In this document: positions 1 to 64,000 of the stretch, in pieces
Numbering within the stretch: the first letter of the stretch is position 1
Layout of the letters: each line of letters starts with the position of its first letter
Assembly (NCBI RefSeq): GCF_001194135.2
Contig: NC_068988.1
Location: 34,704,633 to 34,768,632 of the forward strand
Direction: 5' to 3'
Length of the DNA stretch: 64,000 nt
From: Octopus bimaculoides
Lineage: Eukaryota
Notes under the pieces: generated by a model
Database searches by the model: none
The model's input: only the letters and a program-made list of their open reading frames with translations
What the model was told of the DNA's origin: nothing
Made by a program: the position numbers and the translations under genes

Positions 1-173
1 TAAAAGCACCTACTACACTCTCTGAGTGGTTGGCGTTAGGAAGGGCATCCAGCTGTAAAAACTCTGCCAAATTTAGATTGGTGCCTGGTGTTGCCATCCG
101 GTTTCACCAGTCCTCAGTCAAATCGTCCAACCCATGCTAGCATGGAAAGCGGACGTTAAACGATGATGATGAT
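1..173 (+). mobile_element. 3' tail of an RTE-type retroelement or RTE-dependent SINE, cut by the window edge
   Basis: Ends GCATGGAAAGCGGACGTTAAACGATGATGATGAT. It is the reverse complement of the 3' end of the RT-bearing LINE at 1153-1320 and near-identical to 11811-12004. Confidence 0.85.
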
Positions 174-779
174 ATATATTATAGGAAGGAGAATTACATA
201 TTGATAAAATCATTGATTGAATAATTTTATATTTGTAAACTTTGGATAACGTCCAACTATTTTACACACACACACACATGCACAGAAAGAGTGAAAGAGA
301 GAAAGAGAGAGACGTGCCAGAGATACTGAAGTAATTTAAGGTCCAGACATTATTCCTGCTTCAGTGCATATTAAACAGTTTCCACTTTCTTTGAAAAATG
401 TGTGTTGCTTTCTGAAATTTTATAACTTTTTGTTCTAGTTAGTTTTTAATTTGTCAATTTTTATATGTATTGTTTCTTAATCTTCCCATATGTCTTCCAA
501 TGAAAGTAATAAATTTTTAAGGAATAGAAATCAAGCATTGAGAAATTGAATAGCGATGAGAAAGTATTGAGGAGTGGGGTGAAGGGTGGGATCTCCCTAT
601 CTCTAACAAAAAACCCAATCTTAATAGAAAAGCGAAATCAGATATGTTCCTAGCCTTGCATGCTGTCAGGTTAAAATCTGCAGCTGTTGCATTGCTGTAC
701 ACTTACAAACAATAAGTCAGCATATTTTAGCCATTACTACTGGAAGTTAATGTATATGTGCATGCCACACTTTGTTTGT

Positions 780-795
780 GTGTGAGTCTTTGGTG

Positions 796-830
<35 letters not shown>

Positions 831-853
831 GTGTGTGTGTATACACATGAATG

Positions 854-917
<64 letters not shown>

Positions 918-1010
918 TGCACATATATGTCTGTATAATATGTACACATACACACATATGCATGTGTATATGTGCATATGTGTATATACATATATCTATG
1001 TTTAAGTAGG
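780..1010. repeat. Compound (TA)n/(CA)n/(TG)n microsatellite
   Basis: Direct reading; it generates the YIYI/HTHT pseudo-ORFs. Confidence 0.95.
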
Positions 1011-1320
1011 TATGTATATGACTTTGAGCATGTTGATGTGTCATATGTACTATACTATATCATTCCCAATTTATTTTTATATTTTTCTCATCATACATCC
1101 GAATGTATATACAAAATATGTGTTTTGATATATGTGCATTATATATATATATATCATCATCATTGTCGTTTAACGTCCGCTTTCCATGCTGGCTTGGGTT
1201 GGACAATTTGACTGAAGGCTAGCGAGCCAGAAGGCTGTACCAGGCTCCAATCCGATCTGGTAATGTTTCTACAGCTGGATGCCCTTCCTAATGCGAACCA
1301 CTCCAAGAGTGTAGTGATAG

Positions 1321-1548
1321 CTTTTCATGTGCCACCGGCACAGGAGCAGTCGGCCAGCACTGGCATTGGCCATGCATGAATGGTGCTTTTTACGTAGCAC
1401 TGGCACAGGAGCCAGTCAGGCGGCTCTGGCAGCAATCACACTTGAATGGTGCTTTCTACGTGACACCGGCACGAGACCAGTCAGGCGACACTGGCATTGA
1501 CCACGCTCGAATGGTGCTTTCTATGTTCCACCAGCACAGGTGCCAATC
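1321..1548. repeat. About 65-bp tandem repeat (3 full units and 1 partial) in the LINE 3'UTR
   Basis: Units start at 1321, 1386, 1452 and 1517 with CTTT(T/C); full units end GAATGGTG and share a (C/T)GGCAC core. Confidence 0.85.
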
Positions 1549-2003
1549 GTGCGGCGATGACAACGACTTCACTTGCCTCAACAGGTCTTTAAAAGCGTAG
1601 TTTATTGCCCAATGATTGAAGAGTAGTCTTAAATGGGCTGGTTATGCTGCACTGGCATAGGCCATGCTTATGGTCTCACTTGGCTTGCAGGGTTTTCTCA
1701 AGCACAGCATATCTCCAAAGGTCTTGGTCAATTGTCATTGCCTCGGTGATGCCCAACATTTGAAGGTTGTGCTTCGATACCTCATCCCAATCTTCCTGGG
1801 TCTACTTCTTCCACTCCAAATCTGATGCTTCTTATATCCAACTCTTCTCTCAGGGCACTTACACTCTGTCACATATGTACACTGACATTACACATCCAGT
1901 GGAGCATACTAGCTTCATTCCTTGCAAGCTTACGAATGTCCTCAGCAGCCACGGCCCATGTTTTTCACCCTGTAATATGACGGAAACTGTTTTCTGCACA
2001 TTT

Positions 2004-2934
2004 TCAGTGTTTACTGCCCCTAGCATTTTCAACACTCAAAAACGCTATCTTCCCAGTTAGCCTTCCTTTGATATTGCTGCACCTCTTATGTGTCCATAGC
2101 TTACACCAAGTACATCTTATGGAGTTTCTACCTTCGCCTTTTCTACAGGTCAAGCAGGGCCATCTACCTGAAGGGATTTGTGGTTTGTCTGCCTTCCTAC
2201 TTATTAAGACTTTGGTTTTTGCTAGATTGACTCTAAGGCCCTTCGATTCTAGACATTGCTTCCACACCTGAAACTTCTCTAGTTCTGATAGTGACTCAGC
2301 TATTAGGGCAAGGTGATCAGCATAGAGGAGCTCCCAGGGGCATCCTGTCTTGAATTGCTCTGTTATTGCTTGGAGGACTATGATGAATAAGAGAGGGCTG
2401 AGGACTGATCCTTAGTGGACCCCTACTCCTACCCGGAATTCTTCACTGTACTTATTGCCAACCCTCATGCTACTGACAGGATCCCTGTACAGATAAGGGA
2501 TTGGGAACCCTGTCAAAGGCTTTCTCCATGTCAAAAGCCAGGTACAGAGATTTATTGTTGGCTAGGTATTTCTCCTGTAGCTGTCTTACCAGAAATATAG
2601 CATCCGTGGTGTTTTCTCACTGATAATCTCCCTAATGCCATTGGGAGATATTTCCCAAACTGACTATCTTCCTAATTAGTTGGGCTGTGACCTTCTTCAT
2701 GACTTTCATTACCTGATTCAGTAACTTGATAGCTCTGTAATTATTCATATCTAATGCATCACCTTTACCTTTGTAACAGTTGACTATGGTGCTGCTACAC
2801 CACTCATTGGATATGACTCCTTCATGTATCACCTGGTTGACAATACAGTTGACTTGGCTATATCCGACACTGCCAGATATTTTGAGCATCTCTGCGTCGA
2901 TTCCTGATGGGCCAGAGACTTTCCTTGTCTTCAT
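2004..2934 (-). pseudogene. Disrupted reverse transcriptase of the RTE element
   Basis: ORF pieces 2632-2934 and 2004-2267 joined by frameshifted RT motifs. The catalytic YADD reads YADH at about 2313-2324. Confidence 0.9.
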
Positions 2935-2960
2935 ACACTTAATTGCTTTATTTACTTATA

Positions 2961-2993
<33 letters not shown>

Positions 2994-3020
2994 GTATTTT
3001 TATATTTCTATGCACAAACA

Positions 3021-3108
<88 letters not shown>

Positions 3109-3360
3109 NNNNNNNNNNNNNNNNNNNNNNNNNNNNNNNNNNNNNNNNNNNNNNNNNNNNNNNNNNNNNNNNNNNNNNNNNNNNNNNNNNNNNNNNNNNN
3201 NNNNNNNNNNNNNNNNNNNNNNNNNNNNNNNNNNNNNNNNNNNNNNNNNNNNNNNNNNNNNNNNNNNNNNNNNNNNNNNNNNNNNNNNNNNNNNNNNNNN
3301 NNNNNNNNNNNNNNNNNNNNNNNNNNNNNNNNNNNNNNNNNNNNNNNNNNNNNNNNNNNN
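3109..3360. other. Assembly gap inside a (TA)n microsatellite
   Basis: Run of N flanked by TA repeats. Confidence 1.
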
Positions 3361-3402
<42 letters not shown>

Positions 3403-4268
3403 TGTAATATGTGTGTGTATGCTCTTGTGTATATGAATACACTAGTATATCTATGACTAACTATAGTTACACAATTCCTTTATTCTTTTAGCGTGTGCAT
3501 ATGCAAAATTTACATAATCACACTTGTGTATGGTGAATACAAATAATCACACTGTTCGCACATGCATAAACATGCACACACACGCACATACACATGGGTT
3601 CATCTCAATAAATCATACACACATGAATTTCAGTTTCACACATTTTTTTCATCATTTTTCCATTTTTATTTTATTCTATTTTACTTGATTCTGATTTTAC
3701 CATGTTAACTTTCCAGTCTCCCCACCTTCCTCTTTCTTTCTTTTTCAATTCTCTTATATTACTATCTTATTTGAGTTATTTTTTTGTTTTTAAAGCTTTT
3801 TTTGGTTTTATTTCTTTCTTCTGAAAATTTTCACAGCACTTGTTTTCTGCTCATGCTTTGTTTTGTTTCTTTTTGTTTTGTTAATTCCCATATGTCTATA
3901 CTTGAAATCATATTTGTCATTCCTTTAAATGCTTCTTTAGAAATCGGAAATCTATTACAGGAAACTTTTCATCACCACCACCAATACTACTGCTGCTACT
4001 GCTGCTACTACTGCTACTGCTACTACTACTAGTACTCTTTATTTAAAAAGGAACAATTTTTTTGACACACTTGTTATTTTTATTCTCATTGACCAATATA
4101 TTTTTTTCACCCTCCTGTGATTCAATAGGCTGATGTGAAAACAATGTATGAAGTCACTTTGTGTTCTCCCAACCCATTTAGAAGTGTACGGCAAAATCTC
4201 CTTTAAATCACATTCCCTGCTCTCCTAGATACACTATACTAGAAAAAAGAATAGTAAATAATTAAACA

Positions 4269-4692
4269 GGTGTAGGCATGGCTGTGTGGTTAAGAACTTC
4301 AGTTTGCGACCACGTGGTTTGAGGTTCACTTCCAGTGTGTGGCACCTTGGCCAATCTTCTATTATGGTCCCGGGCCCACCTATGCCTTGTTTAGATATTT
4401 GGTTGATAGAAACTGTGTAGGTAGCCCATCGTGCATGTGTGTGTTTATATATATATATATATATATGTTCATGTGTGTATGAGTGTGTGGGCCTTTGTGT
4501 TTGTTGTCCCCTCCACCACTTGACAACCAGTGTTGGTATGATTATATCCCTATAAGTTAGCAATTCAGTAAAAGTGACTGATAGAAGTATAAAACTAAAA
4601 ATAAGTACTAGGGTCTATTTGTTCAAATAAACCCTTCAAGGTGGTGCCCCAGGTTGGCCACAATCCAATGATTGAAACAAGTAAATGTAAAA
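4269..4692 (+). mobile_element. tRNA-derived SINE, family A1
   Basis: Head GGCATGGCTGTGTGGTTAAGAA...GGTTCACTTCC...GGCACCTTGG, an internal microsatellite, and a tail CCCTTCAAGGTGGTGCCCCAG...GAAACAAGTAAA. The same layout recurs at 5621, 9006, 14730 and 49255. Confidence 0.85.
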
Positions 4693-5620
4693 ACAAAAAG
4701 TAAAAATAAGCAAAAACGGTAGTTAAAACTGGAGTGCTTGTAATCATGTCTGCTTAGATATAGCCAACCCAAGCACTTAACAACAACAATGATAGTAACA
4801 GCTCAAGTTCTCTCTCTTGATTGTTTACCTCCACTACAAAAACTGTCTTCTCTCAAAAATCAACATCTTCATCATCGTCATTGTAAAAACATTAGTGCTG
4901 TCTTAAGACATAGACACACTAGGCAGTTGCCCAAGACCTTCATGGGTTTAAGGTCTCAGTTTTAATCTATATATGTTGTGGCTTGTTGCCATTGAATAAA
5001 TGCTATTGGACCTAGTGCAACAGTTTACCCAAAGGCCTAAAATGACACCAGCTCAAAGTATTTAGGTTATGTTCCTTTTATGTTCTGATTCTGAATCTAT
5101 CTGTCAACAAGTTTGTCATTGGTTCATATCTTTATGTGGGAGATGAATGGGCGTTGAGTGGGGTGGTGGGCAAGAAAATACCAGTAATTTACTTGTCCTT
5201 GATTTGTTTCAATATGCACTATTAAAAGTGTTCTCCCTCTCTACATTCTTTAGGTGATTTCTGGTGAGAAGGCTATAAACCTATGCTGAATCAATAACCA
5301 TTCAGTTTCGTTTTGGGTCTTACTCTTCTCAGCCAGTGCTTCCAATTTCACCCAAGTGGAGATCGGTATTTGCCATGTAGGAACTTTCTTACCATCTCAT
5401 GAGCATGGCATTCTGTAGCCAACTTTTTAGCTAAGATTTAATCTCTTGTCACAATGTCTGTTGTTGTTTCTCCTTTCATCTCTTAACTGTCTTGCATTTC
5501 AACTCGGCTTTTGTATTTGTTGGTCTTCCATGTAGATAGAGGACAATTGTTTTTTCATTTATATGTGTTTGTGCTTTACAGCTTTGTTTTATTTTAGTTA
5601 TTGGTATTCCAATATTCATT

Positions 5621-6007
5621 ATCTTTTATCTTTTACTTGCATCAGCCATTGGTCTGTGGCCATACCGGAGCACTTCGTCGAAAGGTTTTAGTCAAACAAA
5701 TCGATGCCAGTACTTATTTTTTAAGCTTGATACTTATATACTTATTCTATTGACCTCTTTTGCTGAACTGCTTGGCTACTGAGATGAAAACAAACTGACA
5801 CTGGTTGTTGATCAGTGATGTGGGACAAGCACCACACAAATACACACACATGACAAGCTTCTTTCAGTTTCCATCTACCAAATATTTCTTAAAGGCTTTG
5901 ATTGGCTTGAGGCTATACTAGAAGACACTTTCCAAGGTGCCATGTAGTGGTACTGAACCAGAGACCACATGATTAGGAAGCAAGCTTCTCAACCTCATAG
6001 CCACACC
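5621..6007 (-). mobile_element. SINE family A1
   Basis: Reverse-complement homology to 4269-4692; starts ATCTTTTATCTTTTACTTG. Confidence 0.85.
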
Positions 6008-6443
6008 ATTAATAGATTTTTTTTTTTACATTCCTACAGTGAATAGCTTCCAATTTGCATAAAACCTCTAACTTTCCTCCATTCTTGATAAACACAATCT
6101 TTCTATCACGGATTATGGATGACGTAGTCTAAATGCAGTCATTAGTCATTATCTTTATTGTTTTTTTTTTTTTAATTTCTTTCTGTCTAGTCTTGCCATT
6201 TCGATTAGCACTGTTCAGCATTCTGTCTAGTCTTTCTAGTTCGTTAAGTATCAGTTGAGAATATTATAACTATAAATTATTACGGGGACTGCTTGTGTAT
6301 TATTGGTGCCTATTAGCTTGTATTGTATGTTTTTGTTTTTGCATTTAGCTCTGTTACATATCTCAATCCAATATGTCTGTAATATTCCATCCTTTAATTT
6401 TTGTGTTACACCTTGTCTATTTCACTGATTCCTGAGTGTTTGT

Positions 6444-6585
6444 ATGCTTAGCAGCGTTTTTCCAATCATTATGTTCTGAGTTCAAATTCTGCTGAGCTTG
6501 GCTTTACCTTTGTAATTGATTAGTCCCCTCCTTCACAATTTCAGGCTTTGTACCTATAGTAGAAAAGATTATTATTATTGTTATT
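6444..6585 (+). mobile_element. tRNA-derived SINE family B, internally deleted, (ATT)n tail
   Basis: GTTCTGAGTTCAAATTCTGCTGAG B-box-like head, then ATTTCAGGCTTTGTACCTATAGTAGAAAAGATTATTATT. Confidence 0.8.
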
Positions 6586-6589
6586 ATTG

Positions 6590-6785
6590 TTGTTGCCTTT
6601 GCACAGCTTCTAACACTGGACATGTACTAAAGTGTCAGCTGTTCTGTACCAGTAAACTAAGGTAATACCTCTTATTTTTCGAGCACCTGCTGGAGTATTT
6701 GAGCCGTTCCAAGCAGTGCTGTTTTCTGCAAGTGCTCCTCCCTTATTGCAGCCCCTGTTTGTTCTATGTACTTCTCGAGATTTTT
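6590..6785 (-). mobile_element. 3' end of an R4/Dong-like (RLE) non-LTR retrotransposon
   Basis: Minus strand 6785-6672 translates KNLEKYIEQTGAAIREEHLQKTALLGTAQILQQVLEK*. This matches the LQK.ALLGTA.IL C-terminus typical of R4-clade ORFs and is followed by a short UTR and a TAA/CAA tail. Confidence 0.8.
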
Positions 6786-6859
6786 GCCACTTTCAGGCCT
6801 TGTGGCTACAGTAGAAAAAATTATTTGGTGGATTGGTAGTGTTGTTAGTGTTGGTGTGC

Positions 6860-7035
6860 ATTCTGATTTTGTTCATTCTGAGTTCAGATCCCACAGTGGT
6901 CAGCTTGACCTGTCATTATTTCGAGCTTGATAAAATAAAGTACAAAATAATTACCGGGTTAATATAATCAACTAATGCTGCCAACTACCTGTAAAATTTC
7001 TGGCTTTGTGTCAAAATTTAAAATTGTTGTTGTTG
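6860..7035 (+). mobile_element. SINE family B, degenerate
   Basis: TTCTGAGTTCAGATCCCAC...GATAAAATAAAGTAC...AAATTTCTGGCTTTGTG, matching other B copies. Confidence 0.7.
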
Positions 7036-7067
7036 TTTTGCCCCAATGTCTATGAAGAAAAATTATG

Positions 7068-7096
7068 TTTCTTTGTTTTTCTCTTTGCAGGTAAGT
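7068..7096 (+). promoter_or_regulatory. Candidate recursive splice site (3'SS directly followed by 5'SS)
   Basis: TTTCTTTGTTTTTCTCTTTGCAG|GTAAGT, with 18 of 19 pyrimidines at 7068-7086 and no other AG for 31 nt upstream. No transcript evidence is available. Confidence 0.55.
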
Positions 7097-9005
7097 CTAT
7101 ATCAGCTTTGAAAAAATAAACTGGATACACAATACATTTTATTTTTAACAAATTCCTGCTTTGAGCATTTTTTCTTTGTCAATGGTAAGAAAGTTAATCA
7201 ACATAACATTACTTTTCATTTCTATATTTCATCTTCATTTTCTTAGGATATTTTATTCTTGTTTTCATCATGATTTTGTGTATTTTGATTTTTTTCCTCC
7301 CACTATTTTTACACATAAGACTTGAGTCCATGATTAGATTAGTGACATATCTAAATATTAAAAAAAGTTATTTATTACTTTACACAAAACACAAGGTAAG
7401 AATATTCATCCGTCATGCTACTTCCCATTATGACAAATCTTTAATATGTTGACATATAATGAGCAGAAGCATTAACTAATGATAGGGATGGAGATTAAAA
7501 CTAGTCACTCAAAGTTGATAGGGTAGATTAAAAACTGTGACATTGTTACTCTTTCCAAAATTATTTGCAAAAGTCTTTGGGATACCTGTCTTCTGGAAAT
7601 TGAGCTTTAGTTACAAACTTAGTTTGATAGAAGCTTCCCTATATTACAATATTTGACAGAAAACACACACAGAAGCACTCCAACTCTCTCTTTCACGTGT
7701 GTGCGCCCCCCCAAAAACCTGGTAAAGCAGTGCACAAGATATCATTTGTGCGTATGTGTTTGTACATACATGTACAGTATAATTACCAATTAAAGATGTG
7801 ATTTTCTCTGTTCTTATTCTTGTTGTTTTATACTCTGAATTTCTTGAAATTCTTCGAAGAGATATTTGAAGTTACTTGTCATACATGAAGAATTACCTTA
7901 GATGTTAATTCTACTTGCATTTATTGGTATTTGATTGATTGATATAGTTAACCACATTTACTTAACACTGTGTGTTTTTTTGCTATCTGCCTGGGTTTAT
8001 TAATCCTTCTTACTTCTTCTATGTGTACATATACATATGTGTGTGTGTGTGTACATAGGAAAAAAAAAAAACATTCAGCAGATGTCGTGGGGGGTCAAAT
8101 ATTTGTATTGATGTTGACCTAAGTATATACTGAGTCAAACTGTTAATACAAATACACATGTATGCAACATGCACACACATGACGGACTTCTTAAATGTTC
8201 CAGCATACCAGCTTCCATTCACGAGGAATCAGTCAATCAGTGGCTATATCAGAAGAAACTTGCACATGGTCTTGACACAGTGGGATCAGACTCATAACTT
8301 TTTGGTTATGATGCAAAACTTCTTAAGCAGACAACCATGCCTCTATGAATTCCACCCACAGATAAGGTATCTGTCTACACCAGCACATGTATGACTATAG
8401 GAACATCGTGAGATTTGTGAAGCAATTCTGTGAAGCAGATATTTGTGATATTTAAATTTGAAATGAGTGGCTCACTCTCAGTAAATACCTCGTATGCTAA
8501 TAGCAATTACAAGAGCCAAAGCCACATAAATACCCACTAAACAGCATTACAGCTTACAAATAATAGTAATTTAACATTACAAAATTCACTTTTCTATCAG
8601 ATTGAATCAACACTTAATGTTTTTGAAATTACCTCCCCTTTGAGAATCTTTGACAGTTGCCATTACTTTTCCTGTTTTCTTTTTTTCCTCCCTTTGTTTG
8701 TTGTTTGCTTTCTCCAACAAAAAGGTAAATGTCTTCGTTAAGGAAAGTATTTTACTTAAATCATTAAGTATATCACCTACTTAACATTACATTAGTTGTC
8801 TGTGACATTAGTCATTATTTAAAATATATCTCATGTGAAGCTTTCTTTTCATAATTAAAAATGTAAGAAAGTAATTTCTCATTCCATTGATCATCTTTAG
8901 AGATGGAAAATGCTTTAATATTTATACCTGCACTATATTTCAATTGGTTTGATGACCAATCATTATTGTGTGTCACAATCATGGATTTGTACATAGCACC
9001 AGACT

Positions 9006-9410
9006 TATCTTTTATTTACCTTTCAACTTTTACCTGTTTCGACCATTTGGCTGTAGCCATGGTGGGGCACCGTGTTGAAGGGTTTTAGTCAAATAAATCA
9101 ACCCAAGTACTTATATTTTGAAGTTTGGCTCTTATTCTCTTTGTCACTTTTGTCAAACTTAAAATTAGGAGGATGTATGCAAACCAACACTGGTCAAGCT
9201 GATGAGGTTCACACACACACACACATGCGTGCACACGCACCCACTCACACACACACACACACACACGATAGACTTCTTTATTTTACATCTATCACAAGTC
9301 TTTGGTCAGCCCAGGCTTGTAGAAGATTCAATGTTCCATGCAGTGGGATTGAACCCAAAACTATGTGGTTTGGAAGCAAACTCCTTACTACACAGACATG
9401 CTGATGCCTA
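9006..9410 (-). mobile_element. SINE family A1
   Basis: Reverse-complement homology to 4269-4692 with an internal (CA)n. Confidence 0.8.
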
Positions 9411-9530
9411 TTTCTAAAGTATCAGTGGCCTAATGGGTAAGAATGATTATTACCATTAATTTAGAAATAAAGTTTTCTAGTTTCAAATCCAGTCAAGACA
9501 CTATCAGACTAACTGAAACATAGTATAGAT

Positions 9531-9700
9531 CATCATCATCATTTAACATCCATGTTCCATGCTGTCATGGCTTGGACAGTTTGACAGGATCTAATGTTTC
9601 CAAGGACTGCATCAAGCTCCAATGTCTGCTCTGGCATGGTTTTTATGGCTGGATGCCTTTTCTAGTGGAGTGGGTGCTTTTTTCATGCCACCTGCACTGT
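9531..9700 (-). mobile_element. RTE-type 3' tail fragment, diverged
   Basis: CATCATCATCATTTAACATCCATGTTCCATGCTGTCATGG...GGCTGGATGCC. Confidence 0.75.
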
Positions 9701-11810
9701 TCAGGTCACCAAGTCGTTCACAAAACTATGAGCCCTGGGTGGGGGTGGAGGGGTTAACTTCATGCTAGGGTACAAGCAGATTACTATGGGGTGGGGACAG
9801 AGAATACTCCTGTAGAGGGATCTGCATGACTACACACATCTAGTGGGGGAAAGAGTGGAGGAGAAAGAAAAAGTGATTAGGATGACATCTGATGCCATTC
9901 AGGCATTCCACTTTCCGAAACAACATTTAGATATAAATATTATTAAACAATGTTTTTCACTTCTATAGATGAGGTTAATAGCATGGAAAATGATAATCTT
10001 ATTAACTACGACTCATTTCAGACATTTTGACATTTATGTAACAGTGGAATATATGATTTTGTCTTTACATGTGACTAGTTTACAGAACCTAACACATATA
10101 TTATGAATCATACACAACTCTTTAAAGGCGCCTGACAATGCATCTTCAAAACAGTGTCTATATGTGCTCTTTCTTAAGTACATGCCCTCTTTGAATATAT
10201 ATAAAATTTAGATGAAAATATATCGTAGAAGTAAGTCATTGTTAAAATTCTTCCTCAAATATTTAAGTACTAATCCAAAGAAAATAATGTTGTGTTGTTT
10301 TTTTCCTTTGTTAGTATTATGTCTGTTTTTCTATACTAGCAGAGGTTTGAGGAATACTTGAATACTTATAATGAGGCATTGTTTTTTCTGTCAGATGCTT
10401 TCTTGCCACTGACTCTCTACCTTTCACTTAGCTTTGAAAGTGCAAGTTTAGAGGCTGATATGTTGACAAAGAATGTGAATGACACCACCATTTTTTGCTC
10501 TTTTGCTCAATGCTTTCATGTAAAGATGAAGAATGTTAACATTCATGTACCCCACAGACATACGTTGCTGCATACACACATGCACACACATGATGGGGTG
10601 GGTTCTATCCAGTTTCTATCTACCAATTTCACTCATAAGGTATCAGTAACCTGGAACTACAGTGGAAGACCTCTGCCCAAGTTACCATATGGTTATAAAG
10701 TGAATTCCATATCCACACGGCTATGCCTGTGCCTTGTCTTAATAAAGTTATAGCATGAGGAGAAGAGACAGTATATATAGCCTTTTAGCTATCTAGCTAG
10801 TATGGTTGATCAGGATAATGCTCGACATAAACTTCATCAGGTGGATGCCATTGAGAAAACATAGACAGGTAGGTACACCTTTGTGGTGGTTGTTTTGGTT
10901 TGGAAAAGTCTGAATAAAAAGTTTAGAGTAGAGTTTGGAGTCATAGCTCAGTTAGGATGATGAAAGGGTGAAATGCACTTGAATTAGGTAAGCATGGATG
11001 GGCAAGAGTACCCCACTTTCTATTTTAGAAAGGTAAATCTGTTTGTAGAATCAGAAGAAACAGTAGGGAAGATATTACATTTCAGTATGTTAGTATTTGT
11101 TGTAGGTTAACTAGTGAAGTTTTGCCAATTTGAAATGCACATTGAGTTAATAAATCTCTCATTTGACAACTGACAGCCTAAGCAGATAATCTATAACAGA
11201 TGAGGCCTTAGAATAATATTGTCAGCTTCATGCATGAAGTATAACATAAAATGCTCGCTGAACTGTTATATCATATGATATTTGACACCACAAATGGATC
11301 TTTCATATTCAAAAAATATTGAATGTTCAGCATTGTGTTCCACGCTCAGCAGTCATCTTCAGAAATGAGTGATGCATATTTAAAATACTGATGCAATAAT
11401 AAATAACATTAGTTATTAAGCTAGATACAGCACCATGCTGTGATAAAAATTTGATATCAGGGAAAAAAAGAAAAACACAGCGATTATAATGCCAATGAAA
11501 ATCATTCATTTGGTGTGCTTGTATATAAAGATCGTGTTTATATGCACTGAGATTGACCTGAAGATTCTACTTCATACATGCATTTACCCATGATTGGCAC
11601 ACATCATGACATATACATAAAGGTGTCCACATAGCTTTATTGAAGCATGCACACATAAATATACACACTTGCATGGAAACAGATGTGGGATAGCATCAGG
11701 AAGAGCATTTGACCATAGAAATCTCTGCCTCAATGTAATTTTGTCTGACCCATAGAAGCATGGAAAAGCAGATTAAAATTAAAACAGTAGTAATCTTGAT
11801 GACGACTTAC

Positions 11811-12004
11811 ATCATCATCATCGTTTAACGTCCGCTTTCCATGCTAGCATGGGTTGGACGATTTGACTGAGGACTGGTGAAACCGGATGGCAACACCAGG
11901 CTNNNNNNNNNNGAAACCGGATGGCAACACCAGGCTCCAGTCTGATTTGGCAGAGTTTCTACAGCTGGATGCCCTTCCTAACGCCAACCACTCAGAGAGT
12001 GTAG
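11811..12004 (-). mobile_element. Young RTE-type 3' tail copy with a candidate TTACAT target-site duplication
   Basis: Near-identical reverse complement of 1-173. TTACAT at 11807-11812 and 12005-12010. A 10-N gap lies inside. Confidence 0.85.
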
Positions 12005-12397
12005 TTACATATACACGTATAAACTTAAATCTTTATATGCAGTTATATCATTCATACACACAACCATGTAATGCAAACACATTCAGGAAGGTAAACAACT
12101 GAGCTAATTGCATATGCTTAATTTATGTGTATGAACATACATATACATTTACAACATGATCGTCATGTGTCAACACTTATCTAGTTACATATAGCTTTAT
12201 GAATGTCATCATCATCATCATCTCCATTTTATGATCAGTTTCCATACTGGCATTGGGTGGGTAGGTCATTGTGGTTTGAATCAATTCTCATTCACTGTTA
12301 ATGTCTTCCAGGAAAGGTTAGTGACCACATATTGCTTGTGTGTGTGTGTGTATCTCCTTTGCCAACATGGAAGGCGGATGTTAAACGATGATGATAA

Positions 12398-12432
<35 letters not shown>

Positions 12433-12670
12433 NNNNNNNNNNNNNNNNNNNNNNNNNNNNNNNNNNNNNNNNNNNNNNNNNNNNNNNNNNNNNNNNNNNN
12501 NNNNNNNNNNNNNNNNNNNNNNNNNNNNNNNNNNNNNNNNNNNNNNNNNNNNNNNNNNNNNNNNNNNNNNNNNNNNNNNNNNNNNNNNNNNNNNNNNNNN
12601 NNNNNNNNNNNNNNNNNNNNNNNNNNNNNNNNNNNNNNNNNNNNNNNNNNNNNNNNNNNNNNNNNNNNNN
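12433..12670. other. Assembly gap
   Basis: Run of N after (TA)n. Confidence 1.
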
Positions 12671-13194
12671 GGAGACAATGGAAGATGTATAAGCAGATAG
12701 ATAGACAGATAGATAGATAGACAGACAGATAGAGAGATGGATGTGGTAAAAGAGAGAGAGAGAAGGGCCATTGTATTGAAATGGTCTTTTTAAGGAGTGT
12801 CAAATAAATAAAAAAATAAATAAATAAATAAGGGTAAACACTTGTTTACTATTTACTTCATTGTTTTGAGAGGGTTTCTAGGGATGGTAAGAGAAGGAAA
12901 AAGAGAGAAGAAAAAATACAGAATAATAAATAGAAACTATAAATAAAACAAAAAATGTCTTCCTGTTTTTTCTTTATTTTTTTAGTTGAGTTGTATTTAG
13001 AATATATTCCTGTCATACATTCATTTATTTAATTATATTTGGTAAGGTGTAGTTCTGCATGAGTATATATTAGTATAATATTTGTAAATTTGAAAAATCA
13101 ATTAGTAAAAATAACTGTATATATCATATCATACCCACACAAATATACATATATGTACATACAAAACGTATTTCTTGCCTTTCTTTTTTCTCTT

Positions 13195-13750
13195 TCAAAC
13201 ATTTAACTTCGGTGAAATTGTTTTTATGAAGCGCAGTTTCATTGCCTTTCGGTATTGTGGATCGTCCCGTGTACATTTATAAAAGGGAAAGATTTTGAAC
13301 TTTCCGTCTCCGCATATTTCCAGATGTTTACTCAATGGAATCATTCTTAGTTCTTCTTGTCGGATATGTTGCCTGTGAATTCTTGCACGTTGGCAAAGTG
13401 AGTTATTTGTTTCGCCAATGTAATTTTCTTTACAGTTTGGACAGGTGATGCAGTATATGAGATTTTGTGTTTTGCAGTTCATATCTGCATTTATTTTAAA
13501 AATAGATCCGTTCTTGAACTTTATGTGGAAACCACTTTCTATGTATTTGTAGTTGTTGGTATTGTTACACGTTCCACATCTCCTATCACCACATTCTTTT
13601 ACTATGAATTCTGGTTTAGTCTCTGATCTGAATTCTGCCCTTGTCAGGTGTTTTTTAAGGTTTTTTGGTTGGCGTCTGCTATTCCGTAAGGTGTTTTTTT
13701 CAATCAGAGTTTTCATCTTGGGGCTTTGAAGGAGTATAGGGAACTTGCAA
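13195..13750 (-). mobile_element. Penelope-like element fragment encoding a GIY-YIG endonuclease (ORF 13195-13716)
   Basis: CGDRRCGTC, NCKTQNLIYCITCPNCKENYIGET, RARIHRQHI and the terminal FIKTISPKLN follow the Penelope C-terminal GIY-YIG layout. The frame stays open upstream (FPILLQSPK). No RT is present. Confidence 0.9.
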
Positions 13751-13879
13751 GTTTCACCTGTCTACCAATATTTTTTATCTAAAGAAATGCCATGAACTCA
13801 GATTGGTACAGCTTGGCGTTAGTGTCATCATCGTTGTTGCTTTCAGAAGGCGAAGAACCAGAAGAGACACCATGAGGTA

Positions 13880-14040
13880 TCTTGCCTTACACTAACAGTT
13901 TCACCAATCTTCCACCTTGGAGAAGTACTCTATTTTTCATCTACACTGAAGTGGGGCAGAGTTGACCTTAGCGTGATTTGATCTAAGAGCTCTGTGTGTT
14001 GAAATACATACAGTGAGGCATTCTTTCCAATGCTCTAATG
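13880..14040 (-). mobile_element. SINE family B, degenerate
   Basis: GGGGCAGAGTTGACCTTAGCGTGATTTGATCTAAGA...AATGCTCTAATGACTC, similar to other minus-strand B copies. Confidence 0.55.
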
Positions 14041-14729
14041 ACTCTTACATGATGAAATGTTGAGTTATGTTTTCGTGTAAGCTTACATATTTATGCAGGC
14101 ATGTTCTCTCTCTGGCTCTCTCACACATACACACCAATTGTGCACTCTTATACAAATAGCTAATATAGACTTATAGACACTCACACACAGACACACCAAA
14201 TGGTTACTCAGAGCAACATACAAACTTAATGGATACACATGATCATAATATACACACACTTATACCAACTGCAATCTTATACATGCATACTTAGTAAGCC
14301 ATCTCTTTCTCTCTCTCTTTCACGCATGCGCGTGCGCACATGCACACACCTAATACAACCATAATAAGCTTCATTATTTTTACTGTTCTGTGTTGTTCCT
14401 GTCTGGAATGTCTGCTATAGAGATCATTTCTCACCATTTTCAATTTATATAGGCACCAACAAAACATTATTTCCTTCTTCCAAACCCAAACATTTCCTTC
14501 TTAGCTGCTTCTTTAAAATACACACCCATTCCAATATTCTTTTCATGCTTCCTGGTATCTATGGTTACTCCCCTAATGAATCATCTTAATTTTGCAGCTC
14601 TGATGTAAATGGTATAATTTACCTTGACGGGAAGTAACTGTTGAGTCTAGGTCACATAGTTTTTATGTTTGTTTTGTAATCAACTATCTTTTTTTTATTT
14701 TTCTCTTCTTTTTTTTTGGCGGGAGTATC

Positions 14730-15095
14730 TATCTTTTACTTCTTTCTGTCATTGGACTGTGGTTATGCTGGGTCACTACCTCGAAGGGTTTAGCCAAGCA
14801 AATTGATCCTAGTACTTATTTTTTATGTTTGGTACCCATGCTATTGGTCTCTTTTGTCAAACCACTAAGTGATGAGGACATAAACAAGACAACATCTGTT
14901 TTCAGGTGGTGAGGGGGAGACAAAGACACACACACAACATATATACATACACAGAGGCTTCTTTCAGTTTCTGCCTGCTTTGGTCAGCCCATGGCTTTCG
15001 TAGAAGACCTTTTCCCAATATGCTCTACAGTGGGACTGAACCCAAAACCACATGGTTGGGAAGCAAAGCAACTACATAGCTATGCCTGTGCCTAT
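14730..15095 (-). mobile_element. SINE family A1
   Basis: ATCTTTTACTT...CAGTGGGACTGAACCCAAAACCACATGGTTGGGAAGCAA...GCTATGCCTGTGCC. Confidence 0.85.
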
Positions 15096-16337
15096 CTCAA
15101 CCACACACCGATGCCTGCATTTAAGGGATATTTTCTTTCTTGTACATTTTTGAAGTGGTAAGGATGGCTAGTTCATTTTGTCATCAAATACCAGCCAATT
15201 TTGAGGGCTTAGGCATGTGAGTTTGAAATGAGGGTATGGACTTCTCATTTCATAGTGAGGTTGCATATTTCTCAGTTTGTGATGAAGGTGTACACTTATT
15301 TCTCAGTGTTATGTCATTAATAATAAAAAAATTATTATTGGGATGTAGATTTTATTTATTATCTTGGACATAGGGCCTAATTCAAGTCTATCATTGAAGT
15401 CTTATGATAAAGTGTTTATCGAAATAATGCAGTTGTCACATGCACTCCCTTTCCTCTGCTGACCTTGACTGAATTAGCAAATAAAGCTGTAGTCACATGC
15501 AAAACACACCATTAAGGAAAACCCTCTTGACACAGAAAGGACAACCATGTTAAATCAAATTAACCTTCATCACATGATCATCAGGTTGAGTTACCTGGCA
15601 CTAATGCAAAACATATGCAGCACTACTTTGATAAAACAATGATACTACATTTGGCATAAAAGGAGGGTGCACAGATATATGCATGGAAGAGGAGATGGTT
15701 ATCATAGACATGTTAACCCAGAGAGGGTATGTAGCTCTGAATTTATAATAAAGATATCAAGCTGTGAAGACTATGCTTGCATTACTAGGTAGTAGGTTGA
15801 GGGGCTAGACTCTTATGCTAAGGGTGTAGATCTGTTAGTTCATAATAAGCATGTAGATCTCATTGATAATGAGGGCAGAGACCCCTCTCTTAATACTGTT
15901 GTTGTAGACCCATCTGTTACATTTTGAAGTTGGAGATCTATCAACTCAATTAAGTGCAGGCAGTTTTCTCAGTTTGCATCTTGCTTTTTGGGTTCATCTT
16001 TTGGGCACAAGCAGACTTCTGAACTCAACTTGTGAGCACTGAAAGCACACACAGACAATATTTCAGCTTGTAGGAGCTATATTATTTCAAAACATACTCC
16101 TCTAACAAAACATATTACATTTACACATTTATTTGGTATTATCATTTATTTTATGAAGCCTGTGGTATAAGAATAGAGGTTAACCATTTCTTACAATTCT
16201 TTTTATTGGAGCTATTTCAGTTCCTACACACCACTGATGTAATAACAGTAACCATAAACATTTTAACTACTCATTTCTCCTATCCTAAAATTTTGTATTT
16301 TTTTATACTGGTTTATATAACGTTGCAAAATTGTATT

Positions 16338-16394
<57 letters not shown>

Positions 16395-16945
16395 AAGAGA
16401 GAGAGAGTTTGTGAGTGGTGGAAGAGATTGAACAAGTGTATGAGGTTTTGTGAGGGAAGGAAAATAACATATTTGTGTGAAAGTGTGTACATGTGCATGA
16501 GAATTGTCTGTCTGTTCATCTATAACCCCAATGAAGTCTTCAGCAAATACACTAAGTGCTTCTCAAGATGTAGATTTCAAATACCATGCATATACCTTCT
16601 ATACAATGTAAGGTTGAACCTATTTAGGAAAAACAAAAGAAAATTAAAACTGTAGCTGGTAAATTCTGTGAGAAAATCACATACATTACTTTTCTTTATT
16701 ATGTAATTTATACTATTTATGGGCTATTTTAAACATAAACTGAAAAATCAACATGGGTTAACTTTTTCCGTCAGTTATTCATTTAATTCTTACCTAATAT
16801 AATCTAGCCCATACCTCTTCCTCCTGTGTGAATCACACTCCTCCCCTACTCTAATTTAGGTTTGCAATTAACCCGCTCACCTTCTCCTAGTAATTCTCAC
16901 AGAGAGGTCGGTGACCAATTTAAGCCTTTATGTTACATCATGGTT

Positions 16946-16991
<46 letters not shown>

Positions 16992-16993
<2 letters not shown>

Positions 16994-17275
16994 AGTACAG
17001 CTTAGTGGTTATGATGATGCAGTTAAGATTGCATGATTGTAGTTTCGAATCCTAGGCAGGCAGAGCACTGTATTCTTGAGCAAAACACTTCCTTTCATGT
17101 TGCTCTATCCACTCAGCTGTAAATAGGTAACCCTGAGATAGACAGATGTTCAAGTCAGGGAGAATGTTGGACTGCCTGCTTACCCAGTTGGGTGGCATCA
17201 TTCGAAAGCTAAAGCTATACAAGGAAGCACATTGTAACCAGAATGTATAATAATATCCAGCAGTCTGGTTGATAC
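16992..17275 (+). mobile_element. tRNA-derived SINE family C
   Basis: CAGCTTAGTGGTTA A-box-like and GTTTCGAATCC B-box-like motifs, then CTTGAGCAAAACACTT...CCACTCAGCTGTAAATAGG. An inverted relative lies at about 44545-44670. Confidence 0.7.
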
Positions 17276-17349
17276 TCTGGTGTATAATGCCAGAGGATTT
17301 GTGTTGTATTGTGCCTTTTATGTTACACTGTAATATCTATGCACCTTAG

Positions 17350-17700
17350 ATGCAGGCATGGGTGTGGAATTAAGACTTTCACTTTGTAACCTTGTAGTTT
17401 AGGGTTCACTGTGGGGAGACTTCTACTATGGTTTTGGGTCTTTGTTTTCATGTTTAAGCCCTTATTGGTAAACAAAGTCATGGTTCATACAATGTTATTT
17501 GTTCACAGTCTGCTGTTAATATGTTCAATCAGTAGTTATTTATTCAAAGGACTACGGAATATACCATGTTACATGGAAGCAAATGAGGTTTGGCAATAGG
17601 AAGAGCATCTGAACATACAAATTTTGCTTTCATATATTTTGTCTGACCCATGCAAGCATGGAAAATTAACTGTTAAACCATAGATGAGGACAATGTTGAT
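17350..17700 (+). mobile_element. SINE family A2 (A head with RTE-type tail), degenerate
   Basis: GCAGGCATGGGTGTGGAATTAAGA head and CTGACCCATGCAAGCATGGAAAA tail. Confidence 0.65.
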
Positions 17701-18801
17701 ATAACATTTTCATGTTATAATGATGCAAGCCTGATTATATTATCAAAAGAACCACAATTCAGTTGGATGACATGCAAGTAATAGCAGCCAAATTTTATGC
17801 AAATTACAACCTAGTGTTTGAAAAAAGAAAGGTTTTTAAATAAAAGGGACATATTGGATGATGTAGTCATGATGGTCACTACTGGTGTGTTTCTGGTCAG
17901 CAGTATGCTCTTCTCAATCATAACTTACTTTGGACTAAAACATTAAGAACAACAGTAACCGCCAAGTCTCTTACCTCATTAAGTATCGATGGAAGTACAA
18001 AACTGAAAGCAGATGAATGAAAAAATAAATATTACAAAAAGTAAAAAGAAAGAAATTGCAAAAAAACAACAACAAAAAAACTGAAGAAAATGTCCAGCCA
18101 GTCTACATATTTTAATTGGAGAAACTAATCAACTGTTCTATATCCTATTTGTGCAATATTGAAGCCAATTTCTTATATAATTAGGTGTATTGTCATATAG
18201 ACTTTAGCTGACTAATCATCCACATTACTGTTGATTGTTAATTGTGACAAAATGAACCAGACACATGACTTGTGTAATTTCAAAATGCTTTGACTTTTAG
18301 GAATGAAATTACAAGAGACAGTGAGGGAGTGATGTAATGGAGAAATGAGAGAGAGAGAGATGAAAAGAGGGAAAGATGTAATGGAGAAGGGAGAGAAAGA
18401 GCAAGAAAGATAAAAATAGAAAATAAGAAGAAATTATAATAATGATACAAAAATAAAATAATTATCTTGAAATGAAAACAAATTAGATGTGAGGAGTATT
18501 AGAGTGAAAACTATAGTTCATAATAATGATCATATATGTGTATGAGTGTGTGTGTTATATGGACTCACAAGGCTCACTACTTCACACACAACTTGAAAAA
18601 AATACCTTCATTATGTAGACTGTGTGAAACATACACTCTATGCAGACCACTTTCAATTTTGTCAAAACATTTTAAATGGTGTATATCCTACAGAAGACCA
18701 ACTTTCATTATTATATAACAAAATCCATGTAGTATAATATATTCTATATGATTCACATGGTACAATTCACATGATACAATTGACTTGATAGCATATGCTA
18801 T

Positions 18802-19187
18802 GTTGTTGTTGGCACGCCGTCGCTTACGACGTCAAGGGTTCCAGTTGATCCGATCAACGGAACAGCCTGCTCATGAAATTAACGTGCAAGTGGCGGAGCA
18901 TTCTACAGACACGTGTACCCTTAACGTAGTTCTCGGGGATATTCAGCGTACATGGTGTGACAAGGCTGACCCTTTGAATTACAGGTACAACAGAAACAGG
19001 AAGTAAGAGTGAGAGAAAGTTGTGGTGGAAGAGTACAGCAGGGTTCACCACCATCCCCTACCGGAGCCTCGTAGAGCTTTAGGTGTTTTCACTCAATAAA
19101 CACTCACAACGCCTGGTCTGGGAATTGAAACCGTGATCCTATGATCGCAAGTCCACTGCCCTAACCACTAGGCCATTGCGCCTCCAC
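18802..19187 (-). mobile_element. Young tRNA-derived SINE family D, full length, 12-bp TSD
   Basis: Minus-strand head GTGGAGGCGCAATGGCCTAGTGGTTAGGGCAG...GGTTTCAATTCCC and a (AAC)n tail. AGCATATGCTAT occurs at 18790-18801 and 19188-19199. CpGs are retained. Confidence 0.9.
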
Positions 19188-19679
19188 AGCATATGCTATA
19201 TATTCTACACAAATCACATGGTACATATTCTACACAATGGTACATGTGATTAGAATGTCACAGGAAAGAATTGCTACACAGATTCTGGTAGGAGATCTAG
19301 GGTTAAACCAAGTATGAGTTGAATATCCTTATCTCAGTTGGTCATGCTTGGAAATCCTGTTGCAAGTGTTGCTCCTGATAGGACCATGTGGAGAAGATAC
19401 CTGGGGACTTTACCTCCATGACACTCCAAAGAATAGCGGCTTAAAAAGATGGATGGTAATATTGCTTATCGATGGTGAAAATGTTTGGTAAATTTATAGT
19501 TTGACACTCATCCTGATTTTGGTGTGAAATAATGCTTTTTCTTTGTTTTTTTTTTTTTCTTATGCTATCAACTAATCTCATCTCTTAATATGCTGCAAAT
19601 AATTTTTTCTACAGAAATTGGAGGTGGGTGGGGTAGGGTTGACCCTCAGAAATTCCCCCCTCACTTCCTAAAGTTGGCC

Positions 19680-19725
<46 letters not shown>

Positions 19726-20243
19726 GTAAAAGGTTTAGATTTAGATTCAAAAATTGAATATCGTACTTATGTTTAGGCACCAGAATATACTATGGTATGG
19801 TATTATATAAAAACCATTCAATTATATAAAAACCATTGATCACCTAGTTTGATTTTTTGATTTTGCTTATTTTGATTTTTTTTTATATATAGACGTATGT
19901 ATATAAGCATGCCTCTTTTTTTTATTTACATCCTACCCTTCCCATAAAAGCTTGAGCAAACAAATGGAATAAATAATCCCTTACTTGAAAAGCAGGAAGG
20001 GCATCTGGCTATAAAGCAATGCTTCAATAATATGGAAAAATGGATGTAAAACAATTAAGTGTATGAAAAATCTGCATATGTTCATGTGGTTTTGATTTAG
20101 TGGATCCTGTTAAGTAGCTGGTGTCTTATTTTATTGATTTAATACTTAGTTGGTGAAGGTGAGAAGGATTTAAACTGAAGCAGAAATATAAAACTAAATT
20201 AAAACATAGTTTGTTGTTCTTTATTTTTCCTGTTCACTACCCT

Positions 20244-20284
<41 letters not shown>

Positions 20285-20303
20285 TGATGGTGGTGATAAT
20301 AAT

Positions 20304-20760
20304 AGATGAGCGATATAAACAGAAATCAGAGAGTGTGATCGAAAATGCTAATTACAGGATTTTATTGGATTTTTCTATAGAAACTGACCATACTATTGAA
20401 GCAAGGAAACCAGATGTGATTGTAGGAGACCAAAGAAGGAAAAAAAGTGTAAGATCATAGATTTCGCAATATCATATGATAGTATTGGATATCAAAGAAA
20501 TCGAGAAAATTAAGAAATATCAATCAAAACCTTGCCTAAGAGATGAAAAGATTGTGGAACACCTAAGAGGTTGATAGATATTGGAATTATGACAGGTATT
20601 GTTGACCTGCAGGAAAGTGCCATCCTGTCTTCTGCAGGAATCCAAAGAAAGATTATTGAGTGTTGAAGAGACTTGTTGTCGCCAAACCTCAGGATAACAT
20701 CCCTACTATTTAAATTAGCATGCAATAGCTTTTGAATAATAATAATAATGATAATAATGA
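20304..20760 (+). mobile_element. R4/Dong-like LINE 3' fragment 1 (RLE endonuclease remnant)
   Basis: Frameshifted SVIENANYRILLDFSIETDHTIEARKPDVIV, CKIIDFAISYD, KEIEKIKKY, EMKRLW and DLQESAILSSAGIQRKII*. Bounded by (TAA)n on both sides. Confidence 0.85.
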
Positions 20761-20864
20761 AATAATGATAGTAGTAGTAGTAGTAGTAATAGTAGTTGTA
20801 GTAGCAGCAGCAGTAGTAGCAACAGTTGTAATAGTAATAATAGATATAATAATGCATCATCCGA

Positions 20865-22075
20865 AGGCAGGTATAGAGAAAATTGGAGAACATGGATTGA
20901 TGCAGCTGTCGCTGTCTCCAAAGACAGCAACCTTTGGATTAGACACCTATCTAAAGAAAACTGGCCAGAGCTTAATTTTGTCTGCAAATATATAACTTCC
21001 TAAAAATGCACTCAATATCGGAAGCAACAAAGATGTACATACAAGAATTGAGGATCATTGAGACTGGGGTACAATTAGATAAACTAGAAGAACCCACTGT
21101 GACAGCAAAACAGATAAAAACACTGGCCAAATGGGAAGTCAGTGCTGTGAAATGCATAATAAAGTAAAGCATTGCATGGCAAATATCCTACAAAGGCCAG
21201 TTATCCTGATGCTGATACAAGTACAACTCATCAATAGTTGACTGCATTTGTTCTTAAATATAGAGTGGAGGGCTTCATCATAACACCTCAGGACCAATGT
21301 TGCCCACCAAAATCTACCAAGCAAGCATTTTAAAAAATGGTGCTGATCCTGCCTTCCACTTTTGTGGTGCAACCAGAGAAACAACTGACTACCTCATCTC
21401 TGGATGCTTTATGCAAGCCTCAAATGAATGTATTAATTGCCATGATAAACTTGGCCAGAATTTGCACTGGACCATATGCCATAAGTCTACATTCCTATAT
21501 GAGAAGAATTGGTGGGAACATACAGTTGTCTAAATAGTAGAAAATAAAGATATCACCATTCTTTGGAACTCTAGTATTCAAACTGATCATTCTATACAGG
21601 CCAATAGACCAGATATTGTGGTAAAAAAGAATCACCTTGACAAAACTTGTCTACTCACAAACAATATTTCTGTAAAAACATTTTTTTAAAAGATAAGTTA
21701 AGATAAGGACCTTGAAATAGAGGTCTCAAAAATGTGGCATCTAAGAACAACTATACCTGTGTTGATTGGCACCTTTGAGACAATACCAAAAGGCACTCTT
21801 AAACACTATTGCCAAATACCAGGAAACCACAAAGCATCAGAAAAAAAACATTGTCAACTTGAAAATACCTGATTCTATTAAAACTCTTTCAAAACTGAAA
21901 TATTACAAATTCACCGCAATCTTAGTTTTCATATTCTGGTCTCTTTCCCATACTGTATATCATTGGTAATCATAAATAACATCCATAGTAAAATATCCAA
22001 CCTGCTGTTACTTGAGCTCTCAGGATGAGACTGGGAACAACTCGTTAGAAACAAAATAATGATAATAGTAATAAT
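20865..22075 (+). mobile_element. R4/Dong-like LINE 3' fragment 2 (zinc-knuckle and RLE remnant)
   Basis: LPTKIYQASILKNGADPAFHFCGATRETTDYLISGC (decayed CCHC), HDKLGQNLHW, ILWNSSIQTDHSIQANRPDIVV and KDLEIEVSKMW, with multiple stops and frameshifts and a TAA-type tail. Confidence 0.88.
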
Positions 22076-22077
22076 GA

Positions 22078-22287
22078 TTTCAAATTTTGGCACCAAGTCA
22101 GCAAGTTCAAGGGAGGTATGAGTCGATCACATTGACCCTAGTGATTGACTGGTATTTAGTTTATCGAGCCCGAAAGGATGAAGGTGAACTCGACCTTGGT
22201 GAAATTTGAACTCAGAACATAAAGATGGGTGAAGTGCCACTAAGCATTTTGCCGACATGCTAACAATTCTGACAGCTTGCCACCTTA
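22078..22287 (-). mobile_element. SINE family B, near full length
   Basis: TTCAAATTTTGGCACCAAG...CCGAAAGGATGAAGG...GAAATTTGAACTCAGAAC...GACAGCTTGCCACCTTAATAATAAT. Confidence 0.85.
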
Positions 22288-23514
22288 ATAATAATAATAA
22301 TAATAATAATGATAATAATAATGATAATAACAATAACAATTTTTTATTAACCGTTAAGAGTTCACAAAATCATGAGGAATGGTACAGGTTAATATGATTT
22401 TGGATTCCATAAAGGAGCATGTAAGAAGAAGAGCAACAGTATATATAAATTTCAACAATGAATAATTCCCAGCACTGTGCCATTATTATTATTGGTATTA
22501 TTTTGGAGGAGGAATATGATAAAATAACTTCAACGTTAAAATACCCTCACCATCAAATTTTTAACTAAGAATCTAGAGGTTATTGATGATGATGATTTGT
22601 AGGAGAGGTTTGATGAAAAGTTGTAGCTGTTATTGGCTATCTAACTTTTGGTTCTCTCTGTATATGTGTATGTATGAAATTTCTTCTTTCATCAATAGGA
22701 GTTGTCTCTCATCTCTATTCTTCATTCTGTTTTGTTTACCTACATACATTCCTTCTCCACTCTATTTTGCTATTTCATGATTTTTCACTCCCTTTTCTCT
22801 ATAATTTATAATCTCCATATGTGGGGATTGCTGCAGTTTTTGGTAATTTCTTGAACTAGAACTGATGCATACCTGCTCCTCTCCCTCACATTAGCTTCTT
22901 ATAACAAGACAGTATACCTTTAACAAACAGTTTATTTTCATTCAGCTATTGCATAAAGAAAATTCATCTCTTTTGTCAACATGTATTGCTTCTTGCTTTT
23001 AAAATATCATTAATCTATTTTGTTTACTTTATTTCAAATTCACTCTGTTTTATAATTCAGCCATTTTGTTTTTGTTTTTTTTTTACTTTTTGTTATTTCA
23101 TGATATTCTATGATTTCCTATAATGTTATCCTTTAAAATCTCATTAATCTATTTTGTTTACCTACCTCATCATCTATGCAAACTCCCTTTTCTCTTATAA
23201 GCCATTTAGATTTTCCTATTTCACAATTCCTTTGATTTTGTTTAAATCTAATGATCTTATCAAATATTTAGCTTGAAGTCAAGGTTAACACACTGCAATC
23301 TATTGCTGCCACCTATAAATCTTGCCTACTCTTAAAAATCTTCCGATGGTACTGAGTAACTGACAAATAATCTACCCACATCAACTCTTCAAATACCCAG
23401 TCCAATTACCAAATAACAAGAAAAGACCTGTTTCCTTTAGTTACAAGTAAAGGGGCTGATGTGGATGTTCAGCCAAATAATAAGAAACATCAATGGAATT
23501 GATGTAAAAACTGG

Positions 23515-23824
23515 ATTGACTTATCATCAGTGGTTTAACATTCACTTTTCCATGCTTGCATGGGTCACACAGATTTTGCCAAGGCAGATTTTCTACTGCT
23601 GCATGTGCTTCCTGTCACCAACCTCCACCCATTTCCTAGCAGGATGATATTTCCCCATGACCAGACATATTTTCATGGCAGATTGGAAATATATGACACC
23701 ACTTTTGTGGTGGTATTTGTTTACTATTATCATACAGTGTCAGGGCAGGGAAACAAGCACACTCACACAACACACATGCATACATACAACGTAAGTATGC
23801 AGACATGCACATATGTGTACACTC

Positions 23825-23911
<87 letters not shown>

Positions 23912-24050
23912 TGGCTTCTAGTTTCTGTTTATCAGATCCACTCACAAGGCTTTGATTGTCTTGAGACTATAGTGGAAAACATTTGCCCAACATACAGTGC
24001 AGTGGGAGGACTGAACTGAAAACCATTTGACTGAAAAGCAAACTTTTTCA
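23515..24050 (-). mobile_element. SINE family A2 with an internal long (CA)n
   Basis: RTE-type tail GGTTTAACATTCACTTTTCCATGCTTGCATGGG at the left and an A-type head GGACTGAACTGAAAACC at the right. Confidence 0.7.
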
Positions 24051-24069
24051 CCCTACAATCATACCTGTA

Positions 24070-24160
24070 CCTATTGACAATAAGCAGTTTCTCATTCATA
24101 CACAAGGAAGACTGTATGATGCATGTGTAAAGGAATGTCTTGTTGTATGTATAGTAATCC
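24070..24160 (+). mobile_element. Small old RTE ORF fragment
   Basis: GGAAGACTGTATGATGCATGTGTA translates GRLYDACV, a motif I recall from the C-terminal part of RTE ORFs. Confidence 0.4.
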
Positions 24161-24199
24161 TTCGCCATGTCACAGTTCACCTATCATGGTTTATTATTT

Positions 24200-24373
24200 A
24201 AGCTTATGTTGATTCCTCCATGGTGTTGTTCTGCATTTATAATAAATTAAATATATACAATTATAAAAATAGTAAAAAAATACATTCAGTAAAGTACTGT
24301 TTCTACTTCGCAGATTTTCACCTATCACAGGGGTTTTGGGAACATAGCACCCGCGATAGTCAAGGGATTACTG
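24200..24373 (+). mobile_element. Terminal fragment of a Tigger/pogo-like (Tc1-mariner superfamily) DNA element
   Basis: CTACTTCGCAGATTTTCACCTATCAC...CCCGCGATAGTCAAGGGATTACTG|TA: the end is CAG-type on the reverse strand and is followed by TA. The partner TIR was not found. Confidence 0.6.
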
Positions 24374-24419
24374 TATGTCTGTATGTGTGTGTGTATATAT
24401 GCCTACCTATATATAAAGG

Positions 24420-24850
24420 TATTGCTGTATGGGTAGGAAGGGCAGTTTGGAACTATGAGGTTTTGTGTTTGTTTTCATTGTGTGGGCAGTTTTGGCTGAT
24501 GTCTTCTACTATAATTGTGGGTTGACCAATGTCTTGTGGATGAAATATAGTTGACAGAAATTAGAAGTCACCCATCATGTGTGTAGGTGTGCACATGTGT
24601 GCATGTACATGGATGAGTTTGTATTCCCCTTGTCTTGACTTGTGCACACCCGCTGCATACAAAAGTCCTTGTTCATGCAAACATTGTCATTTGTTTATAT
24701 TCCTTTATGAAATCATGGTAGAGGTGTTTGTAATTTGATAGACTAGAAAAAAAATAACTTGCTTGGAAAAGGTGAGGGTCAGTCACAGGAAGATCATCTG
24801 ACTATTGAAAATTCTACCAGTTTCATCTGATCTGTTCAGCCTGGGAGAAG
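24420..24850 (+). mobile_element. SINE family A2, degenerate
   Basis: A-type head (GTCTTCTACTATA...GGTTGACCAATGTCTTGTG) and a tail GTGAGGGTCAGTCACAGGAAG...TCATCTGA. Confidence 0.6.
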
Positions 24851-26527
24851 AGATACTGAAAAAGCTTGTGTGTGTGTGTGTATACACACACATACATATT
24901 CACACACACTTTTTTTCATACTGGCATGTGCTGGACAGATATTTACTTAAGGTAGTACTTTATGTCCATCCAGGCATCCTTCTTGTTGCCTTATTTTAAT
25001 TTTTTTCTCTAGTCAGAAATTTTTTATTTTATCTCACTAGACTTTGAAAGTGCAGAATAACAGGAAATGCAAGCGTGTCATCACTGTTTTGCTGTTCAGA
25101 TCAACTTGTGAAAATTCAGAAATGTCAGCATTCATGCATGCATCCCATTCCACCCCACTCACGCATGGGGGTCTGCCAGAAGCCAATAGGCTTATTAGGT
25201 TGGATTTTATCTCAATTTCCATGGGTTACAACACTCCATTTCCAAGGTTACAACACTCTTTAAAAGAATGCTAATCTGTCAAAAGTCTAACACTTAACTG
25301 TTACCTGTCATTTTCAGCAATGTGCCCTTCTCAGGTTGGGGAACAAAACTGCAACTTTACAACTTTGAGTGTAGTGCCCTAAACATTGAGCTGCACACTT
25401 TCACTATGCTCAAGCATGTGCATGTGCACACACATATATGCACCCCCCCCCCCCACATACACACAGAAGATGGGTTTGCATACAGATAGTTTCCTTCTAC
25501 TGGTTCCATTCACAAAGCATTACTCAGCCTCATGCTACAATAGAAGTCACTTATCCAAGGTGACATGCAGTAGGATTGAACCTGAAACTGCATGGTTACA
25601 AAGCAAACTCTGTATTTATGTAGTTAACCCATGAGGATTTATAATCAGGCACTCGACTCCTTATTTTCCTGTAGTTTTAAAATGTGTGAGAGATAATAAT
25701 TGTATAAATGCATTGCACACATGAATATACATGTATTTATATAACTTGCTATTTGTGTGTGTGTGTGTATATAATTTATTAAAAATGAATCTAAATTATT
25801 TCTACTGTGCATATAGCATTATATTTTTTATATTCTGTAAACATATGACATTTCTCTGTGGGAAAATTGTATGTTTCTATAAACATATTTATGTATCTTT
25901 TGAAATAATGGATGAGAGGAATATGAGCTTTATGTGATTATGTATTTCTACTCATAATATGTACCCATATATATAAATATATGTATGCATACCTACATAA
26001 CTATGCAAATGCTTGTATAGTATGAACACAGATTTACATTGACAGATATTTTATTATTATTCTTAAACACACACACACACAAACACATATCAGTGTATGT
26101 TATGTTTATGCACAATGTGGTTAAATGAGGAATAATTTTTTTTCAAGAAATAAAGAAAACTGTTAGACAGAAGAGATTTTGATAAATTGTAGATGATTCT
26201 TGCAAAGACTGTAATTAAGGGACCTTTCACATCAAGATATGTTTTGCTTCCATCTCCCTGAGACAATCTGGTGCCAGTGCTAACGTTAAGATAGCTGAAA
26301 AACAAACTCTTTTGCTATTTGTTTATTGCTATAAAGAATACTCAGAATATTTTGCATTTACTCTAAAAGGAACACCCCATATCCCAATTTCATTTTTCTG
26401 TAAACATTAAACAGTTTAAATTTGTCAAGTGTTATCCTTCAGAAAATAGCAATAATATAAGAAAATTATCATTATTATTACTGTCGTTGTTATTGTCATC
26501 GTTGTTAATATTGTTAATAATATATTC

Positions 26528-26970
26528 CTTGGGTTGTAAGCTGGCAGAATCATTTGCGTGTTGGACAAAATGCTTTGTAGCATTTCTTCCAGCTCTTTAT
26601 GCCCTGAGTTCAAATTCCACTGAGGTTGACTTTGTCTTTCATCCTTATGGAGTCAATAAAATATGTACCAGTCAAGTACTGAGGTCAATGTTATTGCTTA
26701 AACCCCTCTCCCAAAATTTCAGGCCTTGTACCTAGAGTAGAAAAAATTATTATTATTATTATTATTAAGATAGCAAATTAGCAGAACTGTTAGCACACCA
26801 GGTGAAATGCTTTGCAGCATCTTGTCTGTCCTAATATCCTGAGTTCAAATTGCTTTACATCCATTTGGGTTGATAAATTAAATACCAGTTGAGCACTAGG
26901 GTTGCTGTAATCGACTAGTCCCTTCCTTGCAAATTTCAGGCCTTGTGCCTTTAGTAGAAAGGAGTTAAGA
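26528..26970 (+). mobile_element. Two head-to-tail SINE family B copies joined by (ATT)n
   Basis: Each runs (CTG/TTA)GCAGAA...CTGAGTTCAAATT...AAATTTCAGGCCTTGT...AGTAGAAA; spacer ATTATTATTATTATTATTAAG at about 26747-26768. Confidence 0.85.
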
Positions 26971-27262
26971 AGTGAAACAGAGACAAGCAGAAGCAAAAAA
27001 AAAAAATGCCGCTGTTACTTGAATACTATACAAATATATCTTTAAAAAAACTTTTCTTTTAAATTTACCAAAATTTAATTTTTCAATAATTTTTCAAATA
27101 TCTATTATTCATATTTACTGTTGAAAAGATCTCAAGGATCGAAACTGGTTCTGTAATGTTCTTTATAAAAGTATTTTAGCATTTTCTACTTTGTCTTTTT
27201 TCCATATATATCTACTCGTGTGTTCCTCTTCAACCTTTTACACACACACACACACACACACA

Positions 27263-27924
27263 NNNNNNNNNNNNNNNNNNNNNNNNNNNNNNNNNNNNNN
27301 NNNNNNNNNNNNNNNNNNNNNNNNNNNNNNNNNNNNNNNNNNNNNNNNNNNNNNNNNNNNNNNNNNNNNNNNNNNNNNNNNNNNNNNNNNNNNNNNNNNN
27401 NNNNNNNNNNNNNNNNNNNNNNNNNNNNNNNNNNNNNNNNNNNNNNNNNNNNNNNNNNNNNNNNNNNNNNNNNNNNNNNNNNNNNNNNNNNNNNNNNNNN
27501 NNNNNNNNNNNNNNNNNNNNNNNNNNNNNNNNNNNNNNNNNNNNNNNNNNNNNNNNNNNNNNNNNNNNNNNNNNNNNNNNNNNNNNNNNNNNNNNNNNNN
27601 NNNNNNNNNNNNNNNNNNNNNNNNNNNNNNNNNNNNNNNNNNNNNNNNNNNNNNNNNNNNNNNNNNNNNNNNNNNNNNNNNNNNNNNNNNNNNNNNNNNN
27701 NNNNNNNNNNNNNNNNNNNNNNNNNNNNNNNNNNNNNNNNNNNNNNNNNNNNNNNNNNNNNNNNNNNNNNNNNNNNNNNNNNNNNNNNNNNNNNNNNNNN
27801 NNNNNNNNNNNNNNNNNNNNNNNNNNNNNNNNNNNNNNNNNNNNNNNNNNNNNNNNNNNNNNNNNNNNNNNNNNNNNNNNNNNNNNNNNNNNNNNNNNNN
27901 NNNNNNNNNNNNNNNNNNNNNNNA
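27263..27924. other. Assembly gap
   Basis: Run of N after (CA)n. Confidence 1.
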
Positions 27925-28474
27925 TGCAAAGAGCCATAAATATATCAAACAAAAAACAAACACTATCTGTCATTGACTAATTAACAAACTCACCCAACTC
28001 TGGATATATTTCAGCTTTATTAAACCTCTTTAGCTAAGCATAAACTTCACTCTACTTGCTAAAGTAGTCATGAGAGACTCACTGTGCAAATGTATAATAC
28101 ATATTTGTAAGCATCAAAAAGTAGAAATATTCAGGAATTTTTTTTGTTGGATGTTTGGACAGTACTCAGAATAGAATAGACTAGAATGTAAATTCTAAAA
28201 TAGAAATGTATTTATTTTTCTATGTTGATACAAGCCTCAGTATTTTAGTTGCAAACATCAAAGTATGAGGGGAGTCTTTTTTTTTCTTTCCTTCTTTTAC
28301 TCCAATGCCTGTTGCAAGACTGAAACCATAGTCTTTTTTTAAAAGTTCTTCAACAAGCTCTAACTAAAATAGACCTCAACTACACACTATTCTGTTGTTA
28401 TACAAATCCAGAAATAGTCTCTCTCTCTCTCTCTCTCTCTTTTGTCCCATTAATCCAGTGTGTGCATGTGTACA

Positions 28475-28540
<66 letters not shown>

Positions 28541-30530
28541 NNNNNNNNNNNNNNNNNNNNNNNCCACACACACACGTATTCACATACATCATAAGAAGAA
28601 CAGTATTTCTGGCAGTGGTTTGTGTACTGTGTTCAAATGTGGGTTGAGGTTGTGGGCATGGGGGTTCCAATAGAATTTTTCTGATTAATCAATGTCCACT
28701 CCTCTGTTATCTTACTTCCCATATCTGTATTGCTCATTCTCTCCCACCTTTCTCTCTCCTCATGAGTTGTGGATCCCCCCTTCCCATTATCTCACTCTTA
28801 TTTGCATCCTGCTCTCAGTTTTTCTCTTTCTAAGCTGCTGTCTGTATATTTGTCTGTCCTTCTCTAACCTCCCTCACACACACACACACACACACACTGG
28901 CTGTTTTCTGCCTTCTTTGATTTCCTTCCCCCTCTCTCTCTCTTTCTCTTCCTCTCTATCACTACTGAGGGAAGTAGAGGCTCTCATTCTATCACTTCTA
29001 ATTTTTTTCATCTTCAGTTTATGGGAAATGAGCACATCTAGTTTTCTGATTTATACTTCCAAATTCAGATACTGATTTGACTTTCTATTATTACTGTGAT
29101 AATGCTAGTGCATTGGAAAAATCATTAGAACTTTAGACAAAATATCTTGAGGTATTTCTTCCTTACCTTAAGTTCTATGTTCAAATTTAACTGAGGTTAA
29201 CTTTACTTTTCCTTCCTCTGAGGATGATAATGTGCAAGTCCTGTAGTGTTGACGAAGACATTGAATAACACCATTTTCCTTTCATTGTTCTGGGGTTGAT
29301 AAAGAACCAGGCTATGATAGTGAATTGGAGAAATTACTAATATGTGGAATTAGATACTTTGTGGCACTTGCTCCAGCTCTTTGTGTACTGAGTTTAGACT
29401 TTACCTTGGAGCCTAAAAAGCCCACTCACCAATCCAGTATAGTATGTAAGACAAATCTTCAAAACATGCCAACACCATACAGATGCTGCTGGATCTAGTC
29501 AAAAAGTACATATGTATGTGTGTGGGGGTGGGGTCTTCCAGCTGGATCAACAAGTAACCTGATAATCATCCGAGACATAATATGAATTTATATGATACCA
29601 GAAAACAAAAAGTAAGTAAATAAGCAAATTTTGTAATTCCCTTCGGCTACTTTGTTTCTCTTTTCTCTTTCAATATGTGGTTATTTTTTATTTAACCTCA
29701 TGTTAGCCAGTATACATTCAATCAAATTATCAAATGTTTATTGTATGTTTATGACAATGTTATCCACTATGCTCTTTCATAGCTGGGTATGGATTGAGGG
29801 AAATTTTGTTGCTACATTTAGCAGGCTGAACAGGTATCAGCAATATGCAAAAGTTCCCTTTCTTGATCAAGTTGAACTTTCCTTATTGGCTCACTGCTGG
29901 CTTTTGTTTATGAATGGGCTTTTTTTATGGTGAAAGACTGTAATGGCTTTTAGTTCACAGTTGTGCCTATTATAAAAAAAAAAAAAAAAGAAATGAAGAC
30001 AGGTCCTGAAGAGCAATCAAAGAAGATCAATGGTTCCTATGTTATTGCTGGCATTGCATAATGGCAAGCAAGGATCAAGAAACTTTGTTCTCTATCATGA
30101 AGACCACTCAACTGTGAAGCAGGTACTGTCAGTGTGGTTACAGTTCATTACCCCAAACTATAGCTACATTGTAGAAATAATACATTGGCTTGCACTTCTG
30201 AGACTGTTAATCTTGGGGTGAGGTGTGGAATTGAGATTTATCTTTCATCTGATTATCACTGCAGAAACTTGCCACTTGCATGGATCCATATGACGATACA
30301 CAGATCCATGAACTAAACATAGCTCTTGTTAGCTGGCACCTACTTGACAGTCAGCCATGGAAGGACTCACACAGAAGTGGCTTTCTATTAGGCCAAAGCA
30401 TGATGTATCTTGCAAGTGTGCTCAATCTGTGGAACGCTCCCCTGTGCATTTAATTGGTCACCTCCGTGCCAAAGGTTTGCTTACTTGAGTAATTTCCTGC
30501 AGCTACTTCAAATGTAACTTCCAGCAATAC

Positions 30531-30567
<37 letters not shown>

Positions 30568-33131
30568 TGCAAGAATCACTTCCTAAAATTACATAAATAA
30601 CAACCACCACAGTAATAAGGGTAATAATCTTCATCATTGCCATCGTCAACATCATGGCCTTCATCACACTATCACCATCATAGTTATTAGCATAGTCATC
30701 ATAAACATTTTAATATCGCTTATCTGTACCATATTCACAATCACCACCAATAGTAATAACTACCGTTACTATCATCATTAGCATGACCCTTGGTATTTTA
30801 ATAACCAGCTATCAAAAGTAGAATCACCATCATCATCGTCTTTGCTTTTATAAAAGCGAAAATTAATTTTCTCTGTCTATTGTCTGAGGTACAACCTGCT
30901 AGCAATAGAAAGGTGCACTTTTACAGTTGTTTTTTTGTACAAAAATAGTTTCTTCATGTATGTAAAGCTAATTTCACATTTGTATTGCACATTCAGATAA
31001 CCTTGTTTCATCTGTGGGACAGCAAAAGGGTGGGGGTAAAAAAAGAGGGACAGAAAGAGAAAGAGAGATGAGAGAGATAGAGAGAGAGAATGGGCGAGAT
31101 AGAGAACGAAAAAAATATAGAGATAGATTTGTTTGGGACGTAGAGATTAAAAGTGGTAGAAATAGAGTTCAGAGTAAAGGTGAAGACTATGAATGTGATG
31201 GTTTATAAAAGAAAGGAGAGTGAAATATGGTGAGAGAGAGAGAGTAATAAACAGAAAGAAAGAGAAATAGAGAGAATGAGTGAGAGCAATGAGGATTAGT
31301 GTAAGTTGAAGGAATAAAGGAGGCAAAGTGTGAGAGAGAATGTAGGCTGGAGAGAGAGAGCAGTTTTAAGGTATATGAATATTGAAGGTAGAGTAAGAGG
31401 TATATTGGGTATGGTGTGCGTGTGTATTGGTAGGGTGGAAGTAAAGAAAGGAGAGCCTGAAATTTATATGTAACCTTGTTGCATTGTGACTGTAGAAGAT
31501 GGAGATAAAGAACAGGAATTTTGCTGTTAGACTGAACATATAATAATAATCACAACCATTGTTAATATTAATAGATATATTTATTGCTCTTGTTTTGTTG
31601 TTGTTATTCTTTGTGTAGTTGTTTTTGGAACTTTTTTTTTACATATAAATAGTTTTGACAGTGTTGTTGTTGTCCTCTTTTTTTTTCTGTGTTGTTGCTG
31701 TTGTTGTTGTTATGATGTTGTCTCCCTTGTTAGCTCTTTAAAGAGGTTGTTGTTTGCCTTGAATAGACACGGTATACATAGTAGTGAACATTATAGATTG
31801 CTTATGCGTTCATTGGAGAATGTTATAAGCTGATTTAGGACAGATGCCGTTGTTAGCCAGAGCAAAAGTAGTTTTAATATGCTTGCTGCAGAGATTGTTC
31901 TGAATATAAGTTGCGGTTGAGGGAAGAGGCTTTTCGTTTTGGTAAAGCTGAAGTAATTGTACATTTTTGTTGAAGTAGAAAAAGTTCATTGGTAGAATGT
32001 TATAAGCGGGTTTGAGAAAGAAAAGAAAAAAAAAAATGTCTTTGATGTATTATTTGGTTCTAAGAAAAAAGAAGCAAAAAAAAAAATGAAATACTGAATT
32101 CTGAGGAGTCTGTTGGAAGCTGATTAAACAAGTCTCTTCTAGTAAGCAAGATTAGATGTAGTATTGGTTTGGAGTAGACAATGTTATGGATTCTGGTAAA
32201 TATTGTTAGAAGTTGGTTGCCCAATTGAATGTTGTTGCAAAGGCTGGAAGTGAAGTAGCTGGGTCTTTTTAGTGTAAGTGGAGTATCTTTATGAGGTTAG
32301 GGATATGATGTCACAAAGTGTTTGGAGCTGTTTCACTAACCTGATGTTTTAACCCAAACAAAGGATTCTTTAAAGAAGGATCAAGCCACTAAAAAAAAGC
32401 AGTCAAGTTACATTCCTCAAGCCGCATCCTACTCATCATCATCATTTTTGTTTTCACATCAACTTTTTCATGCGTGCTTGGATGAGTTAGACGAAATTTG
32501 TTGGGGCAGATTTTTTTGTACATCTGGATACTCTTCATGCCAACAACCCAACAACCTTTACCCATTTCCAAGTGAGCTATATTTTCCTTTGTCCTTCAAT
32601 CATGAACAGATTAGTGGACAGATGCAATTTCACAGAAGATTTCAAATGAATGTTACCTTGTGTGACTGAATTTTGTTGATAACTCTCATGTGCATATGTT
32701 AAGACAAGGAAATATGCACACATACACCTACATTCATGCTCACCTACATATCCATCCATCCATCTATCTTCCTATCTATCTCTCTATCTAATGGGATTCT
32801 TCCAGTCTCTATATTCCAAATCTTTTCTCAAAACCCTTCTGTATCTAAATAAAAAGGGAGGTTATATTGAATCATTGACATAGTTCTATAGAACTTGTGA
32901 GATAAGATGGTACTGCTTTGGCTGGAATGCATTTGATTTTATGTTTTGTTTGTAAGTATTGGCCTTGGGCTAAATAATAACTTTGAATGTTTTGGGGTCT
33001 GTGAAGAATGAAGGACTTGGTTGAGCAATTTTATTTGACTGGGTAAAGGTTAGTATTCTGGCAGGGGTTAAGCATGTTGTAATTTTACTGGTCACTTTGT
33101 TGTTGTTACATAAAATACAACACCAGTTTAA

Positions 33132-33305
33132 CCCTTTTGATACCAACTTGCTTGCCAAAAACCACTTTTGCTATAAATTTATTTTCTATCAAAGCTTCAT
33201 GTTAGTTTATGTTCCAATAATTGGTAATGGTAAAAGTTATTTTACTAAATTCTTCTTTATTTTCAAAATTGAAATGAAAACAAATATATATTTCCGTTGA
33301 AATCC
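33132..33305 (-). mobile_element. TTAA-flanked MITE family F, partial
   Basis: TTAA|CCCTTTTGATACCA terminus; the body is reverse-complement similar to 45581, 59121 and 60306. Confidence 0.6.
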
Positions 33306-34184
33306 ATGAATGTAAGGATTGGAACAAATAAAACTACAAATGTTTCATGACAAAGAGATGTGTCGTACATAAAAAGCATTGCTTTGTTATGTAAACAATT
33401 TATTGGTAATAGGACCTGAAAATTAGCTAAGCTGGTTTTATGTAAGAAGTATCACTTTGCTATGAAATGTTTGTAGTCTGTATTTTCCCTGTTCCATTCC
33501 TTATTTTCTTAGATTTTTATTTGTATTTTTAACAAATTTGGTTGCTAAACTGTGAGTTGTATGGTGACTGTCAGCTAATTAAAATTTCTATTAATTTCAA
33601 CATGTGATGAAGTGTGTAACCTACTAATGTTAATAAGCTCATTGTATTTCATATTGTCCACCTTTTGTCATTTGTGCTAGCCGCATAAATGCTTGAAGCT
33701 TACTAACTTCCTTCACTTGGGATGTAAATTCATTTCAGGCAATGGTAGTGGTGGTGCTAATGATGGGAGTTGTGATAATAGTGTTGTTTTTGCTGTTTAG
33801 CCATTGCATGGTATTGCATGGATTGTACAGAATTTTACCTATTACTATTTCCGTTCAGATATATATATAAGGTAATGAAGGGGTTAAACAAACTTTTTGT
33901 CTTCTTAAGTGAGTTTGTCTTTTATAAACTGTTGCAGCTTTTCAGGTTCTCGATGGATGGAATCCTATTGGATTGAATTAGCCATCTTGTAAGATCTATG
34001 CTTTGATTGTGTGGGCAGCATAGTCCCACAATATTCAACCGTTCAAGGAGGAACAGCAGGAGAAAGAAATAAACCTCTGACTGCTTCCAGCATTCTCTTT
34101 TTTTAAACTTGCATGAAATACACACAATGTCAATTCATTTCAGGCATTGATGACGGTGGTGGTGGTGGTGGAAGTTGTGGCAAT

Positions 34185-34550
34185 AGTGTTGGTTTCGTTG
34201 TTTAGCCATGGGTTTATCTGTCGTCATCATCATCATAATACCCACTTTTCCATGCTTGCATGGATTGTACAAAATTTTGTTGAGGCAGATTTTTCTCTGG
34301 CTTGATGCCCTTCCTGTTGCCACCCCTCATCTGTTTCTAAGTAAGATAATATTTCCCCAAGACTGGACATGTTTTCACAGAATATAGGAAACAAAGTATA
34401 CCAGTCGCATTGCAGTGTTATTCATTTACAACTGTCACATGATGTCAAGGCCAGGAGACAAGACACTTGCCCAAAATGTCATGCAGTGGGATTGAACCCA
34501 GAACCATGTGGTTGGCATGCAAACTTCTTATCACACAACCACACCTGTAC
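34185..34550 (-). mobile_element. SINE family A2
   Basis: CATCATCAT...CTTTTCCATGCTTGCATGG tail and CAGTGGGATTGAACCCAGAACCATGTGGTTGG head. Confidence 0.8.
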
Positions 34551-34968
34551 TTATAAATGATCAAATACATGATCAGAGATTCCAGTCCTTGCTATTCCAA
34601 CTATTTTTGTCTCTAACAGTTACTGCTTTGTTCATCGTATTCTTCTTTACTTGAAAGGGTATGGTGTAATTTTTGAGAGAAATTTGACACCAATTTTTAA
34701 CAATTGAAATGAGTGCATCCAAGACCCTCCACCACCACTATTGGCTTATTGTTATACTTACTTTCAAGACAATTCTAGTTGAACAGATTTATCAATATTG
34801 GCAGTCAATTATGCTTTTCATCCTTTTAGGGTTCATAAAAAATGTACCCATTCAGGGTAGTGGATTGCAACTATAAGAACATTGGACTGCATGCCTTATG
34901 ATATTTACTCTAGCAGTTTGCATCAAAAGGTCACATCCCACCATGGTCTATTTAGAAAGTAGCCTTAA

Positions 34969-35189
34969 CGCTTTAATATTTAAACTGGCCACATCCAGCT
35001 CAAGTGTTCTATCTGTTCTATGTTCAAACCAACCAGTTTCAGTTTCTTAGACCAACCCTACAATGCCATTTTAAAAATAAACAGTCACATCATCGAAATC
35101 TTGAAGTTATGAGATAGTGCATGATTTAATTCAAAACAATGTGAATAAATAAGTATCACATTTGATGGAGTAATCTGAATGCTAAAAGG
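34969..35189. mobile_element. TTAA-flanked MITE family E (piggyBac-like termini)
   Basis: TTAA at 34965-34968 and 35190-35193; imperfect TIRs C(G/C)TTTA(A/G)(T/C)ATT. Confidence 0.7.
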
Positions 35190-35387
35190 TTAATCTGTTA
35201 CTAAGTTGAACAGAACTATGGCACTGTAGGTGCCTTGAGCCAAGTCTTACCCACTGGTCTTCACAGCAATGAAGAAGTTATAGGTTTTGCCTTCTTTCTC
35301 AGTAAAAGTTGAAAGATCAAATATCAAAACAAAAAAATCTGTGACCAATCTGAGAGTACCTCTAGGCAATTGTTGAACCTTTTAGAA

Positions 35388-35588
35388 TGGTGGTTCTCAA
35401 CAGCAGGTTCCCAGAGCTGCATGCAGTGCTCAAGCATCCTTTCAACAGCCTTTAACAGTGTTCCCTCTATAAATGTAATAATTTTTTCTTTAATTGACTC
35501 ATGTTTTTACTTCTTTTGATGCAGCCTCCTAAAAAAAAACCTCAGGTTTTGGATCAGATCTGGATATTAAAAAGGTTGAGAACCACTG
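35388..35588. mobile_element. hAT (Charlie-like) MITE, 201 bp
   Basis: TIRs TGGTGGTTCTCAAC and GTTGAGAACCACTG. The 8-bp flanks TTTTAGAA and CTTTAGAA match at 7 of 8 positions and resemble the nTCTAGAn Charlie target. Confidence 0.85.
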
Positions 35589-36580
35589 CTTTAGAAACTA
35601 GTTAAATATCTTATGACTCAAACCCTACTGTTTCAGGGAATCCAAAATAAGAATTTGTCATCTGATCTGTATTGATTACCAATATGGGTGTAGTTCTAAA
35701 AACCTGTGCCCCACAGTAAATGCTACAGATCTTGATGCTTCATATATCATTAACTCATTTAAATACCTGACATCACCTCTGTATTTTGTTATTCTCAAAG
35801 CATTTCTTTTTTTTTTATTTCTTTCATACCACATCTTTGCAATCAGCTGTGTCACTTTTTCTGTTGTGTGTCTACCTCTGGATTTGGTATGAATGCCCAC
35901 ACTGCAAGCTTCTTTGTGTGAAGGCAATTTGTGTTATTTCTGTGACTTATAATTAGATTAATCAAATTATATTATTATTTTTTATCATGCAAATATAGAT
36001 GAATATTTGGGAATGAAAATCAAAAAGTAAAACAAAAAGAAATAGTAAAGAACTTGAAAAAAATTATATTGAACAGAACCAGAAAACAAAGAAAAATAAA
36101 TAAAATAACTGAAAGAAAAAGGGATAATTAACAAAATAAAAACCAAAAGAAATGTAAAATGAGGCAGAAAAGACAAAAAAAAAACAAAAACAAAAAAACA
36201 TTGATCTGACATTAAATGTAAAGTTTATTGATCTCCAAGTTTGCAAGAGACAAATCTATTGGTAAAAAAAAAGACAACAGTAGCAGCAGCAACAAGAATT
36301 AAAAATAGCAATAATAATAATAACAGTAATATCTTTGACAACAACAAAAACTACTACTACTACTACTACTTGAAAGAATGTGCATAGAATTTCTGCTGTG
36401 GCAAGGTATTCTTTCATTATGGTACAGTATAGGTAATGGTGGTGGTGGTAGTAGTAGTAGTAGTAATGGAAACATGTTGGCAGCTTTTGTTGATCCACTG
36501 TTGCAGAAACTGTAAAGAAACACAGGACTAACTGTGATTATGCAGAGAAACAGTAATGACAAGGAAACCTTTTGTATGCA

Positions 36581-36621
<41 letters not shown>

Positions 36622-37155
36622 GAATATGTATCTGTATTTATGTATTATGTGTATTGATCTTTGGTTCCGTTTCTGTATTTGTGTGGATGTGTGCCTTTTT
36701 GTATAAATTTTTGTGTCTGCTTCTGTACATGCGATATTGGTAGTGTGAGTGTGTATGCGAGTGTGTGTATATCATTGTGAGATGTTTGCTTAAAGTTCTA
36801 TGTATGTATATGACTGTATACCTTCTTTCATGGATTTTTGTGTATGACTTTCGCTGCTGATTCTGTTAATGTTGTGGTGTGTGTGTGTATTGATGTTTGG
36901 TTATGATTGTCTATGTGTGTGTTTGTGTGTTGTTGTATGCTTTTTTGTAATTTTTTGTGTATAGTTTTATGTATGCGATATTAATATTGTATGTATGCGT
37001 TAGTGAGTCAGTATATGTTAATGTGTCATTATCTGCACAAACGTGTGTTTGTGTGCAGTTAGGATTGGTTGTTATTAGCAAACAGGTATGTAAATATTAT
37101 GCATATTCATGCATATGCTTTTAGTATATAAAATGTGTATGTGGGGATATATATA

Positions 37156-37190
<35 letters not shown>

Positions 37191-37234
37191 GTTGACTTAT
37201 GCAAGTAAATGTGTAGAATATGTATGTTGTTTAA

Positions 37235-37402
37235 TCCTTTAGCATTCAGATTGCTGTGTCAGATGTAATGCTTATTTATTCTCATTGTTTTGAATTAATC
37301 ATGCATTATTTCATAGCTTTGGAGGGGTTGGATCCAGCCAGTTTGATCATAAAATAAGATAAAATATTAGGGCCAGATATGACCAGTTTAAATGCTAAAA
37401 GG
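37235..37402. mobile_element. MITE family E, inverted relative to 34969-35189
   Basis: TTAA|TCCTTTAGCATTCAGA ... TTTAAATGCTAAAAGG|TGAA. Confidence 0.7.
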
Positions 37403-37729
37403 TGAACTGAAGGGTGTCCCTTATAAAGCAACCTATGTGGATGTTGAATCAAAGGTTAACTCTGATTGAGCACAGCTATGTCATTTTTTGACCCTAGGTT
37501 AGCATTGGTGGAGTAGACCTATCTCTTTCTTTAAAACCATGGTTAGTACTGATTCAACAGACCTGTGTCTTTGTTTAACCTGTTTAAGTGGATGTATCTG
37601 TTTGTACAATCCAAGATTATCCCTTATTCATCAGACCTATTATCATAGTTTATCCCAATGTTAGGCCTCTTTTTCTAATTCACCAAAGCTATGTCCTTGT
37701 TTAATTGAAGGTTAATCCTGATTCTTCAG

Positions 37730-38790
37730 CTGCAAGCATGGCTGCATAGGTAAGAAGTGCTGCGCCTTGGACAAGTATTTTTATTACAGCCCTGGATCAA
37801 TCAATGCTTTGTGAATAATTTTAGAAGACGGAAATCTGAAGAAAGAAATTATACAAAGCCTGTTGTGCATGTATAAAACCTGTTATATGTATGTATGTGT
37901 GTCTGTCTCTGTATATGTATGTGGGTGTTCATGCATAAGGCTTTGTTTACATTTTTCACATCTCCAAAAATCACTGACCTACATATATGTTGTGTTGATG
38001 TCATAGCCCAAGTCAATAAATCATTCACTAGCTCAGTGCTTTTGAAGATATGTTAAATTAGAGACCCCTTGTGTGAGAAAGCACGTGAGGGTTAGTGATA
38101 GGAAGGACATCCAGCTATGAAACATTATCTCATAATATATTCATATAACCCATGCTAGCATATAAGAAATAAGTGTAAATGAAATATATGTTGGTGGATT
38201 AGCAGAACCAGTAGAATGTGATCCAAAATAACTCATTGATTTAGTTACATCCTTTTACATTGAGTTCCAATCCTGCTGCTCAGTCTCACTATGTGAGGTT
38301 AATATGTACCAGTCAGCTGCTACAGAGATCAGATAATCTACTAAAACATCTTAAGGTGATGTCCCACTTTAGCCACAATCCAGTGGCTAAAATAAATTAG
38401 TGAATTAAAGTATACATGTGGCATATAGACACAGGTGTGACTGTGTGTTAAGAAGTTTGCTTCCTAACCATATGGTTTTGGGCTCAGTCCCATTGTGTGT
38501 CACCTTGGGCATATATCTTCTACTCTTGCCCCAGGCTGACAAAAGCTTTGTGGATGGAATCTGAAAATAAGTCTGGCATCATAGCTGTGAGTGAGTGTCC
38601 CTAACATTAAAGTGGTATCCTCCATTTCTAATTTTCTGTTGTAACATAAACAACATAATTAGCCATGGATAAATATTACCTTACCTGGCCACAGGTGGTA
38701 GTTAGTGATAAGATGGGGACCACAACTGATTTCATCTGACCCATGTTAGAACGGAAAAGTTGACTTTAAAACAATGGTGATGCATATAAA
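37730..38790 (+). mobile_element. Two degenerate SINE family A2 copies (about 37730-38180 and 38425-38790)
   Basis: A-type heads (GCATGGCTGCATAGGTAAGAAG; GACTGTGTGTTAAGAAGTTTGCTTCCTAACC) with RTE-type tails (ACCCATGCTAGCAT; GACCCATGTTAGAACGGAAAAG). Confidence 0.7.
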
Positions 38791-39174
38791 TTCCTGTTGA
38801 TTCAATGAGCAGTGATAAATTACAAAATTCAGTTTGTGAATGTAACATGTTCTTTAATATATTTTAACTGAAAGGTTTGTAATTCCAACACTCCAACTCC
38901 ATATTTCCAATCATTCAGATAGTAGTCTGAATTTGTTTTTCCCTTGAAATATCTGTCGTATCAATATATTTTGAAATATCATATGAAAGTTATGAAGAAA
39001 ATGCCTATCTTTACATTTCTTTAAAAAAAAAAAAAAAAAAAAAAACCTTGCAAGTGACATTTGCAAAAATGTCTGTTTGAAGCTCACATTTTTCATTTAA
39101 TTTCTGACTTGTGGGAATACTCCAAGCTTCTCAAACTTCATACAAGTTCTCTCTCTCTCTCTCTCTCTCTCCCT

Positions 39175-39250
<76 letters not shown>

Positions 39251-40065
39251 TGTTTGATGTGTGTGTATATATATAGACACACGCATGCACATATGTATAT
39301 GTGTGTGGATGGGTATATATATATATATATATGTCTACATACACATATGTATATGTGTGTGTTCATTTATAAATGTATAAGTATTTGTATATATAGTGGA
39401 AGAACTGGTTAAGTTGCCAATGACATGACAGTGCAACAGATCGTGTGAGATGACATGTTACCAGGCTGTCAGTGTTAAGGGTTGCTAGAAACCCAACAGG
39501 ATTAAAACAATGCATATCAAATGGACAGAGGAGTTAAACATATGGTCAGTTGATGTAAAACCCATGGATTGTCAGTCCAGTTGTTCTATCTGAAAAAGCG
39601 TGTGCATTTCTATACACTATTCACTCTCTATAATCAATTTTATTCACAGGAATGTTTTGGAAAACACACAATGGATCTTTCACACAGTCCGGTAGTGATG
39701 GGGAGTAGAGGAAGTATGTAATTTCAAAACCTGCATGTAGGTAGCTAGGAAATCTGGGGATCTTATCTTTGAAACTATGGTAATGGCAAGATTTGGCAGC
39801 ACTTCAAGTACTTGAGCCATCTTTTTCAGAGATAATAGTTCTTACCTGTTAATCAGGAAAGACCTCATACAGGTGCTCTAAACAAAGCTTCCCATATTTT
39901 GGAACTGGCCATCTATCCCACAGCTAGCAATTGTGTTCTCTTTGTGGGCTTCCATGATAGCATCTGAGAAATTTACAATTTTCCAAGAAGTGGATATATA
40001 GGGACTTCAGTTGACTTTCACTATATATGTATTGACATGTATATGTATATATGTGNNNNNNNNNN

Positions 40066-40109
<44 letters not shown>

Positions 40110-41254
40110 CGTATTTATATAAATGTAAGTATATGCATATGCGGGTATGTGTGTGCCTGTATATATGTATATGTATGCTTATATTACACAGATGTATGTA
40201 TATGTATGTGTGTATGTATCTATATATACAATATAGACATATGTTTTGATGTGTGTGTGTAATGTTGTCTGTATGTATATATGAATGTACAATATATATG
40301 TGCATGTATATATACACTTATACTTACATACAAATGTATATATGCTCATATATATATATATTTATATATATACACATGTATTTATAATTGTATATATATA
40401 TATGTATGTACAAAAATCTGTTTCTTCTTTAATAACAGGAATAGGAAAACATTATTCATAGCTGGATCTTGCATAACCTGCCATCAGGCATGACAAATGT
40501 GATAATGTTTATATGTATGGGTTGTCTGCGTGTGTGTGTATACACATGTATATGCATGTTGTTGCATTGCTGTGTATCGGAATGTGAATGCGTTTGCATC
40601 AGTTCACAGTTTCTCTGTCCATCTCTCTTTCTCTCTCTCTCTCTCATGCATGCATGTGTCAGGAACTGATGCTGTGTCAAAATAAGATGCAGCATGACAT
40701 CTGTCAAATGAAAGGAAAGTATTATCTCACTTTGATGTCCGATTTAACTTTCTTCTTTGCCACCACTGAGCTGTCAGCTGCATACCCCCCCTCTCTCTCT
40801 CTCTCTCTCTCCCTCCATCTCTTCCTTCACCAATCCACTTCACCTTGTTAGTGCACTAATACTACCTTTCTCTCTCTTTCACTTTTTTTTCTTTTTCTAG
40901 CACACTTATATTCTTTCTGTTTCTTCAGAAATTGATGCTTTGTCTTCTTATTCTTCTTTTTCTTTTATCTTCTTCCTCCTGTTTTTCTTTATTTCTCTCT
41001 TTCTCCCATCTCTCACTCCTGTTTCCCTCCCCCTCTCTAATTGTATGTCTGTGTGTGTGTCACTCTTTCTCTGCATGACCCTTTAAAATTTTCCTCCTTC
41101 TTTCATTTTCTTCCTTTTCTACTCCTTCACTTTTCCCTCTCCTATCCACTTCCTCTATGTTTCAGTCTCCCATTCTCTAACCTTCACTCTCTCTATCTCA
41201 ACTTCTCTCTCTCTCTCAATCTCTAGCCTTCACTGTGTCTTTCTTTATATACAT

Positions 41255-41470
41255 CTACATCTCCCTCTCTCTCTACATCTCCCTCTCTCTCTACATCTCC
41301 CTCTCTCTCTACATCTCCCTCTCTCTCTACATCTCCCTCTCTCTCTACATCTCCCTCTCTCTCTACATCTCCCTCTCTCTCTACATCTCCCTCTCTCTCT
41401 ACATCTCCCTCTCTCTCTATATCTCCCTCTCTCTCTACATCTCCCTCTCTCTCTACATCTCCCTCTCTCT
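41255..41470. repeat. 18-bp minisatellite (CTACATCTCCCTCTCTCT) x12
   Basis: Direct reading; one unit has a CTATATCT variant. It produces the SLSLYI and CRERGR pseudo-ORFs. Confidence 0.95.
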
Positions 41471-42027
41471 CTCAACCTCTTTTTATCTCTTCTCTGCTCT
41501 CAGCATCTCCCACTTTCCTTTTGGTTTAGCTCTCTCAACATCTCAGTCTCTCTAATTCTCACTCACTTTTCTGTTGTTCTCACTTCTCTTTCATGTATTG
41601 TTCTTTTGGTAGTTGTTGTAAATAATGTGATTGCCTCTCCATCTGCTGTTGGTGCAGTGTTGATAGACAGATGAGGATGTTGGTGTTGGTGTTGGTGATG
41701 GTGGCAGTGATGGCGTCTTGCTGTTACAGTAATAGTTATAATAGTTGCTGTTGTGAGTGATAAATATGTCTTTGGTACTGGTTCTCTTGGTATGGCATGG
41801 TGTTGGCGGCAGTAATGGTGTTGAATGACTATTGATACTCTTTTTATTGTTGATGCTGTTGTTGCTCTTTGTTGATGTTGTTGTTGTTGTTGTTGTTCAT
41901 TGTTGTTCATATTACCTCATTCAAGGATTGACCTTTATCGCTTTCAAGAGATGTCTTCAGAACTTCTTTGCCAGTTGCATGAGAGCATGTCTATGTCTGT
42001 GTGTGTGTGTGTGTGTTTGTGTTTGTA

Positions 42028-42097
<70 letters not shown>

Positions 42098-43875
42098 TGT
42101 GTGTGCGCTCGTTGGGTGGTGGTGGTGGTTGTGGCAATGGAAGGAAAAGGTGGAAGAGGAGAATTTATTAAGGGTGGAAATTTGCTTTCATTGGTGGCAT
42201 GAAATTGTAAGTTGTGATTTATGGATATCTTCATATAATGAAAAGTTAGAGTGGGAGGAGACTTTTTCTAGGTGGTGGTGGTATTCTAAACGATGTGTGT
42301 GAGGAGATTGGTGATGGTAGTAGTGGAGCACATTATAAGGAATGGTGGTATTTAAAAGATGAATGGGCAGTATGAAATGTATATTCCAAGGTGTGGGTGA
42401 GGCATGATATAGGGCCATTTAGAGATGGGGAAGATGAAGCTAGGAGATTGTTGTTGTCTTATATCTTATTGAACCATTTGAATAGCTTAAATAATTTGTT
42501 TTACCTATGCACCCCCCCCCCCCNNNNNNNNNNNNCCCTACACATAAGATGTAGAGAGAAGGAGAGAAAAGGAGAGAGAAAGAAAAACTGGTTAATTGAA
42601 GGCATTAGAGATAGACATAATTTTTGAAAGAGAAGGAATAAGGCACAAATCAGGACTTTGAAATTATTGTTATCATTATTCATGATATTGATAATAATGT
42701 AGCTGAGTTATTGCTAATTGTAGATGGTGTTGATACTATCATTGATGGTATTTCCATTAACATTGATGTCTATGATGTTGATGGCATTCTTCAATAACAA
42801 TGCTGCAGTGTCGATGTTAGTGAGAATTGTTGACTTCGATATTAGCATTGTTTTTTTGTTTTTTTTTCTGACATTATTGACATTGTGGTTGACATCATTA
42901 TCTATGTTGTTGATAACACTGTTAATTCTGTCATTGATGTTGCTGTTATCCATTGATATTTACATCATTGTTCTTGATATCATGATATCAGTAATATTGC
43001 TGTTTAGGCCCTAGTGGATCTTGATTAAAGGTATTCCAACGTGGACTACTTCTAGAAGGAGCTTTTTGTCTTCTAATACCAAAGATCATTTCTGTTATTA
43101 AACTTTGTTGGTAATCAAAAGCAGAATTTAAGGTTAATGTTGCTACTGTCTCTACAACAGTTGCAGTTGTTGCTACTGCTGCATCCCAAATGAGCAGGCA
43201 GTAGCACTTTTAACTATAGTTTTCTCACCATCTTTTAAGACATATGCTGTTGGATTGGATAACAATATGTGAAAGACAACAAGGTGATTTTTGTGGAGAT
43301 GAGATACATCAAGCTGAACAAAATCAAGGAACAAAATAAATTGCTCCTGGATTTGTTGTTTAGATCCATCCCAGATGAGTCTTCTTCAAGCAGACCTGTG
43401 GATGAAAGGCATTTTAGCCAGGGCCATCCTGTCTCTTTAGAGGCGTCTAGTAATATAATATATGTAGTCTTTCCTTTTACAATAAAGTAGAATTTGATTT
43501 GAGAAAGATTTGGTTGCTATTTCAGATATCCACACAGAAGCTTCCCTAGTGGCTTTATTTTCTAATGTTTGTGTTTAATGATGGTAGAGGAAAAGCAAAG
43601 TAAGATTGTTAATTTAGATTCCACTGTTACAAAAGATAGTATGGACAAGTATGTATGTGTTTCTTTATACTGATATACATATGTATGCATTTGTGTATTT
43701 ATACACACTATACTGCACACAACATGCTTATTTAAATTCTTCAGAAAGGTAAACTGCTATAGATACGTGTTTTTGGAAGGAATGGTGTTGATATTTACTC
43801 AAATAAACACACCCTATATATGTAGTGTGTATTTATGCATGTTTGTAGGGGCATGTGTATATGTATGTATATATG

Positions 43876-43936
<61 letters not shown>

Positions 43937-44082
43937 TTGTAGTAGTTTTCCTGCTGAATTCTTTTAAGTTTTTAGTGCCAGCAAAGAATGTATGTAAGGG
44001 GCTATTTCCTGTTTATGATTTTTATCAAAATATTTCTCATCTGTCTGTAGATATATATAAAGACAAATATGCATGCGTTCAT

Positions 44083-44129
<47 letters not shown>

Positions 44130-45580
44130 CACACACACACACGTACACATATACCTGTCTAGAGGCTGAGATTCATATCTATGGATTCATGTGTATACAC
44201 ACACACATACACACACTATCTCTCTCTCTCTCTCTCTCTTGAATGTTGGCTCTATCTCCACCAATCATCCTTTTCATTTATGCTATCATTCCTTTGCTAA
44301 ATATTTTGTTAGTTGGAAGAAACAGGTAGACATATTGACACATTTTTAGGCATTTTCATTGATGTGTATGTGTGTGAATGTGTGTCCCTGTATTAAAATA
44401 AGAGGGGAAAATACTTTAGTAGATAATATAGAGTTAATAGTAATAATTAAAACCTGATATTTTGCATTGTTGTTTCTCCATACTGAGCCATAAGCTCATA
44501 AAGCCAGCTTCTCAAATTTTATGACATATATAGGATTAGATATTTTTGTCAGCTGAGTGGGTTGGAACAACATGAAATGAAGTGTTTTGCTCAAGAACAC
44601 AATACATCACCTGGTTTAGAAATTGAAACTACAATTATGAGTATTACACCCGAACCACTAAGTCACTACATATAAAGACAAACTAACCATGTGTTTGAGT
44701 TTTTTTTTTCCTAGCATTGCAAGTGTGTGTTGCATTATTTTGTTATATTTTGGTCATGAGATACACATATACACATGTGATGGCTTTACTAAATTCTTTG
44801 TCTTACCAAGTTTACTGGCCCTTGACTGCAGTAGAAATCACTGTTGTTGCACAGTGGACTTGAACCCAAAGCCACATGGTTGTGAAAAGTTGTGTGTCTG
44901 AAAAAGAGAGTGATGGTAGTTTCATTCTGGTGTGAATTGCTGTTAAATGAAAAGAGTACCTAGTATTGTTAGGCAGAATGACTTCAGCACACATAGCTTA
45001 TCACTCAATTATTCATAAATCATAGGATGAAAATTTTGCCTGGATAGAACATTTGCTGCAACACTGTTCTGTGTTTGAAATACTTTGAGAGTTCAGTTTA
45101 ACTTTTAGTTCTATCTTGGCAAATATTTCAATTGAATAAGTACCTGAAATGTAATAAGACGAATTTGAAACACTATGTGTGTGTGTGTGAGAGACAGAGA
45201 GACAGAGAGACACAGAGAGAGACTTATGAACAGAAACTTAGTGTTTCATTCTTGTCAGATATGTGGTCTTGTTCAAACATTGAAAACCAATATAATTTGA
45301 AATTATGATACCTATATCATCCCTATACATAAAAACTTTATAACTGTTTTGTTGGAAGACATGGTTGAGGAAATTCAACGAAGGATAACTTCCACTACAG
45401 AAATATATGTTTATTTGCATTGTATATAAGTGTGTGTGTGTGTATGTACACTCAATAAGTTCATGTACATATAATTATGAACACTGTATCATATGTACAC
45501 TTGTCCAGACAAGCGTAACAGTACAAAGGTTTTAGGTACAGATTTATTTTAATCAATGTTCACAAAGGAATAATTTTTAA

Positions 45581-45774
45581 CCCTTTTTGTTTTAACCATA
45601 ATTCTGTTGAAATACACTGTCTTTATTTCAATTTTGTTTTGAAAATAATGTAGAATTTAGTAAAAGAAAATTTTGTCATTATTAAGATGGTGTTTCAGAC
45701 ATACCTTAACATGAAATCTTGATGGAAGGGTTTAAAACCATGGTCACTCTCAGCTGGTTTGGTATCAAAAAATG
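45581..45774 (+). mobile_element. TTAA-flanked MITE family F
   Basis: TTAA|CCCTTTTTG...GAATTTAGTAAAA...TTAACATGAAATCTTGATGGAAG...GGTATCAAAA. Confidence 0.65.
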
Positions 45775-46994
45775 TTGGAGTAAAGCATGAATTATTGACT
45801 GTTTCTCTCTTCACTTGGCATTGATGATGCTGAACCTCAGGTTAACTCTGATGAATAATGTTCATGGTTATACATTCCAACCCTAACTGCCTGCCCCTTA
45901 GTATATTAGGAACTACTTTCATTCAGTGTGTTCTTTACTTTGGACTACAGGATGTTTAATTTGAGGGTGATTTGTCTAATATTATCTATTTCTAGTTTGC
46001 TAACAACTGTGTAGATGTTCCCACATTGGGTTTTTAGTCGACCAGTTGTTTTCCTTCATGTACTGTTCTCCATTGTCATTTGGTCAAAGAGCCATAGTAA
46101 TCTTGTGTTACATAGTGCACTGTCACAGATATAACGTTTAGTTTTTGCATGTGGATATGTACTAAAATTTCCAAGCCACAGAAAGATCCCTTAATCTTTG
46201 AGACCAAGTTAAGCACTAGGCATTTAGTTTTGCTTTTGTGGTATAAAACAGTTAAGTAATGAATTTTATTTCTATGATGGGATGCCAGACTTTTGTAGTT
46301 GATATTTGTAAACAATCTTATGATGGCTGTATAGCACCTGTTCCCAACATCTGTGTGCACTTAGATGCCTTAACCCAAGTCTACTGCAAGTATTTGCTCC
46401 AAGTCTCCATCTGAGGATCTGAAGGTTATTGTTCCAATCTAGTTTTGGAGACCTCACACAAGAAGGGTATTGGTACCAATTTGCTGCATATAAGTAACCA
46501 TACTACACATGTATAGCATGACCATATTCATATGCACACATACATGCATGCATAAACATAAAATCATACATACTCTTGTACATGAATATAGATATGTGTG
46601 AACACAAACACCAATGCTCGAGTACATGAAAAGTGTTGCTTTGAGATCTCACTGTGCTTAAGATTTATGTATCAAGGTGGTGAGGTGATTGTAGATATAA
46701 CCAGAATGAAACACAAATATCTATTAAACTGATTGTAAATAACCAGTTCTGGGAATTATAAGAATTAAACTGCTTCTCTGATAAATAAAAGTAGCATGAT
46801 GCATTCTTTATAGTCTCAACAGCTTATCTATCTATCTGTTTGTTTGTTTATCCTTTTAGTTATATTATCATCATTTTAGCATTCACTTGTCCATGTTTGC
46901 ATAGCTTAAACAGAAATTGTTGAGGCAGAAGTTTTTTTTATGGGCAAAACCCATTCACCACAGCAGAATTGATACCAGTACTAGTGCCACATTA

Positions 46995-47170
46995 AAAGCA
47001 TCCAGCACTCTCTATGGAGTGATAGGCTTTAGGAAAGGTATCAAGCTGTAGAAACCATGCCAGAACAGCCAATGGAGCCCAGTGCAACCCCTGGCCTTAC
47101 CAGCTCCAGTCAAACTGTCTAGCCCCATACCAGCATGGAAAACAGATGTTAAACTGATGATGATGATGAT
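46995..47170 (+). mobile_element. RTE-type 3' tail fragment
   Basis: CAAGCTGTAGAAACCATGCC...CCAGCATGGAAAACAGATGTTAAACTGATGATGATGATG. Confidence 0.8.
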
Positions 47171-47339
47171 GCCCTTCCTGTTACCAGCCTTGTCTTCTTT
47201 CCAATATGAGGTAATATTTCACTCTGATTTTACCATGAGCAGACATGTTTCCATGGAAGATTAAAAGAATGACACCACTTGCATGACATTCAATGTTAAG
47301 ATGAGGAGGCATACACAGACACAAAATTATATATATATA

Positions 47340-47400
47340 CTAGCAGAGGTACCAAGCCTTGCTTGGGATTAAAATCGCATAGTTATTTTATTGTTTTACT
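47340..47400 (-). mobile_element. Helitron-type 3' terminus
   Basis: Minus strand CCAAGC-AAG-GCTTGG hairpin (47352-47366), 8 nt spacer, then CTAG followed by T in an (AT)n flank. This fits the hairpin plus CTRR rule. Confidence 0.65.
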
Positions 47401-47513
47401 GGTTTCATGCAGCCATAAAATAAAAGAATGAATTATGAAAAAAATGATATAATGAGGCGGAATGGTCACTTGGCCCCCGACGTCGAGTGGTTACATTGAT
47501 ACTGTTTTGTCGT

Positions 47514-48325
47514 TCAATGCCTTAAATCTAGCAGTTCAATTCCATAGTCCTCTTTCAGTTTTGTATAATTAGTCCTTTTCGGCAACTTGTCTCTATAGCC
47601 GATGACTTTCCACCAATCAATGCCTTTATCATTCTTTTTTACTATTCCCCATTGTTCTTTGTTTACCAAATAACACATCATAGTCTCACCATCATCATCA
47701 TCCACGAATTCTACTTCCGCCATGTCCTTCCACTCGTTCAATCGTTTTACTATGTCATCCCCCGCGTTCTCATACAGAACGCAAGCAAAACAAACAGGGG
47801 GAGGGGAAATCTTATTTTTATCGTGTGTGTTTGTATTTTTTTCCAGTTTTCTTGTTGGAGGGGATTGGGTAGGTTTGGTGTCTGTATGGGGAGGGTGAGG
47901 TGAAAAGGGAGCGGATGGGCCTTGGGTGGGTTGGGGTTCACAATTACTTACTTTCTTTCTTTTTCTTTTTTTCCTCCTCACGGCTCTTTCCCATTCCTTA
48001 TCTTCTGCAGTTTCTTTTTCCACTTCTTGTCTCCTCTCTTGTGGTGGTGGCTGTCGCTCCTCTACTATTTTGGGTGGTGTAGGGCAGTTCGCTCTTATGT
48101 GTCCCTTCAGGCCACATTTGAAGTAACATGGAACTCTTCCTTCCACCCTAACAGTCATAGTTATTTCGTCCATGGTTATAGACTCTGTAATCTATTCTAC
48201 TGTTTCTTTTGACCCTTGGACTATCATCTCCAGTTGCTGACCTCTCCAGTTAACGCAGTCTTTTTTCTTGGCCTGGAGCACTACTATGTTGTCCTCATTA
48301 CCACAGAGGACTGCATCTGCTACCC
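47514..48325 (-). pseudogene. gag/LINE-ORF1-like zinc-knuckle protein remnant (219-aa open part at 47514-48173)
   Basis: VRVEGRVPCYFKCGLKGHIRANCP (CCHC knuckle, C-X3-C variant), followed by Pro-rich, acidic and basic (RRKKRKRKK) tracts. Protein-like sequence continues upstream (WVADAVLCG...NWRGQQLEMIVQG) across a stop and frameshift. Confidence 0.7.
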
Positions 48326-49254
48326 AGGACATGAACATGCACACACACACACACACTCACACGCACATACACACTCATACGTACATACACATGCACAGAC
48401 AAATGCATGCACACTCATAAACACACATACACTCACAAACATACACACACACTATATTTATATGTTTATATGGGCAGTGTGTGTCCATATAACTCATCTA
48501 ATCTATTAAATCCAGACTGTTACTTCTCCATGGTATCTGACTGGATACCAGTGAAGCTGTGTAGACACAAAGTGGAAATACAAGTATTGGCTAAGTTTGT
48601 CAAATAGCATGTGGCATCACCATTATCATCATCATCATCTTAGGGTTTGGTTAATCCTTGACTCTTGACAGTTTCTTTGAAAATGGTGGAAGAGATTTAT
48701 GCTACTGAACTCTATAACAGCAAAATAATCAAAAAGCAAACGAAACAACAAAGCCCACATGTGAACATACATACACACCATACACACACATACAATAGAC
48801 ATACACCAGTCCTATTGGGGTTACTTTAAAATTATCAACTATGATGATGATAATGATGATGAAGAAGATATCAGTGTTATTTCTGTTTGAGGTGGTTTGT
48901 TTGCACAAGGGTCTCCTTTCTAGATTCTCAACAATCTCACCTCACCAGACTCGTTTTATTGTGTCAACATTGACAACTATAGACCTGCAAAACAAAAATT
49001 AGAAAAGCACTTGCTTACTAATGCTGGAGTGTGGCTTACACATGTTCTCACTTCTGTTGCTTTTCTCTCTCTCTCTCTCTCTCTCTCCCTCTTTGTATTT
49101 CACTTCACATTCTTCTTCCCTTTCTTTTCTCCCTTTCTTTCTGCTTTTTTCTCTAGTGTCTGCTTTCTTTGTCATTCTTCATCTCTGTTTATCTTTTCCT
49201 TTCTCTCTCTTTTTCTATCCTTCCATCTCCCCCTCTCTCTCTACACACACACAC

Positions 49255-49596
49255 AGAATTCCAGGTTCAGTCTTACTGCGTTGCATTTTAAGCAAGTGAT
49301 CTTCTATAGTCTTGGGCCAACCCAAAGCCTTATGAGTAGATTTGGTTGACAAACACTGAAAGAAGCTTGTCATACATTCATCTGTGTGTTTGTGTGTGTC
49401 TTTTGTCCACCACTTGACAACTGGTATTGGTTTGTTTATGACCCTGTAACTTAGTGTTTCAACCAAAGACACCAATAAAATAAATATTCTACTTTAAAAT
49501 AAAGTACTGGGGTCAATTTGTTGAACTAAAACACTCCAAGGCAGTGCTGCAGCATGGTTCCAGTCAAGTAACTAAAAGAAGTAAAAGATAAAAGAT
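49255..49596 (+). mobile_element. SINE family A1, 5' end lost in a microsatellite
   Basis: CCAGGTTCAGTCTTACTGCG...CACTCCAAGGCAGTGCTGCAGCATGG...GTAAAAGATAAAAGATA. Confidence 0.85.
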
Positions 49597-49959
49597 ATGT
49601 ATTTATGTAGGGGAAAAAAAAAACATTTTTGGTAGTGTACTTTATTTTATTTCATTTCCTTAGAAAATTTGAAGACATGCTATACATCTCAGTAAATAAA
49701 CTAAGAAACAGCTCCTCCATTTCTTCCGAATAACCTTATTATCATTACCTGTATATATTTATTTAACATCCATAAAAGAAGATAAATCTGTGAGAGGAGA
49801 TGATTCTGACATTTTAGGCAGGATGTTTCTTTGAAAATACCATATCATGACATCACCGACTTCTAAATTTTTGTTCACATTTTCTTTTACATTTTTCAAC
49901 TTTGCTGCTACAGAGCACCATTAGTTTACTTTGTGAGAGATCTGCTGAATAGTGGTGAA

Positions 49960-50150
49960 TTGGCAGAAGCAGTTTGTACAACACAAAATGCCCTGTAGTA
50001 TTTGTGGCTTTTAGGCTCCAAGTTCAAATCTTGCTACAGATAACTTTACCTTTTATCCCTTTGCACCCAATAAAATAAAGTACCAGTCAAGTCCTGGGAT
50101 TGATATAATCACTTAACCACTTTATTCCAAATTGTACCGTAAATTAGAAA
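49960..50150 (+). mobile_element. SINE family B
   Basis: GAATTGGCAGAAGC...AGTTCAAATCTTGC...GATAAAA-like AATAAAATAAAGTACCAGTC...AAATTAGAAACAATTATATT. Confidence 0.7.
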
Positions 50151-50594
50151 CAATTATATTATATTGGTATCATAAGAATGTATAGACTTTAAGAGAGTAT
50201 GAAATAATACTTTTTTATCCATAGACAACCCTTGAACATTCTATCCAAAGGGTTTTTCAACCCAATTTTTACACTCTGTTATTTACAACTTTATCTGGTT
50301 TGAGTTTCACTGTTCTAAAATAGAATTATTTCATGTTCCCTCAAATTTTAGAAATTAGTATTACACCAACAACATATAAATCTTGCCGGTTAGAACAAAG
50401 TTTCTGAAATGGATAGAGAAATTTAAAGAATTGCTTTGGTCCAATTGTAGAATATCTGTCATATTTATAGAAGCTATGGATTCAAGCTTCATGAGCAGCC
50501 TTTGACTTTTTCAATCCGGAGAGCTTTTTTAACTCAGTAACATGCTATTATTCATAGCTTTATCTGCTTTGAGTTTCATTGTTCCAAAATGAAT

Positions 50595-51175
50595 TATTAT
50601 TAAGTTTTGGCAGAAGGCTGGCAATTTCAAGGGGAGGAGTTTAGTCACCCAGTAAAGTCTGGATGAAAGGTAAAGTTGACCTTCAAGAGATTTGAACTAA
50701 AGCCATCAAGTGTAAGAAAAAGTTGCTACTAAGGAGTTTGTCTGGCAGAATAGTTCTGCCAGCTTGCTGCCTTAAATAGAATATTCTTTTTAATACAGCT
50801 ACAAGGCCTGAAATTTTGGGGAAGAGAGCTAATCAATAGCATTGATCTAACTACTCATCTGCTACTTATTTTATTTGTTGATCTTGAAAACGTGAATGGC
50901 AAACTCAACTTCAGCAGGATTTGAACTCACACTTAAAATCAAAAGCATTTTGTCCCATATGTTAACAATTCCACTAGATTGCATGTGTTGATGATGATGA
51001 TTCTTTCTATTATAGGCCGAAGACCTGAAGTTTGGGGAAAGGGGTTCATTACATCAACCAAAGTACTTTGATAAAAAGCAAAGTTAACCTCTGCAAAATA
51101 TGAACTCAGATAACGAGTAGGAAAAAATACCACTGATCATTTTGTGTGATGAGCTAACAATTCTGCTGGTTCTAT
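50595..51175 (-). mobile_element. Three consecutive SINE family B copies
   Basis: Repeating (AAGG/AGAC)CCTGAA(A/G)TTT...AAAG(T/C)TGAC/AACCT...TTTGAACT units at about 50595, 50780 and 51000. Confidence 0.75.
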
Positions 51176-52402
51176 TATTATATTTTCTCTTCTCTCACTC
51201 AAATTAACCCCTCCACACAAATTATATAACCTGTCTTTGTAATTTCCCCTTCTCAATAATGCCTCTGTGGCAAATAAAAGATATTATTAAAGTTTTAATT
51301 GTTGTTGCTATTGCTTGTGTATGTGTGTTTATATAATGCCAATACATCATCAGAGGCAGATGCTTTTAAACATAATAATAATAGTAATAAGCAGCAGCGG
51401 CAGCAACTAAAGCTACTACATAAGGTAGGCAAAGACATGCACAGACTGTGACATAGGTGAACTACTAAGGACAGTGTCCATTTATGATCAAGAATAAGAA
51501 GACTAAGACAGACATTGAAGGTCAGCAATAAGTGATAAAGTTTTTATAACAGACTCATGACTTGCTTGTATATAGGTGTGTGTATGTGTGTGTGTGTGTG
51601 TGGTATATGTCTGGATATGATATATTATGTTACTATATCAGTTAATGTTTGTGTATTTATAAATAGATTGGTATTATAGATTGATAAGAAATCTTTGAGA
51701 TATATATGCATATTTGTGTGTGTGTGTGTGTCTCTCACACTCATATATATACCATTTATATATGTGTGTGTGTGTGCCTATATGTGTATATAAATGTGTG
51801 TGTGTATGTGTTTGTGTGTTGTGTGTGTGTAAGAAAGTAAGTCTGAAGGACTAAAAGGCAGGTAGCTGAATGGAGTAATGCACACATACACAGATTGCAT
51901 TAATGTCAGAACGTGCATAGTAAGTTATACAAGTGAAACTTAATCTATTTCTGTGGGTGCATGTATGTATGTCTCTGTGTGTATTATATGTAAATGTGTG
52001 TACATCCACACATCGATGTATAATGTGTTCTGGTTTCTGCTGGACTTTATCTTCTTCAACATTCAAAATGGAGCTTAACTCTTAATCCTTTAAGTAGCTA
52101 ATGACAAAAGGATTTTCATTGCCATAAAGAGGCTTGCTCGCATTTCACAGTCAGTGCTGTATGTAGCTGACTTCTTCTCCATTGACTGCAGCATGTGTTG
52201 TTCCGTGCAGTGTGCAGCTCACCACAAATACATCACTGCCACCAACACTACCATCAGCAGCACCACCACCACTACCATCAGTAGCACCACCACCACCACC
52301 ACCATCATTACCACTACCTCCATCATTTCTGCCTTATTAAGTCACTGGAACACCATGTTGCCCATACCAGTTGCTTCATTTAAATAATGAGAACAGTTTA
52401 CT

Positions 52403-52446
<44 letters not shown>

Positions 52447-52454
52447 CAATAATG

Positions 52455-52665
52455 ATTTTGAATTTCGGCACAAGGTCAGTAGTTTCAAGGGAGGGGTTAA
52501 GTAAATTACATTGACCTTGGTGTTCAACTGGAACTTACTTTATCAACCCATAAACATAAAAGCAAAGTCGACATTGGTGAAATTTGAACTCAAAATATGA
52601 AAACAGACAAAATGCGTCTGAACATTTTGCCTGGTGCGCTATTGATTCTGACAGCTGGCCACCTT
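52455..52665 (-). mobile_element. SINE family B embedded in long (AAT)n
   Basis: TTTGAATTTCGGCACAAGG...GAAATTTGAACTCAAAA...GACAGCTGGCCACCT, with (AAT)n at 52405-52452 and 52666-52720. Confidence 0.85.
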
Positions 52666-53629
52666 AATAATAATAATGCTGCTGATGATAATAATAATAA
52701 TAATAATAATAATGATAATCAGCTTTAATCATCATATCTGCCACTAAAACACCAGCCACTACCCATCTCAAAGCACCACAAGTGCCAAACCAACAGCAGC
52801 ACCAGATACTATATTTTATAGTTACCTGTAATACTATTCTGTCTGTTCTGTTTTGAATTGCACTCAGGTTTGGGGAGTGGGCAGTGGGAACTTGTTACCA
52901 CTGATTAATTGACTAGCCTTATCACTATGGCACACACCGCCAACCTTTCACCAGCCTGGTCAGCTATCACCACCAGCACTGCCACTACTACCACCAATGT
53001 ACCACCATCTCTACCAGCATCACCAGCACCACCACCACGTACATTATTCTCATTATTTCTAGCCTTGCAAGGTTTTATAGAATCACTGATTAAACCATCC
53101 TTGCACTGCTGACTGTGTGCGTGTGTATGTATGTATGTATGCACACACACACACGTACACACACATACATGCAGAGAGAAGGAGTGAACTTATTGACTGA
53201 CTTGCATATACAATTAAAGCAAATCACTGAGCCAAGTATCACCACCATCAGCGCCTCTGTAAGATTTATAAGATCGAAGACAGTCAAGATGTGTGCTTTC
53301 CCTCATCTAAATGATCTACTGGCTTACAGAAATACTCTTCTCACTTTTAGCATCACTGTCATCTCCACAGCCACTATCCCCAACACCAAGAGCATAGAAT
53401 TTGGGCTATGAATGTAGTCAGACGAATCAACCACACTTGTACAATAATGTAGTAGATTATAATAAGCACCTGTAATATTATAATTAGTGAATAGTACAGT
53501 GTGTGGAATGACTAGCAAAGAAATATCTTATTAGAATTTGGTTTCGACTAAATTGAACTAAAGTATACTTTTTGTGTCATTCTATATCATCTTCTCATTA
53601 ATTATTTCTAACATAGTACATGGCCTCAT

Positions 53630-54855
53630 ATATCAAGTGGTGGATGTAGTTTGCTGCACCAACCTCAGCTCTTGACTGGGTTTATTTGTCTATCTATAAG
53701 AGAAAGAGAGAAAATGAAAGAAAAAAAAAAGAATGGAATTTAAAAGCAACCTCAGCCAAATTTAACTCCAACTGTATAGAGCCATACTTTAATAGTGTAA
53801 GGTATTTTTGTTTGATGTTCAAATGATTCTGCCAATCCATTGTCATTTACCATTTGCTTTACAACAGTTTCTGATTTAGGCACAAGACTAGCAATTTTAG
53901 GTTTTGACCTCAACAGGATTTGAACTCAGAATATAAAGAGCCCAAACAAGTACTGCATGGCTGTTTTTCAATGCCCTAATGATTCTATCAGTTCACCACC
54001 TTGCTTATTAATTATAAAAATAATAGTACTTTCTAATTTAGACACAAAGCTAGAAATTTTGGTGTGACAAGTTTAGTTAATACTATTGACCACAGTACTC
54101 AGAGCTTTATTTTATTGCTGATAGGCTAAGTTTACCTTGTTAAGATTTAAACTCAGAACATAAAGATCTGGAACAAATAATGCTAAATATTTCTGCCAGT
54201 GTTCTAATGATTCTCCCCACCTGCCAATTGAATAATAAATGCAAAAATCAGCATTACTCGGAACTGCTCACGTATTGCGTAAATGTCTGTCTGACTGAGG
54301 TCCTTGTTTCGACTTCACAGACAGTACAAATCCCCTTCAATCAACAACATCACGATATTGGATACTGTGCGATGTCTTAAATAATAATCTTTTCTACTAT
54401 AGGCACAAGGCCTGAAATTTGGGGGAAGGGAGAGATTCAATTACATCGACCCCAGTACTCAACTGGTACTTAATTATTGACCTCGAAAGGTTGAAATGCA
54501 AAGTTGACCTCAGCAGAATTTAAATTCAGAATGTGCTGATGGACAACATGCAGCTAATCATTTTGCCTGGCATGCTAACAATTCTACCAGTAATATTAAT
54601 AAAAACTTTTTCTACTACAAGTGCAAGGCCTGAAATTTGGTGGCTGGCAAGTGCTAGTTAATTACATTGTGACCCCAGAACTCAGCTGGCACTTTATTCA
54701 TCCCTACTCAACTGGTACATATTTTATTGATCCCAAAAGGATGAAAGGCAAAGCTGACCATGGCAGAATTTTAACTCAGACGATAAAGCTGGACGAACTG
54801 TTTCTAAGCATTTTGCCCAACATGCTTACGATTCTGCCGCCGGCTCACTGCCTTA
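53630..54855 (-). mobile_element. Cluster of five same-orientation SINE family B copies
   Basis: Units at about 53630, 53865, 54025, 54390 and 54605, each with the GCACAAG...TTT(G/A/T)AACTCAGA...ATTCT...C(A/C)CC layout. Confidence 0.8.
54239..54388 (+). mobile_element. R4/Dong-like LINE extreme 3' fragment
   Basis: 54239-54298 translates MQKSALLGTAHVLRKCLSD*, followed by an 80-nt UTR and AATAATAAT. Confidence 0.8.
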
Positions 54856-56596
54856 ATGGTGATGATGATGATAATGATGATAAAAGTTAAATTGATAATG
54901 AGTTTTATATAGTCCTCAGTGTCTTGAGGTTTGTGGGAGGTAGGGATTGTGGGTGTAAGATGTTGTTTCTCAAGGGGATTTATGATGATGGGCGTTGTTT
55001 AGATTATGACAGTGATGATGATGGTGACTTGCTAACTTATCTCAACGCTCATCCGTAACTGAAAGCTTCAGGGAATAGATATTATGACTGCTAAATATTA
55101 ACTGTGGCCCTACTGGGGATTCTACAATGTGGCTTGAACTGTGTAGGTGCATGGCTTTCTATTATTGTGCACTTGTGTTTGTATGCATCTTTTGGTGTGC
55201 ATGTGATGTCAGTGGTGTGTTGTGCATGTAGGTTTGTGTACATGTGTTGGTGCTGTGTGTATGTGTGCATATGGATATGTGTTGATGTTATGTGTGTGTG
55301 TGTATGTGTGCTTGTGTATGCATATCTTTCTATAATACCATTTGCTTGTGTGTGAAATACTTCTTTGTGTAAATGTATGTGTGTGTGTGTGTGTGTTCCA
55401 TTGTCTTAGTGTGTACAAGTGTTAATGTTTGTGTGTATAAGTTTTGGTATAGCGTGTTTATGTATGCAAGCGTATGTTATAGTATCAGTTGCATATAAGT
55501 GTATATGCATGTTGCTGTTTACTTTACATTTTTTAGATATGTTTATTAGCTTGTGCATGTACAGGTGTGTGTGTGTGTGTGTGTGTGTGTGCATGTTTAC
55601 ATTTAATAACATGGCTTCTGTAATATGTGCAGTTTGTATGTCTTTGTAAATTGTTGAGTATGTAAGTATTGTGTGGAGTTTAGTATGTGTACATATTGTA
55701 AAGTAAATATGTACTGTGCTATGTGTGTATATGTGTGTGTTTATCTGGGCTTATATGTAGGCTATAGATATTGCTAATGTGATTAGCTACTATATTAGTG
55801 TATGCAAATGTATGCACATAGAGAAATGTATGGGTGTATTGTTCATGAGAAAAAATTACATCTTCTCCTATATAAATTCTAACACACCAACATATAACTT
55901 TACACACATACATATAAACACCTGTGCAGGCATAGATTCACATTTACACAACTGCAGAACATTTTGCAGTACAATACTTAGAACACACATACACTCACAC
56001 ACAGGCTTACAGATACATCCACACTCATTGGAAGATGTTAATGAATTATGATGATGATGATGATAATAATAATAATAAACAAGGTGGAGTAAACCAGAAG
56101 ACTGTTTACAATGTTTTAATGGTGTTCTTGGAGTAATTCTTAGCTATTCCAGATAGTTTAGTGTTGTGGGAACAGGAGGTAATGTGTAGATTCATAGATG
56201 TGTTAATGTGTGTGTGGCAGAGTAACTGTTTCCCCATTGGCATTGTTTATCTTAGTAAGGTCTCCTACGTAGTTAATATCTATACTGAAGTCTCAATATA
56301 AAAAAATAGTTTACACACAAAACATACACTGTAAATACACACACACTCGCACACACATGTATGTGTGTGTACATATAGATAGGTAGATAGATGTGAGCAT
56401 ATATATGTGTGTGAATATGTATACTCACATAAACATACAAATACACATATTAGGAACAGCTTATTCGTATTAGAAGTAACATACATATAAGCATATTTCT
56501 CTTTCTCTCTCTTTCTGTCACTCTCGCACTTTCATTTCATGCACACACACATATATACATATAAATGCACTTGCAGACATCTATATATATTCATCT

Positions 56597-56745
56597 CACC
56601 GAGGCGATGACTACTGACCGAGACCTTTGGAAATGTGCTGTGCGTGAGAAGACCCGGCAAGCCAAGTGAGATCGTTGCCAGTGTCCCTGGACTGGTTCTT
56701 GTGCGGGTGGCACATGAGATGCACCATTTTGAGCGTGGCCATTGT
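56597..56745 (+). mobile_element. Short RTE ORF-end and UTR fragment
   Basis: Translates TEAMTTDRDLWKCAVREKTRQAK*, homologous to the end of the RTE ORF near 1680-1750. Confidence 0.8.
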
Positions 56746-57309
56746 GGGTCTCTGTCATTGCTCCATATCCTTGATCTAAATGTCTTCTATTACCACCCTG
56801 CCATCACAGTCACATCTTGAATGTGCATACCTATTTCAAAATACTGAGTACTCCTGTAACACATCCTGCTATCACATTCTTCTCACTGCAATCATTTATA
56901 TTTCTGTACTTTTCTGTCTATATTGCTCGTGCTTCTTATTCTATTAAACAGGCAGAACATGGCTCTGAAGTTCTTTTAGTTGTGTCAAGGACATCTCTAT
57001 CTCCGTAGTATTGGTGTCATGAAAAATGAATCCAATACGCTCTGTAACATGAAAGGCTGTGAAGGCCCTTTAGTCTTGTTGAGTACATGACACCTCACTA
57101 GTGCTAGTGCAAAAGGCATCTATGCACTCTATAATGTGATTGGTGTTAGGGAGGGTGGGTGAGGCCCTCTTAAGTATCTGGATGACCAGTACCCATGAAT
57201 ACAAACTCTGACTATGATAGTGGATGTAAAATAATAATGATACACAACCCCATACATTTATGTGCATATACATAACTATGTATATGCATTTTTGTCTATG
57301 CACACGCGT

Positions 57310-57341
<32 letters not shown>

Positions 57342-57711
57342 TCACATGTGTATGTATTTTTCTGTGTGCAGGTATATAGAATAAAAACCACAAGTTTTGA
57401 ATATATATATATATCTATACATATATATATGAAGTGTTCTCTGCTATATTTCACAGCTAATATTATGTTTACAATATATTATACAAACACCTATTATCAA
57501 ATTTGATAATGTGAGGCGGGAAGCTTTATTATTACAGGAGCCACCTAGGGGTTGTACGTCTCAACACCTCCACCATTATAACTCCAACAACGACAACAGC
57601 ATCAAGAATGAATATCGTTATTATGAGTACCTGCTGATAATAATGATATTCCTGCTGCTACTAATGTCCTAATAAATAAATCTACAATCACTACCATTCC
57701 TCTGTATTGCT

Positions 57712-57742
<31 letters not shown>

Positions 57743-58109
57743 CCACCACCATCACCACATGGTGGAGATGGGATACATTTAGTAGTTGTTTGCATTCAGT
57801 AGTAACATATTTTCTGATGTAACTAAAGAAAATAAGTGAGTTATTTTGAATAACAGCGCAGTGTAACTCCTAACTAGCTGGGTTGGGTCATTCATTCATT
57901 TTCGTAGTTTTTTTATATGGCTTAGTCACCAAATTATGGGCATCACTCATACCCAATTTTTTGCAGGATCTTAGAGACTGATGAGGGAGATGGGTAGGAA
58001 ACCAGTGGCCAATCTCTAAATGTTTTTAACAGAGTTGTCTGTGAAAACTACCTAAGTTCCAGGTAATGGCTTTATGTTGAGTGATTGATGTGATCTACTA
58101 ACCAAAATG

Positions 58110-58330
58110 CTCTTTCTACTATAGGCAGAAGGCCTGAAACCTTGAAGGATGGTGGGGCTAGTCAATTACATCAATCCCACTTCTGAACTTGTATTTCTTC
58201 TATTGACCCTGAAAGGATGAAAGGCAAAATTCACCTTGACAGAATTTGAACTCAAAATGTATAGCTGGAAGAAATTCCACTAAGTATTTTGTTCTGCATG
58301 CTAGCAATTTTTCCTGCTCGCTGCCTTTCT
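58110..58330 (-). mobile_element. SINE family B
   Basis: CTTTCTACTATAGGCAGAAGGCCTGAAAC...GAAAGGATGAAAGGCAAA...GAATTTGAACTCAAAA. Confidence 0.85.
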
Positions 58331-59120
58331 ACTTACCTAAAATATAAGGCCAGTGCTGAGGAAGTCCAGAAAGACTGAAACATATCCTGCACTGTCACTG
58401 TACTTACCAAAGATTAAACCAACCCACACTCCATATCCTCATTCAAGTTTTAATTTATTTGGATTCTGGTGTTGTGTTTCTTGTCCTTCTAAATCACAAT
58501 TAGCCAATTTATTTATTCTTTATAAACATGTAATGTTCTTCTTTATAAAGATATAATATTAATTAATTTTCTTGCTTCTTCTTTTTTTCTTTTGGTGCAG
58601 TCTTTTTCTGTAAGCTCTACTTAATTGAATACTTCAGATTTATAAGAAGTCCATTGGGAGTAATATATGAGTCTGATAAAGCATAAATCTTTCTTTCTAG
58701 ACTGCTGACCATAGCTATATCATGAGATTCTTTACTCTGTGGCAACACTTTTTTCCATCCTATCCTTGTCACAATCTTTTCATGTTTTCATCATTCCCAT
58801 AACACAGGCAAATGTACCCCCTTGAAGTACATGAGAAATTGTGAGGGTATGTGAAGTTTGGAAAAACATTGGAATTTTGAAGTAACCACATCCATTTGAT
58901 TGTGATGTGTGCATCTAAAAAACACGAGGAGAGCATTTTGCTTTCTTTTCCCCTTATTGTTGTGAACAAGTGTTTCAGCAATATTTATAGCCAAAATGTT
59001 CCATGCAAGATTATCAATTGAGAATGATATTCTGGTGTCCCTTGCTGAAACTATTTCTTAAATTGAGTTACTTCTTTAGAAGGAGCCAAGCTTGTTTGTC
59101 TCATTAAAAATTTAACATAA

Positions 59121-59363
59121 CCCTCTTGTTACCATACTTCTAATGAAATACCCTGATTGTTCATATAATACCCTGATGTTGTTTCAATTAATTTTAAAAA
59201 TAATGAAGAATTTAGTAAAATAATTTTGTTGATTATTAAGCTATTGTTTGGAATATAAATTAACATGAAATTTTGATGGAAAGTTTTAATTTAGATCACT
59301 TTAAAGCAGCAAGTTTATTTCATAGCACCTGAAGCAATCCCATGTGGGATGGTATTCAAAGGA
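59121..59363 (+). mobile_element. TTAA-type MITE family F
   Basis: CCCTCTTGTTACCA ... TGGTATTCAAAGGA termini; body shared with 45581 and 60306. Confidence 0.7.
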
Positions 59364-60179
59364 TTAGCTTTAAGGAAATAAACTTTTTTTATGTGGGCAC
59401 AAGACTACACATTTTTGTGTAAGGGTATGGTACTTTATTGACCCCAGAAGTGATCTAAAGTCATTAAATTAGATTAACAGCAAATGATACATGTCAGTTG
59501 CTTGTTCTGTGGTGTTTAACCTTTTTATGCTATATCTATCTGTCTCTTTTATCTGTCACTTTTATTGTTTAAAGTGGCAAGCTGGTAGACTCATTAGAGT
59601 GCTGGACAAAATAATGCCTTGCATTGTTTCCTTTGTTTAGGTCTTCAGTTCACTTCTTACTCATGTCAATTTTGCCTTCTGTTCAGATCCAGTAAAATAC
59701 AAACACTGCTGGACATGATGAAAAGATATGACTGAAGCCCCAGCTGTAACAGAAGAGTGCTGCCCCTTACATCCTCTTACCAATAGATTTACCTAAAACA
59801 CTAAACTTTTTTCCCTCTAAAGTCACATCAGTATATATGGATTTAAAGCTACTTTGTAGCTGATACATTCTCTCTCTGTGTTTGTTATATCACTGAACCA
59901 GAACTGCTAGCTAGTCACAGTTATAAAAAGACTAGTTACCTGCCTTCTTTTGTATTTAGTTTGTTACTGGCTGAAGAAAAGGGAAAATATCTGTTTTATA
60001 TGGAAATTCTGAGTTCCATCACATCCATCAGAACTGTGTGTGTAGACTATGTGCAATCTATACACATAGCTCTGTTATCCTTTAATTCCCTTAAAATAAT
60101 TCATTGTGAATTTTAGAATAGAATTAACCCTATCTTTTATAAAGAAACTGTATTCTATTTTGACACATGTGGACATAAC

Positions 60180-60181
60180 CA

Positions 60182-60260
<79 letters not shown>
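60180..60260. repeat. (CTAT)n tetranucleotide microsatellite
   Basis: Direct reading. Confidence 0.95.
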
Positions 60261-60305
60261 TTGTCTATTTGACTGGCTGTCTATTTATGTCACTTTTATT
60301 ATTAA

Positions 60306-60526
60306 CCCTTTTGTTACCATTATTTCTGTTATCATGCTCTGTTTCTTTCAATTAATTTTAAATATAAAAAATAATTTCGTAAAACAACTTAGTTATCATT
60401 AAGCTAGTGTTATGAACATAAATTGTGACTAACGTTTGGTGGAAGATTTTAATACAGAACTTTTGAAAACAAGATATTTGTACTACAGAGCCAGAAGCAG
60501 TTTCAGGTGGGTTGATATCAAAAGGG
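60306..60526 (+). mobile_element. TTAA-type MITE family F
   Basis: TTAA|CCCTTTTGTTACCA ... TGATATCAAAAGGG termini. Confidence 0.7.
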
Positions 60527-61585
60527 CTAGCAGAATCATTAGAATGTTGACAAAGTGCCCTGTAGTACTACTTATGACTCTTTATGTTTTCAGCTAAATT
60601 CTTACTAGATTACCTGTGCCTTTAATTCTTCCTGGATTACTAAAATAATGTTCAAGCCTAGTACTTGGGTGGTTAATAGTATGTGTTTATCTCCTTCCCC
60701 AGCAATTGTTGGCTTTGTACCCAAACCAGTAACCTTTATTGTTTTTGTTTCCCCATTAGCATCACTACCATTAGCATCACTGTCACAAACTACCACGGGA
60801 TCACTGTGCATGTGGATGAATGGCTTAATCTTTTAAAATTTACACGTCTACCTTTGCGAAGAAAAAAAAGAAAAGCAGTTGAAGCCCTAGTTTTGCATAC
60901 ACACACACAGAGAAAAAAATAGCAATTTGTTCAAGCTGAAATGTTTCCATTCTCAGATCTACTAAAAACTGACCTGGGCCTAAATAACACCAATAATAAG
61001 GAGCATTACACATCACTGAAAGTCAAGCTTAATCTCTACTATCATTCACTCTCCACCAAACACACATGTACATTATGCACATTCACACATACACTGTCAT
61101 AAGCACTTCTTCCAATGCCTGTATTTTAGTCGTAGGAAGACCAGATTTCTGCTTCAACACCTTACAAATGTATACAAACAGTATTTTACATGGAAATGCA
61201 TGTTAAAATTTTAAACATACAGATGTACATATTTCTCTACGACTGTCAAACTGTCGCTTATGTCTAAACATATTTTCAACATGACTTGACTCAGAGCAAT
61301 TTGTGTTTTTACTTTACTTCTGGTTTCTTTTCCTTCCTACTTTTACTACGTGTCTTCCTCTTACCATCTCAACTTTCTGAACAAGAGCTTAAGCTTGAAA
61401 CATTGATGACACTTTTACATTGTTTTACATTGAACTAATTGTTAAATTTTGTCTTCTGCAGTGTTATTTGTCATAAATTTTGAAATTATATGTGTGTGTG
61501 TTTGTATGCACATACCTCCATGCACACATATAATGTGTATGTATTTGTGTTTGTATATATGCTTATATTTACACAAATATTAAAA

Positions 61586-61617
61586 CTCACTTTTGTTAAT
61601 TTTGGTTTCAGGTGAGT
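61586..61617 (+). promoter_or_regulatory. Candidate recursive splice site 2
   Basis: CTCAC (branch-like) TTTTGTTAATTTTGGTTTCAG|GTGAGT, with no other AG between 61462 and 61609. No transcript evidence is available. Confidence 0.5.
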
Positions 61618-62432
61618 TGCAGAATTTACTGGGAATTATTTGGCTTGTGTATGTATTTATTTATATATCTATATCTATATAATATATGTATGTGTGTGTA
61701 TGGGTTTTTATATATGTATATATTTATATATGTATGTGTACACATACACAACACACACACACATGTAGAGTTCACAACTTGAAAGAATCTGAGACCAGGT
61801 CAGTGTCAGTATGTTACTTTGAAAAATTGGTATTTCCTTTGCTTTGTTGCAATGTCTCTCATCATTTTAACACACCTGACAGGCAATTTCTCTTTACACT
61901 AATGCCCCCATCTTTTTTCTTTTACTTTTTTTTTTTGAAGAATGATTTCATTTGAGAGACAAGGCAAGAATAGGCACTAGTATGACCTCTTCACCACAAC
62001 CATCATCATCATCATTATTATTATAACCACTCTATCATACTTTTGTTGTGTGATCTTTGAAAAGGCAAGAACGAGTGTTTAGATTTATTGCAAGGAAACA
62101 AGTATGTCTGTCTGTAGGCAAAGAAATTGTCTTGGATAGAAGAATGCTGTCCTGAATGGTAACTGGGTCTGAAATAGTAGGAGCATTCATAATGCTTTTA
62201 TTTTGGCAGCTATGAAGTCTTAGTACTTAGAGAGAAAGAGAGAGAGAGAGAGAGAAGGAAGGATAATGATGGAAGGACGGAGAAATGGATTTAGTTTCAA
62301 CAATGGAATGCTGCCTTTACCTCGAAGGTATAAATGTAATAAATGAAGTAGTTTTAAATGAGAATGAAGAAGTCTGAGAATTGGTGCTGCAAAAATGTAA
62401 ACCATTATGTTGGCTAAGAAAGAGAAACAAAG

Positions 62433-62491
<59 letters not shown>

Positions 62492-62864
62492 GCATGCACA
62501 CACAGAGGTTAATTTTTACAGATAACAATTAACACACTTAAGAATAATGTCAGCTATTTCCAGGTATCTTTTTAGAGTTTACATGAGTGCATAGTTCAAT
62601 TCAGAAAATAATCAATCCACTCATATAGGTTTGGTGATGCAAACAAGAAAAATAGAACTAAACACGTGTTTTTTTATCAATAATCAGCAGAAGTTACAGA
62701 GTGACTTCAGGGCCAAGAGTTTGGTGTGTTGGCACTTATTGAAGAAACTGTTGGCCCTTAAGTCACTCTGTAAATTCTGCTGATTATTAATAAAATACAC
62801 ACACATACACATGCATACATACATAGAAATTTATTTTTACACATGAAGCTATAAATACTTTCTA

Positions 62865-63010
62865 TTATAGGCACATGGCCTGAAATTTGCAGCTGCTAAT
62901 TGATTGCATTGACTTGAGTTCTCAGCTGCTACTTATTTCATGGAGCTGGAAAGGATGAAAGGCAAAGTTGATTTCAGTGGAATTTAAACTCAGAACGTAA
63001 AGATGTTGTT
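62865..63010 (-). mobile_element. SINE family B, partial
   Basis: CTTTCTATTATAGGCACATGGCCTGAAATTT...GAAAGGATGAAAGGCAAAGTTG...GAATTTAAACTCAGAACG. Confidence 0.8.
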
Positions 63011-63604
63011 AAGCTTCATCTGCTGTAGTTAAGCTCTATCTACTTTTGAGTTCCATTATTAAAAATGATTTATCTCATGTCTCAAAGTTTCTAAGTTCTT
63101 ATGATGTAAACTATAAAGATATATGAGTAACAATTGTGTACGACTGCAGGTGAATTTTCAACTAATAGATTCCAAATCATCTTTATGAAGTGGCTACACT
63201 GAGAACTGATTCACCCTTTAGTGCTGGAAATTTCTGCTTTAGTAGATCCAGGATTTGATGCAGTTTGTTTCTGTTATTAACACCAATATAGCTGTGTGCT
63301 CTTTTAAGGCACAAAACTCTCCCAAATATAACATCCAATATCGCATGGTGTTCATTACAAAAACAGTTGTCCTGTGTTGAGCAACAATAGTAGAGATGGA
63401 ATAGGATCTCTCTAAATCTCCTATTTGGTCTTGTGCTCATTTAATGAAATGTTTTGAGTGATGTTTACTATGTGGTGTTTTGTTGTTGTTTGTATTATTT
63501 TGTTTTTGTTTTTGTTTCCAGTGTATTCTTTGAAGAGTTTAAACATTTGTTTTTCTCTTCTGTGTAATTCGAAGCTTAAAAAATTGTTATAAATGAATTA
63601 AGAT

Positions 63605-64000
63605 GTTGAGGCATGGCTGTGTCATGAACAAGTTTGTTTTCCTACCACCTAGTTTCAGATTCAGTAACATTGTGTGGCACATTGGGCAAGAATATCTTCT
63701 ATTATAGCCCTAGGCTAATCAAAGCCTTGTGACTAAATTTGGTACAGAGAAACTGAAAGAAGCTTTCCATGTATATTTAAAGTCACATTGAATATGATAA
63801 GCATCAATCTGATATAATCTATTTTTTAATCTTTTACTTGTTTCAGCCATTGGACTTCAGCCATGCTGGGGCATGCCGTAAAGGGTTTAATTGAACAAAT
63901 GAACCCCAGTTCTTTTTCTTTTCTTAAGTTTGGTACTTAGCCTATTGATCTCATTTGTCCAAAGTTCTAACTATTGGAGGCATAAGAACACACACACACA
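63605..64000. mobile_element. SINE A head (plus, about 63605-63780) followed by a SINE A1 tail (minus, about 63825-64000)
   Basis: GGCATGGCTGTGTC...GGCACATTGGGCAAG head, then ATCTTTTACTTGTTTCAGCCATTGG...AAGGGTTTAATTGAAC. Confidence 0.75.

What the first reader, a model, noticed from the sequence alone, without database searches (positions are those of the whole stretch)
7051..7190. Textbook ratchet-point motif CAG|GTAAGT with a downstream cryptic 94-nt exon
Seen: a 19-nt tract with 18 pyrimidines, CAG at 7088-7090 and a perfect GTAAGT at 7091-7096, in unique non-TE sequence. A second donor, ATG|GTAAGA, at 7185 defines a 94-nt segment closed in all three frames, and a third donor, AAG|GTAAGA, lies at 7396. 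Established: Drosophila ratchet points and vertebrate RS sites have this AG|GT architecture in very long introns, with a cryptic RS exon defined by a nearby downstream donor. Inference: this is a recursive splice site in a giant cephalopod intron. I know of no description of recursive splicing in cephalopods but cannot search.
Basis: partly seen in the sequence, partly recalled or inferred. Interest (0 to 1): 0.8.

Follow-up and report, generated by a model that had tools for sequence, protein, structure and literature searches.

The report
Perfect splice-site motif, function unproven
A textbook back-to-back acceptor/donor splice motif really sits at 7068-7096 in octopus-like non-coding DNA, but dozens to hundreds of such motifs are expected by chance per genome, and nothing available here shows that it is transcribed, conserved or used.

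Summary
The sequence facts are all correct. There is an 18/19 pyrimidine tract, CAG|GTAAGT at 7088-7096, ATG|GTAAGA at 7185, AAG|GTAAGA at 7396, and a 94-nt segment closed in all frames.

The 9-mer alone is at chance level (1 seen, 0.5 expected per window). The composite with the tract is rare per window (about 0.0015) but expected roughly 60 times in a 2.5-Gb genome, and hundreds of times if slightly relaxed. The downstream donor and the closed frames carry no information (chance about 0.4 and 0.58).

Every sequence-level feature of a fly or vertebrate recursive splice site is met. The defining features could not be tested: sense-strand position in a long intron, conservation, junction or lariat reads.

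No exon, host gene or orthologous DNA could be found. A transposon fragment is 87% identical to an Octopus bimaculoides protein, so an octopus origin is supported. A steady T>A skew on the + strand gives weak, uncalibrated support for + strand transcription.

Human data show that most such motifs are used only sporadically. My reading is a fortuitous but spliceosome-competent motif (about 0.5), a regularly used recursive site (about 0.2), or an unannotated non-coding exon (about 0.1). Interest is low to moderate until RNA data are checked.

The parts
7055..7066 (+). Candidate branch-point region: TnA adenosines at 7055 (-36) and 7065 (-26); no full yUnAy match
   Evidence: The positions fall in the -21..-36 range reported for fly ratchet points (10.1101/006163). 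In AT-rich DNA this is not discriminating.
7068..7087 (+). Polypyrimidine tract, 18 of 20 Y (18 of 19 over 7068-7086), with TT at -5/-6
   Evidence: Only 0.29% of AG dinucleotides in the window have a tract this strong.
7088..7096 (+). Juxtaposed acceptor/donor CAG|GTAAGT; the only 9/9 match to the U1-complementary consensus on either strand of the window
   Evidence: 1 observed, 0.50 expected by shuffling.
7091..7184 (+). Putative cryptic RS exon, 94 nt (length mod 3 = 1), with stops in all three frames
   Evidence: chance of closure in all frames is 0.58. No unusual RNA structure (z = 0.61).
7182..7190 (+). Downstream donor-like site ATG|GTAAGA (6/9 match), which could define the cryptic exon
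   Evidence: Donors this good occur 4.2 times per kb on the + strand.
7393..7401 (+). Second downstream donor-like site AAG|GTAAGA (alternative 305-nt cryptic exon, also closed in all frames)
   Evidence: Three of the nine + strand GGTAAG copies lie within 306 nt (post hoc P about 0.006). The clustering is not seen with GTAAG.
6850..7040 (+). Context: SINE-like interspersed repeat in + orientation, third of three adjacent copies (about 6450-6600, 6640-6840, 6850-7040), ending in a (GTT)n tail about 30 nt upstream of the tract
   Evidence: 6876-7024 matches 22217-22077 on the minus strand at 70%; other copies at 26717, 54417, 58139, 62995.

Best explanation
This is most likely a fortuitous juxtaposition of a strong acceptor-like sequence and a consensus donor in T-rich, repeat-flanked non-coding octopus DNA. 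It is probably not a selected, regularly used recursive splice site.

The composite is fully competent on paper. If the + strand is transcribed inside an intron, the spliceosome could use it occasionally. The upstream exon would be joined to 7091, the GTAAGT donor regenerated, and the 94-nt segment removed with the rest of the intron. Nothing would remain in the mRNA, so such a site is neutral and tolerated.

Shown: the motif, its rarity per window, its expected abundance per genome, and the absence of any detectable exon or gene in the window. Inferred: that it is unselected and at most sporadically used.
For: - The 8-mer and 9-mer are at chance frequency.
- The composite expectation is about 0.0015 per window, which scales to about 60 sites per 2.5-Gb genome at this exact stringency and hundreds when relaxed. 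Genome size is from my own knowledge of octopus genomes.
- The supporting details carry no information. A downstream donor is present at 40% of comparable sites, and closed frames have P = 0.58.
- Acceptor-like sites are common on both strands, 20 and 17 per window.
- No protein-coding exon was found in 113 candidate segments, and there was no Rfam hit.
- In humans, a large-genome species, only about 1% of strong, conserved intronic AGGT sites had junction support in the cells studied, and 16 of 36,870 showed a saw-tooth. By contrast, 60% have some junction read in 70 billion reads, meaning sporadic use (PMC6110456).
- RS at fixed sites is rare in mouse brain (PMC8797253, abstract) and no more common in lungfish than in humans (10.1101/2024.12.11.627982, abstract).
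Against: - At this stringency the motif is rare: P is about 0.002-0.008 per window.
- It matches the fly ratchet-point consensus in every scored position, including TT at -5/-6, which is found in 99.5% of fly ratchet points (10.1101/006163).
- The + strand shows T>A in 27 of 32 2-kb bins. That is the direction generally seen on the coding strand of transcription units (PMC5786239).
- In Drosophila 91 of 160 motif-plus-conservation predictions proved real (10.1101/006163). If octopus resembled flies, where 63% of introns over 40 kb carry RS sites (PMC6110457), real sites could outnumber chance ones.
- Three GGTAAG copies within 306 nt is unusual, although this was noticed post hoc.
Confidence: 0.5

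Rival explanations
1. It is a genuine recursive splice site (a ratchet point with a cryptic RS exon) in a long intron of a + strand gene.

1. The 3' splice site at 7090 is recognised by exon definition, with U1 bound at 7185 (or 7396) and a branch point near 7065.
2. The upstream exon is ligated to 7091, which regenerates a donor xxx|GTAAGT.
3. That donor out-competes the weaker ATG|GTAAGA, so the 94-nt segment is always skipped and the intron is removed in two or more pieces.
4. If the competition fails, the 94-nt stop-containing segment is included as a poison exon.
For: All testable sequence features are met.
- 18/20 pyrimidine tract, TT at -5/-6, C at -3, 9/9 donor.
- The downstream donor is weaker (6/9). 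The cryptic exon is 94 nt, out of frame and full of stops, as described for fly RS exons (PMC8605326) and human RS exons (PMC6110456).
- The + strand T>A skew is consistent with + transcription (PMC5786239).
- No exon was found in 64 kb, which is compatible with a very long intron.
- A second, weaker RS-like motif, TTTCAG|GTGAGT, lies on the same strand at 61611, and there is no comparable site on the minus strand.
Against: - No evidence of transcription, host gene, strand or conservation.
- The motif is expected by chance tens to hundreds of times per genome.
- There is no yUnAy branch-point match.
- A SINE-like repeat lies within 50 nt upstream. This shows the flank is not under broad constraint, although it does not disrupt the core.
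- Only one or two RS-like motifs occur in 64 kb, whereas fly introns are cut into 9-18 kb pieces.
- Vertebrate data show a low predictive value for the motif alone.
- Recursive splicing has not been reported in any mollusc.
Confidence: 0.2
2. It is the boundary of a real but unannotated non-coding exon. Either 7091-7184 (or 7091-7395) is a UTR, lncRNA or poison cassette exon whose first six bases happen to read GTAAGT, or an exon ends at 7090 and GTAAGT is its ordinary donor.
For: - There is a strong acceptor and a usable donor 94 nt downstream, a typical exon length.
- Donor-like GGTAAG motifs cluster at 7090, 7184 and 7395.
- Fly and vertebrate 'expressed RS exons' have exactly this layout (PMC8605326).
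Against: - Both candidate exons are closed in all frames, so they cannot be coding.
- No protein or RNA-family match was found.
- An exon ending at 7090 would consist of a SINE tail and a T-tract.
- No transcript data could be consulted.
Confidence: 0.12
3. The motif belongs to a transposable element or repeat consensus, so many near-identical copies exist genome-wide and the splice-like signals are incidental to the element.
For: - Three SINE-like copies lie directly upstream, the last ending about 30 nt before the tract.
- The window is densely populated with repeats.
Against: - Homology to the other repeat copies in the window stops at about 7024-7040.
- Region 7041-7600 has no other copy in the window.
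- No protein-level match was found for any frame across 6963-7653.
Confidence: 0.05

Closest known systems
Drosophila intronic ratchet points with cryptic RS exons (Ubx, kuz, Bx, luna; Duff et al. preprint 10.1101/006163; Joseph & Lai PMC8605326; Pai et al. PMC6110457)
   Same: - Juxtaposed (Y)n TT NCAG|GTAAGT.
- The ratchet-point donor is stronger than a nearby downstream donor.
- The cryptic exon is short, out of frame and contains stops.
- Candidate branch adenosines lie at -26 and -36.
   Different: - Fly ratchet points are defined by junction reads, saw-tooth coverage, lariats and ultraconservation, and they sit in sense orientation in introns of 11-133 kb. None of this is known here.
- The cryptic exon is longer here (94 nt against about 50 nt).
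- The genome is about 20 times larger, so chance motifs are far more numerous.
- The density of RS-like motifs in the window is lower than in fly RS introns.
Vertebrate recursive splice sites with RS exons in long neuronal genes (Sibley et al. 2015 as summarised in PMC6110456; Zhang et al. PMC6110456)
   Same: - AG|GT site with a strong acceptor.
- An RS exon defined by a downstream donor.
- The reconstituted donor is stronger than the RS-exon donor.
- A large genome with long introns.
   Different: - Vertebrate sites were accepted only with conservation plus junction reads.
- The motif alone had roughly 1% support in the cells studied (342 of 36,870).
- The gene, strand, conservation and reads are all unknown here.
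Intronic pseudoexons and decoy splice-site pairs (sequence-competent but unused or sporadically used sites; e.g. the DMD pseudoexon review PMC7175933)
   Same: - A strong acceptor and donor at exon-like spacing in non-coding DNA.
- No coding capacity.
- Adjacent to interspersed repeats.
- Adequately explained by chance.
   Different: The zero-length AG|GT juxtaposition with a perfect 9/9 donor is a special, rarer case. If used, it would leave no trace in the mRNA.

Membership tests
Recursive splice site (ratchet point / RS exon) | [quoted passage not shown] | tested here: met
   18/20 Y followed by CAG|GTAAGT.
Recursive splice site (ratchet point / RS exon) | TT at positions -5/-6 (99.5% of fly ratchet points; 10.1101/006163) | tested here: met
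   -6,-5 = TT; -3 = C.
Recursive splice site (ratchet point / RS exon) | Branch-point adenosine about 21-36 nt (fly) or 20-50 nt (human) upstream | tested here: inconclusive
   TnA adenosines at -26 and -36 but no yUnAy match. This is expected by chance in AT-rich sequence.
Recursive splice site (ratchet point / RS exon) | Downstream donor defining a short cryptic exon, weaker than the regenerated donor; exon out of frame or stop-containing | tested here: met
   The donor at 7185 scores 6/9 against 9/9. The segment is 94 nt with stops in all frames. Each element is at chance level (40% and 0.58).
Recursive splice site (ratchet point / RS exon) | Location in sense orientation inside a long intron (over about 5-10 kb) of an expressed gene | tested here: inconclusive
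   No exon, gene or ncRNA was detectable in the window. The only indirect hints are T>A skew on the + strand in 27 of 32 bins and three TE ORFs on the minus strand.
Recursive splice site (ratchet point / RS exon) | Evolutionary conservation of the SA|SD core relative to its flanks | not testable with these tools
   No cephalopod genomic DNA could be reached. The protein-word search across the site, exact ORF look-ups and a metagenome scan all returned nothing.
Recursive splice site (ratchet point / RS exon) | RNA evidence: upstream-exon-to-RS junction reads, saw-tooth coverage, lariats from the regenerated donor | not testable with these tools
Protein-coding cassette exon | Open reading frame across the exon and similarity to known proteins | tested here: not met
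   Stops in all three frames for 7091-7184 and 7091-7395. No protein hit for any frame across 6963-7653.
Repeat-derived (exonised SINE/TE) splice site | The splice signals lie within the repeat's homology to other copies | tested here: not met
   Repeat homology ends at about 7024-7040, and 7041-7600 has no second copy in the window. This was not tested genome-wide.

The most novel reading that the evidence does not exclude
Position 7090|7091 is a constitutively used recursive splice site, with a skipped 94-nt RS exon, in a giant intron of an octopus gene. It would be the first recursive splicing described in a mollusc or lophotrochozoan. That would imply that the RS-exon mechanism shared by flies and vertebrates is ancestral to bilaterians and helps cephalopods process their very long neuronal genes.
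Probability: 0.2. Interest if true: 0.6.

Novelty: new member of a known kind. Interest (0 to 1): 0.25.

Why it matters
If the site were shown to be used, it would extend recursive splicing from insects and vertebrates to cephalopods. No paper in the searchable library links the two: 'recursive splicing' with 'octopus' returned nothing, and with 'cephalopod' it returned one paper that I did not open, holding one occurrence of each term and neither in its title or abstract. It would also give an entry point for asking how octopus processes its very long introns.

As it stands, this is one motif instance whose existence chance explains at genome scale. Its main value is as a prompt for a genome-wide test, comparing sense and antisense enrichment of the composite in long introns and looking for junction reads. 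It is not a discovery in itself.

Tried and rejected
**Retrieving orthologous or transcript DNA through spurious ORFs**
- The exact look-up of ORF 7270-7452 found nothing.
- A 712-aa concatenation of all six-frame segments across 6963-7653 gave no hit among 5.8 billion proteins.

**Finding the host gene**
- I ranked six-frame segments by amino-acid composition and GC content.
- A 4968-aa concatenation of 113 non-repeat segments gave no hit.
- Exons shorter than about 30 aa, UTR exons and lncRNA exons would have been missed.

**Locating the source contig and other sequence searches**
- Exact look-ups of the transposon ORFs were not on record.
- A metagenome scan for a 26-mer across the junction gave 0 matches.
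- Rfam on the whole window, looking for intronic snoRNA or miRNA as a strand marker, found nothing.
- RNA folding of 7040-7200 was unremarkable (z = 0.61).

**Strand patterns tested and dismissed**
- The strand domains of GGTAAG looked striking. Eight of nine + copies lie in 7.1-15.2 kb, with a runs-test P of 0.001.
- The pattern vanishes for GTAAG, GGTRAG and AGGTA (P = 0.13, 0.56, 0.17). I treat it as a post hoc fluctuation.
- AATAAA depletion on the + strand (65 against 92) is no larger than the T>A base skew alone predicts (A/T)^4 = 0.59 against 0.71 observed, so it is not independent evidence.

**Idea rejected**
- The motif is not part of the adjacent SINE-like repeat, because the homology stops about 30-45 nt upstream.

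Full report
**Observation**

- Positions 7068-7086 read TTTCTTTGTTTTTCTCTTT, which is 18 of 19 pyrimidines.
- G is at 7087, CAG at 7088-7090 and GTAAGT at 7091-7096.
- ATG|GTAAGA has its GT at 7185, and AAG|GTAAGA has its GT at 7396.
- The 94-nt segment 7091-7184 has stops in all three frames, as does 7091-7395.
- Positions -6/-5 are TT and -3 is C.

**Is it more than chance?**

The core is not.
- AGGTAAGT occurs twice on both strands against 2.57 expected from dinucleotide-preserving shuffles.
- CAGGTAAGT occurs once against 0.50 expected, and 37 of 100 shuffles have at least one copy.

What is rare is the combination with the tract.
- Of 7484 AG dinucleotides on both strands, only 22 (0.29%) are preceded by at least 18/20 pyrimidines. 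At the 16/20 level the count is 115 (1.5%).
- Multiplying gives about 0.0015 composites per 64-kb window at the observed stringency.
- That is small for one window. An octopus genome of about 2.5 Gb (my own knowledge) holds about 40,000 such windows, so roughly 60 equally perfect sites are expected by chance. Allowing GTRAGT or a slightly weaker tract raises this to hundreds.

The other elements of the finding add nothing.
- Donors with at least 6/9 matches occur 4.2 times per kb on the + strand. One lies within 300 nt of 8 of the 20 comparably strong acceptor-like sites.
- A 94-nt segment is closed in all frames with probability 0.58 in this composition.

The only local oddity is that three of the nine + strand GGTAAG copies fall within 306 nt (scan P about 0.006). 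This was noticed after the fact, and it disappears for GTAAG, where both strands reach three copies in 320 nt.

**Surroundings**

Region 6970-7600 is unique within the window, but it is not far from repeats.
- Three SINE-like copies in + orientation lie at about 6450-6600, 6640-6840 and 6850-7040. They are recognised by their mutual similarity and by further copies at 22.1, 26.7, 54.0-54.4, 58.1 and 62.9 kb.
- The last copy ends in a (GTT)n tail about 30 nt before the pyrimidine tract.
- Homology stops at 7024-7040, so the splice-like signals are not part of the repeat.

The window is typical repeat-rich animal DNA, with many microsatellites and seven assembly gaps.
- A LINE fragment with RVT_1 and a PHD finger lies at 2007-2411 on the minus strand, with further open frames of the same fragment up to 2955 that have no family hit.
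- A Penelope-like GIY-YIG ORF lies at 13198-13761 on the minus strand.
- The LINE fragment is 87% identical to a UniRef protein of Octopus bimaculoides.

**Gene context**

This is the decisive unknown, and I could not resolve it.
- No long ORF looks like an exon.
- A 4968-aa concatenation of the 113 most protein-like non-repeat segments found no relative among 5.8 billion proteins. That database does contain O. bimaculoides entries.
- Rfam found no intronic snoRNA or miRNA, nor any other RNA family.
- Spurious-ORF searches, exact look-ups and a metagenome scan gave no orthologous or transcript DNA.

Indirect hints favour + strand transcription but are weak.
- T exceeds A on the + strand by 6.6% overall and in 27 of 32 2-kb bins. 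There is no G/C skew.
- The literature states that T generally exceeds A on the coding strand of transcription units (PMC5786239, citing Touchon 2004). I could not calibrate this for octopus.
- The three protein-coding transposon fragments are all on the minus strand, which is too few to mean much.
- A second, weaker RS-like motif (TTTCAG|GTGAGT, 14/20 Y) lies at 61611 on the + strand. No comparable site exists on the minus strand.

**Comparison with known recursive splicing**

Fly ratchet points have a pronounced pyrimidine tract, TT at -5/-6 in 99.5% of cases, and branch points at -21 to -36. They lie in introns of 11-133 kb and are strongly conserved, and 91 of 160 predictions based on motif plus conservation were verified (10.1101/006163).

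They work through a short cryptic RS exon of about 50 nt. That exon is out of frame and poorly conserved. Its donor loses the competition with the regenerated ratchet-point donor (PMC8605326).

In flies, 63% of introns over 40 kb carry RS sites, which cut them into pieces of about 9-15 kb (PMC6110457).

The present site meets every sequence-level item, with the branch point only loosely matched (TnA at -26 and -36, no yUnAy).

The experience from large genomes is sobering.
- In humans there were 36,870 strong, conserved AGGT sites in long introns. Of these, 342 had junction support in three cell lines and 16 showed a saw-tooth.
- However, 60% had some junction read among 70 billion ENCODE reads (PMC6110456).
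- RS at fixed sites is rare in mouse brain (PMC8797253, abstract) and no more common in lungfish than in humans (10.1101/2024.12.11.627982, abstract).
- A competent motif in a sense intron is therefore likely to be touched by the spliceosome now and then, but it is unlikely to be the main pathway.

**How it would work if real (inferred)**

1. U2AF and U2 bind the tract and a branch point near 7065, helped by U1 at 7185 through exon definition.
2. The upstream exon is ligated to 7091.
3. The new junction recreates xxx|GTAAGT. This donor out-competes ATG|GTAAGA, so the 94 nt leave with the downstream part of the intron.
4. If the competition failed, a 94-nt frameshifting, stop-containing exon would be included, and the mRNA would be a target for nonsense-mediated decay.

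**Weighing**

I put the chance that the + strand here is intronic at roughly 0.4. This combines the prior for a given strand of an octopus genome with the skew.
- Given that location, sporadic use is more likely than not, and regular recursive splicing is perhaps 0.2-0.5, depending on whether octopus behaves like flies or like vertebrates.
- This gives about 0.2 for a genuine, regularly used RS site.
- It gives about 0.12 for an unannotated non-coding exon boundary.
- It gives about 0.5 for a fortuitous motif that is inert or only sporadically used.
- I found no report of recursive splicing in cephalopods. If confirmed, the site would be a new member of a known kind in a new phylum.

**Verdict**

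The interpretation cannot be decided with the data reachable here. The motif alone does not justify the original interest of 0.8. Looking up the annotation, examining total RNA-seq and aligning a few octopus genomes would settle it.

Noticed in passing
window 61590-61620 (+): A second recursive-site-like motif, ttttggTTTCAG|GTGAGT (14/20 Y, TT at -5/-6, C at -3), lies 54.5 kb downstream on the same strand, embedded between TG/TA microsatellites. No comparable site exists on the minus strand.
   Followed up: partly
whole window, + strand: There is a persistent T>A skew of 6.6%, with T>A in 27 of 32 2-kb bins and no G/C skew. The direction is the one reported for the coding strand of transcription units, but I could not calibrate it for octopus.
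   Followed up: partly
window 7090-15162 (+) versus 16789-61365 (-): GGTAAG shows strand domains. Eight of nine + strand copies lie in 7.1-15.2 kb, and 13 of 15 minus-strand copies lie beyond 16.7 kb (runs test P = 0.001). The pattern is absent for GTAAG, GGTRAG and AGGTA, so it is probably a small-number fluctuation.
   Followed up: yes
window 2007-2955 (-): LINE fragment. Segment 2007-2411 has a reverse-transcriptase domain (RVT_1) followed by a PHD-type zinc finger. The fragment is broken by frameshifts and is 87% identical to an Octopus bimaculoides UniRef protein, which supports an octopus origin of the window. The open frames at 2473-2616 and 2635-2955 have no Pfam hit.
   Followed up: partly
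window 13195-13761 (-): Penelope-like element fragment: an open 173-188 aa frame with a GIY-YIG nuclease domain, about 57% identical to RT+GIY-YIG proteins in the database.
   Followed up: partly
window 47514-48191 (-): An intact 219-aa ATG ORF (225-aa open frame) with a CCHC-like knuckle (CYFKCGLKGHIRANC) and a lysine/proline-rich middle. It looks gag-like. It has no Pfam hit and its exact sequence is not on record.
   Followed up: partly
window 6450-7040 (+): Three adjacent SINE-like repeat copies lie in the same orientation, with a B-box-like GAGTTCAAAT/GATCC and (ATT/GTT)n tails. Further copies on both strands lie at 22.1, 26.7, 54.0-54.4, 58.1 and 62.9 kb.
   Followed up: partly
window 41254-41472: A nearly perfect tandem array: 12.2 copies of the 18-nt unit TCTACATCTCCCTCTCTC at 99% identity.
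   Followed up: no
window 3109-3360, 11903-11912, 12433-12670, 27263-27923, 28541-28563, 40056-40065, 42524-42535: Seven runs of N with variable length (10-661 nt), mostly flanked by microsatellites. These are scaffold gaps of a short-read draft assembly, so local distances are approximate.
   Followed up: no

Follow-up and report, generated by a model that had tools for sequence, protein, structure and literature searches.

A candidate recursive splice site in a 64-kb exon-free stretch of octopus DNA

Genomic context

The window, i.e., the whole stretch of DNA analysed here, comprises 64 kb of the Octopus bimaculoides genome with a GC content of 35%, in which SINEs and microsatellites are abundant. 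Coding exons were not detectable on either strand across the whole window, in line with the original prediction, which had recognised none between two plus-strand sites, 7090 and 61611. Both sites are named after the last position before the junction, which is marked by a slash (ttgCAG/GTAAGT at 7090, ttcAG/GTGAGT at 61611). The features considered are as follows.

6830..7035, plus strand: copy of a tRNA-type SINE directly upstream of site 7090, context and not the source of its pyrimidine tract
7063..7090, plus strand: polypyrimidine tract and 3' splice-site AG (ttatgtttctttgtttttctctttgCAG), 15/16 pyrimidines, top acceptor score
7091..7096, plus strand: GTAAGT, consensus donor, which splicing to the upstream exon would regenerate as a 5' splice site
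7091..7184, plus strand: putative cryptic RS-exon of 94 nt, 27% GC, stops in three frames
7185..7190, plus strand: downstream donor ATG/GTAAGA, weaker than GTAAGT, that would define the RS-exon
61588..61617, plus strand: second motif match (ttttgttaattttggtttCAG/GTGAGT), 11/16 pyrimidines, judged to be at chance level

The window is long, exon-free, transposon- and microsatellite-rich octopus DNA, either a giant intron or intergenic. It shares 76 repeat matches with an O. bimaculoides chromosome locus, and the closest named relatives of its RT remnant are O. bimaculoides proteins (83-85% identity). Searches of the whole window with Rfam at gathering thresholds and with a tRNA scan gave no matches, nor did a homology search with a 219-aa CCHC ORF. 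Considered as a possible gene-body marker, CpG depletion gave an o/e value of 0.21 in the window and 0.34 in the single comparison locus. All assembly gaps adjoin simple repeats except that at 11903-11912, which has an identical 24-mer on either side and represents an unmerged overlap. The nearest gap lies more than 3.7 kb from site 7090 or 61611, and 954 N fall between the two; both sites are unaffected, and the spacing of 54.5 kb given in the original prediction is therefore approximate, although the motifs themselves lie where it had placed them.

With regard to a host gene, exact-product look-up of three ORF products, 13195-13716 (minus strand), 7270-7452 (plus strand) and 8158-8394 (plus strand), found none on record in annotated assemblies, and the O. 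bimaculoides and O. sinensis loci reached via transposon-derived proteins had no enclosing host genes listed. In unique sequence the plus strand shows a T>A skew of +0.063 (positive in 7/8 bins), the sign expected of the sense strand from the strand asymmetry of introns; the GC skew of the window is zero. The T>A skew fits plus-strand transcription and may partly reflect minus-strand transposon remnants or their orientation. The lower count of AATAAA on the plus strand (65 vs 92) was dropped as strand evidence because the T>A skew accounts for all of it. The prior for an intronic window is lowered by the report that the O. bimaculoides genome is mostly intergenic (Macchi et al. 2022, PMC9476566).

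Motif counts and splice-site scoring

The pyrimidine tract was measured as the number of pyrimidines (Y) in the 16 nt at -20..-5, and AG/GT sites were ranked by a combined score, the sum of acceptor and donor log-odds from generic metazoan rather than octopus-trained matrices. Chance expectations came from re-pairing the real acceptor and donor halves of each strand and from 500 Markov simulations.

Sites 7090 and 61611 are the sole plus-strand matches to YAG/GTRAGT in the whole window, as had been predicted; the minus strand holds one match, at 58338. Under Markov models of order 0-3, between 0.4 and 1.1 matches would be expected per strand, a range that includes the original rough estimate of about one, and the bare motif count is at chance level. 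When scored in context, the same two sites are the highest-scoring AG/GT sites of the plus strand. Elsewhere the best combined score was 12.8 (minus strand) and 12.7 (an independent 14 kb of octopus sequence).

Sequence features of site 7090

At 7090, a 3' splice site of exceptional strength abuts a consensus 5' splice site, the two meeting at AG/GT. Its acceptor (13.9 bits) is the top of 3,409 plus-strand AGs (runner-up 12.45), and only 1.25% of plus-strand 16-mers match or exceed its tract. CAG and GTAAGT together form the sole CAGGTAAGT (the 9-nt U1 complement) on both strands of the window. The combined score of 22.9 was reached in 0/500 Markov simulations (highest value 22.2) and is unreachable from the plus-strand pool of acceptors and donors with 7090 left out. 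Sites of this grade are expected at about 0.01 per strand (0.009 from the minus-strand acceptor and donor pool); pyrimidine counting gives 0.95 x 0.0125 = 0.012 expected sites per strand. Site 7090 is about 100-fold rarer than the chance expectation for a window of this size. The AG-free zone upstream measures 31 nt and is the tract itself. A strict yTnAy branch motif is not present at -15..-50; the closest approach, aTtAt, places its A at -25.

The putative RS-exon (7091-7184) contains an AATAAA at 7115, carries stops in all frames and ends at a donor weaker than the one with which it opens. This donor, at 7185, scores 8.6 as a 9-mer and belongs to the 1.2% of GT sites that score >8; since such sites occur at 0.73 per kb, the chance of one within 94 nt is about 7%, so that the downstream weaker donor is supportive rather than strong evidence. 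A second downstream donor, AAG/GTAAGA at 7396, scores 10.9.

A SINE- or repeat-borne origin of the tract was rejected: five aligned SINE copies share no similarity beyond about 7030-7035, some 25-30 nt short of the tract, and self-BLAST of the window found no second copy of 7040-7200. The region had no match in the O. bimaculoides chromosome locus. With regard to conservation of the motif, two metagenome scans with 22-mer and 29-mer cores of 7090 gave no matches. Five strong splice-like signals also fall within a span of 320 nt at other places in the window, on both strands; the local cluster was dropped as independent evidence, as equal density is found at 47.8 kb (plus strand) and 59.9 kb (minus strand).

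Comparison with known systems

Ratchet points of Drosophila have been described in Ubx, kuz and Bx and at hundreds of further places (Burnette 2005, as cited in PMC2773006; PMC6110457; PMC8605326). Pai et al. (2018, PMC6110457) found RS acceptors to exceed ordinary acceptors in strength, and a model with cryptic RS-exons has been put forward (Joseph et al. 2021, PMC8605326), which the weaker donor at +94 and the stops downstream of 7090 match. Judged by its sequence, 7090 has every feature by which Drosophila ratchet points are recognised at that level: a stronger-than-ordinary acceptor joined to a consensus donor in the (Y)nNCAG/GTAAGT core, a weaker donor downstream that would close a short putative cryptic exon, stops in all frames of that exon, and unique, non-repeat sequence. 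It also shares with them a very long exon-free setting. It differs in that the host is a cephalopod mollusc and the putative cryptic exon measures 94 nt rather than the ~50 nt typical in flies. Fly sites are defined by conservation, sense-strand intron context and RNA intermediates, whereas 7090 is known from sequence alone; the pattern in flies is a conserved SA/SD island with AGGTAAGT invariant and a drifting cryptic-exon body.

In insects and sea urchin, the motif is enriched 4-22 times on the sense strand of introns >50 kb (Shepard et al. 2009, PMC2773006), which makes the mechanism plausibly widespread in invertebrates. Like the RP-sites predicted in that study for sea urchin, mosquito, bee and beetle, 7090 was identified from sequence by combined acceptor and donor scoring around an invariant AG/GT; the RP-sites were supported by genome-wide enrichment in a set that included no mollusc, whereas the present case is a single site in one window. 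In vertebrates the motif occurs without sense-strand enrichment (PMC2773006). Vertebrate RS-exons (Sibley 2015; Blazquez 2018, PMC6224609) are comparable in that exon definition comes first, followed by competition between the regenerated 5' splice site and the RS-exon donor, and their hosts resemble the giant introns of octopus in being repeat-rich. They lie in long neuronal genes, and the fully suppressed intronic sites established among them number a handful. A 2026 preprint on the sequence features of recursive splicing in humans concerns the 5' ends of first introns, which fall outside the window.

Site 7090 also resembles a deep-intron pseudoexon or poison exon in having a strong acceptor and a donor around a short, AT-rich, stop-containing segment. 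There is no reason, however, for a pseudoexon to open with a perfect 5' splice site as this segment does, and it is the AG/GTAAGT juxtaposition that marks the recursive type. No report of recursive splicing in octopus or other cephalopods was found in the literature searched.

Interpretation

Weighing these features, we tentatively conclude, with confidence that falls a little short of even, that the window holds a single plausible candidate for a recursive splice site, or ratchet point, on its plus strand at 7090/7091, and a chance motif match at 61611. A plus-strand transcript, the use of 7090 and the order of events are inferred from the anatomy of the site and from analogy with the systems above. 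During transcription of a long plus-strand intron, the acceptor at 7090 and the donor at 7185 would be recognised as a 94-nt cryptic exon, which would be joined to the upstream exon with removal of the first part of the intron. GTAAGT would then abut the upstream exon and recreate a consensus 5' splice site; this would outcompete the weaker GTAAGA, so that the cryptic exon would be removed with the remaining intron and leave no trace in the mRNA.

The most serious alternative is that both 7090 and 61611 arose by chance in T-rich noncoding sequence and that neither has a function. It fits the bare motif count, which is at expectation on both strands, the score of 61611, which corresponds to the expected random maximum, and the lack of a canonical branch motif upstream of 7090. 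With about 0.01 such sites per strand in each 64 kb, an octopus genome of about 2.7 Gb would still be predicted to contain several hundred as good as 7090 by chance. The mostly intergenic nature of the genome (PMC9476566) points the same way. Against this, 7090 scores above 500/500 simulations and above all recombined same-strand pairs of acceptor and donor, is followed at a fitting distance by a weaker donor and lies on the strand richer in T; selection bias is modest, because the window was not chosen for an extreme score. Chance is a real possibility that we nevertheless consider on the improbable side.

It is unlikely that 7090 is an ordinary exon boundary, i.e., the acceptor of a cassette exon (non-coding, UTR or poison) or the donor of a short first coding exon. 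As a cassette exon, 7091-7184 or 7091-7395 would begin with GTAAGT by coincidence; as a first exon, the frame from the ATG at 7046 to 7090 would encode MSMKKNYVSLFFSLQ, which resembles the start of a signal peptide. Such a boundary would be compatible with the strong acceptor, with the strong donors that follow at 7185 and 7396 and with the in-frame ATG, which is evident from the sequence itself. Flies and mammals both have annotated 'expressed RS-exons' (PMC8605326, PMC6224609), so that the border between an exon boundary and a recursive site is gradual. However, a perfect GTAAGT would arise by accident at an exon start in about 1-in-1000 cases by our estimate, and the candidate exons have 24-27% GC with stops in all frames or a low-complexity translation. 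The purity of the tract points to an acceptor and not to coding sequence. For a conventional coding boundary, there are stops downstream and, upstream, only a 15-codon ATG-initiated frame by the SINE; any such first exon would begin within or beside that element, and no partner exon is detectable in the window.

Least probable, and unsupported, is the two-site system of the original prediction, in which 7090 and 61611 would both serve as ratchet points and a single giant plus-strand intron would be excised stepwise, tens of kb at a time: the sites do have the top plus-strand AG/GT scores, 61611 has a branch-like CTCAC at -23 and a donor (CAG/GTCAGT) 187 nt downstream, and several recursive sites per intron, roughly in proportion to length, are common in flies (PMC6110457), but the combined score of 61611 (15.5) equals that of the best random AG/GT expected in 64 kb. 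The simulated maximum was 14.8-15.3 +/- 2, a score of 15.4 was attained by the best site in 37-45% of simulations, and 0.43-0.81 sites scoring like 61611 are expected per strand. Strong pyrimidine tracts had been claimed at both sites, which holds for 7090; the tract of 61611 (11/16 Y) is matched or exceeded by 19% of 16-mers and compares with 10/16 Y at the minus-strand control site. The acceptor context claimed to be good at both is likewise the best of the strand at 7090, whereas 61611, with an acceptor at the 95th percentile, does not rise above chance in its combined score. As for the supposed AG-exclusion zones, that of 7090 coincides with its tract, and the 148-nt zone at 61611 is a product of the flanking degenerate (TG/TA)n tracts (61485-61580 and 61646-61770), in which AG cannot occur. 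The putative 187-nt RS-exon at 61611 is itself mostly TG/TA microsatellite. Site 61611 is judged a chance-level motif match whose claimed context features are microsatellite artefacts.

Biological implications

Octopus introns are among the longest of invertebrates, and we know of no established mechanism by which the long ones are accurately removed. That recursive splicing of the Drosophila type, with cryptic RS-exons, operates in cephalopods, with 7090/7091 as the first example, is a possibility to which we give somewhat less than even weight. If 7090 is unused, two bare YAG/GTRAGT matches per 64 kb are simply the yield of chance, and context scoring alone separates candidates from noise. 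Its use, on the other hand, would make it the first molluscan recursive splice site, and comparing ratchet-point motifs between the sense and antisense strands of long cephalopod introns would then be a simple, cheap and worthwhile genome-wide test. The idea has been advanced that repeat-mediated folding of introns replaces ratchet points (Shepard 2009, PMC2773006); operation of the mechanism in octopus would contradict it, as recursive splicing would then persist where giant introns match those of vertebrates in their richness in SINEs and LINEs. It would also extend the mechanism to the Lophotrochozoa and argue for its bilaterian ancestry.

Motif counts and splice-site scores

The two plus-strand YAG|GTRAGT matches of the original prediction, at 7090 and 61611 (each numbered by the last base before the junction), are exact in position and number, and the minus strand of the whole window holds a single match, at 58338. 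The estimate that the bare motif arises by chance about once per strand is borne out by Markov models of order 0-3, which expect 0.4-1.1 matches per strand; the count thus carries no signal. Because the real argument was one of context rather than of count, all AG and AG|GT on both strands were given log-odds scores, with the composition of the window as background and with acceptor and donor matrices that are generic metazoan and not octopus-trained.

Scored AG|GT sites (combined score, acceptor plus donor log-odds)
7090, plus strand: 15/16 pyrimidines at -20 to -5; combined score 22.9; about 0.01 expected per strand
61611, plus strand: 11/16 pyrimidines at -20 to -5; combined score 15.5; 0.43-0.81 expected per strand
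58336 in the scoring (the match at 58338), best site of the minus strand: 10/16 pyrimidines; combined score 12.8

The third-ranked plus-strand AG|GT, at 5230-5262 (gttctccctctctacattctttag|GTGATT), scores 14.1 with an acceptor in the 99th percentile and is within the chance range.

The acceptor at 7090 (13.9 bits) ranks first among the 3,409 plus-strand AGs (runner-up 12.45) and is directly followed by a perfect GTAAGT. The window contains CAGGTAAGT, the 9-nt full complement of the U1 5' end, at this position alone, both strands included. A separate 14 kb of octopus DNA reached a combined AG|GT score of 12.7 at most. Three estimates of the chance rate of a site of this grade agree: recombination of real acceptor and donor halves gave 0.009 in the minus-strand pool (in the plus-strand pool the score was unreachable once 7090 itself was excluded); the motif rate multiplied by the share of 16-mers containing 15 or more pyrimidines gave 0.012 (0.95 x 0.0125); and none of 500 Markov simulations (order-2 or order-4) reached the score (largest 22.2, mean maximum about 15 +/- 2).

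Strong pyrimidine tracts and good acceptor context had been claimed for both sites, and this stands for 7090 only. The combined score at 61611 equals the maximum expected of random sequence and was reached by 37-45% of simulations; its tract, TTTGTTAATTTTGGTT, is at a level met by 19% of 16-mers. The AG-free zone of 148 nt, originally taken as splice context, is a product of the two degenerate TG/TA microsatellites that flank the site (61485-61580 and 61646-61770). With score and tract at chance level and an AG-free zone made by microsatellites, the pair is therefore one outlier and one chance match.

Anatomy of site 7090

A tRNA-type SINE copy (about 6830-7035) lies directly upstream of the site, and similarity among five aligned copies ends at about 7030-7035, which leaves the tract and AG|GTAAGT in unique sequence. 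A weaker second donor, ATG|GTAAGA (8.6 bits), starts at 7185, 94 nt downstream; it belongs to the top 1.2% of GT sites (>8 bits), and the chance of one so close is about 7%. The 94-nt segment after 7090 (7091-7184) has 27% GC and stop codons in all three frames. A strict yTnAy branch motif is absent from -15 to -50, where the nearest sequence is aTtAt (A at -25); this counts slightly against the site.

The region around 7090 packs five strong splice-like signals into 320 nt, but other parts of the window hold clusters of the same density on either strand, and this one was therefore rejected as evidence. An AATAAA at 7115-7120 (plus strand), 24 nt downstream of CAGGTAAGT, is probably a coincidence, the plus-strand rate being about one per kb; it is conceivable that CAGGTAAGT instead acts as a U1 site suppressing a nearby poly(A) signal.

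Composition, repeats and assembly gaps

The window has 35.5% GC and is dense in interspersed repeats and in (TA)n, (CA)n and (TC)n microsatellites (194 tandem-repeat arrays); 76 repeat matches, at most 91% identical, are shared with a 20-kb O. bimaculoides chromosome piece. Together with the protein relatives of the remnant at 2007-2955, these matches mark the window as octopod, probably from O. bimaculoides or a close relative, and as neither vertebrate nor fly. No coding exon was detected on either strand: stop-free segments resemble AT-rich noncoding translation and transposon fragments, and none of the open stretches bounded by a good acceptor and a good donor was coding-like. Pfam matches in the window were limited to the first remnant listed and a sub-threshold GIY-YIG domain, and ARAGORN called no tRNA genes in the whole window.

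Mobile-element remnants and open reading frames
2007-2955, minus: non-LTR reverse-transcriptase/PHD remnant (RT and PHD-finger domains; closest named relatives are O. bimaculoides proteins, 83-85% identity)
13195-13716, minus: ORF of 173 aa with GIY-YIG nuclease motif (Pfam E 2.6e-4, slightly short of the curated threshold), probably from a Penelope-like element, as its endonuclease end
20200-21900, plus: LINE-like C-terminal region of a non-LTR retrotransposon remnant (recognized by eye, without Pfam match)
47514-48173, minus: intact ATG-to-stop ORF of 219 aa, gag-like in look, with CCHC zinc knuckle CYFKCGLKGHIRANC and a central part that is basic and rich in proline
6830-7035 (plus), 26897-26960 (plus), 54035-54093 (minus), 54383-54454 (minus) and 62860-63010 (minus): tRNA-type SINE copies with B-box-like GAGTTCAGATCCC and conserved 3' block AAATTTCWGGCYTTGTGYC

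A search of 5.8 billion proteins gave no homolog of the 219-aa ORF at E<=1e-3, and it fits no Pfam family; it may be an orphan or a lineage-specific retroelement protein.

Assembly gaps
3109-3360: (TA)n on both flanks
11903-11912: 10 N, with the identical 24-mer gaaaccggatggcaacaccaggct directly on each side
12433-12670: (TA)n on the left flank
27263-27923: (CA)n on the left flank
28541-28563: (TC)n on the left, (CA)n on the right
40056-40065: (TG/TA)n on both flanks
42524-42535: poly-C on both flanks

Simple repeats or homopolymers adjoin six of the seven gaps; at 11903-11912 the gap is an artefact of assembly, overlapping contigs having been left unmerged, and no sequence is missing there. 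The gaps make the 54.5 kb between 7090 and 61611 only approximate, and leave the motif observation unaffected, none lying within 3.7 kb of either site.

Strand and intronic context

On the plus strand T exceeds A (skew +0.063 in unique sequence, positive in 7 of 8 bins), as would be expected if it were the sense strand; the GC skew, however, is zero. Three of the four recognizable transposon remnants lie on the minus strand, which alone would give plus-strand T-richness and possibly does so here. CpG observed/expected is 0.21 (0.14-0.32 per 8-kb bin), with a TpG/CpA excess of 1.38, as against 0.34 at the O. bimaculoides locus L001, a sole comparator that proves nothing. Such depletion is striking for a genome with <10% of CpGs methylated (PMC9476566) and could mark a germline-methylated gene body. 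The prior for an intronic window is 0.15-0.5, because the octopus genome is described as mostly intergenic (PMC9476566), whereas intron and intergenic content have been argued to be roughly equal in animals overall (PMC5534336).

Comparison with known recursive splicing

Drosophila ratchet points have the form (Y)nNCAG|GTAAGT and occur in long introns, with a 20-fold excess over the antisense strand (PMC2773006). Their acceptors surpass ordinary ones in strength, and the majority of very long fly introns contain one or more ratchet points (PMC6110457). They depend on a short cryptic RS-exon followed by a donor; this exon shows little conservation, is mostly out of frame, and is skipped as the regenerated donor wins (PMC8605326); vertebrate RS-exons follow the same exon-definition logic (PMC6224609). 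Sense-strand enrichment in introns >50 kb extends to mosquito, bee, beetle and sea urchin but not to vertebrates, against an antisense background of about 0.1 per 100 kb, in a survey without molluscs (PMC2773006). Full-text searching of the literature yielded no cephalopod case of recursive splicing. Candidate 7090, with 7091-7184 as putative RS-exon, resembles Drosophila ratchet points in all features readable from sequence, whereas membership of that class is defined by sense-strand intron context, conservation and RNA intermediates.

We tentatively favor the reading that 7090 may be a functional recursive-type splice element and 61611 a chance match; the recursive-splicing proposal would then be reduced from a two-site system to one good candidate. 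Function is modestly favored by the good placing of the weaker donor and by a strand skew of the matching sign; the generic matrices and missing branch motif count modestly against it. That both sites are chance matches is somewhat less probable. Chance alone would yield about 0.02 sites of 7090 grade per window, both strands counted; if octopus used ratchet points at invertebrate-like densities, genuine sites of comparable quality should be about as frequent or somewhat more so, with the uncertain intronic prior allowed for. It is unlikely that 7090 is the edge of an ordinary exon, whether non-coding, poison or first. Least probable, given how readily simulations reach the score of 61611, is that both sites are ratchet points of one intron. 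If 7090 is indeed functional, it would be a recursive splice site in a phylum in which none has been described so far.

What the first reader, a model, noticed from the sequence alone, without database searches (positions are those of the whole stretch)
61462..61654. Second ratchet-point motif CAG|GTGAGT with a long AG-free zone and branch-like CTCAC
Seen: no AG from 61462 to 61609, CTCAC with the A at 61589 (22 nt before the junction), 18 of 24 pyrimidines at 61586-61609, CAG at 61609-61611 and GTGAGT at 61612-61617. A weak downstream donor GTATGT at 61649 would define a 37-nt cryptic exon. It has the same strand and architecture as the 7090 site and is not within a recognisable TE.
Basis: partly seen in the sequence, partly recalled or inferred. 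Interest (0 to 1): 0.7.

Follow-up and report, generated by a model that had tools for sequence, protein, structure and literature searches.

The report
Candidate recursive splice site, octopus intron
In a gene-poor, repeat-rich stretch of octopus DNA, a splice acceptor signal sits directly against a perfect splice donor signal; this is rarer than chance predicts and may be a stepping-stone for removing a giant intron in pieces, but sequence alone cannot show that it is used.

Summary
Only part of it carries evidence.

**Not informative:**
- The 148-nt AG-free zone comes from degenerate TG/TA microsatellites on both sides of the site.
- CTCAC is a common branch-like pentamer.
- GTATGT belongs to a tandem repeat.

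**Unusual:** the composite itself, an acceptor-like context running straight into CAG|GTGAGT.
- It is the second-best of 405 AG|GT sites in the window.
- Site 61612 alone is borderline: sites this good arise about 0.05 times per shuffled window.
- The pair is not chance-like. Two of the 23 acceptor-like AGs on + are followed by GTRAGT, against about 0.01 expected, and P ≤ 0.002 in shuffles.

**Context:**
- The window is octopus DNA; a transposon remnant is 87% identical to an Octopus bimaculoides protein.
- No host coding exon was detected on either strand.
- T exceeds A on the + strand in 29 of 32 bins, as expected for the sense strand of an intron.

**Verdict:** a plausible but unproven ratchet-point-like site (about 0.4). 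A non-functional pseudo-site is almost as likely (about 0.38), and the donor of a cryptic 150-nt exon is a third option. RNA evidence and cross-species conservation could not be tested.

The parts
61609..61617 (+). Composite core CAG|GTGAGT: acceptor AG at 61610-61611 directly abutting a 9/9 U1-consensus donor
   Evidence: Donor score is in the top 0.05% of all GT in the window. Composite normalised score is 0.80, second of 405 AG|GT sites.
61586..61608 (+). T-rich, purine-interrupted polypyrimidine tract (ctcacttttgttaattttggttt) with TT at -5/-6 and C at -3
   Evidence: 18/24 pyrimidines. Acceptor PWM is in the top 2.4% of 3399 AGs on +. TT and Y-3 confirmed.
61585..61589 (+). CTCAC, a branch-point-like yUnAy with its A at -23. 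It is also the reverse complement of a minus-strand GTGAGT.
   Evidence: It lies within the -36..-21 range reported for Drosophila ratchet points, but the match is not distinctive.
61462..61609 (+). 148-nt AG-free stretch, mostly a degenerate TG/TA/CA microsatellite (about 61484-61565)
   Evidence: It is one of 40 such stretches of at least 100 nt on the + strand, and a 144-nt one (61623-61766) follows the site.
61439..61461 (+). Upstream acceptor-like site ttgttaaattttgtcttctgcag|. With the donor at 61612 it would bound a 150-nt pseudo-exon (61462-61611).
   Evidence: Acceptor PWM is in the top 1.8% of AGs. The 150 nt carry stop codons in all three frames.
61649..61654 (+).
   Evidence: Its donor score in context is below the reporting cut-off. 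It is part of the tandem repeat 61650-61735.
61799..61804 (+). Better candidate donor for a cryptic recursive-splicing exon, cag|GTCAGT (187-nt interval 61612-61798)
   Evidence: Top 0.6% of donors, and weaker than the ratchet donor, as the donor-competition model expects.
7066..7096 (+). Partner site 1: gtttctttgtttttctctttgcag|GTAAGT. It is the best acceptor context of all 3399 AGs on + and is joined to a perfect donor.
   Evidence: score 0.89. No shuffle in 600 reached this score.
7185..7190 (+). Downstream donor atg|GTAAGA, which defines a 94-nt stop-filled cryptic exon after site 1

Best explanation
61609-61617 is a ratchet-point-like composite splice site on the sense (+) strand of a very long intron of an octopus gene whose coding exons lie outside the window.

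Proposed mechanism (inferred, not shown):
1. The upstream exon is first spliced to the AG at 61611. The T-rich tract 61586-61608 and a branch point about 20-35 nt upstream, possibly the A at 61589, direct this step.
2. That ligation places the exon end against GTGAGT, regenerating a consensus 5' splice site.
3. The regenerated site is then used to remove the next intron segment.
4. Recognition would probably go through a short cryptic exon closed by a weaker downstream donor; CAG|GTCAGT at 61799 is the best candidate.

The site would be the second such point in the window. The first is the stronger one at 7091, 54.5 kb upstream.

Shown: the motif, its rarity, and the strand asymmetry. Inferred: transcription of the + strand, the intronic location, and any actual use in splicing.
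For: **Motif features.** The features reported for Drosophila ratchet points are present: AG|GT, C at -3, TT at -5/-6 (99.5% of fly ratchet points), a branch-like A at -23 (the fly range is -36..-21), and a 9/9 donor.

**Rarity.**
- Under strict criteria there are 2 such sites, both on +. Dinucleotide shuffles that keep local composition give 0.013-0.018 per window.
- 2 of the 23 acceptor-like AGs on + are followed by GTRAGT, against 0.009-0.012 expected. There are none on the minus strand or in reversed-sequence controls.
- A permutation of acceptor scores over all 403 AG|GT sites gives p = 9.5e-5 for the three GTRAGT sites.
- Composite scores are 0.89 and 0.80, against 0.70 for the next best of 405. 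In shuffles, P(at least 2 sites at 0.797 or above) = 0.0017.

**Strand.**
- T exceeds A on + in 29 of 32 2-kb bins after masking repeats (sign test 2.6e-6, S_TA about 6%).
- T > A is the general coding-strand skew of transcribed regions and introns (PMC5786239).
- The database-supported transposon coding remnants (RT, GIY-YIG) and the gag-like ORF lie on the minus strand.

**Context.** No coding exon was detected in 64 kb on either strand, which is compatible with a giant intron.

**Precedent.** Composite sites occur at 0.5-2.2 per 100 kb on the sense strand of long introns in insects and sea urchin, against about 0.1 on the antisense strand (PMC2773006). This window has 2 in 64 kb on one strand.

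**Not a shared repeat.** The flanks of the two sites are not homologous.
Against: - Taken alone the site is only borderline: 0.052 equally good sites are expected per shuffled window, so p is about 0.05.
- The polypyrimidine tract has 5 purines in 18 positions. The score of 0.80 sits at the floor used for fly sites, which generally score above 0.85. My matrices are approximations, not the published ones.
- The site sits between two degenerate microsatellites.
- A second AG lies 11 nt downstream, at 61621-61622.
- There is no good donor within about 50 nt downstream.
- An equally good acceptor lies 150 nt upstream, so a pseudo-exon reading fits as well.
- A third AG|GTAAGT with a moderate acceptor lies on the minus strand at 58336.
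- There is no transcript, junction, lariat or conservation evidence, and no host exon fixes the gene or its strand.
- Recursive splicing has not been reported in cephalopods in the searchable literature.
Confidence: 0.4

Rival explanations
1. This is a non-functional pseudo splice site. A consensus donor hexamer happens to follow a T-rich stretch in AT-rich, microsatellite-rich non-coding DNA, and it is never or only negligibly used by the spliceosome.
For: - AGGTRAGT occurs at the chance rate: 3 observed against 4.3-4.6 expected.
- This site alone is a p of about 0.05 event per window.
- The AG-free zone, CTCAC and GTATGT are all explained by local low complexity.
- The acceptor tract is only average in strength.
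- There is no correlation between acceptor and donor scores across all AG|GT sites (Spearman -0.04).
- No exon, transcript or conservation evidence exists.
Against: The joint occurrence with the 7091 site on the same T-rich strand is very unlikely by chance. The two sites stand clearly apart from the other 403 AG|GT sites.
Confidence: 0.38
2. This is an ordinary exon boundary rather than a zero-length exon. GTGAGT at 61612 would be the donor of an unannotated, non-coding or poison exon 61462-61611 (150 nt) that begins at the acceptor ...ttttgtcttctgcag| at 61461. Less likely, 61611 is the acceptor of an exon that starts at 61612.
For: - The AG at 61461 is an acceptor in the top 1.8% of all AGs, slightly better than the one at 61611.
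- A 150-nt spacing is typical for exon definition.
- The donor is a perfect consensus.
Against: - The 150 nt have stop codons in all frames and are largely microsatellite.
- Nothing in the protein database matches any ORF of at least 50 aa in the window.
- A good acceptor within 50-300 nt upstream of a given point is common by chance; my estimate is about 20%.
- This reading does not explain why the donor is itself preceded by an acceptor context.
Confidence: 0.15
3. The locus is intergenic or is transcribed only on the minus strand, so the plus-strand motif is never present in RNA.
For: - No host exon was found on either strand.
- A minus-strand AG|GTAAGT lies at 58336 and a minus-strand GTGAGT at 61590.
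Against: The window-wide T > A skew on + and the strand of both top composite sites argue for plus-strand sense transcription.
Confidence: 0.07

Closest known systems
Drosophila intronic ratchet points (zero-nucleotide recursive splice sites; Hatton 1998, Burnette 2005, Duff et al. 2014/2015, Pai et al. 2018, Joseph et al. 2018/2021)
   Same: - An acceptor directly juxtaposed to a donor: (Y)nNCAG|GTRAGT.
- TT at -5/-6 and a branch-like A in the -36..-21 range.
- A donor stronger than any nearby downstream donor.
- No coding potential in the putative cryptic exon.
- Two sites tens of kb apart on one strand of an exon-free region.
   Different: - The pyrimidine tract is interrupted, whereas fly sites have an exceptionally prominent tract.
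- The composite score is borderline (about 0.80).
- No cryptic-exon donor lies within about 50 nt.
- The organism is a cephalopod, where the process is undescribed.
- Conservation, junction reads, the sawtooth coverage pattern and lariats are all untested.
Vertebrate recursive-splicing exons (Sibley et al. 2015; Blazquez et al. 2018)
   Same: An acceptor followed at once by a reconstituted donor in a very long, repeat-rich intron. Recognition would go through a downstream donor that defines a cryptic, frame-breaking exon.
   Different: Vertebrate long introns show almost no sense-strand excess of such motifs: 0.08-0.14 per 100 kb on both strands. This window has two in 64 kb on one strand. No recursive-splicing exon is evident in the sequence.
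Intronic pseudo-exons and decoy splice sites
   Same: A good acceptor (61461) and a consensus donor (61612) lie 150 nt apart, with no reading frame between them.
   Different: The donor is itself immediately preceded by a second acceptor context. A plain pseudo-exon does not require that.

Membership tests
Zero-nucleotide recursive splice site (ratchet point) | [quoted passage not shown] | tested here: met
   ttggtttCAG|GTGAGT. The donor is in the top 0.05% of GTs and the acceptor in the top 2.4% of AGs.
Zero-nucleotide recursive splice site (ratchet point) | TT at -5/-6 (99.5% of fly ratchet points) and a pyrimidine at -3 | tested here: met
   TT and C are present. Only 12% of AG|GT sites in the window have TT, and 45% have Y at -3.
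Zero-nucleotide recursive splice site (ratchet point) | Polypyrimidine tract more prominent than at ordinary acceptors; composite motif score above about 0.85 | tested here: inconclusive
   18/24 pyrimidines, with 5 purines in -21..-4. The normalised score is 0.80 with approximate matrices, against 0.89 for site 7091. Octopus-specific matrices were not available.
Zero-nucleotide recursive splice site (ratchet point) | Lies on the sense strand inside a long intron (more than about 11 kb in flies) | tested here: inconclusive
   No coding exon was detected in 64 kb on either strand. T > A on + in 29 of 32 bins. The gene and its strand are not identified.
Zero-nucleotide recursive splice site (ratchet point) | Motif more conserved across species than its flanks | not testable with these tools
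   No cephalopod genomes are searchable by DNA. An exact 26-mer scan of metagenome contigs found nothing.
Zero-nucleotide recursive splice site (ratchet point) | Exon-to-site junction reads, sawtooth read density, and lariats to and from the site | not testable with these tools
   No RNA data are available.
Zero-nucleotide recursive splice site (ratchet point) | Short cryptic exon closed by a weaker downstream donor | tested here: inconclusive
   GTATGT at +37 is weak and repeat-derived. The best downstream donor, CAG|GTCAGT, is at +187. It is weaker than the ratchet donor, as expected, but far away.
Zero-nucleotide recursive splice site (ratchet point) | Sense-strand excess of such motifs over antisense or chance | tested here: met
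   Within this one window: 2 on +, 0 on -, and 0.013-0.018 expected for the window (both strands). A genome-wide test was not possible.
Annotated or homology-supported exon boundary | An adjacent open reading frame with protein homologues | tested here: not met
   Stop codons occur in all frames of 61462-61611. No database hits for any non-repeat ORF of at least 50 aa on + or at least 53 aa on -. The only Pfam hits in the window are TE domains: RVT_1 in the ORF scan and a sub-threshold GIY-YIG.
Interspersed repeat or transposon-borne splice-like sequence | Sequence repeated elsewhere, or carrying transposon domains | tested here: not met
   61300-61900 has no other copy in the window. The flanks of the two sites are not homologous. 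A genome-wide repeat library was not available.

The most novel reading that the evidence does not exclude
Octopuses, whose genomes have very large repeat-rich introns, use fly-style zero-nucleotide recursive splicing. On this reading the window shows two ratchet points 54.5 kb apart (7091 and 61612) in one giant intron. That would extend recursive splicing to lophotrochozoans, and to a genome architecture otherwise thought to be vertebrate-like.
Probability: 0.35. Interest if true: 0.55.

Novelty: new member of a known kind. Interest (0 to 1): 0.35.

Why it matters
Recursive splicing is documented experimentally in flies and vertebrates. Elsewhere it is only inferred, from motif enrichment in a few other insects and in sea urchin.

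If composite sites like these are used in octopus, stepwise intron removal would be a general bilaterian answer to very long introns. It would then not be confined to repeat-poor genomes.

It would also give a simple sequence rule for finding such sites in cephalopod neural genes. Those genes are long and already known for unusual RNA processing.

If the sites are not used, the case is a caution. Motif-only calls in AT-rich, microsatellite-rich genomes need strand-aware null models and RNA evidence.

Tried and rejected
1. **Host-gene search.**
   - Pfam was run on all non-low-complexity ORFs of at least 40 aa on both strands. It found only an RVT_1 fragment.
   - The 5.8-billion-protein search was run with concatenated non-repeat ORFs of at least 50 aa on + and at least 53 aa on -. 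It gave no hits.
   - The gene and its strand therefore remain unknown. Exons in ORFs shorter than about 50 aa would have been missed.
2. **Exact look-up** of the 219-aa ORF: not on record.
3. **Rfam at gathering thresholds:** nothing in the window.
4. **Conservation.** No eukaryote DNA collection is available. A 26-mer scan of metagenome contigs found nothing, which is uninformative.
5. **Same-phylum background sequence** through transposon protein look-ups. One look-up returned a single 22-kb Mytilus locus. That is far too little for a motif-density test, so I abandoned it.
6. **The AG-free zone as evidence:** rejected.
7. **CTCAC as a specific branch point:** rejected as uninformative.
8. 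**A shared repeat origin for the two sites:** rejected.
9. **AATAAA strand depletion** (65 against 92): explained by base composition alone.
10. **Literature:** no paper combines recursive splicing with octopus. A broader cephalopod and mollusc search surfaced none.

Full report
**What is there**

The window is eukaryotic: about 35% G+C, full of TG/CA, TATC and AG microsatellites, with seven runs of N. Its only recognisable coding remnants are transposon pieces:
- A reverse-transcriptase fragment at 2007-2955(-). Its best database match is a reverse-transcriptase protein of Octopus bimaculoides at 87% identity.
- A GIY-YIG (Penelope-like) ORF at 13195-13716(-).
- A zinc-knuckle ORF at 47514-48173(-), identified by eye.

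The window is therefore octopus DNA. Rfam finds no RNA gene.

**Check of the observation**

- No AG from 61462 to 61609.
- CTCAC with its A at 61589.
- 18/24 pyrimidines at 61586-61609.
- CAG|GTGAGT at 61609-61617.
- GTATGT at 61649.

The region is single-copy within the window.

**Which parts carry information**

AGGTRAGT by itself does not. There are three in the window (7091+, 61612+, 58336-), against 4.3-4.6 in dinucleotide-preserving shuffles.

The AG-free zone does not either. The + strand has 40 N-free AG-free stretches of at least 100 nt. A 144-nt one (61623-61766) begins immediately after the site. So the three AGs of CAGGTGAGTTGCAG form an island in a roughly 305-nt AG-poor block made of two degenerate TG/TA microsatellites.

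CTCAC fits yUnAy but is not distinctive. It is also simply the complement of a minus-strand GTGAGT.

GTATGT at 61649 is a weak donor in context and is the first unit of a tandem array. The best downstream donor is CAG|GTCAGT at 61799.

**The composite is unusual**

I scored all AG|GT sites on both strands with generic acceptor and donor matrices. The matrices are my own approximations and were used only for ranking.
- The three GTRAGT sites have acceptor ranks 1, 10 and 57 of 403. Lesser donors show random acceptor ranks, and there is no global correlation.
- A permutation test on the three acceptor scores gives p = 9.5e-5.
The window has two such sites, both on +. Shuffles that preserve dinucleotides within 100-64000-nt blocks give 0.013-0.018 per window.
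- Put another way, only 23 AGs on + have that acceptor context, and two of them are followed by GTRAGT, against about 0.01 expected. The minus strand and reversed-sequence controls have none.
- On a normalised composite score the sites reach 0.89 (7091) and 0.80 (61612). The next best of 405 is 0.70.
- In 600 shuffles no site reached 0.89, and 0.052 sites per window reached 0.797. The probability of two or more was 0.0017.

So site 61612 alone is a p of about 0.05 event. The pair on one strand is not plausibly chance.

The flanks of the two sites are not homologous, so they are not copies of one repeat.

**Context**

No host exon could be found:
- Pfam on all non-low-complexity ORFs of at least 40 aa found nothing beyond RVT_1.
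- The large protein database gave no hit for the concatenated non-repeat ORFs of at least 50 aa on +.
- It gave none for those of at least 53 aa on -.

The window is thus intronic or intergenic.

A strand signal does exist. After masking tandem repeats and N, T exceeds A on the + strand in 29 of 32 2-kb bins (sign test 2.6e-6; S_TA 6.2-6.6%; S_GC about 0). T > A on the coding strand is the general skew of transcribed regions (PMC5786239). The transposon ORFs named above are antisense to that strand. This makes plus-strand transcription the more likely state, but it does not prove it.

**Comparison with what is known**

Fly ratchet points have these properties:
- AG|GT composites with an exceptionally strong pyrimidine tract.
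- TT at -5/-6 in 99.5% of cases.
- Branch points at -36 to -21.
- Introns longer than 11 kb, with recursive segments of 2.6-64 kb.
- Strong conservation.
- A short cryptic exon whose donor is weaker than the regenerated one.

Shepard et al. found about 0.1 composite sites per 100 kb on antisense strands in 13 animals. On the sense strand of long introns in insects and sea urchin they found 0.5-2.2 per 100 kb. No mollusc was examined.

Site 61612 meets the core motif, the TT and Y features and the branch range. Its tract is interrupted and its score sits at the lower edge of what fly studies accept. Its cryptic-exon donor is distant. Conservation and RNA evidence cannot be tested here.

No paper in the library links recursive splicing to octopus. 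A broader cephalopod and mollusc search surfaced none.

**Rivals**

1. A non-functional pseudo-site. On its own merits the site is only borderline.
2. The donor of a cryptic 150-nt exon, 61462-61611. It would start at an acceptor at 61461 that is as good as the one at 61611 (top 1.8% of AGs), but it has stop codons in all frames.
3. No plus-strand transcription at all.

**Verdict**

| Reading | Probability |
|---|---|
| Ratchet-point-like recursive splice site on the sense strand of a giant octopus intron | about 0.40 |
| Chance pseudo-site | 0.38 |
| Cryptic-exon donor | 0.15 |
| Not transcribed on + | 0.07 |

The recursive-splicing reading rests mainly on the joint improbability with the 7091 site and on the strand skew. 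If true, this is a new member of a known kind in a new phylum, not a new mechanism. Interest is moderate (0.35).

Noticed in passing
window 7066-7190 (+): Site 1 is much stronger than the assigned site. gtttctttgtttttctctttgcag|GTAAGT is the best acceptor context of all 3399 AGs on + and is joined to a perfect donor. It is followed 94 nt later by atg|GTAAGA, with stop codons in all frames between the two. No shuffle in 600 reached its composite score.
   Followed up: partly
window 1-64000: Window-wide strand asymmetry. T > A on the + strand in 29 of 32 2-kb bins after masking repeats (S_TA about 6%), with no G/C skew. This is consistent with one long plus-strand transcription unit.
   Followed up: partly
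window 62666-62802: A 137-nt near-perfect inverted repeat folds into a roughly 60-bp hairpin (-76 kcal/mol, z = -12.6 against shuffles), about 1 kb downstream of the site. It looks MITE-like or like a hairpin-RNA locus, and has no Rfam match.
   Followed up: partly
window 58328-58341 (-): The third AG|GTAAGT of the window lies on the minus strand (ccttatattttag|GTAAGT), with TT at -5/-6 and 17/24 pyrimidines. Its acceptor rank is only 57 of 403.
   Followed up: partly
window 2007-2955 (-), 13195-13716 (-), 47514-48173 (-): Three transposon remnants, all on the minus strand. The first is a LINE-type RT fragment, 87% identical to an O. bimaculoides protein. The second is a Penelope-like GIY-YIG ORF with 48-58% identical homologues, including proteins of bivalves. 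The third is an intact 219-aa ORF with a CX2CX4HX4C knuckle; no listed database hit covered that part of the query.
   Followed up: partly
window 9169-9414, 14913-15158, 25383-25631, 34345-34557, 38408-38578, 44662-44898 and others: Multiple diverged copies of a short interspersed element; their translated remnants share ...GLNPKPHGWEA.../...EPKT.WLGSKLL... These are probably octopus SINEs. A second family is shared between about 1290-1760 and 56535-56817.
   Followed up: no
window 3109-3360, 12433-12670, 27263-27923 and four short runs: Assembly gaps (N runs, 1206 N in all). The larger gaps (3109-3360, 12433-12670, 27263-27923, 28541-28563) directly abut microsatellites. This is typical of a short-read scaffold, and sequence within the gaps could hide small features.
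   Followed up: no
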